From Reclinomonas americana ATCC 50394 (Eukaryota), in assembly GCA_048213135.1 (NCBI GenBank), contig PS015059.1, positions 150,511-214,510 of the forward strand: a DNA stretch of 64,000 bases, in the 5' to 3' direction. This document shows positions 1-64,000 of this stretch, piece by piece. Numbering within the stretch: the first letter of the stretch is position 1; the number at the start of each line of letters is the position of its first letter. The notes beneath the pieces are model-generated. The model did not search any database. It saw nothing but the letters and a program-made list of their open reading frames with translations, and was not told the DNA's origin. A program made the position numbers and the translations under genes.

Positions 1-164
1 CTCTCTCTCTCTCTCTCCTCGTGTGTGTGTTTCTCACTCTTGATATATTCGTTCACTGCATTCATGCGCTTTGTTGGTGCCGGCGTGGGGCACATTCTCT
101 TCTTTGGTTCCTGCATGCATGCTGCTAGCGCTCGAGGACAACGCGAGAGGGCAGCTTCACGTAG

Positions 165-520
165 AGCGGGAAATGCCGTTGCCCGGAACTCGGAAATAGA
201 AAAGGATTCGCGCGCGCGCGAAAAAAAAAACTCCTCATTTTCTTTTTTCGCTTTCGTGTGAGAGAGAAAAGACAATGCGCGCGCACACTCTCTTGGCAGC
301 CGCTGTGCTGCTGCTGCTTGCGACTCTCACGCTGGTGCACGCAGACCCTGCGCAGAGCGTGAACGAGCAGCTCAGCATGGATTCTGTGCGTGTGGTTTTT
401 GTGTTGTGATCTTCAGTTTTCGCGCGTTTTTCTCACTCACTCTCACCCTTTCTCCCTCTCCTTCCCCCTCTCTCTCAGGTGGAGGACTTTGTCCAGGCGC
501 TTGCCGTGACTCCTGTTGCT
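165..520 (+). repeat. Direct repeat copy 1 (upstream region, exon 1, intron 1 and start of exon 2); copy 2 at ~2071-2430
   Basis: Near-identical nucleotide alignment by eye, including the non-coding upstream and intron sequence. Confidence 0.85.
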
Positions 521-1688
521 CCTGAAGTCCACGTGTTCGAGTCGGAAGGCTCCATGGACATCGGCTTGATCACTTGTGAAGTTTTGCTGCCGCCCGGCTA
601 CGTCCTCCTCAGCGGAGGCGTGCAGGTCACTCGATCTACCGTTTGCCCCGCCACCAACAAATTCGGCATCACCAGCAGCTCTCCGAATGCTACCAACACT
701 GGGTGGATCGGGCGGGCCAAGGTCGTTGACGGCACGGTGAGTCAGAAGTAACTGTGATGCGATCATGCACACGAGAGCTCTGTGTCTCACACAGCACGAA
801 CGTCTTCTCTCTTTCTCCCTCTCAGGCAGTAGGAATCCCAGCATGTCACGCTGCCTTGCGGTGCACCGTGAACGCACTCTACGACCCCAGAGGAGTGTTG
901 TATACCACGACCGTCACAGGGTCGGCAAGCATCACTGCTCGCGGTAGCGCTGGTGTGGCGGGCAGCACCGTGCGTCGACGTCGCGATTGCGTCACCTCCG
1001 GGTTTCTTGCACCTGAAACTTTGCCTCGCAGAGCACCTTGGCCGCAACTCCACCGGCTGGTTTTGCAGGTGTGATCACCGGCGGCGGCGTCAACGCATCC
1101 AATACAAGATCGACGGCGTACACGGCAAACTGCCACATTCTCGGATCCGTTCCGCGGATGAATGGAAACACCGTGACGGGGTGGCAGGGAACGGTCTCCC
1201 TGACTGCGCGCGGCGCATTTGTTGCGTGTGCATGCATGCTCATGACCAGACTCAACAAGATAATTTGTCGCTGACATGTATACACACAACAGGCGGACTG
1301 TCAGTACCAGGTGTTCGTCATCACTGTGCGCAGTAAGCTGTCGAATCGAGTGCTGCAGACCACCGTCGCGTCCACTCAGGCCTTGACCAGCTATAGCACC
1401 ATTGCCGCCCCGGTGGGCATCACCGGTGTGCCGGATGGTTTCAGCGCCGTCGGCGGTGGCGCTGTTCTTGCCACCGTGTACGGAACGACCGCCATCAGCT
1501 GGTGTACCACATTGGCAGCCACATACGGAGCTTACTTCACCACCGTTGGCACCATCACCTTTGATGCGACCGCTGAACCATTCCAATTGATGGTGTTCAA
1601 CACGGTCGCCAACCTCGATTCGTGCGACCTGTCGCGGGTGCGGTTGACCTCGTTCACTTTGGGCATGCGAGTTCAGGTGACCATCTGA
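275..1688 (+). CDS. Secreted protein of unknown function, paralog A (5 exons; signal peptide; three PxG[YF]xxxxGG repeats)
   Basis: ATG 275 MRAHTLLAAAVLLLLATLTLVHA; GT-AG introns with donors at 386, 737, ~970, 1221 join ORF pieces 479-, 826-, 1032-, 1293-1688 in frame; same exon structure as paralog B. Confidence 0.8.
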
Positions 1689-2070
1689 GGAGTGCTCGAG
1701 GCTTGCGGGGTGCGTTCCGAATGAACTCGATGCTGTTCTCAGTCGATTGCGATCGATATCAATGATCATGACATCTTTCTTGTTCGTCGAACAATCACTC
1801 TAGATCTTCCACTCTGCGCATGATGTGTGAGTGCGCTGCGCCAATGCGTGTGGCACCACGGCCAAAAAAATAATAGAAAACTTCACTGATCCATACACAA
1901 CAATGAGCATCTACCAGTGATCGCCGGCGCCAGCATGCGCAATTGCAAGTCGAGTTTGTCGTTCTCGCTTCTTGCAAACGCGTGCACATGCATGCGTCAG
2001 AGAAGTCGAATGCGGAGATCTGCACATGTGTGCACGCTTCCCACGCGCGTCTTTGCTTCCTCGAGGTCAA

Positions 2071-2430
2071 GAGCGGGAAAAGCCGTTGCGGAAACTCGGA
2101 AATAGAAAGGGATTCGCGCGCGCGAAAAAAATCTCGTCATTTTCTTTTTTCGCTTTTGTGTGAGAGAGAAAAGGCAATGCGCGCGCACACTCTCTTGGCA
2201 GCCGCCGTGCTGGTGTTGCTTGCAACCCTCACGCTGGTGCACGCAGACCCTGCGCAGAGCATGAACGAGCAGCTCAGCATGGACCCTGTTGCGTTTGGTT
2301 TTTTGTGTCGTGGTCACTAGTTTTCGCGCGTTTTTCTCACTCTCACGCTCTCTCTCTCTCCTTCCCCCTCTCTCTCAGGTGGAAAATTTTGTCGAGGCAC
2401 TGGGAGTGACACCTGTTGCTCCTGTGGTGA
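2071..2430 (+). repeat. Direct repeat copy 2 of 165-520
   Basis: gagcgggaaa...ctcggaaatagaaa...attcgcgcgcg...atgcgcgcgcacactctcttggcagcc shared with copy 1. Confidence 0.85.
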
Positions 2431-3575
2431 CCACATTCGAGACGAGGATCACCTGTGGCCAAAGTCTTCCATTCTGCCCCTGCTCCGCGACATTGCCGTC
2501 TGGCTACGCGCTCGTTGGTGGCGGCGCTGAGATCATCGCCACTTCGGATTATGCATGCACCGGCCCACGCCAGCCCGCCTTGACGCAAAGTACTCCTGAT
2601 ATATTTTCCAAGCAAAGCTGGAATGCAATGGCTGCGGTGAGTCAAGAACATGGTAATCTCCACGCAGAGCAGCGCTCTTCTCACGCAGATGTCTCTCGCT
2701 CTCTCCGCGCCCAGACCACGTCTGGATCGTGCGTATATACTTTCCGGTGCTTCGCAAATGGTGTTCGCAACCCAGGAGGACAGCTGTACGATGTGACCAT
2801 TACAGCGTCGGCCGGCTACGGCGCACGAGGCAGCACCAGGGCGTCAACCATGCTGCTTACTGTGCGTCGCGGTGACACCGCACTCTGATCTTTGATTTCA
2901 CTTAGTGCTGACGCGCGTGTGCATGATGCGTCGCAGCAATCGATTTCCGTGACCGCTGCTGCTGGATCAGGTGTCGTCACGGGCGGTGGCATCAACACTG
3001 GCAGTCGTGGGACATCGGGCTATCCCGGTCAGTGCTACCTTGCCGAGTCAGCCCCCGTAAACAATGGATGGAGGGCAACCATCGCGTTGACCGCAGGAGG
3101 CCTTGTTACGTGTGCAGTCGATGCATTGCTCGTTTCGGTGACGCGGTGCACTCACCAACCCTGTGTGTTGTGATCGCTGTAGGCCGATTGCGGTTTCACG
3201 GTGTACGTCATCTCCCTCCGCAGTCGCCTGCCAAATCGCGTGCTGGAGATTGTTCGAGTCAACGATCGCACTCTGTCCACCCTCCCCGAATTTACCGTGC
3301 CCACCGGGTTCATCGGCGTGCCGGACGGCTACAGCATCACCAGCGGTGGTGCGTCTGTAGCCGTCACTTACGGAACCGCTGAAGACAGCTGGTGCCGAGA
3401 TCGGGTGTCCTCTCGGGGGACTTTGCTCTATACACTGGGCGCGTTTACCCTTGAAGCCGCGGAGCCGTTCCGGCGCACGTCGTACAGCGCGCTTGCCAAC
3501 CGTGATCAGTGCGACTTCTCCAAGGTGAAACTGGTCTCGTTCGCGATTGGCCTGCGAATTCAGGTGACGATCTGA
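2177..3575 (+). CDS. Secreted protein of unknown function, paralog B (5 exons)
   Basis: Near-identical signal-peptide exon to paralog A, same intron positions, shared C-terminus (G[ML]R[VI]QVTI*). Confidence 0.8.
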
Positions 3576-3919
3576 GCGATGGTAGTCGACGATCATTCTC
3601 GAATGAAGTCCTTCGTGTCATCATCGTCGACGTCAAGTTCGCAGCGCCCAAGGGTTGAATTGGACGGGGGGTCAAGTTCCAGAGAATAGGATGTCGACGG
3701 TCGATGTTCTCTTCCATCACCTCTGCGATGTCTCGATGGCGACCGTCATGCATGTGTTATTGGGGCGGGGCAGATGAACTCGCTCGGGGTAGGTGGGTTG
3801 CCCGGTTTGTCCGCTTTGTCGTGTTTTGACAGGATATTTGGCATAAAAAGATGCAAAATCGACAGCGTTCACCATTCGTCTTTTTCATCTCTCTCTCTGA
3901 GCCGGAGTAACTTCAACCC

Positions 3920-6900
3920 ATGGATCGCAAGCGCCGAGGAACCAAGCGGAGCTCCCGCGATGTCGACAGTGAGGACGACGACCATCTCTTCCCGGCACCG
4001 GATCCGGATACCGGCGCAGACTTGCCCTTGGACGGCCAGCCCGAGAAGAAGCGACGCAACGCCCGCCCATCGCTGAACAAGCGAGGCGATGGCGAGGTCA
4101 CCGACGGCGGGCGTGCGGCGGCGGAGCCGACGAGTCAGCGATCGCGATCACGAGCCCAGCGCCGCATGGCGCGCCACGCCTACACCACGGACATGTACGG
4201 TGCAAGTGGCTCCGGTGTCGGCGGTGACGTCGAGGATCCCGAGACCACTGCGACGCGCAAGCTCCCCGAGTTCGACCGGTGGTGGTCGTCCACCATTCTG
4301 CCGCATATCAGCAAGTCGGACGAGGACATCGACGAGGACGACGAGGCGTCGTCGTCAGCGTCACAGGCAGCCGACTACGTGCGTGCACAAGAAGTAATTC
4401 TTCCACTGCGCGTCATGCTGCTGTTTGCTGACACACTCATATACATGCAGCTGCTGACTCCGCTGCAAGTCGAGTTCCTGAGAACGATGGTTCACAACTT
4501 TGTGCGGCAGCGATGCGGCGACAACAAGCAACACCACTCAGTGCCGCAACTTCGCATCGGTTGCTTGCCCACCGGTGAAGGCAAGACGCACATGATCCCG
4601 GCTGTGGTGTTTGTGATGCACGAGCTCATGCAGTGGCTCGAATTCCGTGCGTTGTCTCTGTCGTTCGATGTGTTCGTGTTTCAATATGTGTGTGCTCACC
4701 TGCCAGCGAACGCATCTGCATGCAGCGGACCATCACGGGCGGCGTTCGATTCTCGTGGTGGCCAAGTTGAAGAACGAGGCCTCTGCCATTCGCGAGCGCT
4801 TGCTGCGGGCGTTCGGGAACCTCTATGCCTCGAAGAAGAGCGGCAAGTCGGCTGTGCGGCAGAACACTCTCGGCCGCGGTGCCATCTTCGTCGGCAGCAC
4901 CTGCAGCGATAACCAGACAACTTTCAACGTTTGTCGCGAGTACGGAAGCGGTGTGTTCAATGGCAGCGCCGTGGCGCGCTGGACTGGAGCGAAGACATTC
5001 GTGGCCGTCACCTCCAACCGCTCGACTTCGCACATTGTCGAAGCCATTCACGGCCCTCCCAAGCTGTTGCCCACCGATCCGGAGTTCTCTTCCAGTTGCG
5101 CTGCATTCCCACTGCACTGCATCATTGCGGACGAGTTGCATCTGGCCGCGACCTTGAAGAAGTCATACACTGCGGAGAAGGATGTTACGTATTACTTATG
5201 TGTGCCCCTCACCGAGAATATCAGTGCGATACTCACTTTGTACGCATTATTCTGGTACAGCCGCTCTGGGGCATTGCAACCGAGAAGGGTCGCCGGTGGG
5301 CACAGCCCGGTGGCGATGCGCGGGAGCGGTTCACGTCACAGTTCGCGATGATCGGCCTCACCGCCACTCCGGGATCGATCGCTCCGACGTTCATCAACAA
5401 GGTGTTTTCGACCTCTGGCGACTTCCAGAAGCGCTTCGTGGACAAGCTCCCGCGGACGCAGGAGTCACTCCTGCAAGGCGAGCTTCGCCATTACGGACCG
5501 AACCGTGGCATCCGTCAGGTGTCGCAGTCGGTGACGATGCTGGTCGATGGATCAGTTGAGGCCGGCAGCCGTCTGCTCGACCACCTGGCCGAGGCGCACA
5601 GGCGTCGGAGCACTCACATTGCGAACCGTGGTCTCGTGACTGTCGACGACGACGATGACAGTCCACCGCCGGTGCGTGAGTGCGAAGTGGCTGCCACGGT
5701 AAGTCCAGCTGTCCAAGTAGTTCCCCCATGTGCTCCTCCTGCTGATACCGACAACGGTGCTCTGCTACCACAGCACGCGGCATACGGATTGTCTGGACTT
5801 CCGATGGCCAGCATTGACAGCGCGGTTGGTGTCGTCTGTGCCCTGGTCCGCGATCGCCTTGCGGATGGGGACCTTGCTCGCGGGTCTGGCCACGCCGCTG
5901 CTGCCGACATTGACGACAGCGATGCGATGAGCGTGGACTCTGCTGGTTCCAGTTCTGGCCCTTCAGGCGCAAGCGCAAGCGCTGCTGCCGATGTCGCCAT
6001 GCACGTGCCGGCTGTCATCCGAGGCAACACCGATATGGATGACTGCTCAAGCGAGGCAGCCGACGACGGCGAGTGCCTTCCGGGCAGGTCAGGCACTGCA
6101 GTCCAAGCCGGCATGTCGTTAATGGTACGCACTGCAAGATTACTGCACGATTGCAGTCGTGTATGTTCCGGCGCACTTCACTCACCACATGCGCTCGTGC
6201 GCAGCTCGAGGCCGCAGCCCTGTTGGCTCGTGCTCGCGACATGGACATCAGCGGTTGCGGCGACGACGAGGGCTTCCCGCAGTTTGCTATTGCCCTTCCA
6301 CCTCGAGCCGCTGAAAGAGCGAGTGAGGAGCCGTCGGTTCGCGTTGTTCGGCTGGACCTGGGCGGCCTGGCTTCGATGCGGCCTTCTCATGCACTGTCCA
6401 ACATGGCATTCGGCACAGGCGCCGACCGTGTGGAGTGCAAGACTGAGCACGCACCCGTCTCGAGCTTGACTGGCAAGCAGGGAACTTCTCCGTCGTGCCT
6501 CCTCTCACAGATTCTTGTGTGGGAAGCCGAGAAGTACCGGCAGGGTCAACCTGAGGCTGGCTACTGGGGTACTTTGCGCAACGGCCATCGGCTTCCAACG
6601 TGGCCGCACGCCATGGCAACACTGGTGGCGCTACTTGCCATGCGAGTGGACGACCAGACACAGCTCGTGTGTAACGACTACTGCCTGTGGTGCCACGGAG
6701 AGGTGAGCTACAACACGGTGATCGCCGACGGCTACGTTCGTGCCGAGGTCGCGGCCGACCGGGACGAACGTGCACTCTTGCACAATGCGGACCAGCTGGC
6801 CATGGACAGCGGACTCCTCGACAATCTGGGGGCGGCATGCACGATGGCCGGCCTGCATGATGATGAGGTGCGGGCTCTCATCGGCTGCGACGCTGCCGAC

Positions 6901-7929
6901 GCGAGTGGCGAGCTGGAAGACAGATGGCTGCAAGTCTTCCAGAGGCACATGTGCCTGATCGACTTGTTCCAGCATCCGCTGAAGAAGCTTGTACGCTCGC
7001 TGACGGGGAGGCCGGCGGGCTGCCCCGCACCTGTGGAGGACGACATTGAGGTTGACGTGACGCAGCTCGGCGAACTGTGCTTGCAGCCGGTAGCGGCCGG
7101 CGTTGACATTGCCCGCTGGAGCTTGCACACGGCCATCATGAGCTCGCCGGAGTTGCTGCCAGTGCTGGAGCTGTTGCTGCTGGCGCAGGGTGTGCGCCGC
7201 GACAACATTTTCACGGCACCGACGGCAAACGAGATGGCGGTTCCAGTGACCCGCTTCAACGAGCTCGCCACCCGTCAGAACGTGCGGTACACGCGCCGCC
7301 GAGACGAGCTCTGCTTCATCCTCATCCCGTTCACCACCAAGACCGTGACGGGAACTGACTTGTACGGCGCTGGTCGACTCGTGATGGTTTTCTGCGAGGT
7401 CGGCGACGACATGAGGATCCAAGCAGAGGGGCGCATCAATCGCCCATACAACAACCCCTCGTCGGTGCTGCAGACGGTTCGAGTGCAGTACAAGGCAAGT
7501 GACGATCCCGGAACGCGCAGCCGCAGGCAGGTGCAGCCAGCGGCCCTGGACGCACTGTGGCGTGGCAGCGCAAGGAGTGCCGGCCTGAATCGAGTGATCG
7601 ACCAGGAACAACAGGACACGTTGCTCGGTCGGTTCCTCAACCAAGACGAGTGGATAGCTCTACTGATGGCACGCCAGCAGGCTGAGAAGCAGGCAGGCCG
7701 GCAGCAGGTAGCCAAAAGGAAACTGGCGGCTCTATTCGGCACTCAGGAGCTACGAGCGAGGGCAGCGGGCGATCGGCAGCAACGAGCAGGCGGCTCACGA
7801 TCACGAGCGGCGGCCCGCGAGGATGAGGACGAGGACGAGGATGGAGAGATGGACGCGAAGAAGAAGAAGAAGACCAAGGGCGGCAAGAAGAAGGGGAGCA
7901 AGCCAAAGAAGGCAGCGGGTCGCAAGTAG
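3920..7929 (+). CDS. Divergent superfamily 2 (DExH) helicase/ATPase with long insert between the RecA domains
   Basis: Spliced product has motif I LPTGEGKT, II IIADELH, III GLTATP, V VTGTDL, VI QAEGRINRP; basic NLS-like termini; 4-5 GT-AG introns. Confidence 0.75.
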
Positions 7930-8090
7930 GAAGTGTTACCACGGAGAATGAACGTAACCGAGAAAAGAGAAAAAAGGCAGCGATTTTACAGACGAACACC
8001 TCACTCACAAAAAACAACGCGCTAAAGAAGAAAAGAACTCGACGGCGGCGAAGAAACTTGACAAGAGAAAAAAGTGAGCACGCGCGAGAG

Positions 8091-8121
<31 letters not shown>

Positions 8122-8284
8122 GCGACTTGTCGACCGAAGTGTGCAAGTCACTTGATGAGGCAATCGAGTGATCGAGGTCGACGGTCGGTCGCAAGAACCT
8201 ACGCAACATCCAGGACACGCAAGGGGGCCAACACATTCATCAGTGATATCAGAGCACACGCACACACACACATTCCCTCTCTCT

Positions 8285-8546
8285 TTAACAGAAAACTAAC
8301 CGCGTCGAGTCAAACATCTTGAATGCGAGGTCCGACTTGGACTTCCATTCTGTCTCCAGGCACACCAGTTCCGTGTACCACGCCGTGTGCTCCAGCAGAA
8401 CGCAGCGCACGAAGAAGCAGATGGCCAGATAGCCCTTGGTGACCACTTGGCCCACAAACTGCACGGCTGGCAGTCCGTTCCAGTCCACTGCGGTCTCCGC
8501 GTTGAAGGTAACGTTGTCTGGCGCATAAATGTGAGTCGAGTGGATC

Positions 8547-8615
<69 letters not shown>

Positions 8616-8855
8616 CGACGAAGAAGAGAGTACGTACGACACGACGTCGTACGGTACGTACGTTACGTTACGTACGTAACTAACCTTCCTTCCTTCTTCT
8701 CTCCTCCTCCCTCCCCTTCCCCCNNNNNNNNNNNNNNNNNNNNCGAGACCGTTCCGTACGTCCGTACCTACGCGGTCGTCCGTCCGTCGTACGGTAACGG
8801 TTAACGGTTACGTTCGGTCGGCGCTAAATAAGTAGTAGTACGACGTAGGAGACGT

Positions 8856-8923
<68 letters not shown>

Positions 8924-11468
8924 CGCGAGAAAGAGAGATCGATCACGCTGCGGATCTTAGTGTACAAATACTCCCTCTTTCTCTCTCTCTCTCCCCCTCC
9001 CTCCCGCTTCTCACCCTCCGGCATTCGTCGTCGCAGACTGTTCTGCGCGTGCGTCACGATGTCGCTCAACGTGCGCATTCGCTTACGTGGCAACGTGTGC
9101 ACAAACAGTTGCGCGCTGAGGTCGCTGATGGAACCAGTGCGGTAGGTCTCAATAAAGGTGAACCAAGCGGTCGACAGGTTCTGATCGTTGAATGGGCGCC
9201 AGTTGGACGGCAGCTCAATGTGGAAGCCGGTGTCGGTGCTTTCGAACTTGAGGATGACTGGGGAGTGAGGAAGAACGAGAGGGGAGTGAGGAGGATAAAC
9301 ACCGACAGAATAGAATGTAAGAGAAACGCGACACGACCGAGAGATAAAATCAATGCGAAAGGAGAGGGACGCGCTCCAACTGTGAACCAACTCCCTCACT
9401 TCGGCTGCGCACTCACTTTCTGACGGTCGCGGATCGACAATCAGCGGCACGGCATCATATGGCGCAGGTCGGAATGACTGCAGCACATAATTGACCACCT
9501 CCTCGTACTCGTCCTTGTCGTCCAGTCCGTATGTGCAGTTGAATACATACGCGCTGTCCTCCTTGTGTGGTACAGGCACCACCACCTGACACACGACAAT
9601 GTGTTGAGCCGTTGAGTTACACAGTACCAACGCGAACAGGCAAACCTGAATCACGACACGATCCAGTCCGGGAGCCACGTGCTCCACACCCGAGTTGCGC
9701 AGCGCCCGTACCATGACATCATCGTCTACACGCCCGCGCATCGATCAGTCTATCGTACGTGTTTTTCTCGCCTGCAGTGCAGTGCAGCGTAGCCCACCCA
9801 CCTCCCATCTTCACCGGCTCCATCCGCTCCGTAAAATCGCAATCCATGTTGCGCATCATGGTCTCCGCCAACTCCTCCAGACCGACGACGTGATTCGCCA
9901 CTCGCAAATCGATTGTCATGTGCAACCTGTGCACAACCAATAGTAATCGTGAGAACACTGAGCAAGGCGCGACGTCTTCCCCCACTTATCAACTCACCTT
10001 GGATCCGTGTTGGGATCCTCACGGAACAGATGCAGCAACATATCGGGCACCACACGAATGCGGTGCACCAGTGTGGCTGGCCACTGCAGCTCGCAGCGGT
10101 ACTCGGGATCCTCGTAGCGGAACACCTTGCTGAAATCGACACGAATGGGTGCGTCCGTCACAATCACTGTCTCGCAGGCGCGATGGAAATCCTGCACCAG
10201 CGCATCCTTGTTTGGCACTGCACCAGTCGACATCACCAGCAGCAGGGAGAGCCACTTGCGAGCGTGCACGCACAGCAGTGTCCACTGCCGCGCCGGTTGC
10301 CGTCGACCGTCCGAGTAGTTCATCACCATGTCTTGGCACATGAGCATGGCTGGGACGCCGTTGGGCAGCGTCAGGCGGCGCTCAGGGCCCACCAGTGGGT
10401 GGCACTCGGCCATCTGCTGCTTGGCGTCCTCCAGCGTGAACGAGTCGGCGCACTTCTCCATGGTGAACAGCACCTGGGCGTCGCGTGCAGGCAAGAGTGA
10501 GGAAAGAGAGGAGGGAGAGGGAGAGGGAGAGGGAGATAGGGAAAGGCTGTCCACACACACGCACACAGAAGAGAACAAGCCCTTCCCATGATGTTTTTGA
10601 CGACAAACCATGGGTCGCTCTCGCTTCTTGAGCTTGGGCACGGGGATGCGGAACTGCACCGGCACGTTGACACGGGGCTTGCGCTCCTCAATCCACGACG
10701 CTGGTCGCACAAACGAGAAGCCGGCAAGGTCGTACGAGAACGCCACAGTCCCACTGACCGCCGCCGCCGCCACCGACCGCGCAGCAACAGGTGACGAGGC
10801 CTTTGCCGGAGCAGCAACTGGAGCAACAGGAGCAGCAACAGGAGCAGCAGTGGCCACTGGCGACGACGATGACGATGCCTGCGAGCTGGGCGACACCAAC
10901 GCAGCAACATGCGCGGCACCTGTGAGCGAGTGAGTGTGAGTCTTTCTCTTTTTTGCTGGTGGTCATTTCACGCGCCATGCCACTCACCGTTCGCCGCCCT
11001 CGGCAGTACCACCACTGACGGCGCCTCGGTGCCCACATCCACCGGCGCCAAGTGCAACGCATCGCCCACCGGCGGCGACAGCGCCGAGGCCCACGGTTGC
11101 GGCTCTGTCACCTCTGCCATTGCTCGTGCCGACGGCAACAACGCATCGTGCTCCTCCTCTGCCGCCGCCGCCGCCTCCTCATGCACAGTCGCAAACAGAC
11201 GACGACTGCTATCCTCTGCCTCTGCCTCTTCTTCCTCTTCTTCTTCCTCATCATCATGCGCAGTCACTGTTGTTGTTGTTGTGGTGGTGGAAGTTGTCGT
11301 CGTCGTCGGCGATGCTGGTGAGGAGGCAAAGTGTGCGAGCAAACCGAGACCAAACACGGTGGCTACGGCACCGGCGCCCACTGCCACCAGCTGCTCATCA
11401 GAGGCCTCGTCCACGCGCTTGTCGAGCCACGAGCCAGCCCGCTCAATCAGCGATCCCAGGTACTCCAT
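8285..11468 (-). CDS. N-terminally anchored protein with three tandem PsbP/Mog1-like domains
   Basis: Hydrophobic segment LVAVGAGAVATVFGLGLLAHF, low-complexity linker, then three units starting FSFVRPASW, CELQWPATL, FHIELPSNW; exons join in frame; last intron contains an N gap. Confidence 0.55.
8550..8612. repeat. (CA)n microsatellite, intronic
   Basis: Direct observation. Confidence 0.95.
8724..8743. other. Assembly gap (20 N)
   Basis: Run of n. Confidence 1.
8860..8921. repeat. (CA)n microsatellite, intronic
   Basis: Direct observation. Confidence 0.95.
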
Positions 11469-11552
11469 CGCAACGAAGGCGCGAAATCACTGTCTGTCCC
11501 ACGAAGGACAACTCGCAACTCCAGTCTGTGCGTGTGTGCGTGTGTGTGACGA

Positions 11553-12235
11553 ATGGGCGATCGACGCGCGTCGTATGGTGGTGGCGGTGCACCAGCGTCC
11601 TCGGGCGCACGCGCAGGCAGTCGCTTCTCTGCGCGCCATGACGCCGCGCATGTCCCCGCCGCCACTGCGCCGCCTCCTCCTCCTCCTCCACCGCCGCCTT
11701 ATGGAGCTGGACCGTATGGTCCTGCGCCGCCTGTGCCACCACCCCCACCACCAGGCGCGTACTATCAACATGCATATCATCATCAGCATCATCAGGCGCC
11801 TCCACCACCGCCACCACCTCCACCGCCACACATGCACGGCTACGGTGGTGCTGATGTTGCGTGCTGCGTGTGTATGTGTGTATCTTTGTGTGTCTTTGCA
11901 CTCATGTGATGCAGCAGCAATGGAATGGTGGCTACGGGTATCCACCGCCTCCACCACCGCCACCGCCGCCTGGCTACGGCTATCCGCAGCATGCGCATCC
12001 TCCACCGCCTCCGACACTGGCGCCGCCGCCGCCGCCACATCAGCCGCCGCCTACGATGAGCGAGGCGGCGCTGCGACGCGAGGCGGAGAGAAAGGCGCGT
12101 GAGATGGAGCTCATGGATAGCGCGAGGGCGCCGGTGGCGTTGGGCTTGGTGCGCGACCCGGGCGAGTTGGACTTTAATGTGGCCATGGAGCCGGCCAGAC
12201 CTGCGATCTCTCCGTTTGAGTTGGCCAAGCAGCAA

Positions 12236-12289
<54 letters not shown>

Positions 12290-13980
12290 GCTGGGCGAGC
12301 TGGTGGCAAGTTGGGGCCTGCTGCGACGGCGAATGGCGCGACAGCTGGTGCTGCAGCGGCTGGCGGGTCGAAGAACACTCTGCTGGTCCGCGCGGGCGTC
12401 GGTCGTCGTAGTGCGAATCCGCTGCGGTGAGAGGCACACACCTCGAGTCTTGCTTGCTTGACTGCGCTCACCTCTCTGCGTGCAGTATCAACCCGGACTT
12501 CTTGTGCACCATGCGCTTCCACACATGCGTGCCGGATGTGCCTGTGGAGTCCAAGTTGCTGCGACACGAGCACAATCCGCAACAGTTCGCAGGCTACGCA
12601 GCCACGTCATTGGAGCGCGACTACAAGCACCCGCTGCTGGTGGACCTTTTCCGCGCGATTCCCATTGATCTGATCAATTCGTCGACCTATGCACGCAGTT
12701 GAGCGATACGCCACATGTAGAGCGTGAGGCACTCTGTGCTCACCGAAAAAAATCGCAGATCCCGGTCGCCGGTTGGCACGAGAAGATGCAGCGCTGTTCA
12801 CGGCAGACAAGCCAAAGAAGCGCGGCGACATTGTCGAGCAGCCGGCGTACTTGGTGCCGACCGAGTACATCTCGGCCAGCACCGGCAGCATCGGCACCAG
12901 CGTCAAGAGAAGGCGCAGATCGGAGGACGAGAGCAAGTTGCGTGGTGGTGGTGGTCCTCTCCTCTCTCTCACGCATTCACTCAAATTTCCGTTCCCTCTA
13001 CTCACCACAGCTTGGGTGATATGATTCGCGAGCTTACCGAGGAGAGTCGCGAAGAGTTGGTCAATCGCTTGGCCAAGTCGTTCCGTGAGGCGTCGAAACT
13101 GGACGCCAACCTTCTGGTGCGGCTTGCTTCCGCGAGCGGGTTGTTGTTCAAATCGATCCACTTACTCACGTCTCTCTCTCTCTCTCACACACAGAATGGC
13201 CAGCTGTCACACCCTGCACGTCGCGACGTGTACGCCTTGGAAGTGATGCCACTGGTGCCCAGCATCGACATGGTGGCCACTGACTTGCATGCGCTGGAGT
13301 TTCAGCAGAATCCGCGCGTCGGAGAGCTGGTTACTGGTGCGTTGCCGGTCTGTTCTTGAAGACTGCTAACTGGCTCACTTGTGATTGTGCGGTGGTGGAT
13401 GGTGCGTAGCTCGCGGCTGTCTGTTGACGGCGTCGGGTGAAAAGGGCGAGATTGTGACGTACCTGCAGCCGGAGATTCCAGGTCGCGACGGTCAGTGGAA
13501 AATTGCAGAAAACATCAGTCGCGATGGAGCGCGCTCACAGTGAGAATGCGCAGATTTCGCCGGTGGTGCCACGTACGTGTGCACTCGCGAATACTCGCGA
13601 CGAGAGCGCGGCACGCAAGGCGATTTGTTTGTGGTATTTTCTGTCGACGATCAGCTTCAGTTTGCATCCGTCTCGGCATACGCCGAACTGCAGCCTCTCA
13701 AGGGTGGTTTGGTGAGTCGCCGGTTGGCGTGCGTTCTTCTTTTGGTCGTGCACGTCCCTGAGAAGAAGGTGCCGTCGGCGCACAGGATGGTGTCACGACG
13801 CGCGATGTTACCGATCGACCATTTTCTCGCGAAGAGAGGGAAGCGCGACTGACGCGTAAGAGGCGGTGGAAACCCGAAGAAGACGACGTGGAGGGACCAA
13901 GTGGTCTCTTTGGCGATGGCGACGACGGTGAGGAGGAGGAGGAGGAGGAGGAAGCCGAGACGGGTTCCGACTCGGATTGA
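11553..13980 (+). CDS. PAF1: RNA polymerase II-associated factor 1 with Pro-rich and polyQ N-terminal extension
   Basis: DFLCTMRFHTCVPDVPVESKLL...ATSLERDYKHPLL...IPIDLI and YLVPTEYIS, HPARRDVYALEVMPLVP match Paf1 family motifs; acidic C-terminus; 7 introns. Confidence 0.85.
12229..12288 (+). repeat. CAG/CAA trinucleotide run encoding about 20 Gln in PAF1
   Basis: Direct observation. Confidence 0.95.
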
Positions 13981-14263
13981 CAGTCGTCTAGCGAGAAAAA
14001 ATTCGCTTCTTGCAATGCAGAGAGATTTCACACCCATGTATTGTTGGGCTGACGGAGGAGGGTTTCTTTCACTGCCACAGTCACACTCATAGAGGTGACG
14101 TATGTTTCATTAACTCCAGTGTTCTAGGTGGATCGCTTGACCGCTGCCTCGAGCATGCGTGGAACCCGCGCTTGGGGCGTCGACTTTAGCAGCGCTGACG
14201 ACAGACGAAGTCCGACTCCAGTGGACAACGAGAGAATTCAACGCTCCCTGTACTGCTCGCCAG

Positions 14264-15141
14264 TCACCTTGGTGGTCGAGGCTGAAAGGCGACACATGCA
14301 TCCGCGGCCAGTTGCATGGGATCCAAGAGCGTGGCGTCGCCAACCTCCTCTGCCGTCACATGCAGCAGAAAGTCGCTAATGTCGGAACACCCAATCACCA
14401 CACAGTTGACGCCCAAGTCGCACACGGCGTGGCGCAGTGCTTGCCGAAAGAGGGATTCCGCACGCTTCAACGCCGCCGCCTTGACCGCCAAGATACCCGC
14501 CGTCACCATCTCCTGTTGTACGTGCTCCGCCAGCGGCACGTACTCATGCCCGGCTGCAGTGAGCGGCCGCTGATACAAGCCTGCAGCAATCGTTCCTTCG
14601 GTGGCCAGCACCGCAAAGGAGGCTTGTCGCGCCGGAAACAGAGCATTCATGCGATCCACCACGCATCCAATGAGACTCACAATGGGCACACCGAGCTCCG
14701 GGCGCTGCTCATCGAACCAAAAGTGCGCCGTGCAACACGCACACACCAACACGTCCGCACCAAGCGCCTCCACTTGCTACACATACACATATAAGCAGTG
14801 GAACAAGGGCGCGCACACACGGAAGAGATCGAACCTTTGCCACGTTGAGAATGTACGCGCCCGGGTTATCACGCTCATCCAGCTCCTCTCCCGCGACCAA
14901 CGCTCTCACCGCAGGCGGGCGCGGGGGTATGCGAGGCAAGCACAGATGCACAAGCGACACACGCCGACCATCACGCTCCGCGCGCTCTTGCACCATGCGA
15001 CAAAACACAACACCAGCCAGCGCACTGCTCCATGCATGTGAGTGCCGCGAACACAGAGACAAGTAGAGAGATGAAGAAGTCGCGCAACGTCATGGCCCCA
15101 ATGACGCCGACGACCACCTTCTCATCGTCGTCGCCAATCAT
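14264..15141 (-). CDS. Asp/Glu/hydantoin racemase family protein (PLP-independent, two-cysteine type)
   Basis: Spliced VGVIGAMTALAG (cf. IGIIGGMGPLAT), ACCTAHFWFD, VLATEGTIAAGLY, VVIGCSDIS; 2 introns. Confidence 0.85.
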
Positions 15142-15188
15142 GGTGTGTCCCGCAGTCCTCGCACACGCGCCCGAACAATCATTCACAA

Positions 15189-17671
15189 ATGTCGCAACAA
15201 GGCGCGCCGTCGTCTCCTCAACAACAGCAAGCCGGCGGTGGAGGCCGCCCCGTGTCTCGTGTCGTCGGCGTGCCCGCGCGAGCCTCTTCACCACCAACCA
15301 ACGCACGCCGCGCCACTCCTCCTCCTCCAGCTCCCGCAGGCGCAGGCGGTGCGCTCAACCGTGGCGCCGCGTCCGGCTCGTCCTCGCCACCTCGCCAGCA
15401 CCCGCCCTCGCCACCGCGGTACCCGCATCCTCCGAGCATGCCCTCGCATCATCACGGGAGCACGCGCGTGGTGGGGGCGGCGGCGGGTGGCGGTGGTGTT
15501 GTCACGGGTGGCAGCAATGGTGGCGCCGTGCGGCATGTGCCTTCGGCCGTGAGTGGCGCAGTAGGCGTGCGAGGGGTGGGTGGCGCCGAGCCGCGCCTGG
15601 TCGTGGCCTCCGGCAGCGCCCCGCCTGTTCCGGTATGCGTCGATATGTGTGTGTGTGGAAGAGTGCGCTTGTGTTGCTGATCTCTGGTCGCGATACAGCA
15701 CTCGTTGCCGGAGGAGTTGCAGGCGGATCTGGAGTCGGCGTTTGAGCGGCTGATGGTGTCGGCGGTGGCGTTGCCGTCGTCGGGTAAGGTGGGCGCGTTG
15801 CTGTCGGGCACGGGCGGAGCGGCGCGTGGACGGGCGCCGGCGGCGAGTGGCGGGGGAGATTCCGATTTTGTGGTGGTGGCGGGTGCTGGCGACGATCGTG
15901 AGGCGTTTCGGGCGCACCGGTTCATTCTCAAGGCCCGCTCGCGCTACTTTGACACCATGTTGTCGACGGGTGTGTGTGCGGCGCTCACTTGCTCGCCGCG
16001 TGCGTCGTTGTCTCATTATGCGTGTGTGTGTGTGTAGAATCGTGGGCGGAGAGCTCGAGTGGGATTCTTGAGGCGCCGAATGTGTCGCCGGATGTGATGC
16101 GGCGCGTGCTGCGGTTCATGTACACGGGGCAGGCGGAGCTGCACGATGCGTGGGTGTGCGAATTGTTGGATGCGGCCGATGAGTTTCAACTCGACGCCCT
16201 GTGCCAGTTGTGCACGCATCACATTGCGGAGCGCGTGGAGCCCGACAATATCGTGCCCGCCGTGGTTCGTGTGGCCCCCCGACTCGTACTACATCGCTTG
16301 CCGATATTCACATTGCGTGCAGAGTGCGGCGCTGAGTCGCGGTCAGATGGGGTTGGTCGACGAGCTGCTGAAGGTGGTCGACGATTTTGCCGACGAGGTT
16401 CTGCGCGGCGATGCGCTGCTGACGTGCCCGCCCGAGTTGATGGACATGATTTTGTGTCGCGACAATCTAGCGGCTGACGAGGTCGACGTGTGGGATGCGC
16501 TCGTCAGATGGGGCAAGTGAGTTTCCAAGTCGTCGCACTCCACGTGTGTGTGTGTGTGTGTGCACGTGTTTGTTGATTTTCGCTGGCCGCAGACATCGAT
16601 GTGGGATTGTGGAACCGGAGGCGCGACTGTGGACCGAGGCCGAGCGAATGAAGCTGCAAAAGGAGGTGCGACCGCTGTCGAATCATGTGCGCCTGCTGCA
16701 CATGCCGAAGGAAAGGTGAGTGCGTTGTGTTCTGCGCACGAGGTGAAATCGCCGTTTTGCTCACGCGTGGCTTGCAGGTTTGCGGAGGTCAAGCTCAGTG
16801 GTTGCGTGGCCGATGCACGGTTACAGCAGTGGGCTTTTTACAACATGGCGCCCTCGTTGTACGAGAAGGAGAGTGGTGACATGCCACCTCGCAAGGGTGT
16901 CGGTGAGTCTTCAAGGATGGATGTGCGCTTTTTTGAGTTTGGTTTGGTGCTCATTCGTGTCACAGTGCGCTTCAACGACTCGGTGATTCTCGATCGGGAG
17001 CAGCAGCGACAGATTGTGGAGTGGCTGGGTGATCGCGAGTCACCGCCCGCCGGCTACCGTGTGTGGGATTTGCTGTTCCGCGCCAGCCGCGATGGATTCG
17101 ACAGCAGCTCGTTCCACTCACACTGCGACGACAAGGGTCCGACGGTGGTGGTGCTGCGCACGAGACAGGTTTGTGTGCGAAAACCAAAGGAGGAAGGGGG
17201 AGCGAAAAATGCGAGACCTGAATTTCTTCGCGTGTGTCGCACAGGCGGCCATTTGCGGCGGCTACAGTTCGCGATCGTGGGAGAGTGGCACCGGCACCAT
17301 GCGGCAGGGTGCTGGCTGCTTCGTGTTCACACTGCAGGGCGGTGGCAGCGACGGGCCGAATGGTGGTCATCCGGCCAAGTTTGAGTGTCTCGACGAGGCC
17401 AACTCAATCTACTGCGCCAGCAACTACGGCCCGCAGTTTGGATTTGGAGTTGCGCGCGTCCCTCCCTGCTGTTCTTCTTGCGAGTCCGTTGCTCATACGC
17501 GACAACCAGGGTGACTTGTACGTGATTGACGGCAACCAAGCCGGTAGCTTCATGCCACGCACCTACGGCGGCGCCGGCACCAGCAATCTGACGCTGGCCG
17601 GCGAAGAGAGCTTCCAGCTGGAGGACTATGAAGTATTCGCCGTCCATCAGCGTCGGCCTCGCAGATTGTAA
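15189..17671 (+). CDS. BTB/POZ-BACK-TLDc domain protein
   Basis: SDFVVV...FRAHRFILKARSRYFDTML (BTB); DEVDVWDALVRW (BACK); LLFRASRDGF...FHSHCDDKGPT...YGPQFG...DYEVF (TLDc). Confidence 0.9.
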
Positions 17672-17762
17672 TTAAAGTACGAGCGTTGTTTGTGTTACGC
17701 GAAGGGTCCTCGTGTCCCTCCATCATTTTTCCGAAAAATCCCGCGAACGAGAGAGATCGTCC

Positions 17763-18732
17763 ATGCTGCCCACACTTGCCCGCCGCGTCTTGACGCCCTC
17801 TACCGCCTCGTCACCTCTTCTGTCTCGTCTGCTGGCAACCACAGTGCTGCCGCGATTTGCCAGCTCCTCAAGTTACGAAGACAAAAGTCTGTCTGTCTCT
17901 GTGTGTCTGTCTCTGTGTGTGTGTGTGTCTCTGTCGCATGTTCGCGTGTGTCTCTGGTGCCAGGCGCGCCCGTCGATCGTGCGTCGGTGAATGTGCGTGC
18001 GTGTGTCTTTGTGCGCGTGCAATGTCGCACTGGTTCTTTGAGTTTTCGCACACACCTGCTCTCTAAACTCTCGCCCACTCTCTTTCGTCGTCGTCGTTGT
18101 CTCTCGCCCACCGCATCATAGCACAACGCGCACGCGCACACACGATATTCCTCGTGTGAAACACGCGGAGAATGATGCCCTTTCCGTTTTTTTCGCTGAC
18201 TTCTCACGCTCACACAGATCGTCGCTTCACCAAGGACCACGAATGGATTGAGATGTCGAGCGGGAAGGTGCGAGTGCAGCAGTGAGAGCGTTGGTAAGCA
18301 GTGCAGCAGTCGCTCACACACACACAATTGTTGCGTGGGCAGACGGCCATCATGGGCATTTCGGAGTATGCGCAAGAACAGTTGGGCGATGTGGTGTTTG
18401 TCGACTTCCCCGCGTTGGGCAAGCAAGTCAAGGCGAAGGGTGTGGTGGCGGTGGTGGAGAGCGTGAAGACTGCTGCTGATGTGTATGCACCTGTCGATGG
18501 AAAGGTGCATTTGGTGGTTGTCATGATCTCCTCCTCTCCTTCTGTTGCTGACATTTCCGGGCGCCAGGTGACGGAGGTGAATACGCAGCTGAAGGACACA
18601 CCCGACTCGATCAACACATCGCCGTACGGTGCCGGCTGGTTGGTGAAGCTGGAGGTCGACAACCCAGCTGCCGTCGAGAAGCTGATGAATGCGGAGGAGT
18701 ACGAAAAGCACTGCGCCTCACAGGCGCACTGA
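17763..18732 (+). CDS. GCSH: Glycine cleavage system H protein, mitochondrial
   Basis: Transit-peptide-like N-terminus; FTKDHEW, GISEYAQEQLGDVVFV, lipoyl motif VESVKTAADVYAP, INTSPYGAGWL; 3 introns. Confidence 0.95.
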
Positions 18733-19006
18733 GCGTCGTCTCTCCTCCCCCCCTCCCCCTCCTCACGCAGTGTGTGCATGTGTATGTGTTCTTCTGTTAT
18801 GTATCCTGTGCGGCGGTGACTGGCGTCTCCCCTCTGCTTTCCTCCGGGGACGCGTGCGTTTGGGTGCACGGCCGTCGCTTGCCTAGTTGTTTGAGTCTCT
18901 CTCTCTCTGTCTCTGTCCAGTGTTTTTTCCCTCTCCCTTCTTTCCCCCTCCTCCTGTGTGTGTGTGTGTTTTTTTTTGCGTACTGCGTGAGAGTACAATG
19001 GTGTCG

Positions 19007-20531
19007 TTATGTTGGACCTACCACTCCGTCGCCGGCCTGCTCATCATCCACTGTGGTTACTGGCTGGATGCCGCTGCTGGCGATGGTGAACTGTGCAGAG
19101 AGGGGGGGAGGGCAGTGAGTGGAGCAAAGATAGAGAGAGAGATATGTCGTGCGCACCTCAAACGAGCACACGGGACACAGCGGGCACTTGGCGACGGTGA
19201 TGGTGCGCCGTGAGTTGCCGACGGGCATGAGGGCACCCGGCGGCAAGTCGACATTCAGCAAGAAACGCGTGTTGACGGCGTGCGACCAGGTGTTGCCGAG
19301 GGCTGGCGTGATCTGCCCACCGCCGTCGCCTCCGATCTCGCTCGGTGCTGGCTGCGGTGGGGCAGGCTGTGGTGCAGCGCCAGCGGCATTCGTCTGCATC
19401 GTGATGTGATTGGTGACTACGACGTGCGTCTCAAACGCCTCGGCAATCCACTTGAGGCGGGTGGCGATGCGCATCAGCACATCCTGCCGCGCCATGGCTG
19501 CATCGTGCCCAAAGTCGCGCCGCACCAGTGCAGCCATCGAGTCGACAATCACCAGTCGCACATTGCGATCGGCCTGGAGGGAAGAGAGTGAGCGTCGGGG
19601 GGAATACCACGAGATGCGCGTGAGTGCGTGCAAACGCAACAATCAAGTCGTCGGCTTGCAGCAACTTCTCCAGCAGTTCGTCGGCCGCACTGACGTTGAC
19701 AACGTGCACACTGGAGGCCAACTCGCGCAGCGATTCGTCGGAGCGGAACACACCAGGGAAGCGATGTCGGGCCAACTCCAATAACCTGCCCGGCGAGAGA
19801 GTCAGGCAAGCTGTCAGATCACCCTTCCGCACACCGCCTCTGATTACCTCTGTGCATCAAACGACCGCTCCACATCAAAAAACAACACACTGCCACCGAG
19901 ACCGCCCTCCTCGCGCGGCACGTTGGCCTCCACGCAGCACGACATGCAAAACTGCGTCTTGCCCGCACCAGCACGACCAGCGACCTGCACAGATGATGAT
20001 GAGGCCTCACATCTTCTTCTTCTTCTTCTTCCCGCAACATCATCGCTGCAGACCTCGCACATGGAGCCACAAAAGAGTCCGCCTCGCAGCACCGCGTCCA
20101 GTGCCGGAATGCGTGTGCGCAAGAACCGCGCCTGACCAAGCTCACTCGAGTCGTACTTCATCTGCAGCACCTGTGGCGCACACAAGAGAGAGAGAGAGAG
20201 AGAGTAAGGCACACGATGACAGGCACACACACACACACATACTCTCTCTCTCTCTCTCTCAGCTCACCGTCTTGGCGAGTGGGCACGAGTCCCGCGACAC
20301 CACTTGCACCAACTCACAGGCCTCCGCCACCGACACGTCCAGAATGTGACACAAGTCATACAGCGAGGTGCTCAACAGTTGCTGCACCCCAGAGAGTTGA
20401 GAGAGTCTGTCAGTTGTCTTTCTCTCCTGCTCTCCCCTCACCTCACACTCATTGATGTTGGCATCGGCAAGCGCCTTCAAGTGCGCCTCGGCAACGCCTT
20501 TTACCCGCGACAACTTGCGCGCGCCCAACAT
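19007..20531 (-). CDS. RAD51B: RAD51 paralog, most like RAD51B
   Basis: Walker A GRAGAGKTQ, FDVERSF, Walker B LVIVDSMAALVRRDF, PALGNTWSHAVNTR, VAKCPLCP. Confidence 0.85.
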
Positions 20532-20545
20532 CACAAACACGAAAG

Positions 20546-20553
20546 TGACGTCA
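20546..20553. promoter_or_regulatory. TGACGTCA (CRE/ATF-like palindrome) in the 83-bp divergent RAD51B/glycosyltransferase spacer
   Basis: Perfect octamer in a very short bidirectional spacer; function not shown. Confidence 0.3.
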
Positions 20554-20614
20554 TCGCCCGCTGGCCATGGGCAATTGTCTTTGTCCCCTCGCGTCGTCTC
20601 TCTTCCTGCACGCC

Positions 20615-22008
20615 ATGCTGTCCTCGTTCATGCGAGGTGCGCCACCGGCGTTCATCCGACGATCACGCACAGCGCAAGTGCTGATCGTGTTCGCTCTGGT
20701 CATTGTGGCGATCGTGGCTCTGCGCGGCTCTCTGCGCCTGCCTTCCATGCAGTCACTGGGAGTTGCGATGCACACACATAGTGACATACTGACTGACACA
20801 CACGCGCTCGCCTTTAGTGTGTGTGCACTCGTGCGTGTGTGTGTGCTCATGGCCATGTCCACGTGTGTGTTTTGCAGTTGCGACGCACTCGCATTGGCCT
20901 GATGCACCCGGTGACGTCGCACAACGGACCGCAGACAATCGAGGAGCAGTACTCGCTGACGGCGTTTCTCGATTCGCTGCGCGATACGGGCGAGTCGCAG
21001 TACGATTACTACATTTATGTGGCGTACGACATTTTCGATCCGGTCTGGGATAACGACAGCAATCAGAAGCTGTACGAGGGGCTGGCGAAGGAGCGTGTTG
21101 GCTCGCACATTTCGCTCACCGTGCGCTGGGTGCGATTGTATGGACTGAAGGTGAGGCGATCATTCATCGGCGCACAGGCAGTTGTCTCGCTCGCTGAACA
21201 CGACAGCGAAATGCAGACGCGACTGATCGCCATCTGGAACTTTATCATTCGTCACGCCATGGACGACAACTGCGACTACTTTATGCCGTCGAACGACGAT
21301 CTCATTCTGGTGACGAAGAATTGGACCAGCAAGGCGATTGAGCAGCTGCTCAACAGTCCCGTGATGCCCAACTTTGGTGTTGTTGCGTGCGCGCGACGGC
21401 TGTGCGTGTGTGTGTGTGTACCGAGGGTGCTTCCATGCCACTCAAGCACGTGGTGTAGGTTGCATTCGAGGACCTCGCCTACAAGGGATTCCCCACGTTC
21501 CACTTGACGCATCGCACGCATGTCGAGTTGTTTGGCGTGCGTCTCTTTGTCTCTCTCTCTCTCTTTTTCCCTTTGCCACACCTTGCTGATTGCACACCGA
21601 AACGCAGGGTGTGTACTATCCGTTCCACTACAACAGCGCCCACTGCGATCCGGCCGCCTTTGACGTGTACGCTCCGTTCCGTGCCAACGTGCTGCGCGAG
21701 GACATTCAAGTGCAGAACCACATTGGCGTTGCGTCGTCGCAGGCAGGGAGAGGAGAAGAAAATACCGAGTCTCACCGATGCATGCACAGGCCGAGAAGCC
21801 GCGCTACGAGTACGACTCACTCGACAACACGCAGCAGCTCATTACGCGCTGGCGAACGCACATTTGGCTGTGGCTGAAGGAGCGCAACGCGCTGCCCAAG
21901 TACGCGCCCAAACTAGAAAAGCTCGCCGACTACAATCTGCAGACGTGGAACGATCACAGGTATCGCAGAAAGGGCCTGTACCGTCACGGCATCGATCCCG
22001 AAGAATGA
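20615..22008 (+). CDS. Type II membrane GT-A fold glycosyltransferase (putative)
   Basis: N-terminal TM VLIVFALVIVAIVAL; YIYVAYDIFD; IWNFIIRHAMDDNCDYFMPSNDDL; THRTHVELFG; 5 introns. Confidence 0.7.
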
Positions 22009-22070
22009 ATTTACACTGCACGCCACAATTTCGTTCGTTCCTTGTCACGCATGGAGAGCTCTGGCGATGT

Positions 22071-23938
22071 GAGCATGGAGACAGCGGCGGCTGGAGAGGA
22101 AGAGACAATGCAGCAGCAGCAGGAGGGGGGAGGTGACTTGTCGCCAGCACGCCGTCGTGTGCGTTTCGCGGCAGGCGGCGAGGACGAAGAGGAAGACGAG
22201 GACGGCGGTGAGCGTCGTCAACGTCGCCGTGGACGTCGACGTGCCGCAGAGGAAGAGTGTTGCGTGTGCATGTTGATTTCTCTCCTTCATTGTGTCAAGA
22301 TGCACTTGTCTCATCAAATGCATGCATTGTGTGTGTTCAGTGACTGATGACTTTGTGGCGCCAACGAGTCGCGCCAGTGGTGGCGAAGAGGCAGAGAGCG
22401 AGGCCGAGGCCAATGCCATTGCGCAGGCGGCCGAGCGAGCAAGGAAAGCGCGGGAGGAGCTCAAGGCGGCGGCGCGTGGCATTGGCGACACGGATGTCAA
22501 GTTTGGCAGCGATGATGAGGACGATAAGGGCGACGAGGATGATGAGATGGGCGGCAAGCGGAAGAAGAAGGCGGTTGGAGTTGCGGATGGCCTGCCTTCC
22601 AGCTCCTCTCTTTCTCTTCTTCTCTCAACACCGTACTTGTTCGCCTGCAGCGATTGACCAGTGTCGGTGGTGAGGAGGCTGGCGACGAGGGCTTCGACAT
22701 GGGCACCAAGATGACGCCCTTCAATCTCAAGGAGGAGCGCGAGGAGGGCTCGTTTGATCGCGACGGCAACTACGTGTTCCACAACTTCAAGGACATGCGC
22801 GATGCGTGGCTGCTGGAGCAGGAACAGTTGCGTCTCGTGTTGTGCAAGCAGCAGCGCTCGTGACTGACCATGGTGTGGCGATGTGCAGAACGTCGGAGAA
22901 GACCATGACGGCGGTACGTGTTGTCGAGCGATGAATACTGCAGGTCAAGCTAACTTACGTACTGATTGCAGGCGCGAGAGGCCATGGAGCGACAGGAACG
23001 CGAGGCCGAGATTCTGGAGCAGGCGCGCATGGGGCGTGACAAGCGACAGCTGCTGCAGACAGTGGTCGACATTCTGCAGGTGTGCGCGCTACGTGCCATC
23101 ATCTCTCTCCATGTCGATGCTTATGGCTTTCCCTCACTCTGCAGCCACGCGAGGGAGTGGCCGCTGCGCTTCGGCGGTTGCGACCACCGCAAAAACCGCG
23201 ACTCACCTCACAGCAGAAGCGGAGAAAGACGGAGAGCGAGGCATCTGCAGCGGCAGCGTCGGTCGACCCGGAGGCTGCCGCCAAGACCAAGGCACAATTC
23301 GACGCGCTGACTGAGGCCGCCGACCAGCTGCTGGAGCTCGGCTACGTCGGTTGCGTCGCTTCTCTCGTGATGGTCCACTTTTTCCCGCCAGCTGCCTGAC
23401 GTTTGTGTTTGCATGTGCATAGACATCTACAGCCACGGTCGTGAGCGTATCGAGGACGACTTGGAGGAGGAGCTGGCGCAACATCGATCCGAGCTGAGCG
23501 GTAAGAATCTTCAATAATCGAGTTGTCCGTCGTCGAGTTGTCCATTCACTCACCGCGCCCGCTCGCAGCGCACGCCGGTGTCATGGACAGCATGACGGCG
23601 CCGCACGGGGGCATCGGCAGCAGCACGACACAGGGCGCCGTGGCCGCGGACGACAGCGACGGCACCCTGTGGGAACTCAAATGGCTGGCCGACGCCGAGG
23701 GCAAGATCCACGGCCCGTTCAAGACGTCGGAGATGCTCACGTGGGCCTCGGCAGTTGCGTCGCCCCCCGTCGACCACCAGCCCACGCTCGTGAGACTGAC
23801 TCTTGCCGTTCGCAGGGCTACTTTGTGCCCGGCGCCGCCGTCGTACGTCGCATCATGGACGACATGTTTGGCGAATCGGAAGAGCAGGAGTTCCTGCCGG
23901 CGGAGAACACCAACTTCCACGCTGCAGCTGCACACTAA
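22071..23938 (+). CDS. CD2BP2: U5 snRNP 52K / CD2BP2 / Lin1 homolog with C-terminal GYF domain
   Basis: MTPFNLKEEREEGSFDRDGNY, DAWL, EGVAAALRRL, LTEAADQLL; spliced WELKW...HGPFKTSEMLTWASAGYF. Confidence 0.92.
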
Positions 23939-24065
23939 TGAGGACCACAGCAACGGAGCGCATGCACGACAAACGAAAAAAGAGAACAAGCTTAGGCAAA
24001 ATGCAAAACAAACAACAATGTTGTCTCGTCCGTCCTCCGTCCTCGCCCTCATTGTTTGTTGCATC

Positions 24066-26865
24066 ATGGACGAGGAAGAGGAAGAGTTCGCCATTGACGA
24101 CGGCGACGAAGATGCGGAAGAGTACGATGCCGAGGTCGACGAAGGCGACGGAGTGCCAGTGTCCATGGACGACGACTCCTCGTCGATGATGCTGCAGAGT
24201 GACGATGTGGCCGAGGATGAAGACATGGACGATGAGTATGCAGGCGGTGGAGGCATGCTGCTGCCACCAGAGCCCTCGCAAGCACCACTGCCTACTCCCA
24301 CTCCTCCTCCACCTCCACCTCCACCTCCCGTCATGCGCCCAGTGGCGGGAATCGCACAGTTGAGCAGTCGCCGCAGACCGCCACCTGCAGCCGCACGCGT
24401 GGCCACACCACCCGTGGAAGAGGCGAGTGTGTCTTTATGTGGAAGAGCATGAGTGACAGTGATTGATGATGATGTGATTGATTGCAGGGAGTGGTGGTTC
24501 CGCCTCCGCCAGCAGAAGATGGAACTGCGAGAGTGCAGCTGCCGACAACGGCGCCTCCACCACCCGCAGTGAAGCGCTCCAAGGTCAAGTCGAACCCAGC
24601 GGCTGTGCCTGGTGCTGCTGCTGCACCAGTGGCTGTTGTGGTGGAGTCGAGCAGTGATCAGGAGTTGCTACCGGGTGAGAGCGAGGAGAGCAAGCGACGC
24701 CGCGATGTGCGGAACCAGCGGGAGCGCGAGCGGCGGCGGAAGAAGCGGTTGGAGTCCAAGGGCGGGTCAGAGGAGCCGGGCGGTGAGTGCGTCTCTTTCT
24801 CTCTTCTCTCTCTGCGTAGGCGAGTGCTGATGGCTTTCACGCAGATGCATCACCGGCCATCTCAACCATGCCGCCGCCGGCTCCGGTGCCGTCACGGTCG
24901 CAGACGCCCACACCGACTCCTGTTCGCGCCGTGTCGCCAGCGCCGACTGCGTCACCGAGAGTACCCGCGGCTGCCGTCACTGGCGCTTCTGGTGCCGGTG
25001 GTGCTATTGTTGCTGCGGCAGGCAGTCGACAGTCGAGCGAGCCAGCGTATCTGCAGCACAAGTACCCGGTGACATTCGGCATCATCACGCTGATCGATCC
25101 GGGTCGAGTGGACTGCACGCGACCCGAGTTCCACACCAGTCGCTACATTTTCCCCATTGGCTACAAGATCACTCGCGAGTACTTTTCGACAAAGGTGGCC
25201 GACGAGAGGTGTGTGCAGAGGGGTCGAGGGGAAGATTGTGCGCGCCGACACTGCGCCCATGTTTGCGCACCCGCGTTGCAGAACACTGTATGTGTGCGAG
25301 ATCGAGGACGACGGCGACAAGCCACTGTTTGTCGTGTATCCGAGTGGGGCGCCGGAGCAGGGCGTCCGAGCAGCGACCGCCACGGGTGCTTGGGGTCCGG
25401 TGCGCCATCGCATATCTCTGTTTGTGTGTGTGTCTTTGTATGCGCAGCCGTGTGACGTCGAGTTGTCTGAGCAGATTGTCAAGGAGGCCAACGAGCTGAA
25501 ATCCGAGGGCAAGCGCATGTCGTCGACCGTGTCGGGGCCCGACTACTTTGGTCTCAACAACCTTAACGTCATCAAGGTGTGTATGTGTGTGTAGGGGGTG
25601 AATGGTGTGCTGCAGTGTGCTGTTGCTCATGTCGCCGCAGATTATCGAGTCGTTGCCGAATGCCGACCGCTGTGCGAGCTATCTGCCGCGTGGAGCGAGT
25701 GGTGGCAAGGTGGCCAAGGTTGGGTGATGCACTTGTGCCTGCACACACACCTATTGCTCTTTCATGCTTACATGCAATGCAGCCGGTCGCCAAGGGCGGC
25801 AAGGAGTCTGCGCCGACGGTGACGAAGAAACGTGTCTCGGATGCCATGTCAGGTGAGGCGTCGCGCGTCGTTCACATGAGTGCACACGTGCCTCACGCAC
25901 TCGCTGCTTCTGTATCGTAGCAAGTGGTGGTGGTGGCGGGTCTGAGGCCGAGGAAGGACCGTTGCAAAAGGTGTGGTGGTGGTGGAATGTTGGGGGCGAC
26001 TTGGTGCAGTCATCTGCTCACACATCCCTGCCTCACAGCGTGCACGCACCGAGTTCTTCATGCCAGTGGTGATTGAGCCGACAGATGGTGCGTGTCTTGT
26101 GTGCCTCGTTTGCCTGTCCTCCGCTGACTTCTGTTTCGCTGACGCAGTGGATCGACGCTTCACTGCGCTGGACGATTATCTGCTGCGCGAGGCGTGCGAG
26201 CACATGTGGGACATGAACACCATCCTGCGCACTGTGCGCTTCTCCACGCGGTTCAAGCCGTCGGACTTGGAACATCGATGGCGACGACTGCTGTACGATC
26301 CTCACTTGGCACTGACACGCGAGGAGCTGCATGTGCCACCGACGATTGATTTGCTGACCGAGTTGCGCGACAAGCAACGGGGAGACGGGGAGAAGAGAGT
26401 CGCATGTTTGTTAACCCAGCGTTGTGTGCAGATGCCGAATCCAGGCCTCTATCGCCGACCAGTCGCCCATGACGTTTTCAAGTGCGGCGGTTGCGGCGTC
26501 TGCCACTCCGCCAGCCATTACGTACATCAAGGCACCGTACACTGCGCAGGAGGATGCGCTTATTCGCAAGGAGGTATGCCTCGTCTCGCATTCACAAGTG
26601 CTTGTCGATGCTCATGGTGCGCCGTTGGTAGTGGGAGGAGACGCGCGGCCGACCGAATTTTGATCGGCTCCTCAGCCTCAATCCCCACGTGTTTGATGCT
26701 TCGCGATCGGCGCGCAGCATCGAGACCCACTTTTATCGCATCAAGAAGAAGGTGCGTGCGCGCACACACCCATGCATCCTCCAGTTGCATGCACACAGCC
26801 GCCTCACACACATACACACGATGCAGTGGGACCTCAGCGACTATGCGGTACCCGAGGATACCTGA
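24066..26865 (+). CDS. Nuclear protein with FYRN/FYRC domains fused to an MCRS_N-like domain
   Basis: FHTSRYIFPIGYKITREYFS...YVCEI...SGPDYFGL...IIESLPNA (FYR); FTALDDYLL...VRFSTRFKPSDLEHRWRRLLYDP and FDRLLSLNPHVFDASRSARSIETHF (MCRS1 N-terminal region). Confidence 0.75.
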
Positions 26866-27135
26866 CGGGTGGATACCAAACGCTGCTAGCTTTAAAAAAC
26901 CATACACACAGAAAAGCTCGTCTCCTTCCCCACCGTTCACTCGAATCCTCCACACACACATACAACTGGAAAAAATACGACGGCTCTTGCTGGGCCGACA
27001 ATCACGCACTTAAACACATACATCACGAAAGAGTCTTCGACGGAAAAAATGAGTAACAGCGACACGCACAAAAGTTGACATCTAATACAGACGCGCACAA
27101 CGCACACACACACATTTCGCTCTCCCCTCCATTCC

Positions 27136-28762
27136 TTACATGATGATCGCGGGCTCCGGGATGGATGCCGTGATCTGCTTGTGGTGCAGGATCTTGCCAC
27201 CGTTGATGTACAGTTCGTCCTTGATGAGCACATCCTCGCCGAGCACCGAGCATCCCTCCATGCGCACCCACTTGCCAATGTTGCCCTCCCAGCCAATGAT
27301 GCTGTGATTGATCCACGAGTTGCTGCCGACCACCGAGCGGTCCATCACAGTGCACTTGGACAGACGCACACCCTGGTCGATGCGGCAGTCGGGTCCAATG
27401 GTCACATTCGGGCCAATGAGGCAGTCGGGGCCGACTTGCGCGGTCGGGTGCTGTGCATCACGCACGGATGATTTAGTGGTGCTCGACGCGTCACACACCA
27501 GTACGCTGCTCCTCATGCGACGCAACAATGAGGACATTGCCGACAATGCCCGGCCCGCTGGCCAACTTTTCGGGGTGCGCACGGCGCAGATACGCCAGGT
27601 ACAGGCACATGCCGGTGAGGTAGTCCTTCGGCTGGCCAATGTCCATCCAAAAGCCAGGCAAATCCATGGCGTACAGCTCGCCATCCGACGCCATGGCCGG
27701 GAAGATCTCCTTTTCGATCGACGTCGGCCGCGGCTACCATCGCCACAGAACGTGAGGCAAAGGGGGAGGGAGAAGGAGAGAAGAGGGATAATGACGACGG
27801 CACCTCGATGCGCGAGAGCACCGGCGGATTGAAGATGTAGATGCCGGCATTGATGCGGTTGCCGACATACACCTGCGGCTTCTCCACGAACCGCTCAATC
27901 TCGCCGTTCTCCTTGGTCACCACGACGCCGTACTTGGACGGCTCGTCGACCTTGGTCACCTACGCAACCGGAAAAAAGGAGTTGGAAACACAGCTGCGAG
28001 TCTCTATAATCCACCCTGCCGTGCGCACCATCAGCGTTCCCTCCTTGCCGTGGGAACGGTGGTACTGGAGGAGATCGACGAGTGGGAACTCGCAGATCAC
28101 ATCCGAGTTGAGCACGAAGAAGGGATCGCCGTCATCGAGGATCTCCCTGGCGAGCGCAATCGGACCAGCTGCACGCATCGCCATCAGCAACGAGCATGAA
28201 GAGACTCACACGCTCAAGAAAAGACTCACCCGTGCCAAGCGGCTCCTTCTCCTGCGAGTACGAGATGGTGATATCCAGCTGCGACATACACAAAAGATGA
28301 GCATTTCTTCGCTTTCGCTGCGTGTGGAAGAACAAGACTCGATTCCCCTCTGACCTCCTCGGCCCACACAGCCATGGCCTCCATCATGACCTTGGGCTGG
28401 TAGGCGACGGCCAGCACGACCTCGGTGACACCGGCCTCCTTGAGAGCGCGGATCTGATGCACCACAATGGGCGCGTTGGCAAACGGCACCAGTGGCTTCG
28501 GGCATGACAGCGTCAATGGACGCAGACGAGTGCCAAAGCCGCCCACAAGAATCAGAGCCTGTGAACGGGGCGAGCAGGTGCGTGAGTGAGTGAGTGAGAA
28601 AAGAGTGAGAAATGCCTCCGACAGAAAACACACAGGAGACACACACGCGCGTTTGTGCGTGCACTGAGACACTCTGTCGCTTGCTCTTGTGTGCGCACAT
28701 GGTGCTTGTGCTGCACACAATGAGACACACACACTCGTGCACACTTTTACACACACCTTCAT
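27136..28762 (-). CDS. GMPPB: Mannose-1-phosphate guanylyltransferase beta
   Basis: [63 protein letters not shown], hexapeptide repeats. Confidence 0.97.
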
Positions 28763-28978
28763 GTTGAGGATAACAAGGAATGCAGAGTTAACCGGAGAGG
28801 GAGAGAGCGAGGAGGGAGGTAGAGGAACAGGGACGCAGTCCGTGCGGAACAACGACCGTCGAAGTGAAGTGGAATGGAAGGGGTTTGCGAAGACAGATCG
28901 CTCGCGACCGACCTTGTCCCTCTCTCACACACCGACACACTCACTCTCACTCTCACTCTCATCACGCACACAAGAGCG

Positions 28979-31721
28979 ATGCTGCGACTATGCAGTCGAC
29001 TGGTGGCCAATGAGGTACATGCACACACACACACACACACTTTCTTTCACTCACTCTCCGTCACTCTGCGTTGCCTCTCTCTCTCTGCACTCACGCTGCT
29101 CATTCACTCTGTGAGAAGAAAAGTCGTGCATGCTGACACTTGCAATGATGATGATTCCATGATGCAGTCATTCCATGGCAGTCGGCGCTTTTTCATGCGC
29201 GCCACTCTGCCTGCACTCGCGCCTCCGACTGTCACCTACAAGCTGGCCGACATTGGCGAGGTCAGTGTATGCATGTTGCTTGTCACGCTCCTACTTTTTT
29301 GTCTCTCATGCTCTCTTTGTGTCTATGTGTGTGCGCAGGGCATCAAGGAGGTGGAGGTGCTGTCGTGGCGAGTGGCCGAGGGCGACAAGGTGAAGAAGTT
29401 TGATGCGCTGTGCGAGGTGCAGAGTGATAAGGCCACGGTGGAGATCACCAGTCCGTACCTCGGCACTGTCACCAAGTTGCATGCCAAGGTTGGCCAGATG
29501 GCGCAGGTGAGTGGATGGGGGAAGAGGAGGGAGAGGGTGGGAGAAACAGGGAAGGAAGCTGCTGCGTGAGCGACAGGCATTGGAGAGAGAGAGAAGCACG
29601 GTCGGAGCTCGCCGACTCACCTCCGATGCGTAAGAGAGAGGGAGGGAGAGTGACATCAGAGAAGGGAGGCATGCATGCATGATGCACACAGGAAGCAGAT
29701 AAGCGTTAGAGAGAGAGAGACACGGTCGGAGCTCGCCGACACCTGAGATGCGTAGTCGAGCAAGCAGGCTTCAGAAAGTGCAGTGAAAGTGTGAGCTGCG
29801 CCACAGTCGCGTGCGTGATGCACACAGGAAGCAGGCAGGCTGGAGCTTGCCGATTCACCAAAGATGCGCATTCGAGCAAGCAGGTTTCAGAGAGCGGAGA
29901 GAAGGTGTGAGCTGCACCACAGTCGCGTGAGTGAGGCACACTGGATGTAGGCAGGCTCACCTGAGATGCGTGGTCGAGCAGGCTGTCGTTAGAGAGATAG
30001 AGAAAGGAGCCCTCCGACACGCCACTCTAGCGTGAGTCAATCTCGTTGAAAAGGAAACATTCGCGCTCTCCGTCCCCTTCTTCCACTCAAAATCTGACGC
30101 GCGAAATCGTTGTTGGCAGGTCGGAGCGCCGCTAGTGGACTTTGAGGTGGCAGGCATTGGTGCAGCGCCTGCCAAGCCAGCGGCGGCGACTGCTTCCGCT
30201 CCCGCGGCAGCGTCTGCGCCGGCGGCGGCAGCACCTGCACCGGCGGCCGCTGAGACTGCTCCCGCCGCTTCCGGTTACGACAAGCGAGCCATTGCGACGC
30301 CGGCCGTGCGCAGAATCTCTCGCGAGTACAACGTTCCGCTCAATCAAGTGCAAGGTGAGCTCGTGCATGCACACGAGAGAAGATTGTCTTGGTCTTGTTG
30401 TTCACCTGTGGCTTGGTAGGCTCCGGCAAGGAAGGCCGCGTGCTGAAGGGTGACATTCTGGCGTTTGTCGAGGGTCGTCAGAGTGGCGCTGCTGCCACCA
30501 CCACCGCCTCTGCTGCCACCGCCTCTGCACCTACCTCTTCTCCGTCGCCGGCGTCTGCTGGCCTGGCGGTTGCCGATACGTTGCGTCTACATACGTCTCG
30601 TTCCGAGTTCATCACACGTAAATTCACTCCATGGTGCGCGCAGCGTGCTGCCTGTGCGTGGCCTGATGAGGGCCATGGTGAAGACCATGACTGCCGCCAA
30701 TGCCGTGCCACACTTTGGGTGCGCCTTGCCGTCCCTCATCGCCGCCGCTTTGCAGTTCACCTGACGCCTACGCGCGTGCTTTTGCAGATACTGCGAGGAG
30801 TACACGTTTGACGCGCTCATCGCGCTGCGCAAGCAGGTGAACGAGGTGTCGGCCGAGCAGGGCATCAAGTTGACGTACTTGCCGTTCATCATGAAGGTCA
30901 TTGACGAGAGATGTGTAACACGCGCGTCACTGCGTCTCATCAATTGTGTGCACAGGCTTGCTCGCTGGCGTTGAAGCAGTACCCAATCCTCAACAGCCAC
31001 GTGAATGCCGACTGCACCGAGGTGTTGCTGAAGGGCAGCCACAACATTGGTGTTGCGATGGACACACCGCAGGGTATGTGCACGTGTGCATTGTTGCGTT
31101 CCCTTTGTTTGCGAACGACTCATTGTTGTGCGCGACAGGCCTTCTCGTGCCTGTGGTGAAGAACTGCGAGAGCAAGAGCGTGTTGGAGATTGGCGCCGAG
31201 CTCAAGCGGCTGCAGACCATTGGTGAGTGTACGAGGTCTCTCATTTCCTCTTGCCACTACTGACCCCGGAGCGACCCGCAGGCGCCGATGGCAAGCTCGG
31301 TTCCGATGACCTCACCGGCGGCACATTCACTCTGTCCAACATTGGCGCCATTGGCGGCACCTACGCCAAGCCCGTGGTCTTTGTGCCTCAGGTGCGTGAC
31401 GGCAGATTGAGGGTGGGGTGATGAGAAAGTGGACCGACACTGAGAAACACGCATGCGCACAGGTGTGCATTGGCGCCGTGGGCAAGCTGCAGCGAGTGCC
31501 GCGTTTCGATGCCAACGACAATGTGATCCCGGCATCCATTGTTCAGGTGCGCTGTCTCCCTTCGCTGCTCTGTGCGTTGCCTTGCGCGCGCTCACACGCG
31601 ACTGCAGATGAGCTGGTCGGCTGATCACCGAGTGATTGATGGAGCAACAATGGCCAACTTCTCCAACTTGCTGAAGCAATACCTGGAGAACCCCGTCACC
31701 ATGCTCGCGGCGCTGCGGTAA
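28979..31721 (+). CDS. DBT: Branched-chain alpha-keto acid dehydrogenase E2 (dihydrolipoamide transacylase)
   Basis: [72 protein letters not shown]. Confidence 0.95.
29585..29985. repeat. Degenerate ~110-125 bp tandem repeat (3-4 copies) inside a long DBT intron (29507-30119)
   Basis: Recurring blocks ggagct[ct]gccga, cacc...gatgcg, tcgagca(agca)gg, gtgtgagctgc[ag]ccacagtcgcgtg, tgatgcacacaggaagcag. Confidence 0.7.
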
Positions 31722-31833
31722 ATTGTGATCCTGTTGTGCGTATGTATGTGTGTGTGTGTGCGATTGTTTTGAAAGAGTGAAGGAGTCACTGGGTTTAAAC
31801 AGTGCTTTTGTTGGGGAATTTAATTAGTGCGTG

Positions 31834-33312
31834 TCAGCTCGTGAGGCGCATGACTTCCTCGTAGATCAAAAATGTTACCTGCACGAGTGTGTGAGAGGAT
31901 GCAGTGAGGACATCAATGTGGACGGGGAAGGACACGACGCAACAGCATTGGCCGGGAACGCTCTCGCCATGGTTGGCGAGAAACCGCGAAAGAAACTCCT
32001 CCAGCCCTCTTTTCTGTACATCTGCGCGGCGCTTCTCTTGTCACGACACCGCACTGCATGTGCACAACAACACTACAGTGACGACGACGCACCTGCTGCG
32101 CACAGTCAAAGAACCCACCGTCAAGCCACCGCGCCTTGTACCGTCGTGGTTCATTGTCGCGTTGCACCTGCAGGCGAGACTTGATAACTGCGACGCGCAC
32201 ACTGGACATGAGTGCACATCCATCGCCGTTGTCGCCGCTGCTACAGTCACTCACCATCCTGCGGATAGCTGGCGAGCCAGCACGTGACACCACCGATTCC
32301 GCCCGAGATGAAACCGGCCAGCGGTCCAATCTCCGACGGCTTCACACCCTGCCGATCGGCAAACACGCGTCGCGCGTACTCGTAGCCGCCAAAGTACGCG
32401 GCATACGCCGGTATCTCACGCAAGATGGTGGCCGAGGTGCCGAGGAAGATGCCGCGAATGCCGCGGTCGCGCAAGATCTGCCGCACCACGTCCACCGGAC
32501 CCTTGTACAGCACCTGCTGCGCGGCAATCGACTGCGGCGTCGTGTGGGAGAACTCGTGATGCCGCCGTGTGTCCTGGAACTGCGTCTGCAAGCGTGCCTT
32601 GATCATCTCCACCGGCGAGATCACCGGCGAGTTGGCGAGTCCAGCAAAGGCGCCACACAGCACCGCCTGCGACACGGTCAACTCGTTGCGTGACTCTGCG
32701 CGACAAGATCGTTTGAGGCCATCAAGCAATCGATCTACAGATCCGGGAAAGGGAGCGCAACGGCTGTGATCGAGAATCCACGCCTGCGCTTGTCCATACG
32801 CCAGAAACAGCACGGCATTGACGGCGGCGACGCCAGCCAGCGGACTTGCCATGCCCTTGTACAAGCCGCGAAACTGCACAATCGCATGAGACCAAGGTGA
32901 TGTTATTTGCTGTTCTTCTGCTTCTTTGCGCACGCAACTCCCTCCTCGCGGACAGTGTTGCGGAGGCAATCGATGGGGCCGGCGAAAATGCGCGCGCCAG
33001 CAATCGGAACTGCTCCTTGCGTCTGCAGTCGCGTCTGCGGGCATTGGATCGAGTGAGTGGCGGAGAGAGACACACAGAGAGAGACAAAGAGAGACTGCAG
33101 ACCTTGGCGGTGTCGAGCGGGAACGTGACAGCACACTGGCCCATGCCAGCCAGAGTGCCCGCCAAAAAGTCGCGAACTGGCAGCGGCAGTCGTGATGTTC
33201 CCGCAGCTGTCACGTGCAATCGCAAGTGAGATAGAGGCGGGACGGAGATGGAGAAGAGACTCGGGGCGACGCAACGGTGCTGGTGAACGGCCAGTGCGCC
33301 CTCCTCGTTCAT
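31834..33312 (-). CDS. Mitochondrial carrier (SLC25), carnitine/ornithine carrier-like
   Basis: Three signature motifs PLDTAKTRLQ, PVEMIKARLQ, PQDVIKSRLQ; GLYKGMASPL, REIPAYAAYF, RAFPANAVTF. Confidence 0.92.
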
Positions 33313-33672
33313 CGCCGGCGGATTGCAGTAGTCGCGTCCGGGACATTGTAAAGGTTTCCCTCTTCGCGTTGCACTTGTAGCTGCAGCTCATGCCGATTGT
33401 TCACAGTTAGCGCACTCCTCGACCACGGCAATCTCAAGCCAGGAGCTCGACGTCGCGTGGTGAACGTCGAGCCCCTGCCGCGTGCCACAGACAGTGGCAG
33501 GAGTGAGGCGTGACATTACTGTCACCCCACCATCACTTCCACCCTTGCGCGCCAGCCGTTCCCACGCCCATTTCATTTCTTCGAAGTCGGACAGAGTGCG
33601 TGATGTGCATCTGCACTTGGTCCTCACCCCACTTTTTCACACTCTCTGAGCGCACGCACACACACATCAATC

Positions 33673-34711
33673 ATGGTGCGTTCTCTATGTGTGCGCTGGA
33701 TCACACACGCGCGCGCGAGGTGTGCTCACTTGTGTGCTCACTCAGGGACGAAACAAGCCACCGAAGTTTGCGGCAGTGAAAAAGATCATTAGCCCGCACG
33801 ATGCGCGCATGTTGCGTTGGACTCTTCTGTGTGATGATAGAGAGTGAGAGAGTGCGCATGCTCACTGTCCTGTCACAGCACGCGCGATTTGAAGCAGGAG
33901 AAGAAGGAGGTGGAGAAAAAGTCAACGTTGCGTCGACTCTCTCTCACTCTCCCTCTGCTTCTCTCTCTGTCCTCACTCTCTCCTTGTGCGCGCACAGACC
34001 CAAGGTCCCTGTACAGATGTTCTTCCAGCACAACGAGGCATTGAAGCCGCCATATCACGTGTTGCTCGATACGGTCAGCGTGCTTCTTTTGGTTCATCTC
34101 CTCCTCTTTTGCCTCTTCGCTCATTGCCTCGTCTCCAGAACTTTCTGAACTTTAGCGTGCGCAACAAGCTGGATGTGGTGCAGAGCATGATGGACTGCCT
34201 GCTGGCCAAGTGTTGCGTCACTCTGCCTGTGAGGGAGAGTGAGAGAGATAGAGCTTGAGCTGACTCCTGCGAGCAGGCGTGCCATACATCACCGACTGTG
34301 TGATGGCCGAGTTGGAGAAGCTCGGACCCCAGTTCCGTGTGGCGCTGCGTGTGGCCAAGGATCCGCGCTTCCAGCGTCTCAAGTGCCAGCACAAGGGCAC
34401 CTACGCCGATGACTGCATCTTCCACCGAGTGGAACGGGTGCGTCCGTCTCCGATTCGCCTCTTTTTTGTCTCGCGTGACGCTCACTCCATCTTTGTGTGT
34501 AGAGTCGTGTGTATATTGTGGCCACGTGCGACAAGGATCTCAAGCGGCGACTGCGCAAGCTGCCCGGCGTGCCCATCATGTACATCACCAAGCATCAGTA
34601 CAGCATCGAGAGGCTACCCGACGCGTATGGAGGTGAGCGGCCGGCACCTCCCCCCTCCTCACGTGCACACACATTCCCTCTCACACGTTCGTTGCAGCTC
34701 CACGCAACTAG
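33673..34711 (+). CDS. FCF1: rRNA-processing PIN nuclease Fcf1/Utp24
   Basis: [79 protein letters not shown]. Confidence 0.96.
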
Positions 34712-34821
34712 AGTCTCCCCGCCCATCGTCCCCACTGCAATTGTTGTGTCTTGAGTTATAAAAAGAGAAGAAAGAGAAACGAAGCCATTGTGTTTGTTTT
34801 TCACTCGCTGCGAATGAGCGC

Positions 34822-35796
34822 CTACTTGGCACGCTCGGCGATTGCTCTCTCCGTCTCGGTGCGCAGCGTGGCAATCACCTCGCCCGGTGACGGTGCCTGT
34901 CAAAGGAAGAAGAGGTAAGTGACTGACTGTGACTGCGGCGCGACGGACGGTGTGCTCACCTTGAACACGGACGAGCCGGCCACAATGACATTGGCGCCAG
35001 CGGCCGCCGCCTGCTTCACCGTGTGCGTGTCGAGTCCACCGTCGACACCAATCGACAGCTCCGGCGCCATGGCCCGAATGGCTTCGATCTAAACGAAACA
35101 CACACAGCGTAAGACCAAGCGCGCCAGACACACACAGCCATATGCATGCCTTTGGCAACATGTCCTCCATGAACGGCTGCCCGCCGAACCCCGGCTCCAC
35201 CGTCATCACCAGCACATAATCAATCAGGCGCACATACGGCTCCAGCGCCGACGCCGGCGTCTTCGGCTTGATGGCCAAGCCAACCAGCATCCCCGCCGCC
35301 TTGACACGCTGAATCAGCTCCTCCACGTGCTCTGCGGACGCATTCAGCGACGCACATCGACACGAGACAGTGTGGAGGCGGCATACCCACAGCCTCCACG
35401 TGGAAAATGAACTGGCTGGCGCCGGCTTTGCGGAAATCCTCCAGCCACTTGCCTGCACCGCATCTCAGCAACACGAACGCGCGCGCACACCCCATGCACA
35501 TGCGCTTACACACCGGGATCGGTGACCATCAGATGGCAGTCGAGAAACGCATGCGGGAGGTGCTTGCGCAAGGCAGCCACCACCGGCGCACCAATCGTCA
35601 AGTTATCCACAAAGTGCCCATCCTTGGCGCGCAAGTAAGCCAAACAAGAAGAAAGAAGATGAGAGGAGGAATCCGCACACAAAACCATTACATCAACATG
35701 CAACCAATCCGCGCCCAGCTCCAACATGCGCGCGGCATCATCGCCAAGCCGCGCAAAGTCGCCCGAGAGCAGTGAGGGCGCAATGAGAGCACGCAT
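34822..35796 (-). CDS. RPE: Ribulose-phosphate 3-epimerase
   Basis: [66 protein letters not shown]. Confidence 0.97.
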
Positions 35797-35880
35797 GTGC
35801 AATGCTAAAAAACGCGGAGTCATTTTCCGTTCATCAGACGGCGGCGTTTGTTTGTGTCGAGTCTCTCACTTACTGAACGA

Positions 35881-36506
35881 ATGCCGGTGTGTGTGTGCAT
35901 GTGTGTGCATGTGTATGTGTGCATGTGCGCTCATTGTGTGTTTCGTTTGGTGCAGCAACACGGAGGTCGACGTGGGCACGACGAAGACGACGACGAGGTT
36001 CTCTCTGAGGAGGAGCAACACCGCCGACGCGCGCACTCTCTCCAGCAGCAGCAGCAGCAGCAGCAGCAACGGCGTGGGTCGACGAGTAGTGGGCGAGGTG
36101 GTGGGCGGCACTCTTCTGCGCAGCAGCAGTCGCCGTCGTCGGATGATGACGCGCACAATGGAGGAGGCGCGGGTGGTGGTGGAGATGATGATAATGGTGG
36201 TGGTGGGCGGAGGCGTGGGAGTGTGGCGGGCGCGCTGGACTCGGAGTTTGATAGGGTGAGTGCATGTGCAGAGAGAGAGAGAGAGAGAGAGATGTATAAT
36301 TTTTCCCGCACTGTTATTCCTTCCTCTCTCTCTCACACACACACGCGCGCACTCTCTGTCTCTCATACTCCCTCTGCTTGGTTCATACGCACAATGCACG
36401 CGCGCACATGCATACGCGCATACACACACACATTCTTGTATCATCGTCGCACTCACTCCATCTCGCTCTCTCACAACACACCTGGTCGTCCTCCTCTCTC
36501 TCTCAC

Positions 36507-36550
<44 letters not shown>

Positions 36551-39500
36551 TGGTTCACATGCAAGCATTCTTCTATCTACACTCATGCACGCACTCCAAC
36601 TCGCTCGCATACACTCATACACACTCACTCTCACGCCTCGTCGTACATACCCCTCCCTCCCTCCTCCTCTCTCTCTCTCTCTTTCTGTGTGCACAAGCTC
36701 GCCATTCTCCAATGCACAGCTGTCATTTCGCGCTCACCTTCAAAAAAATGCATGTGCATCATCAGCTGATGGAGGAGGATGCGGTGGTGCGCGAGTACTT
36801 TACGACCAAGGGCCACAAGAAGCGCAAGCCCGAGCGCAACGATTGGCTCATTGAGTTTTTCAACTTGCCGCCCACGGAGCGCGTGTTGAATGGTCGGGGA
36901 TTGCGTTTTCTTTTTCTCTTTCTCTTTCGTGCCTTGCTCATTGCAGTGCGTGCAGACTTCTCGTGCGCCATCCAAAAGGCCATTCTGCTCCACGGTCGCA
37001 TGTACGTCACGCAGAACTTTATGTGCTTCTACTCCAACATCTTTGGCTACCGCACCGAGGTGCGGCGTGCTTGCTTGGTGGTGGCGGCGACGTGCTCCCC
37101 TTCTGTGTTTGGCACTCACTCTGATGCAGATCCGGCTGTCGTTCCGCGAGTTCCTGCAAATCAAGAAGCGCACGACGGCACTGGTGGTGCCGAATGCCAT
37201 TGAGGTGTTCACCGAAGACAAGAACGTTGCGTGGTGGGCGTGCGTGCGGGGAGTGTGCGCCATTTTTTGTCGCTCACCACGTGTCGGGCACGCAGTACTT
37301 TTTCGCGTCGTTTGCGTTCCGCGACCAGGCGTACCGCGTGCTCTCCGATGTGTGGTCGATTCATCGCGAGCTGGACCCGGAGCTTGCCGAGGTACGTTGC
37401 CGTGTGGTTTTCTTGAAGAAAGCAAGCAGCATTTGGTGATGACATTTTATTTGTCTCCACGCAGCGGCAAGACCGACGCGAGCGCGAGAAGCACGGCGAC
37501 GGCGATGCGGCGTGGTCGGACGACGGAGATGCGGCGCAAAGTTGCACGCCATCATCCTTGTATTTCCCTTTGATTTTTTTGCTCACATTGCTCTCGCAGG
37601 CCGTGGAGGACGCGGCGATGGTCGGCCACATGTTCCGAGTGACGGGGATGTGGATGACGACGAATCGTCATCGTTCGCTTCAGGGCCCTCGTCGAGCCAC
37701 TCGCATGGCGGCACTGTGAGTCCGTCGGAGGCGTCGGGCGTGGCGAGTGCGTCCGGTGCCAGCGGATCGGGAGTGCACGTGAGTCCGACGCACAGCGTTG
37801 TAATACGTACGTGCAAGCGTGTAACTGTGCGTGTGTCCACTTGTTTCCATGTCGACAGGATGACGCTGATGCGGCGGCGGCAAGAGCGGCAGCCAGCGCA
37901 CCTGCTGCTGCTGCCGGCGGCAGTGCCGGGGGTGAAGTTGTGTTCTCTCTGACATTGTGTCGTATGCGCTGCCTACGCACGTGCGCGCTCACCATTCATT
38001 ATTTGTGTGCCGTATAGGCGTCTCGCGCGCTGCCGCCTTCGGTCGACGAGGCGCCCGGTCAGACGTGCATCAATGGCGACGAGTTCCCGCCAGGTGAGTA
38101 TTTCGCCTTGGTGGAGGAGTGCCGCGCACTTTGCTCACCAAACAAATCGCGACAACAGGCGTGGAGTGGAAGGAGATGCACTCGGGCACGCTGCCGGGTA
38201 CACCGGAGCAGATGTTTGATGTGTTTTTCTCCGACAGCTCCAAGTTTATGCCCGAGTACCACACGTTGCGGCTCTCTCTCCACTCTTGTATCTCTTGTCC
38301 GTCACTCATGCGTGATTCTATCAGTGCTCGCAAGGATGTGGACATTCAGGTCGGGCAGTGGCGCTCGCAGCCCGGCATGTTCGGCATCACGCGCACGCTC
38401 AATTTTCGCACCAAGATCACCATTCTGCTGGCGCCGGCGTGGCACGAAGTCAACCAGCATCATCGTCTCTGGTCAGTTGCACGCGACTTGCAGTTGCTTC
38501 TCATGATCGGCAATTGACCTGTTACTGTCTCTCTGTTTGTGAACACAGGTTTAGCGATAATCGCCGCATGTTGACTCTGGAGATTGCCGCGTGCACACCG
38601 AATGTGCCGAACGGCACCAACTTCCGCGTCTCGTCGCGTTTCATCTTTAAGCAGCAGGGCGGTGCGTATTGTGTGATACCAGCCGTGCGTGACCGCTACT
38701 CATTGTCTCGCAGAATCGTGCTCGTTCCTGATTGAGGGTGGCGTCGCGTTCCTGAAGGACATTTGGTTCAAGAGCAAGATCCGGGTACGCGACGGAGAGA
38801 GATATTGAGTTCCCGTCCCCTCTTGTCGCTGACACAGAAATGTGCGTCGCAGAGCGAGTCGCAGAAGCAGAGTACCGAGTCGTATGCGTTGTGGTTGGAG
38901 CGCGCCAAGGTCGCCTTGCGCAATCGCCCTGCCGTGAGTGCCAGTGCCTCGGCACCACCGCGTCCGCCTGCCCCAGAGGCGCAGGTCAGTTCCTCTTCCA
39001 CTTGCCTGCTGTATTTGATACGATGCCATAGTGCATTCACGGTGAAATTTGCGTCGCCCCCCTGCAGCCTCGAGCAAATGCTGCTCCGCCTCGACGCACC
39101 AGCAGCCGCGATCAGGTTGGGATTACTTTGCTGGTCGTGTGTGCCCAGACAGTCACTCATCACGGCAAGTCGTTGTGTGTTTCTGAATGCAGACGGGAGA
39201 GGCGGATGCCGCCGGAGACGGCTTGGTGAGAGACCTCTTGTTGTTTCCGTCTACCGTTTTCGTTATGCGATACTCATCAGATGCTTGTGTGTCGCGTGCA
39301 GAGGCACCGAGGCAGCGGGCGAGGTATCACAAAACCACCTTGCTTCTCTCTCACCCTCAATGTCCTCACCGAATGTTTCCCATTTCTAAAAAGCTCGCCG
39401 CGTTCCATCGTCGCACGCCATTGAGGCCGACAGTGGAAAGGTGGAAGAAGTCGGTTCGATGTTGCAAAAGAACTCGGCTCCACTCTTCGATCTCGGAACG

Positions 39501-40367
39501 CTGAAGCAGAAGATTCAGTGCGTCATCTACGCGTGCATCGTTCGCGTGCTCTTCCTGTTGCGACTCACTGTGTTGTTGTTGGCACGCAGCGACTGTACGG
39601 TGACGATCAAGGATTTGCCTATTCTCTGGAAACTGGCCGGCCTCATCATCTTGCTGTCGATTACGGCCCTGGTGCTGGTGGTGGTGCGCCCGGGTGCCAT
39701 TACGCACATGGCTAGCACGGTGACCCGTTCGGTGTCGAACGTGTACACTGCCGCCGTGTACGGTTCGGCCGCCGTGGCCGCACAGAATGCAGCCGAAGCC
39801 GAGTTGGTGGAAGCAGCAGCAGCAGCAGCCGCCGCCGCCGCAGCAGCCAGTCAGTCAGCATCATCATCAACGCCACCACCATCGTCTGCCGCCACTCCAT
39901 CAACGCCACCCCCGCCGCCACTGCCGCCAGTGTCGTTGCTGACGCGTGAGCGGCTGCATGAGCTGGTGCAGAGCGCTGAGAACCGATTTCAGCCGGAGGA
40001 GCAGCTGCACGAGTTGCTGGAGCGCATTCAGGATGAGTGTGACGGCAAGGTTTGGCGCGCTTCGTACTTGCTGCAGTGACCGTGTCTGACCGCGCTGCAG
40101 ATGCGATCCGAGTGTGCGCAGCTCGTGTCGGCGGGACTGCAGGCGGCGCTGCGACAGTCGCAGGTGCTGCGTGACTTGCTGACGGAGATTGCGACCCCGG
40201 CCACCACAGGCGAGAGCGCCGATGTGCCGTTGCAGCAGTTGCAGCCACCGGCGTCGCCGTTGCCGGAGGTGGCCAGCATTGTGGCTGTGGAAATGATCAA
40301 CCTCAAGTTCTGGCTCATTGCGACCATTGTCGGTCTCGTCGTGGCACGGCGCTTCGGCCTCGTGTAA
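35881..40367 (+). CDS. GRAM + VASt/StART-like sterol transfer protein (Lam/Aster family) with C-terminal TM segments
   Basis: FNLPPTERV..DFSCAIQKAILLHGRMYVTQNFMCFYSNIFG...PNAIEV...YFFASFAFRD (GRAM); TPNVPNGTNFRV, FLKDIWFKSKI (VASt); start codon uncertain. Confidence 0.85.
36492..36546. repeat. (CT)n microsatellite, intronic
   Basis: Direct observation. Confidence 0.9.
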
Positions 40368-40471
40368 CGCACGTCGGCGCCTGGGGTTCTCTCTCCCCCT
40401 CTCTCTCCCTCTTCCTCTCACTCTTGACGTGTTTCTTCAATGAGCATGCATTACGTTTTATATTTACGGAC

Positions 40472-41361
40472 TCATACCACCAGTACAGTCTCCATGATAA
40501 CAGGCATTGTTGTTCTCACAATGTCGTGCTCGCCATTGTCAAAGTCAATGGCGTCGGCGTTTGCCGCACCGTCAAATCCAGCGTTGCACTGCTGTGCGCA
40601 CTGCTGAATGCTCCTCCTGTGTGGGTGCACGCAGGCGAGCACCGCCGGCAGCTTGTCGACCACGCACTTGCGGTCGCACTGGCGAGTGGTGCACGCAGCG
40701 CGGCATTTCTGTGTCACATTCAGACACTGTTGCAGCTGCGGCTTGCTGGCGCGTCGGCAAGTGTTGCGGCAGGCGGCTGTGTGTCATCAGTCAGTCAGTC
40801 ACTCATTCATTGATGCATGTGACGAGAAAAGATAATGTGGGGGTGACGTGGAGCGCAGGATCAGCCATCGAGGATGGGGTGGATGGAGGGCCGTGCACGA
40901 AAGAGGAAGTGAGGCAGAGAGAGCGTACGCACGCAAAGGAAGAGATGCACATGGAGGGAAAGAGAGAGAGAGAGAGAGACTCACCAACGGTCGACACGGC
41001 CACGGCTTCGCTCTCCTCGCGCAGCTCCTCGGCGATCTGCTGCAGCAGCAGCGACTCGGAGGTGGACAAGTTGGTGTTGGATGCTGTGCGAAAGACAGAC
41101 ACCACAGGTGAGCGCGCGCTTGTGTGCCGTGCGTGTGTGACGATTCCATCACGCTGCTAGCCGTTACGTGCAACGGTGCACTGTGACAGAGAAAAAAAGA
41201 GACTCACCGTCGGTGATTGACAGCAGCGAGTTGGCGGTAAACGCGACGAGGCAGCAGATGGTGAGCACCACCAGTGCACCCCATCGCGGCTGCTCGTGCA
41301 GCAGCTGCAGGTGCTCAGTCGACGCACACTGCTGGCGAACGGAGGAGGGCAAGCGGATCAT
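40472..41361 (-). CDS. Small membrane-anchored or secreted Cys-rich (CxxxC) protein of unknown function
   Basis: Hydrophobic WGALVVLTICCLVAF; phase-1 introns join to ACRNTC...QKCRAAC..QCDRKC...QQCAQQC. Confidence 0.55.
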
Positions 41362-41558
41362 GATGCACAGAGCGAGGAGGGAAAGAGAAAAAGAAGCGCG
41401 GGAAGGTTGGATGGCGGGAAAGACACGTGCCGCGTGCAAGTGGTGCGTGTGTGCGCGTGCTCGGTCACAGACAGAAAAAGAAGCAAGAAAATGTAACCGT
41501 CAGTTCTTCTCTCGCCGCCCGCGCAAATCGTGACGTGGCACCTGCAATCTATCCACAC

Positions 41559-42987
41559 ATGGCGAAACTCACGAGTGCGTCGCTGCCTACACAGTTGGTG
41601 CACACACTGCGCGGACACGAGTTGCCTGTCCTCAGCATTCGATTCACGCGTTGCGTTGTGCGTTGACTCGACATTTTCACACTCCCGCTCGCTCACTTGT
41701 ACACACAGGGAATGGCGAGTACTGTCTGTCGGGCTCGCAAGACAAGACCGTGCGCCTGTGGAACCCTCACAAAGGCACACTCGTCAAGACGTACGTGGGA
41801 CACGGGCATGATGTGCACGATGTGGACATGTGAGTGCTTGGCAATCCTCCTGTCATACGATACGCATCGACTCCTCACTCGACGTGCAGCAAGGACGACA
41901 ACAGTCAGTTTGTGTCGTGCGGAGGCGACAAGGCCATCTTTCTGTGGGATGTCACCTCTGGGTCCACATTGCGACGATTCCGAGGTCACACGGCGGTGAG
42001 GATCGCAATGCAGCAAAGCAGGAGATATTGTTTGACTGACCGCTGCTGCGCTATCTTGACAGCGCGTCAATTCGCTTCGCTTCAACGGCGACTCGAGTAC
42101 GTTTGCCTCGGGTTCGTACGACAAGACCATTCGCTTCTGGGACATGCGCAGTCGCTCGACGGAACCCATTCAGACGCTGGAGGATTTCACCGACAGTGTC
42201 GCCAGTGTCGACATTCTCGACTGTGAGGTGGTTGGCGGCTCGGTGGATGGCTCCGTGCGAGTCTACGATGTGCGCACGGGGAGAGTGCACACCGACCAGT
42301 TGCATAGTTGCGGAGGGAGAGTCCAAGGGCCAGTTGAGCTTTCCCCCCTTCTCCGTCGCCGACTTGTTGCCTCGCAGGCCCCGCCACCTCGGTGGCCTTT
42401 TCGCACGACCAAAAGTGCATTCTGGCCAGCACGTTGGACAGCCGCTTGCATCTCATCGACAAGGCGACGGGAGACATTCTCAACGAGTTGCGCTTGGGGG
42501 AGGGGCGGACCCACGGCCTTCCCGTCTCGTGTTCACGCCCATCTCCGCAGGTACAAGGGCCACGTGAACAACTCGTACAAGATCGACAGCCGCCTGCTGT
42601 GCGCCGACGCGTTTGTGGCCAGCGGGAGCGAAGACAATCGTGTGGTGTTCTGGGACTTGGTTGATGTGAGTGCCCAGCAGCGCGCAAGGGCGCTGGTTCT
42701 TGATAGCCGCAAGCCCACACTGCCATCTCTCTCTTTCGCTCGCTGCACAGGGCAAGATCGTGCACTCACTGCAAGACCACACGCGACCGGTGGTGGCGCT
42801 CGCCTACAACTTCCAATACAACATGCTGCTCAGCGGCTCGTCGGACGGCACCATCAAGGTGTACGAGGCGCCGGCCGCGGCCGAGGCGCCCGCGGACGTG
42901 GATGGCGACACGATGATGCGTCCAGTGGGTGTGGCACCGCCTCCACCACCTTCGCACACGCCAGCGTCGTCGTCTAGAACAAGATAA
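41559..42987 (+). CDS. WDR83: WD40 repeat protein MORG1
   Basis: GEYCLSGSQDKTVRLWNP, FVSCGGDKAIFLWDV, WDMRSRSTEPIQ, GSVDGSVRVYDVRTG, YKGHVNNSYKI, SGSED. Confidence 0.93.
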
Positions 42988-43023
42988 AAATTCGCATAGA
43001 TCGCATCTGCTTCGTTTTACACA

Positions 43024-45923
43024 ATGAGTGAGCCACAACGACGACGACGTGGGGGTGCCGCGCCCGCACCTTCGCGAGCAGCACCTGTCGCCGGCAGTCG
43101 CACCGGCCAGCTGGCCGACGACATGGATCCCACCAACCCCTACAGCATGATCCACGAAGACTTTGAAGCAGGTCTATTCTTGTCATTGCTTCACGCTGGC
43201 GTCTCCTCCCGCACACTCACTGTCTCTGTGCATGTGCGTGTGTGTCTGTGCGCCATGCAGCGGGTGGCAATCGCGTGCCTATCAATGCGCCACCGCCGCA
43301 GCGTCGATCAGTGCCACAACAACAACAGCAGCGCAATGTGGCTGCACCGCACGCTCTCAGTCGTCGTCGGCCTGCAGAGGCCGCCCGAGCTGCTCCCGCC
43401 GCCGCCGCCGCACGCGTGCCTGCACCCGCTGCGGGTTCGCATGCATGCTCAGTGAGAGTGTCTCGTTTGTGATTCTCAGTGGTGTCGCAGGCGCACGACG
43501 GGCTGGCGGCGATGTTGGGCAGGTTCCGCCGCAGCGAGCGGCGGCTGCACCGGTGCCACCCCGTGGTGTGCCCATGGATCCCGATCTGTTGCGCACCGAC
43601 TTGTCTCGTTGTTATGTCTTCCCTGCTGCTTGCTCACACTGTGCGGCAGCGATGTTCACGTGCCGTCGGCGGCGGCGCGGAAAAAGGTCTCTGCTGGTTC
43701 GTTCCCCTTGCCACGGATTGCGGCGGGTTCTTGTCGTCGTTCTGAGTGCGTGTGTGGCGTGAGCAGGAGAGGCGGAGCGGCTGGCTTACGAGGCGCGCTT
43801 GGCACAAATGCTCCCGCAGAACAAGGCCGCGTCGGCGACTCTTGGTGCGTCGTGGTTGTGTAGTGTAGTGTGTGTGTGTGTTTTCAATCGCGTGAACTCA
43901 AGAGCGAGCGCCTTTGCCTACCAGGCTCTGCACAGCAGTTGGACGGGAACCTTTCGCGGGCCGAGATTGTGGAGCTGCGTGAGCAGCATCGAAAGAGGGA
44001 GCTGGCGGTTGCGTGAAGAAAGCATGTGCAGGCTGTGTGGTCTTCACTCGCTGGTGATGACCTCGCGCACGCGTGCAGGAGCGTGAGAGGGCCCGTCGAG
44101 AGGCAGCAGAGCGTGAAAAGGCGGCTGCAGAGGCCGAACTGCAGGTCAAGTTCGCCAAAGCACAAGAACAGGCGCTGAAGAACCAGCAGATGCGTCAACA
44201 ACAGCAGCAAGTGGATCGCGACCAGCGGCAAGCGCGGTACGACCAGCTGTACGGCGATGACAAAGCCAGTGCTGTCGAGCGCGCGCACATGGGTGATGAG
44301 GGCTCGTCGCCCGTGGCTCACGCAGTGGCGGGCGTGTCGGATCGCGATGTTTCCATGTTTCGTCACTGGCACACGACATACACCCAACTGCTGATGGTCT
44401 GTTGCCCATCACGCTTTGTGTGCGTATGCAGGTTGCCGGTGGCCATGCACCTGGATCCGCATCCGCAAGACATTCTGTCGGTCAGTGACATTCCTCTCGA
44501 GGCTGCTGCGTGCATGGTCCTCGATGGCGGAGCTGCTGCGTTGGGTGCGTTGGAGAGGAAGGCTGTCGGTGGTGTTGATCCCTTCTTTGTAACCAGTCAC
44601 TGCGATCCGCAGCCCTCTGTCACGAGTTTGCCGCTTCAGTGCGCCACTTGCTCTCCCGATGCGAGTCGGATCGTCGGACGAGCAAGGGCGTGCGGTCGTG
44701 CTTGGAGTGGATCGCAAAGGTGCGACACAGATTGATTGTCTCCTGTGTTGTAAGCATGTCTGACTTGCAACCCCTTCCTCACTCACACAGTACGTGAACA
44801 ATGTACGTGCGACCATGTGCACTGTTCGTGTGCCGCGCTTCGAAACTACCACGCAACCCTCACCTCTGCTCACCCTGCAGGTGGTGTCGAGGCCCCAAGA
44901 CCCCAAATGCCGACAGATTCGGGTGCAAAACAACAAAGTGCAACTCTTTGTGGCGGCCGTCGATCGTGCGTTACCCTAGCTCTGCTGCCAATTGTGAACT
45001 TGCATAGCGTCACTTCGTCATGACTCAACTTTTGTCGGAGAGCAGCATCGTTGAGTATCTTCCACTCGCTCGGCTTTTTAGAGCGGCGCAGCGAAGGTGA
45101 CGGTGAGGCGTACTTGGTGCTTGACTTTGCGCACGCCGGCTCTGCGTCACCGTTGCGTTGCGCGAATTGTGCTTTCTTCTGCTGTCTTCAGCCTGCCTAT
45201 TCACGGTGTGGGAACGGCTGTGTCAGAGCTGTTGTGTGTGCGCTGCGACTGGTCGCCGAGTATACCGACCTTGTAGTTGCCGCACTGCCGGATTCCAGCA
45301 GTGAGAAGTTCCGCATGGACATGCTACCGCCGCTCGCGTTTGACTTTATGGGTTGCGTTTTCATCGCCCGTGCAGTTGTTCACGATTTGTGGTCCTCATG
45401 GCTCTCGAACTCACAGGCTGGGTGGAATCACTTGGCCGAACTGCTCGGCAAGCTGCACCTCCGACTCCTCCGCAATTCAGCGTCGTGCTGGAGCCAGAAC
45501 CAGAGATCGGGGCCCCTGACAGCGTTGTGCTAGCGTTCCGCCTGCCAAACAATCAGCGCCTTCAGCGTCGGTTTGCGTTGACGTCGGCGGTATCCGTTGA
45601 GTCCGTCGCCCTGCCTTCATGTCTTCTTCTTCCATTGTTGTTGTTGCCAGTCTTACTCTATCCACTCGCGTGCGTGGTGCAGCAACTCTTTGCCTTTGTG
45701 CAGAGCCTGCAGGTTGCACACAAGGTTCCAACACGTTTCGACATTGTTCGCAACGCCGGCAACAGCACCGTGTCGCTGAGTGGCGCTCTCGATCGATCGT
45801 TGGCGGAGATGGTTCGTGGAGGTGACTGGATGACTATCATGTCCGCATGTGTTGGCTGACACATACGGTGCGTGCACACAGGAAATGTCTCGAGAGCTGC
45901 TGTTTGTGACAGAGGTGGATTAG
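43024..45923 (+). CDS. PUB- and UBX-domain p97/Cdc48 cofactor (putative)
   Basis: VVSRPQDPKCRQIRVQN...IFHSLGF (PUB-like); EPEPE...LAFRLPNNQRLQRRF...QLFAFV...LLFV (UBX); internal exons uncertain. Confidence 0.7.
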
Positions 45924-45955
45924 CAGGCAGTGAGCGCAAATGTACATTCGATTCG

Positions 45956-47416
45956 TTACTTGTCTCGTCGGATCCCAATGACTGCGTCGGCCACCGATCG
46001 GGACACGATGAATGCCGTGCCCGCACATCCTGCAAAGAGCAAAGGAGGCGTTAAGACACAGAGGGAGAAAGAGAGAGAACCGGCTTGCAAATGCACAGCA
46101 GCTGCACATACCCATCATCGTGAGCAGAATCAACTTGATCGGTTCGTTGATCAGCACATCTGCACGCGCGAGACACAATCAGTGCTCGGCACGACACCAC
46201 ACCGAGAATGAGCAGCAGTTCGTCACCTTGCAGCTACAGAGGCAACCAACAAGCAACGTGACAAACAACAAACAACAGAGAGTCAGACGTCAGTGCGCAA
46301 GAAGGGGGGAACACATGTCACATGCCCACACACGTACGTACCACTGCGGAGCGAAAAACGCAGTGAGGCAACAGAAAAGGGCGCAAAACGGATTGCCGGC
46401 TGGCACACTCACCACTGACGAAGGAGGCGTTCGCGACACTGCTGGCACCCTCCGTGTCGGTGAGAATGCTGCGAATGGAGCAGGTGAGAACTCGTCGCGA
46501 ATGCTACCAAGATCGAGAGCCACCTACCGAGCGACGGTGAGCAATGTCAGGTACATGAGGAATACGCCAGTGGCCCAGGCCAGAGTGAAACACACGGGCA
46601 CGAGCCACATGGGGAGAGACCGGTGCTGTTGATGGGCGAAAAGGTCATGAGTGTACAAGCGACAAACAAAAATGAGACACTGTCACGCGCACCGTCCAGC
46701 GCCACCAGAAGCGATTCCATCGATCTACAATGGCGTCACAGTCAGCGGCGAAATCAAACACAATCACGCACTTGGCTCGGGTGTGCGTCACACAACAACA
46801 ACGCAACTATTTTCCGTGCCGGCCGGAGGCTGGGCGTTTGTCATAAACTCTGGCGGGATAGTCGGTGTGCCGTGCGAACTCGGCATATCCTCGCTACTGC
46901 TCGAGCCCTCCCGCACGCTTGCGGTGCGGCTCACGCTGCGCGAGCGCCGCCGATGGGTAACAACTGAACTCTGCTGCTGGTGTTCTGGCTTGTCGACAGC
47001 CTCTTGCAGACTGCTGCCGGTGGAGCCCGTGTCGCTCTCGCCCACAGACTCAATGTCGGAGAAATGATCCACAAGACGACGATTGATGCCACCACCAGCG
47101 ATCGCCGACGGCGGCACCGGCACCAACGACGAGTAGTTTGCTGGCACATTAGGCGCCTCGAGTTCACCATCTGGTGCGTCGGCGGTGGCTCCTGGCAGGG
47201 CGAAGCTCGAGTTGTACACGCTGCGCGCGTGCACCAAGCGCGGCAGGAGCGACCGAATCATCTGTTGCACCACATACCAAATGAGGGTGATAGAGGCGAA
47301 GAAGTAAAACACCCGTAGCGCAGAGAGGGAAATGTGACCTTGAATTCGCGGCCAGTAATCGGCTTGGAGGCATCTGGCGTCACGGCAACATATGGGGCTC
47401 GAATGCTGCGGACAAG

Positions 47417-47453
<37 letters not shown>

Positions 47454-50400
47454 CACGTAAGAGAGCCTCTACCATGCTACAAGACAAATGTGGAATGTAC
47501 CCTGCAGGTTTGCTGGGAGTGAGGATGATGCCACCGAGCATCGGCACCGACGGCGGAGCGTGCATGTCGCCAGCGATACGGTAATTCGCTAACATGCTGG
47601 CCAAGATGCGACTCTGCGCCACGTCCGTGGAGATCTGATTGACCCACGCACGCTGGTACTCGTGCGGCTGCAGCGATGGCACAGACGCCGCACGCGAGCT
47701 GTTGACCCAGGTGAAGAACGCGCGCTGCAACTCGGGAAGCGTGAACATGTCATTGACATCGTCTGCTTGCCATCGCTCAATCTGTGGCACATACAAGAGA
47801 GGATGAGTGCCGCGGTGCACTGGGTATGCACCATCATCGACAGCGTACCTGAAGCCGAGCATAGTGGATGAATGCACCAATCACATTTCCGCTGCGAATC
47901 ATGAACAGACACAGGAGCTCCGGGAGCGCCGAGGTCTGCTGCTCGACGGCGAGGCCAGTGGCAGGCATGGTCGTCTGTTGCTGGGCTTGTGCGATGGCCA
48001 ACAGGGCACTGCGTCGTCGCGGACGCGGCATTGAGCTCGGGAGCGGAGGTGGGGACGGGTTCGACAACGGAGGTGGCATCGGAGACGTCCACGAAATCAT
48101 CGGCACATTCTTCGGCATCACATCTTCCCAGAGTACCACTCCCTGCCCGACCGGCACAGTCCTATCAGCACTGGGCGTAGCATCAAAGTCCGCCATGTCA
48201 ATACTGGTGAGCGGTGCGCTGGCATGCTCCTGACGTTGCAGCTCGACGAGCTCCGAGTCGGCCGGTGACTGGGCATACCATTGCATGACAGTCGACGAAG
48301 CCACTTCGAGACGCGGAGTGCGCTTGAAGGGCTCGGCAATAAGTGCAATCACCGGAAGCATCACGAAACCTACACGCAACGCAGCACGTACGTGTGTGAG
48401 AGAGCAAGAATAGGCGACATCCCAGTTTCCCCTTTCGCGACAAACCAGAAATGATGCCCATCCAAAAGTCGCGCAACCAGCTGGTGAGATCCGATGTCGA
48501 ACTCTGCTCTGCCAGCACCGAGTTGATGTACACGGCGAGGCAAACACCGAACCAGAGGACCTACAAAGATCTCAACACAGGTGAGAAAGCGCGGTGCACA
48601 GCTGAACGTAAGCGCTTTGTTCACTCACAGTGAGCTTTTGCGTGCGGCGGAATGTGTCCGCCTGCGGGCCAGTGGCTGTTGAGATCCACGAGTGCTCCTC
48701 TGCACAGCAACAAGAGAAGCGATAAGAAATAACACCACACGTACACACAGTGCGCAGCTGTTGCAAGACGACAAAACCTTTGATGGCCGTGTATGCACGG
48801 CGACAGAATCGAGTCAGAACACCCGCCTGCCGACGCTGTTCCATAACCTTGGTGACCAGGCCTGGTGCGCGAACAACAAGGTGAGTGCAAGGAGCAGACT
48901 ATCCTGTACTCGCCTAATGAGACGCAACGACGGAAGTTGGCGACCGCGGCCAGATGCCGCAGAGCAGCTGCTCGTGTGCCGCCGACGAGAACTGCAGTAC
49001 GCGATTGCGATGGTCATGAGACTCGATCACCACCTATCACACACGCACGTTAACATGACGCAACTGCCGTCGGTGCGCGCGGCGTGTGTGAAGCTGAGGC
49101 CGTGTGCTCGAAGCGCGTGGCGCACCACTTCTTCAAAGGTGAACATGCTGAGAAGGAAAACACACAACATCATCAGCGTCATACTCCGTCAACAGTTTTA
49201 TGTTGGCAAAGCTGTGACGCACCCGCGGAAGGCAGTAGTAGCTCCCTCCGTGTCGTGTCTGTTTCGCAGTTGCTGCTGCAGTTGCATGGCCGCCACGATC
49301 TTCTTGCGGAAGATGGAGAGGAGGCGCATGTCGACTCGCCGATCCACATAGACGAGCACCAGGAAGACGACAATGTACAGGATGTTGAACACTGCAAGCC
49401 ACCGTCACAATCAGAGTGACTGCAGATGCAACGGGTCGACTCTCCGCAACACAAACCAAGCAAAAAGTAGAATGGCGCGCTTTGCAAGACTCCCGACGAC
49501 AGCACCAGAGACACATCGACCGGTCTGCAACGTAGTCAGTCATCATTTAGCGTCGCACATCAACCACAAAGACGAGGGCCGACGTCAGGCAGTACGCAAC
49601 GAGACAAACGTAAAGGACACGTCAAACAGCGCGTGCACTGCATGCGTATCCGTTAGCAAGGCACACGTTCTGCACACAATCTCTCACTGCACACTCACCG
49701 TCGACACTAAAGTCCGTCAAATGATTGCACTCACAGGCAATCGACGACACCGTGTTGCTCCCGGCGTCCACTCGCAGCAAAGCGGTGCAGCCGTCGCTGC
49801 GCCACGCGGAGGCCGTGGCGTTCCAGTACACGCACAACTTGGCCAGCGCATCCAACACGGCTGCACACGCATGCATGTTAACCTTCACGAACAGCAACAG
49901 GGTGAAGGAGGCGCAAGAACGAAACGATTGGCGGCCAGTTGCGGATACTTGTCCACGTAACCACGGTCGTCACACAGAGTGTTGTTCAGACGCACCAGAC
50001 GCGCGAACGGCACTGGCGTCGCACCCGACGCGCCGTGATGCGTGCGCACACCGCAATTTTCGACATACTCGACCACTTGTTGCTGCGGCAATCACACACG
50101 TTGGCTCGAGCGGGAAGAAGAATCGAATACGGAGAGAGACGCGCGCACGTACCAATGGTTTTTCAAGCTCGCGCAGCAGCGACGAATCCTGCTGCACGAT
50201 CTCAAACAGCACCTTCTCTCCACTGGTACTGTTCAGCGCCAGCTCCACTCCGTGCTCACTGAACAACGAGAACTTTTGCACCGGCGCCGCCAGACGCAGT
50301 TGCAGTGCCGAGTAGAACACGTCACCATTCGGGTCGTTGTTGGGCAGAGACGACGCCACTGCAATGCGTGTCAGGAGCACAACATTGATAGATAGAAGGC

Positions 50401-53400
50401 AGAGAAGATGCGTACCGAGAGGCACTCGAGCCGACACAAACACAGGAGAGAGGGCAAGCAGGCGCGTGGACACCGCTTCCGACACGACAAATTGAGTGCG
50501 GTCACTTGCCGACTGCAGTGCGTCCACTGTTGCGTTGGTCACCGCGGGCGTGGGAGTCAACTGACGGACGACATCACACGTGAGGTTACTCAGTAGGTCG
50601 CTGCCGGGGTCATGACAGCACATCAGCAACGGCGACGCAACACTGACGCTCGGCATGTTGGCCGCGGTGGAGAAATGTGAGGCCACCAGTGTGACCGTGT
50701 CCCCCGTGATCACCGTTGCCGGTTCACCAGGCACCTGCGCAGATTGGTGCACCCATGAGTGTCTTTTTAGAAGAGAAGAATGGCGCTGCGAAAAAGACAG
50801 ACCTTGGTGTTGGCGGCGCGGAATCCAAGTGATTCGACCGCATCGAGACAGATGGAGGCGCCGACTGCAAAGGCATCCGGGTATTGGTGACGCACAGCCG
50901 ACAGCATCGTCAACGCGTTGTCTACTGTTTCGGCAAATCGCTGCGACACAAAACAATCATCAACACGGACGTCATGAAAAAGGCGACACCTCGCCGCCGA
51001 GACGCACCTGTCGATTGGTGTCGGTGGCGAAACTGGCGATGCGCGACAAATTGTCGGCAGCCGTGGCGAGCATAATGACAGCTGTGGCCGACCAGGAGTC
51101 GTTGATGATGGTGTCGGTGGGGAGAGTGCGGAGAGTTCTGCAAGGTCGAAGGAAATTCAGTGGACAGCAGAGCACGTACATGTGCTGCAGTTGAAGAAAC
51201 GCACTCGCTCGTCACATGCGCACTCTTCACGAGTGCGTCCGAAGTCTGCGGGCTCACGGTCAAGTCAACCATGGTCGTGACGCGGTTGATCAGTGTCGCC
51301 GACTGCGCCACAGCCTCTCGGTTCTCGGTGACATTGAGCATGGCCGACAAGGTGGTGCTGTTGGCACGTTCCAGCACCAGCAGGCCAGATGCGAGACTGC
51401 CCACCGACTTGGCCAGCTGCTGCTCCGTAAAGTACGCCTGTGGCAGCAAGAGCGCAGTGCGCACGTCCTGCTGCAGGAACGAAGACTGCCCGGCAATGTC
51501 CGTGCGATTCGTTGGCAAAATAATCACCGTCGTCTGCACGCTCACGTCGCCGGCGTACACGTCGCGCGCACAGACACCCACAGTCAGAGTGTAGTTTGCG
51601 CCGACGTCACCATGCACCGGGAACACAATGCCATCCATCACCAGCCGTGTGGTGCTGCTCAGGTACACCTGCCACAGACGACAGAGTTCAGCGGAAATGT
51701 GAACGAGTGCGTGTGTGTGCACGTCGTCGTACGTACCTTGTCGCCCGAGTATGGATCAACGTAGAACGGCAAGTAGGTGACTGTGCGGCAAAAATGGTCA
51801 GCAAATTTGAAGGAACACATCACGCAGTGAAGTGCACGGCAGCAGCAGTACCGGGCTCGTCGGGATCACGGAATCCATTGACACGGAAAGTAAAGGAGGT
51901 GAGCCGCTCTTCACCCCTCGAGGGAGTGACGGTCACGTTGCCGACTGTTGGGAGGTCGTTGATGAAGAGCGTCACCGACGGAGTGCCTGATGTACAGTGA
52001 GTGACGATGTAATTAAGATTGCGCGCTTTGGAACAACATACCTCCTTCCACGGGCGGATCAAGCTGCAGTTCCACAATGTACTGCGACCCACCGGGCAGC
52101 GTTCCACCGCGAATCTGCATGGAGCCCGGCTGTCCGGCAGGTCCACTCAGGAACTGGAACTGTGTGCTCGTCAAGTCCAGGAGCAGCGATGGATTGCCTG
52201 CGTGTAAGATGGAGGGTTAACACAAAAGATAAAAATTGCACTGCGCAGAGCGCGAAAGGTGCGCCTCGACAGTCACCTGCAGGATACATGCGCCACGTGT
52301 AGCGGAATCGCGTGGTTGCCGTCAACGCCCAGTCCACCGTGGCCTGTACACCAATCGACTTGGACGGATGCAGACGTGCCACTGCAGACCCCTCCGCCAC
52401 AGCAGACTCCGATACCTGCCACACACGAGGGTCAACGCTGTGCTCGGAAGAGAACTCACAGTGTGCGCGACAGCAACATACCACGCGGAACAGGACCGAT
52501 GTTGCACCGCGAACAGTAACGTAGGCAGCAGTGGTCTGCTGACGATCACCACGAGTGGCGGTGACATTGAATTGATGTCTACATCGAGGAAAAGAAAGTG
52601 AGAATTAATTTGCCAGAATTGCAGACAATGAGCTTTCCCCCCGCAGTGGATTTACGCAACACTCCAATATTTGAGAGGCCGCCGGCAAACGTCAACACGT
52701 TTGTGGTTTCCGCGACCACTTGCGGCAACTGACAGTCGCGACCCTCCACCAAGCACATCCAGCGGAATGTCACCGGCACCGGCTACATCACACAGCATAA
52801 ATACTCGACGGGCGACAAAGGAGACACACAACAACGGCACACACACACGAAGAAGCGCACCTCGACAACGGGCTTGGTGCGATCTGGATCTACCAGGGTG
52901 GCGCGGATGCTTACCGGTGTGTTCGGGGCGACAATGCCGCCCGCTGCGCACAAAAGGAATTAGCGACTGGCGTTGCTCGGGAGTGCCGACAGCGGGAGTA
53001 CGCAACACACGACGACGGTGAGATCAAGTCCGTGGGATGCTGCGGCATTCGTGTACAAATGTGTGTAAGCCCTCCTGCAAGAACAACAGCGACAAAGTGG
53101 TTTGCTCACCGGTAATGATGGTATCACGCGCGAGCGAGAATCTGCCGTAGTTTTCGTCGGTCTTGATGCGAACTTGCAAGCTGCTGTACTCGGTGGAGGC
53201 CTCCAAATCGGCCAGCGTACAGTACACCACCGAGGCGCTCGTCCACGAACATGACGGATCAAAGACAACATCAAAGTCCAGGAAGGTGACTTGGAATCGT
53301 GGATTGTGGCCGTAGGTGGCGAGCGGCGGTCCCGAAGCCTGCAACGACACCAGCGCAGTGGTGTAGGTAGGGCGCGCAGCTGAGAACATGAGCACTGTCT

Positions 53401-56400
53401 CCGGAAGCAGTGTGCGCGCTGGCATCATGAAAAAAAAAGCACAGGTGTGAGCAACAGAGCACAGATCTCCTCCCTCTACCTCACGTGCACACGCACCAAT
53501 TTTCGGCGGCGAGCTGTCGCTGAAATCGAGCGTGGTGATCAGCGTCGCCTCAATCAAATACTGCGTGTTGAATGTCAGGCCCACGAGAGAGCACGACACG
53601 ACAGTGTTGGCGAGCAGGGGCCACGGGCACACGGCAGGCAGAGTGTTGAGCCACGGGGTCCCATCGACATACAGGCGCACGGCGGGGTTGCTGCCGGCGT
53701 TCTGTCGCAATGTTACACCCCGCCGTTCAGCAATGCTTGTGTGCAGAGCCGAGTTGCGACTGGAAAACGGTGCCGACGCTCGAATGGCCACAGTCACATT
53801 GTGCACATCCGATGTGGTGTTCTCGATCAGCACATTCTGGTTGATGGTGGTATCTGCACATTTCCACCGGCTCAGTCACTGCATTGCTTGCGCCAGGCAC
53901 CACCACTACCAGCACAACCACTCACCCACGACGAGTCCTATGGCACCGACTTCGACAAATGCACCCGGAGTGCCACCGGCCGAGAGGTCTACACACACTC
54001 GATACGGCGACAAGTATCGCGACAGCAAAAAGCCAGTGGCCGCAACCTGCCGAGTGCTGACGGTCCACAGGTTGTCGGGCGCCAGCGCCTCCAGCGCACC
54101 GTCAGTGGCGTCACCCACATCGGCCACTTGCGAGCACGACGGACCGGGTTCCAGTCGCACCGCGCGCACAGAAACGCCAACACGCAGGCCTGCAAGAGAA
54201 TTGAGTGAGACCAACAAACAATGTGCACAAGCGTGCGTGAGTGTGTGCGTCTTGCGCGTACCTCGTCCAATCAGGGTCAACACTGCCGACGGCGTGCCGG
54301 CGGGCAGCGACGGCGGAATAAACGAGTCCACCGAGGCTGCGGGGTGAGAGAGTGAGGTGCGGACATGACTGCGACACTTGCAGCGATGAAGAAAAACACG
54401 CAGATGCACACCAACAAGCAGCTGCTGGTCCTCCATGACTTTCCAGAAGGAGACCGGCGCTCCACCGGCCACGGTGTCGAGACACACGCTGTAGTCGCCG
54501 GGAGGAAGCGCGCTGGTGAGCGTCACGGTGAGTGTCCTCTCATCGGCCGCATGCGTCCACGCCGTGGACGGCACGTCCACGCTGCCGGTCGGCGTGGGTG
54601 ACAGCACTCGAGCGGAGCACGTGGTGGAGCCTTGCTCCAGACGAATGCGTCGTGCAAGCAGTGACGAGTGCAGACCAGTGCCCGTGATGGTGAACCGCGG
54701 ATTGGAGGCATTGGACGCCACCGCCAGTGGCTGCACACCAGTGGCCGAGGCTGCAGATACATGAGAAGAAGCGCGTCATTTTTCCAAGCATACGCGGGCA
54801 CACAAATTCTCAGCAGGGGAGGTGACTCACCAGAGAGAACCTGCATGGCGCTGGCGGCCGCATAGGCACCGACTGGCGGGTTGGCTGACACGTCCAAACA
54901 CAGCGAGTAGTACAGGCCGGCCTGCGTTGCCGTCGGGAATGTCACGAGCAGCACCGTCGCCGCCGGGTCACTGGTCGAGTCGGCCAGGATGCCGGTCACC
55001 GTTCCGCCACTGGCGCCAGCCGCAGTCGGCGAGCACGTGGGACTCGGCTCCAGTCGGGCGGCCCGCACACTGACGCCGGCGAGCAGACCGCTGCCCGTCA
55101 CGCGCAGTGTTGAGGTGATGTCGCGGTCGAGCACGCGCTGCGGCGAGAACGAGTTGATGACGGCCACATACACGTCGCCGACTTTGTTGTAGGTTGGCGG
55201 GAGACGCGCGGTCAGGTCGACACAAACGGACCATTGGCCGCCAGAGAGACCAGAGCCGCCGACCACCAACGTCACTGCCGAGCCGCCACCGTTGAGGAGG
55301 GAGGGCGCGGAGGCGCACACTGTGCCCGGAGGAAAAGGCATGCCGACGGAGCACGACGGTCCCGCCAGCAAGCACACCGAACGCACACTGAACGACACAT
55401 CCAGCGCCACACCCACAACACTGACGACAGCGGTGGCGTCCTGTGTAAGCACACTTGGTGGTGCCGATCCACTCAGGCTCGCTGCGGGGAGGAGAAAAAG
55501 TGAGAGGATGCAACACGCAAGGATTGGCAAACACACAGTCTCACCGACAAAGAGCGAGGCGGTCGGCGTGCTGCCAAGGCGGACGTAGTTGGGCGAAGTG
55601 TTCCACGCCATGTCGGCGCACACGGTGTACTGGGCGGGTGGTAGACCGACGCCAACCGGCACCGCCAGGATGGGCAGGGTGGCGCCACCACTGGACACGG
55701 CGCCGGCCAAGGACGAGATGCTTATGGACGACGCAGTTGGCGAACAGGCGATGGAGTCAGGCACCAGCAGCAGAGAGCGGAGACTGGTGGCCGACAGACC
55801 GCCGCCTATTATGGCAAATACAACAGAGGAAGGGAGTGAGACCGACAAGCAAGACTCTTCCACAAATGTGCGTGCTCCCCGCACCGGTCAGCGTGAGAGT
55901 TTCCGACGCCACACCCGCAAGCAGAGTCGTTGTGAAGGCATTGACTTGCGGGGCGTATACTAGCCCGGCGGCCGCCGAGGCATTCGCTGGCTGCTGCACC
56001 AGGACACCCAGCATGCCAGCAAATTCGACGCACAGAGTGTACACACCGGTCGGTAGCCCGCCAGCAGGAACGGTGGCCACGGCCAGCGACGGACCGGGAT
56101 TTGTCAGCGCGGCGGCCAGCATGCCCCCGCCACCGACAGCGCACGTCAAGCCAGCCGACTGGAAGCGCACAGAAGCCAGCAAGGCGGTGCTGCTGAGAAG
56201 AGTGCCCTGCAGTGTGATTTGCACACTGGCGACAGATGGAACCACCACGGCCGGCTGTATCACGGCAACTCCGGCTGCGTCGCAATCATTCTTGTTTGTG
56301 AGCATCCAGAGAGGGTGGCATGGAGCAGAATGAATCCAGACTCACCAACATCGAGAGCGGCGGCATGGAAAAACGAGCCAGACGATGGTGACGAAGTAAA

Positions 56401-59400
56401 GTCCACACACACGCTATAGCGACCGGGCACTAGCTGGGGAGCGAGACTGGCGAGTTGAATGCCAATTGAGGCGTTGGCGGCGACGACGGTCAGAGCGACA
56501 TTCGGCACCACAAGAGTGCCCGCCGCAGTGTTGGCTACCGTCGGCGTGCACGAGGCGCCAGGTTCGAGTCGAACAGAACGAATGATCGCCGGCGTCAGGT
56601 CGGGACCTGTCAACACGAACTGTGCACTGGGGTCTGATAGCAGCAGTGACGACGGGCCGACCGTCGCGACGCCTGCATTTGCGCGGTGCGCGGGTGAGCG
56701 CGCTCACAAATTATCCTTCTGTCTCTCTCTCGGTCTCTCTGTTGCGCACGTACACACCTGCAGAGCAATCGGCAGTGGCGGAAAACGCTGCAGGACATGT
56801 GCACACTCCGTCGCCGGCGACGCCCTGCCTGCAAACACCACCATTCTGGCATCCGCAAACGCCAGCACAAGATGGCCCGAATCGTCCACTCAGACACTCG
56901 GCGCAACCGACGCTCGGGTCAAAGTTGCTGAAGCAGGTGGCGCATCGTGTGCCAGGATCGTACCGAGCAACACACAGGCATCCTCCGCTGCCGTTGACAC
57001 CATTGTCGCATCGACCACCATTCAGGCACGGCAGGCACACATTCATGCAGCTGGGGCCGTACGCAGAGGCAGTGCACACGCATCCGCGACCGTTGCGACC
57101 GCTGTCACACCTGTTGGAGCGCGCCGTGAAGGAGGGGGGAGTGAGTGTCAAAAATCTAGAGGAAATCAAAGTGGCGGGGCAAAAATCGAAACGCACATGG
57201 CTCCAGCAGGGCACGCGCACACATCTACGCAGCACAACAATAACAAACGCAACAACAAAAAACGAGTCGTGAGCCACGCACATGCACCATTCTGCCAAGC
57301 GCACACTTCACGAGATACTGACACCCACCGGAACACGTGATGCCAAACTGATTGGACGGGCAGTCAGCTGTCGTGGTGCTCTCTGAATTCGAACCATACA
57401 CTACCACGTCCCCCGTCAAGGCCGCAGCGCGGATTGTGTACGACGTGAGCGCGAATAGTCCACTCGCAGTGAAGTTCACTGTCACCGCCGTGGAGCCGGT
57501 GACGGTCGGCATCGTGCGCACGCGACGCACGGGCACGACAACGCGGCGCACGGTAAAGTTTTGCGCATCGGCCACGTAGAGTGTGTCGGCAGCGGCCGTC
57601 ACGGCCACGCGCGTGGGTCGATTGAACAGAGCCGCTGTGCGGCCAGCTCCACTGGCGCTCCCGGTCACCGCACTCTGCCCGGCGACGGTCCACACGTAGC
57701 CGGTGGCCACATCGAAACAGCGCACCACCGAGTTCAGTGTGTCGGCAATGTACACGAGGCCACCGTCGCTGGTGACGGAGACGGACTGTGGATTCTGGAA
57801 CACCACAGACGTACCGGCGCCGTCGGCGGCCGCACCAATCACTCCCGCTCGACCAGCGACAGTGCCGAGGAGACCACTGGCCACCTCGTACCGACGAATC
57901 TCTTGGTTGCCAGTATCGGCCACCCACACGTACACACCCTGTGAGTCGGCCGCCACACTGGTGGGGTTATTCAGATGCGCGTTACTGCCCACGCCATCCG
58001 CAGTGCCTGTCACACCAGCCGCTCCGGCGACAGTGCTCACCGAAAAGGTAGAGAGCGACACCTGGCGCAACACGTGGTTGCCCGAGTCGGCCACCCACAG
58101 AGAGCCGAGACCGTCGGACGACAGGCCGCGCGGGCTGCTGAAGCGAGCTGCACCACCCACACCGTTGTTGAACCCCGGCACTGCAATCGCGCCCGCCACA
58201 GTGGACACGGTGCCATCTAGCTGCACGCGACGGATTGCGTGCAGGTCGAGGACGAATACGTAGCCGAGGGCCTTGTCGAACGTGAGGTCCGTCAGTGAGG
58301 AGAAGTGAGCCGTGCTCCGCGTGCCATCGTCCGCACCGAACACGCCAGCTGTACCGGCGACTGTGGCCACGACGCCGAACATGTCGAGGCTTCGCACAAC
58401 CCCGTAAGTGGCGTCGGCCATGTACACAGTGCTGCTGCTGCTTGGTGTCGCATTGTCGACAGCCATGCCGACAAGCGCACCAAACTTTGCCGCGCTGAGT
58501 CCATCACCGTCGGCGTAGCCCGAGTTCAACGTGGCACCGGCCACCAGCGACACCGTATTTGCAAACGACTGAGCCGAAGAGCCGCTTGGTGCTAGCTCGA
58601 GAGCCACCAGCACCGGAGCGCCACCATTGGCATTCACCGACACTGGCAGAGTGACCGAGGTGGCCTGCACGGACGTGGCGGAGCTGAGAGATATGACGCT
58701 CGGCAGTGGCATGGTGGTGAATGACACGACCGGAGCACTGCGTTGCGCTGACACATCCGCAGTGGTGGCCACCAATTGCACAAAAAACTGTGTGGCTGGC
58801 GGCAGCGGAGTCAACAGCACGGTCAGAGGCACCGAGGCACTGCCAGACGCCGTGGACGGCATAATCACGGCGGCCGCCGATTGCGGCGCCGCCGACAGGC
58901 CAGCCAAAGTGGTGGAGTACTCCACCGACAGTGTCGACGAAGCAGTACCACCGCCGTGCACCACACTGCCCTGCAACCACGCCGTGTGCGCACCCACACC
59001 CAGTGGCGTGGACGACAGCTGAATCACAGGCAGCGACGCTGTTGTGAAAGTGCCGACAAGACCCGTTTGGAGGGCTGTGCTGGGCGTCGCTGCCGTAATC
59101 ATGAACACGTATGTGGTGGCCGGCGCAAGGCCGGACAGGTTTGCGATGATGGGCGTCGCAGTGTTGCCGGTGACCGTCGGCGGTACTCCAATTGCCGTCA
59201 CGGCGGCCACGGTGCCTAGGGCAGCCGCGGATGTGGCATACTGAAACGAAATCGACGCCGTGGGCCCATTGTTGGCATTCGCCGTGGCCTGCAGCTGCAC
59301 GCGTGCCGCCGTCAAGCCACTGGTGCCCCCAGTAACAACACTCGGCAGTGCCGGCGTGGTGAACTGTAGCACCGTACCGTATTGCGTCGGCACATTCAGC

Positions 59401-62400
59401 ACGGCACCCACCACGCAATAGTAGTAGGTCGTCGAAGGCAGCAGTCCGGTGATGTCAGCCGACACGCCCATCACTGTCGATCCGGCCACGGTCGGCGGCG
59501 AAGCTGTTGCCACTTGCCCACTGCCACCTGCGCCGACATTGGCGGCCACTTGGTCAAACATGAACGTCACCGTGGCAGTGCCGCCGCCACCGGCATTGGC
59601 GGTGCCCTGCAGCGTGGCCACGGTGGCATACACGTCGGTGGCCGCCAGTGTCACTACAGTCACCGGCGGCAACGTGGTGAAGGAGGCCACAGGCATCACC
59701 AACGTGCCTGGAGCATTCGTCGGCACGATTTCCACCGTCCAATAGTACGCGGTGATCGGCTGCAGAGCAGTGAGCGCCACATGCACCGGCGTAGACATGG
59801 TGCCAGAGACGACGGCTGGAGTTGCGGTAATGCGCATGCTCGTCGGTACATTGGCAGCATCGATGTTGAAACGGAAAAACACAGCCACTTGCACGTCGTC
59901 ATTCGGTTGTACGGTGGCATTTAGCGTCACAGTGGTGGCCAGCAGAGCGCTCACCGCGCCTTGCAGTACCGTCGGCACCGGCAGGGTACTGAAGGGAAAG
60001 AATGCGGTGCGAGACGTCGGCAAGTCACCGACCGTCAGCACGATGCGGAACTCGTAGGCCGTCAACGGTGTCAGTGCGCTCAGGGGGGCGCTCACAGACA
60101 CAGTACCGGAGAGAACGCCACTGATGGACGATGGCGAGGCGGCCGCCGTCTGCAACATGGCGCCCATGGAGGTTGTGCGGTATTCAAACAACACTCCCAC
60201 CACGTTGCCGTTTGGTTGGATCGACGCCAGCAGGGTGGCCAGCGTCGCCTGCAGCGCCGATGCCGATGGCGGCGCATCGACCGTGTCCACACTTGGCGGT
60301 GTGAGCGTGGTGAATGACTGTACTGGCGTCGATTGCTGCAGAGGTACGAGTGGCTCGCCGACCGTGCTCACCGTCACGCGATAAAAGTACTNNNNNNNNN
60401 NNNNNNNNNNNGCGTCGCCGGCTGCAGACCGGACAGTGCCGCCGTAAATGTGGCCAGCATTGAGCCGCCGGCGGTCGCCGGCGATGCCGTCACCACCACC
60501 ACGGTGCCTGCGCCGCTCGACACCGCCGCCGACGTCAGGTCGTACTCAAACACAGCCGACACCGCCGTGAGGCCGTGCGGCTGCACGTCGGCCGACAGTG
60601 TGGCGGTGCCGGCTCGCACCAGTGGTGCGGTCACCGAGACAATCGTCGGCGGCGCCAAAGTCGTGAAGAGTACAGTGGATCCGAACTGCGGCGAGAGTCC
60701 ACTAGTCACAGCCTCCACGCGATAGGCGTACGCTGTCGCCGGCGTCAGCGTACCGAGATGGCAAGTCACATTCGTTGCACTGGCCGTGTTCGCCAGCGAC
60801 GACGGCACCGCGGCCACTTGCACCGTGTTGGTGCCAGAGGTCACGTCGGCCATCGACGCTCCCACCACACAATAGATGCTGGTGATGCTGTTCCCCTTGG
60901 GGTCGACCGAGCCGCCTCCGTCGACAAACGTGGCCTGAATGAGAGACAGCGGAGTCGCAGTGGTGACCACTGGTGCCGGCAGCGTCGTGAACGAGCCCAC
61001 AGGAGCCGAGTACTGCACCGGATCACTCGTGCCGGTTGTGCTGACCGCCAGCCGATAGTAGTATGTGGTGGCAGGCTGCAGACCACTGAACGTGTACATC
61101 ACCGCCTGCATCGCCACCCCCGTGGCCACTGACGACGGCGACGCGGGCGCACTGACAAAGCCGGCGCCCGTGCCAGCCAAGAGCACGGCGCTCGACGGTG
61201 CCAGTTCGTATCGCACAGTGACGCCCAGACCACCCGTCGTGTCCACACTGCCAGACACCAGTGCAGTCGTCGCCGTGAGTACCACAGAAGCAGCGGGATC
61301 CAGTTGTGCCGCCGGCGCAAAGCTAGTGGTGAAGCTCCACACGAGACCAGAGTACAGAGCCGTGCCTCCCGAGATCTCTTGCACAAAGGCACGATACGAG
61401 TACGTTGTGTTGGGAATGAGACCAGTGACGGTCACTGCATACGTGTTGCCGTTGGTGCTGGACGACGTGGTCGGCACACCCGCCACCACTCCCACTGTCG
61501 GCACAGGCATCGTCAGGTCGGCAGCCGTCGCACTCACTTGGATCCACGTGGATACAACGCGCCCATCGAACACGTTGATGGTGACTGTGCCCGACAACAC
61601 AGCAGTTGTTGCCGACACGTTGCTGGCATTGGTGGTGGTGTCCACGATGACCGTTGCTTGCGTGGTGAACGATGGCGACGGTGTGCTGAAGACAGGCTGC
61701 GCGTCGCCCGAAAACGTCACCACCATGCGACACACGTAGCTGGTGGTGGCAGAGAGGCCACTGGCTGTACCGTTCACCGTCACGTCACTGGTAGCACCGG
61801 TCGTGATGGGCGACGGCGAGGCCGCAAATGTGATTCCCATATTGCCGTTCAGTAGTGGCACGGTGGTGGCACACTGGAACGACACCGTCACATTCGGATC
61901 GCCATTCGGATTGACTTTACCCTGCAGCGCTACCTCCGTGGCTCGTGCGTTCGTCGGCGCGTCCAGAGTGGCCACCGGCAGCGGCAGTGTCGTGAACGTC
62001 AGTGGAGTGGTGGTGCGAGAGCCGCCAGTGGCCGTGGCCACGGCGCGGAAGGCGTACGCCGAGGCAGCACTCAGACCCGACACTGTCACACTCTTGGTGG
62101 TGACTCCAGTGCCGCTCAGCACCGAGCCAGCCACCGGCACCGATGTTCCCATACCCAACTGCAGCAGCGCATCCGATGCCGCATACTCGAACGCCAGCGT
62201 CACGTCAGGCCCATCCAGTGCGTCGACATCCGCACTAAGCAACACCGATGTGGCGCGTATGGTCGATGCAGCCTGCAGTACCACCGACGGCAACTGCGTC
62301 GTGTGGCGCACCTCAAAGGCGGCGGCAGTCGGCGTGATGTTGGCCACCGTGGCCACCAAGCGCACCGTGTACGACGTGTTGACGGCGAGGCCGCTCACAT

Positions 62401-64000
62401 TCGCACTCACGTCCATCGGCATGGCAGTGATCAGTGGACTGGGAGAGGCCGGTACGGTGACCGCGGTACCCGCACCCATGGCTGTCGCGTAGTACTCGAA
62501 CGACAGACTGACCGAGTCNNNNNNNNNNNNNNNNNNNNGGAACCGTTGCCAGTCACACTGCCGTTCAACGTGAACGACGAGCTGGTGACGGCGGTGGCGG
62601 CTGTGTTGGCCACGGTCGGACGTGCCAGGGTGGTGAATGACTGCACTGGCGCAGTGGCCGTACCAGTGGCCACATCACGCAGTTGGTAATAGTAGGTCGT
62701 CGACGGTTGCAGGTTGACCAGAGCCACCGTCAGATTGGTGACTACCATGCCGCTGGCGGTGGGCGGCGAGGCGGCCACCGCCGTGCCATTGCCACCGGAC
62801 ACATCAGCAGCGCTAACACTGGAGTAGTCGAAGAACAGCGTGCACGAGCCGTTATTGGGATTGACGGTGCCCAGGAGGGTGGTCGAGCCGGCCAGCACAT
62901 TGCTTGTGCCGGTGACGGCCAGTGTTGGTGTCGACAATGTCGAAGCGCTGATGAGGGCGCCGTACAACTCGCGTTGCGTTGGACACTGCACGACGGCTCG
63001 GAACCACACCGTGGCACCAGCACTTAGTCCAGTAAGAGCTGCCGTGAACGGCGTGGTGCCAGTGACGGTGGCGGGAGTGGCCGATGCGGTGGAATAGCTC
63101 GCCGGCGCCGTCGGAGGCGTCAGTGAGCGAATGGTGCTCGTGCCAATGTCGGCAGCAAACAACAGCGGTTGCGTGGTGCTACTGGGAATGAGAACCAGAC
63201 CCTGGAGATTGGTGAAGCGCGCCGTGGTCACCGAGGAACCATCTGTGGAGCCCGTCGATCCGTGCACACCGGCCACGGTTGACACGCTGCCGGTACGCGT
63301 GACACGACGCACGGTGGTGCCACAGGCAACGTACAAGAGGCTGGCGTACCCATCGAACGTCATTTGCGAGGGATTGTTGAAGGTGGCCGCTGTCGCCGTA
63401 CCATCTGCACCGCCTGCCACACCTTGCTGGCCAGCCAGTACATCCGACTGGCCGCTGGCCAGATCCACCCATCGAATGACCTGGTTGACCGAGTCGGCCA
63501 CATACAGACGCCTGGAGGCGGCATCGAGCGCCACACCCTGTGGAGTGTTGAACTGCGGCGTTGCACCCACAACAAAACCGGCGCTGTCGGCCTGACCGCT
63601 GACAGTGCGCACGGCGCCGAGAGCGGTGACGCTGCGTACTGTGTGTGCAGCTGCGTCAACAAGGAACGCCAATCCGAAACCATCGGCGACAATCGCCGTC
63701 GGCTGTCGGAAGGTGGCATACGCACCGGTGCCGTCGGCCACACCGACAGCACTCGGCCGTCCAGCCACCGTACGCACTGCACCCGAGCTCAGATCGACAA
63801 GGCACACTCGCGCGTTGCCCGTGTCGGCCACCCACAGCGAGTTGGACGATGCGTCGTACGCCACTCCCTTCGGTGTGTTGAAGCGCGCCACAGCCGCTGC
63901 GCCATCGGCACGACTTGCCGTTCCCAGCTCGCCCGCCAGGGTCGTCACTGGGATCTGTGCCGTGTCAATCGCCAACTTGCGAATGGTGTGAGTACCACTG
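45956..64000 (-). CDS. Giant polycystin-1-like receptor, 5'-partial: NHL propellers, FN3-like repeats, EGF-like, Ig-like repeats, REJ, GAIN/GPS, multi-TM
   Basis: NHL motifs (ARFNTPKGVA, LWVADTGN); EGF CLNGGRCDNG..; REJ NDLPTVGNVTVTPSRG..FTF..GFRDPD; GPS CVYWN..WRSDGC..CECNHLTDFS; TM1 then EHSWIS..FRRTQKLT and NEPIK; the junctions I checked join in frame through GT-AG introns (not every internal junction was traced); two N gaps inside. Confidence 0.75.
60392..60411. other. Assembly gap (20 N)
   Basis: Run of n. Confidence 1.
62519..62538. other. Assembly gap (20 N)
   Basis: Run of n. Confidence 1.

Follow-up and report, generated by a model that had tools for sequence, protein, structure and literature searches.

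If every intron in this region followed a single consensus, the G that marks ordinary donors at intron position +5 would be expected throughout. Many introns in the window (i.e., the whole 64-kb stretch of DNA that was analysed) had been predicted instead to carry an additional T at +3 that moves this G to +6, which raises the question of whether such GTT sites are genuine donors and, if so, how they are read. All 37 donors in the original prediction bear the claimed motif on the claimed strand (33 GTTGCG; two GTTACG, at 3105 and 5184; and two GTTGAG, at 12698 and 45596), with +3 occupied by T and +6 by G in each, and the donor class is confirmed as real. The ordinary donors, too, are as had been described, with G at +5 in 94 of 156 predicted introns and GTGAG, GTGCG, GTACG, GTATG and GTGTG as the main forms.

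Splice positions in this analysis are based on homology and coding potential; statistics on the register derive from about 40 sites in one 64-kb window. In its first pass, our own gene finder was agnostic to donor sequence, knowing only GT...AG and coding potential; the commonest donor hexamer in its models was GTTGCG, which began 11 of 120 introns against a background of 1.07% of GT sites on both strands (95 of 8848; binomial p = 8.7e-8). After self-training, the hexamer accounted for 24 of 156 and 25 of 159 predicted donors, and 38 of its 95 copies are donors (24 predicted and 14 claimed only). Members of the GTT class begin 27 of the 159 introns (17%) in the self-trained models, in agreement with the anticipated ‘about a fifth’ and supporting the view that this is a major donor class, used by about one in five or six introns of the window. 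A search of the literature did not find a description of a GTTGCG donor class.

The gene models are crude, in that 34 to 37 of their donors belong to no class and are probably errors in part. Scans against orthologue profiles showed at least two predicted donors to be wrong, 28079 in the GMPPB gene and 34080 in the FCF1 gene, the correct position of the latter being 34074. The strand-resolved set of models recovers 20 of the 37 listed donors, and two more (12698 and 12937) lie in a plus-strand model that strand resolution dropped. Profile scans, in which profiles were built from orthologues and every GT/GC...AG pair within an interval was scored, placed the GTTGCG donor first at eight of nine junctions and second, by 0.2 bit, at the ninth (33927). 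The listed donors that ranked first are 34212, 31943, 41650, 42307, 42487, 27526 and, by 1.0 bit, 33811; the other, 32938 on the minus strand, is absent from the original list and was both predicted and ranked first. These ranks, along with reading frames checked by eye, uphold the claim that the introns run from GT to AG and that their removal restores the frame of a real protein. Those in conserved genes are:

34212-34276, plus strand: GTTGCG intron of the FCF1 gene, phase 1, 65 nt; first of 84 pairs (174.3 vs. 169.1 bits)
33811-33878, plus strand: GTTGCG intron in the FCF1 N-terminal region; first by 1.0 bit (13.0 vs. 12.0)
33927-33997, plus strand: GTTGCG intron in the FCF1 N-terminal region; 35.8 bits vs. 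36.0 for GTCAAC, an in-frame donor lying 6 nt upstream
31879-31943, minus strand: GTTGCG intron of a mitochondrial carrier gene (RAFPANA/VTFLIYE); first of 11 (44.5 vs. 39.3 bits)
32874-32938, minus strand: GTTGCG intron of the same carrier gene, not listed originally; predicted; first of 18 (59.8 vs. 57.6 bits)
41650-41708, plus strand: GTTGCG intron 1 of a WDR83/MORG1-like gene; first of 22 (57.1 vs. 53.9 bits)
42307-42377, plus strand: GTTGCG intron of the WDR83-like gene; first of 13 (160.5 vs. 154.4 bits)
42487-42550, plus strand: GTTGCG intron of the WDR83-like gene (LN/E..YKGH); first of 12 (93.6 vs. 87.0 bits)
27451-27526, minus strand: GTTGCG intron of the GMPPB gene (GNVLI/HPTA); first of 26 (271.5 vs. 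266.1 bits)
23754-23815, plus strand: GTTGCG intron within the GYF domain of a CD2BP2-like gene (WASA/GYF); predicted
17449-17509, plus strand: GTTGCG intron of a TLDc-domain gene (PQFGFG/GDL); 61 nt, restores the frame
30580-30643, plus strand: GTTGCG intron of a 2-oxoacid dehydrogenase E2 gene; predicted

Several of these junctions had been claimed from conserved protein motifs. For FCF1, the junction at 34212 is borne out by its rank against a profile of 72 homologues and by tblastn matches whose residues are contiguous across it; for the carrier, RAFPANA/VTF ranks first and the homologues read ANA-ATFLAYE ungapped; and LNE/YKGH (42487) ranks first against the profile of six orthologues used in the WDR83-like scans. 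The GMPPB junction GNVLI/HPTA (27526) agrees both with the profile scan (12 full-length homologues) and with Pfam coordinates, position 9 of the GMPPB_C profile falling on residue 2 of the exon after the intron. Pfam coordinates also fit WASA/GYF (23754), which was predicted as well: positions 1-24 of the GYF profile end at residue 60 of an upstream exon of 61 residues, and GYF opens the exon that follows. The TLDc junction (17449) fared less well, since only the reading frames and a TLD match (ending at residue 66 of the upstream exon's 68, two residues before the donor) agree with it, but the gene models picked another donor. PDB searches on this TLDc gene returned nothing useful.

Further introns of the class come from the gene models or from inspection of reading frames:

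20762-20877, plus strand: GTTGCG intron, phase 0, 116 nt; three frames read by eye; predicted
21382-21458, plus strand: GTTGCG intron, 77 nt; the exon after it (21459-21536) has 26 codons; frames checked
21728-21789, plus strand: GTTGCG intron, 62 nt; frames read by eye; predicted
5184-5260, plus strand: GTTACG intron, 77 nt; predicted
22580-22650, plus strand: GTTGCG intron; predicted
26362-26431, plus strand: GTTGCG intron; predicted
37226-37295, plus strand: GTTGCG intron; predicted
38265-38324, plus strand: GTTGCG intron; predicted
12698-12806, plus strand: GTTGAG intron; in the plus-strand model 11909-13977
12937-13010, plus strand: GTTGCG intron; in the plus-strand model 11909-13977

At 21382 the gene models agree on the donor but place the acceptor further downstream. 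Nine of the 37 listed donors (11856, 15088, 22259, 22827, 33275, 45596, 46807, 48928 and 49600) are without independent support, and prediction alone adds six unlisted GTTGCG donors (19640, 20038, 32761, 52660 and 56907 on the minus strand, and 44008 on the plus strand), among which 32761 is doubtful because homologues read straight through it.

A pair of tandem paralogues shares a junction that has the extra T in one copy and lacks it in the other, and their alignment supports donors 2288, 1221 and 3105:

2288-2378, plus strand: GTTGCGT intron 1 of paralogue 2
386-478, plus strand: ordinary GTGCGT intron 1 in paralogue 1, aligned with 2288-2378 of paralogue 2
1221-1292, plus strand: GTTGCG intron of paralogue 1, its start TTGTTGCGTGTGCA conserved with paralogue 2; absent from the gene models
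3105-3182, plus strand: GTTACG intron of paralogue 2, aligned with its homologue at 1221; absent from the gene models

Exon 1 is 111 nt long in both paralogues, the exon end and the acceptor of intron 1 are identical in position, and the difference between the two introns at the donor is one T at +3: the junction reads TCT then GTGCGTGTGG in paralogue 1, and CCT then GTTGCGTTTGG in paralogue 2. For paralogue 1, the gene model chose an in-frame GTTTTT donor 9 nt downstream of 386, which the alignment disfavours. A 3-nt in-frame indel lies in the exon immediately upstream of 1221.

The GTT class amounts to a discrete heptamer, GTTGCGT. In the same models, one-letter neighbours hardly ever serve as donors (GTTGCC, 0 of 55; GTTGCA, 1 of 46; GTTGCT, 2 of 63; GTTGTG, 0 of 50), and T alone is tolerated at +3 before GCG (GTCGCG, 0 of 89; GTGGCG, 0 of 125; GTAGCG, 0 of 13). 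The exon ends in G at 2 of 37 GTT-class donors versus 63 of 94 ordinary ones (p = 3.6e-11); because a G precedes 4 of 40 GTTGCG donors and 11 of 55 non-donor copies (p = 0.26), the missing exon-end G is no active depletion. A T at +7 is present in 29 of 40 GTT-class donors versus 16 of 55 non-donor copies, the matching +6 T being present in 56% of ordinary donors, and the spacing from G+1 to G+6 in the class equals that from the -1 G to the +5 G in ordinary donors. The idea that the class is the ordinary consensus shifted by one base is correct in its spacing, its +7 T, the restriction of the extra base to T and the lack of an exon-end G, but it fails at the matching C, which is nearly fixed (+5 C in 35 of 37), whereas +4 of ordinary donors is A in 34%, C in 35% (33 of 94) and T in 26%. 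At exon positions -1 and -2 of the class, the A and C with which a shifted U1 would pair are not enriched.

At their 3' ends the two kinds of introns are alike. Median length is 70 nt in the GTT class and 73 nt in ordinary introns, both end in CAG with similar acceptor logos, and a branch-like CTNAY motif falls within the final 50 nt in 14 of 22 introns of the GTT class and 44 of 72 ordinary ones, its A lying some 16-19 nt before the 3' end. In these respects the GTT class conforms to U2-type introns, which have a branch-site-like motif and a pyrimidine-rich tract before a CAG acceptor. The class does resemble U12-type introns in being a minority whose 5' motif is long and rigid and which draws little information from the exon, but its motif is GTTGCGT and not the RTATCCTT/ATCC type, its acceptor and branch-like motifs are, unlike those of U12-type introns, the ones that ordinary introns use, and among 118 predicted introns no longer than 150 nt none has the CCTTRAY branch box.

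Could the junctions be misplaced, the true donor being a GC-AG site three bases downstream (GTT/GCG) or a nearby GT, and GTTGCG merely a common context? The GC at +4/+5 does supply an in-frame donor and was the runner-up in eight of nine scans, but it fell below GTTGCG in all nine, by 0.4 to 6.6 bits, and would at each site insert a valine that is absent from homologues. Moreover, in phases 1 and 2 the GTT does not form a codon, and models that permitted GC donors at a penalty contain none in their full donor list, all of which makes misplacement very improbable. We find it hardly credible that these are mobile or recently copied, introner-like introns that bring their own GTTGCG start. By eye, the exon after intron 20762 starts with TTGCGACGCAC, repeating the start of the intron, but a direct repeat of this kind, in which the start of an intron and the exon that follows share at least 4 bases, was seen in 1 of 25; in addition, when the 156 predicted introns were compared all against all, the GTT class proved dissimilar beyond the motif, save for the paralogue pair, and its members lie at varied phases in conserved genes.

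On balance, we consider it probable that GTTGCG(T) sites are genuine U2-type 5' splice sites that form a discrete second class, about one in five or six introns, and are most likely read by U1 one base out of register. This reading joins four observations (donor status, frequency, anatomy and the paralogue indel) to a proposed U1 register, U1 sequence and set of later steps. The signal sits one base deeper into the intron than the ordinary G/GTGNGT footprint, with G+1 in the position of the exon-end G, U+3 in that of U+2, and GCGU at +4 to +7 in that of +3 to +6, so that an out-of-register U1 seems its likeliest reader. In this register, U1 snRNA would pair G+1 with C9, leave U+2 unpaired and pair U+3 with A7, and the cut would remain before GU, presumably being set later by U6, U5 and Prp8. 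A canonical U1 5' end leaves the strict GCG unexplained, in that its duplex with GUUGCGU (-1.4) is the same as those of controls and GUUGAGU would pair better. The strict need for G-C-G suggests a U1 5' end able to pair with a C in the fourth position of the intron, and in this organism it may carry G in place of the canonical pseudouridine. A U1 end with ACGUAC, as reported for Mastigamoeba balamuthi in the excerpted text of Roy & Bowser (bioRxiv 10.1101/2022.06.08.495308), yields a nearest-neighbour duplex in the shifted register of -7.3 kcal/mol for GUUGCGU versus -2.6 for GUUGAGU; against an end of this type, GTTACG should then do as well as GTTGCG, yet their counts are 2 and 33. The original prediction had put forward dedicated factors, a changed U6 pairing or a variant U1 5' end as possible causes. 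No snRNA genes or Rfam matches occur within the 64-kb window.

Alternatively, U1 might stay in its normal frame, with G+1 pairing to C8, one U to A7, and the second U at +2/+3 looped out. Such a bulge would accord with paralogues that differ by exactly one inserted T at an unmoved junction; a ‘bulge +2/+3’ register is known for a few human sites, according to the excerpted text of PMC4856993; and the bulged helix with an exon-end G is the most stable duplex computed (-9.9 kcal/mol, with an ACGUAC-type end). But in this helix the exon-end G would pair with C9 and should be at least as frequent as the 63 of 94 in ordinary donors, whereas the class, at 2 of 37, does not keep this exon-side pairing, nor would a bulge require the extra base to be strictly T. 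We judge the bulge to be quite unlikely, and the anatomy appears to fit a one-base shift of the U1 register better. It is unlikely, too, that there are simply two codes with nothing out of register, the second read by a dedicated U1 variant, other snRNA or protein fully complementary to GUUGCGU. A discrete heptamer whose variants are scarcely tolerated, a C fixed more strictly than its ordinary counterpart, a canonical U1 end that pairs no better than with controls, and an exon-end G that is not preferred would all suit such a reader, as would the lineage-specific U1 5' ends that match atypical donors in Entamoeba and Mastigamoeba (excerpt of bioRxiv 10.1101/2022.06.08.495308). Set against this, the 3' features are alike in both classes, and a one-base indel alone switches the class of a paralogous intron, which is easier with a single machinery even if two readers could still manage it.

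A shifted (+1) U1 base-pairing register at atypical human 5' splice sites was reportedly described by Roca and Krainer in 2009 (cited in PMC4856993), and human bulge registers (+2/+3 and +3) were reportedly described by Roca et al. in 2012. The out-of-register reading that we prefer has a close parallel in the shifted human register, which likewise has U at +3, places its G at +6 instead of +5, does without the exon-end G and is still cut at GU; in the GTT class, the +3 U is available to U1 A7 and the +6 G to C4, and the exon-end G goes unused. In the excerpted text of Tan et al. 2016 (PMC4856993), a shifted register is one in which every base pair is displaced by one position, and the human bulge registers resemble the GTT class in having one extra nucleotide directly after GU. 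The interconversion of paralogous introns by a one-base indel is also reminiscent of these bulges, but the exon-end G of the bulged helix is not preferred in the class. The rarity in human that the original prediction stated is confirmed by the same excerpt, where 68 (+2/+3) and 51 (+3) bulge sites are predicted among 201,541 5' splice sites. The shifted register is likewise rare in human, whereas the GTT class begins about 17% of predicted introns here (27 of 159), and its motif is GUUGCGU rather than the A-rich GU-N-AAGU type. Unlike the human case, it is not explicable by the canonical U1 5' end, and the register proposed for it derives from sequence statistics.

The ordinary donors of the window have parallels of their own. 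Lineages with C or U at intron +4 and a co-evolved U1 snRNA are described in the excerpted text of Roy & Bowser (bioRxiv 10.1101/2022.06.08.495308), and the donors here (GTGCGT, GTACGT, GTGAGT; +4 C in 35%) resemble the GUGCGC of Mastigamoeba, with its ACGUAC U1, as well as the GYGCGY of Mamiellales and the +4 C of Thecamonas, both of which retain a standard U1. A U1 with G at the place opposite +4 would explain the GCG requirement. Donors that carry an additional U at +3 are not mentioned as a class in the same excerpt.

What these donors may represent, as we tentatively suggest without giving it even odds, is a two-register donor code in which about one-fifth of introns are routinely read by U1 one base off, the all-intronic GUUGCGU replacing the exon-end G and +5 G. 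Its reader would be a U1 whose co-evolved 5' end has G opposite intron +4, or a second U1 variant, and single-base indels would move introns freely between the classes. GTTGCG itself is a start signal one letter longer than the usual GTGNG, of a kind that is rare in human and here apparently routine.

All 37 positions that the original prediction had named as donors with an extra T at +3 carry the motif on the strand it gave (33 GTTGCG, 2 GTTACG and 2 GTTGAG; hereafter the GTT class, in which G lies at +6, whereas it lies at +5 in ordinary donors). Gene models were built with our own gene finder, a dynamic programming method whose 3-periodic coding model took the window's own sequence as training data. 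Its agnostic pass knew of introns only that they run from GT (with GC penalised) to AG over 35-400 nt at a flat cost. In that pass the commonest donor hexamer was GTTGCG (11 of 120 predicted introns, against 95 among the 8848 GT sites of the two strands as background; binomial p = 8.7e-8). With self-training, which added a learned table of the four bases following GT and an acceptor matrix, it accounted for 24 of 156 and then 25 of 159 predicted introns, ahead of GTGAGT (19-21) and GTGCGT (14). The GTT class as a whole makes up 17% of the predicted introns in the window (27/159), and a larger share if the further sites of the original prediction hold. The host is intron-rich and its introns are very short (median about 73 nt for those predicted in the window).

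Two earlier procedures were abandoned: a greedy chain finder, which collapsed everything into two chains, and a local score for coding potential on both sides of each GT, which failed to discriminate because any GT within a long exon scores high. The final models are themselves crude: 34-37 predicted donors belong to no class, and at least two are wrong by homology (28079 in GMPPB, and 34080 in FCF1, where 34074 fits better). The strand-resolved set recovered 20 of the 37 claimed donors; 12698 and 12937 were recovered as well, in a + strand model that strand resolution had discarded. Independent support extends to the claimed donors except nine (11856, 15088, 22259, 22827, 33275, 45596, 46807, 48928 and 49600), and the analysis yielded others that had not been claimed:

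GTTGCG donors not listed in the original prediction
32938, - strand: predicted, and validated by homology
19640, 20038, 52660 and 56907, - strand: predicted only
44008, + strand: predicted only
32761, - strand: predicted, doubtful (homologues read through)

Individual junctions were evaluated against homologues of four genes, fetched with single-exon queries and built locally into profiles, by scoring every combination of GT or GC with AG in a generous interval around each intron.

Homologues used for the junction scans
FCF1: 120 fetched, 72 in profile
Mitochondrial carrier: 12 fetched, 10 in profile
WDR83: 25 fetched, 6 of orthologue length in profile
GMPPB: 150 fetched, 12 full-length in profile

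The GTTGCG donor, paired with the acceptor expected for it, was top-scoring at 34212, 31943, 32938, 41650, 42307, 42487 and 27526; it was first by only 1.0 bit at 33811, and second at 33927, 0.2 bit behind an in-frame GTCAAC. A GC donor three bases downstream (GTT/GCG) was the closest competitor in 8 of the 9 scans, and in every scan it fell 0.4 to 6.6 bits short of the GTTGCG donor. Pfam coordinates agree with the donors at 27526 (GMPPB_C) and 23754 (GYF), and PDB searches with two TLDc exons returned nothing useful. Enrichment and homologue scans together bear out the original observation of a major GTT donor class: we consider it very probable, from sequence comparison, that these donors are real and that the class is a major one.

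The same profiles favoured donors with C at +3 in two places: GTCAGC at 34074 (+) in FCF1 (76.1 bits, vs. 68.5 for the GTGCTT chosen by the model) and GTCTGC at 33102 (-) in the carrier gene. Any base at +3 is thus compatible with membership of the ordinary class, provided that +5 is G.

A natural comparison is offered by tandem paralogues at 275-1685 and 2177-3572 (+), which share 79% DNA identity over their alignment. The first intron of one is homologous to that of the other: it follows a first exon of 111 nt and ends at the same acceptor in both copies, and the donor reads TCT/GTGCGTGTGG in one paralogue vs. CCT/GTTGCGTTTGG in the other. In this alignment, the gain or loss of a single T at +3 switches the class of the donor and leaves the junction unmoved. 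In a later intron, GTTGCGTGTGCA at 1221 corresponds to GTTACGTGTGCA at 3105. The upstream regions of the two genes are nearly identical, and their products look secreted, with a common N-terminus (MRAHTLLAAAV..) and C-terminal end (..QVTI).

In well-studied eukaryotes, no two donor positions beyond GU are more conserved than G at the exon end and G at +5. The 94 ordinary donors in our set have the form of an exon-end G, GT, G at +3 (61%), A, C or T at +4 (34, 35 and 26%), G at +5 and T at +6 (56%). The GTT class is a heptamer, in which GTT is followed by G (35/37), C (35/37) and G (37/37), with T at +7 in 29 of 40 donors vs. 16 of 55 non-donor copies; one-letter neighbours of GTTGCG are essentially never donors. 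The C is near-obligatory at a position that may be A, C or T in ordinary donors (p = 1.7e-10), such that the original reading as a shifted donor holds in that the anatomy fits a one-base shift, and fails in that the motif is not merely the ordinary consensus moved. The exon-end G occurs in 63 of 94 ordinary donors vs. 2 of 37 in the GTT class (p = 3.6e-11). Active avoidance of this base was rejected, as G precedes 11 of 55 non-donor copies and 4 of 40 donors (p = 0.26); what distinguishes the class is a missing preference rather than an avoidance.

In lengths, phases, acceptor logos and branch-like CTNAY motifs, GTT-class introns do not differ from ordinary ones, and no U12-type branch box was present among the predicted introns examined. 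An origin from an introner family, direct repeats or duplication was also rejected, in that the GTT-class introns share only the motif and lack flanking direct repeats. Of the 95 GTTGCG copies, 55 to 57 are non-donors, the exact number varying with the donor set. One of them, at 27963-27968 (-), sits in GMPPB immediately upstream of the TAG that serves as acceptor for an ordinary intron with a GTGCGC donor, from which it follows that the motif alone is insufficient.

When the two classes are aligned on GCGT, ordinary donors read G-G-U-G-N-G-U and are cut after the first G, and GTT-class donors read G-U-U-G-C-G-U and are cut before it; the spacing between the two conserved guanines is equal in both footprints. 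Four features of the GTT class, taken together, agree with what a U1 helix displaced by one base would predict: the extra base must be U, the exon-end G goes unused, +7 resembles the ordinary +6 and the guanine spacing is kept. Such a shifted register is described in the excerpted text of PMC4856993, citing Roca and Krainer 2009. Alternatively, U1 might pair in its normal frame with one U looped out. This bulged register fits less well, because it would keep the exon-end G in use, unlike what is seen in the GTT class. On balance, we lean towards the shifted register as the mechanism.

Nearest-neighbour duplex values were used to ask how U1 would pair with these donors, taking for comparison the ACGUAC form of its 5' end, which is reported for Mastigamoeba balamuthi in the excerpted text of bioRxiv 10.1101/2022.06.08.495308.

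U1:donor duplex energies
GUUGCGU: canonical U1 end, -1.4 kcal/mol (equal to controls); ACGUAC end, -7.3 kcal/mol (shifted register)
GUUGAGU: canonical U1 end, -5.8 kcal/mol; ACGUAC end, -2.6 kcal/mol

These energies point to a U1 5' end with a G facing intron position +4, or to a second U1 variant that would be tailored to the GTT-class motif. An ACGUAC end would be expected to make GTTACG as good as GTTGCG, but the counts disagree (2 vs. 33), and an altered or additional U1 5' end is a tentative, somewhat doubtful proposal.

The window, 64 kb of nuclear DNA with 59% G+C and three 20-N gaps, had no matches in Rfam and tRNA scans over its whole length, hence no snRNA gene to read. Protein collections held no near-identical entries for its proteins (the best FCF1 exon match was 84% identical). 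A nameless 80-residue fragment, P0158, has 90% identity to the GMPPB C-terminal exon and is the sole trace of a close relative among the collections searched. Metagenome contigs contained 11 related loci, with a top identity of 59%, a distance that precludes intron comparison. Very long ORFs (1106, 766 and 522 codons, rich in T/S/A/V/G) at 57228-63999 (-), broken by two of the gaps (60392-60411 and 62519-62538), resemble a large, repetitive protein of surface or mucin-like type, almost intron-free unlike the remaining window. A many-exon gene at 45959-57300 (-), whose model probably fuses it with neighbours, may encode a protein of the polycystin/REJ or adhesion-receptor type, judging from a GPS-like motif (..CECNHLTDFSV..) with membrane-like segments after it. 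Among all hexamers of the window, the most frequent are those of (TG)n/(CA)n and (TC)n/(GA)n microsatellites, which are mostly intronic or in spacers (e.g., 8300-9000 and 21400-21420).

To our knowledge, out-of-register U1 pairing is known from only a handful of human sites. The excerpted text of PMC4856993 gives 68 (+2/+3) and 51 (+3) predicted bulge sites among 201,541 human sites, and puts the validated noncanonical registers at 1.5% in total, whereas the GTT class constitutes 17% of the predicted introns here (27/159). C at +4 is on record for donors of Mamiellales, Thecamonas and Mastigamoeba, but the excerpted text of bioRxiv 10.1101/2022.06.08.495308 does not mention an extra-U donor class. 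Full-text searches of main texts turned up no account of donors of the GTTGCG type. Out-of-register pairing is thus known as a principle, unlike the motif, rigidity and frequency of the GTT class. Gene finders trained on a single donor matrix will wrongly annotate at least a sixth of this organism's introns, as our own did until given the 4-mer table. If our interpretation is true, the most frequent donor hexamer of the genome has neither the G at the exon end nor the one at +5, the positions of U1 binding and of cleavage would be separable on a genomic scale, and Reclinomonas americana would supply hundreds of natural substrates for the U1-to-U6 handover and 5' splice site proofreading, as well as a clear test case for the co-evolution of snRNAs and splice signals.
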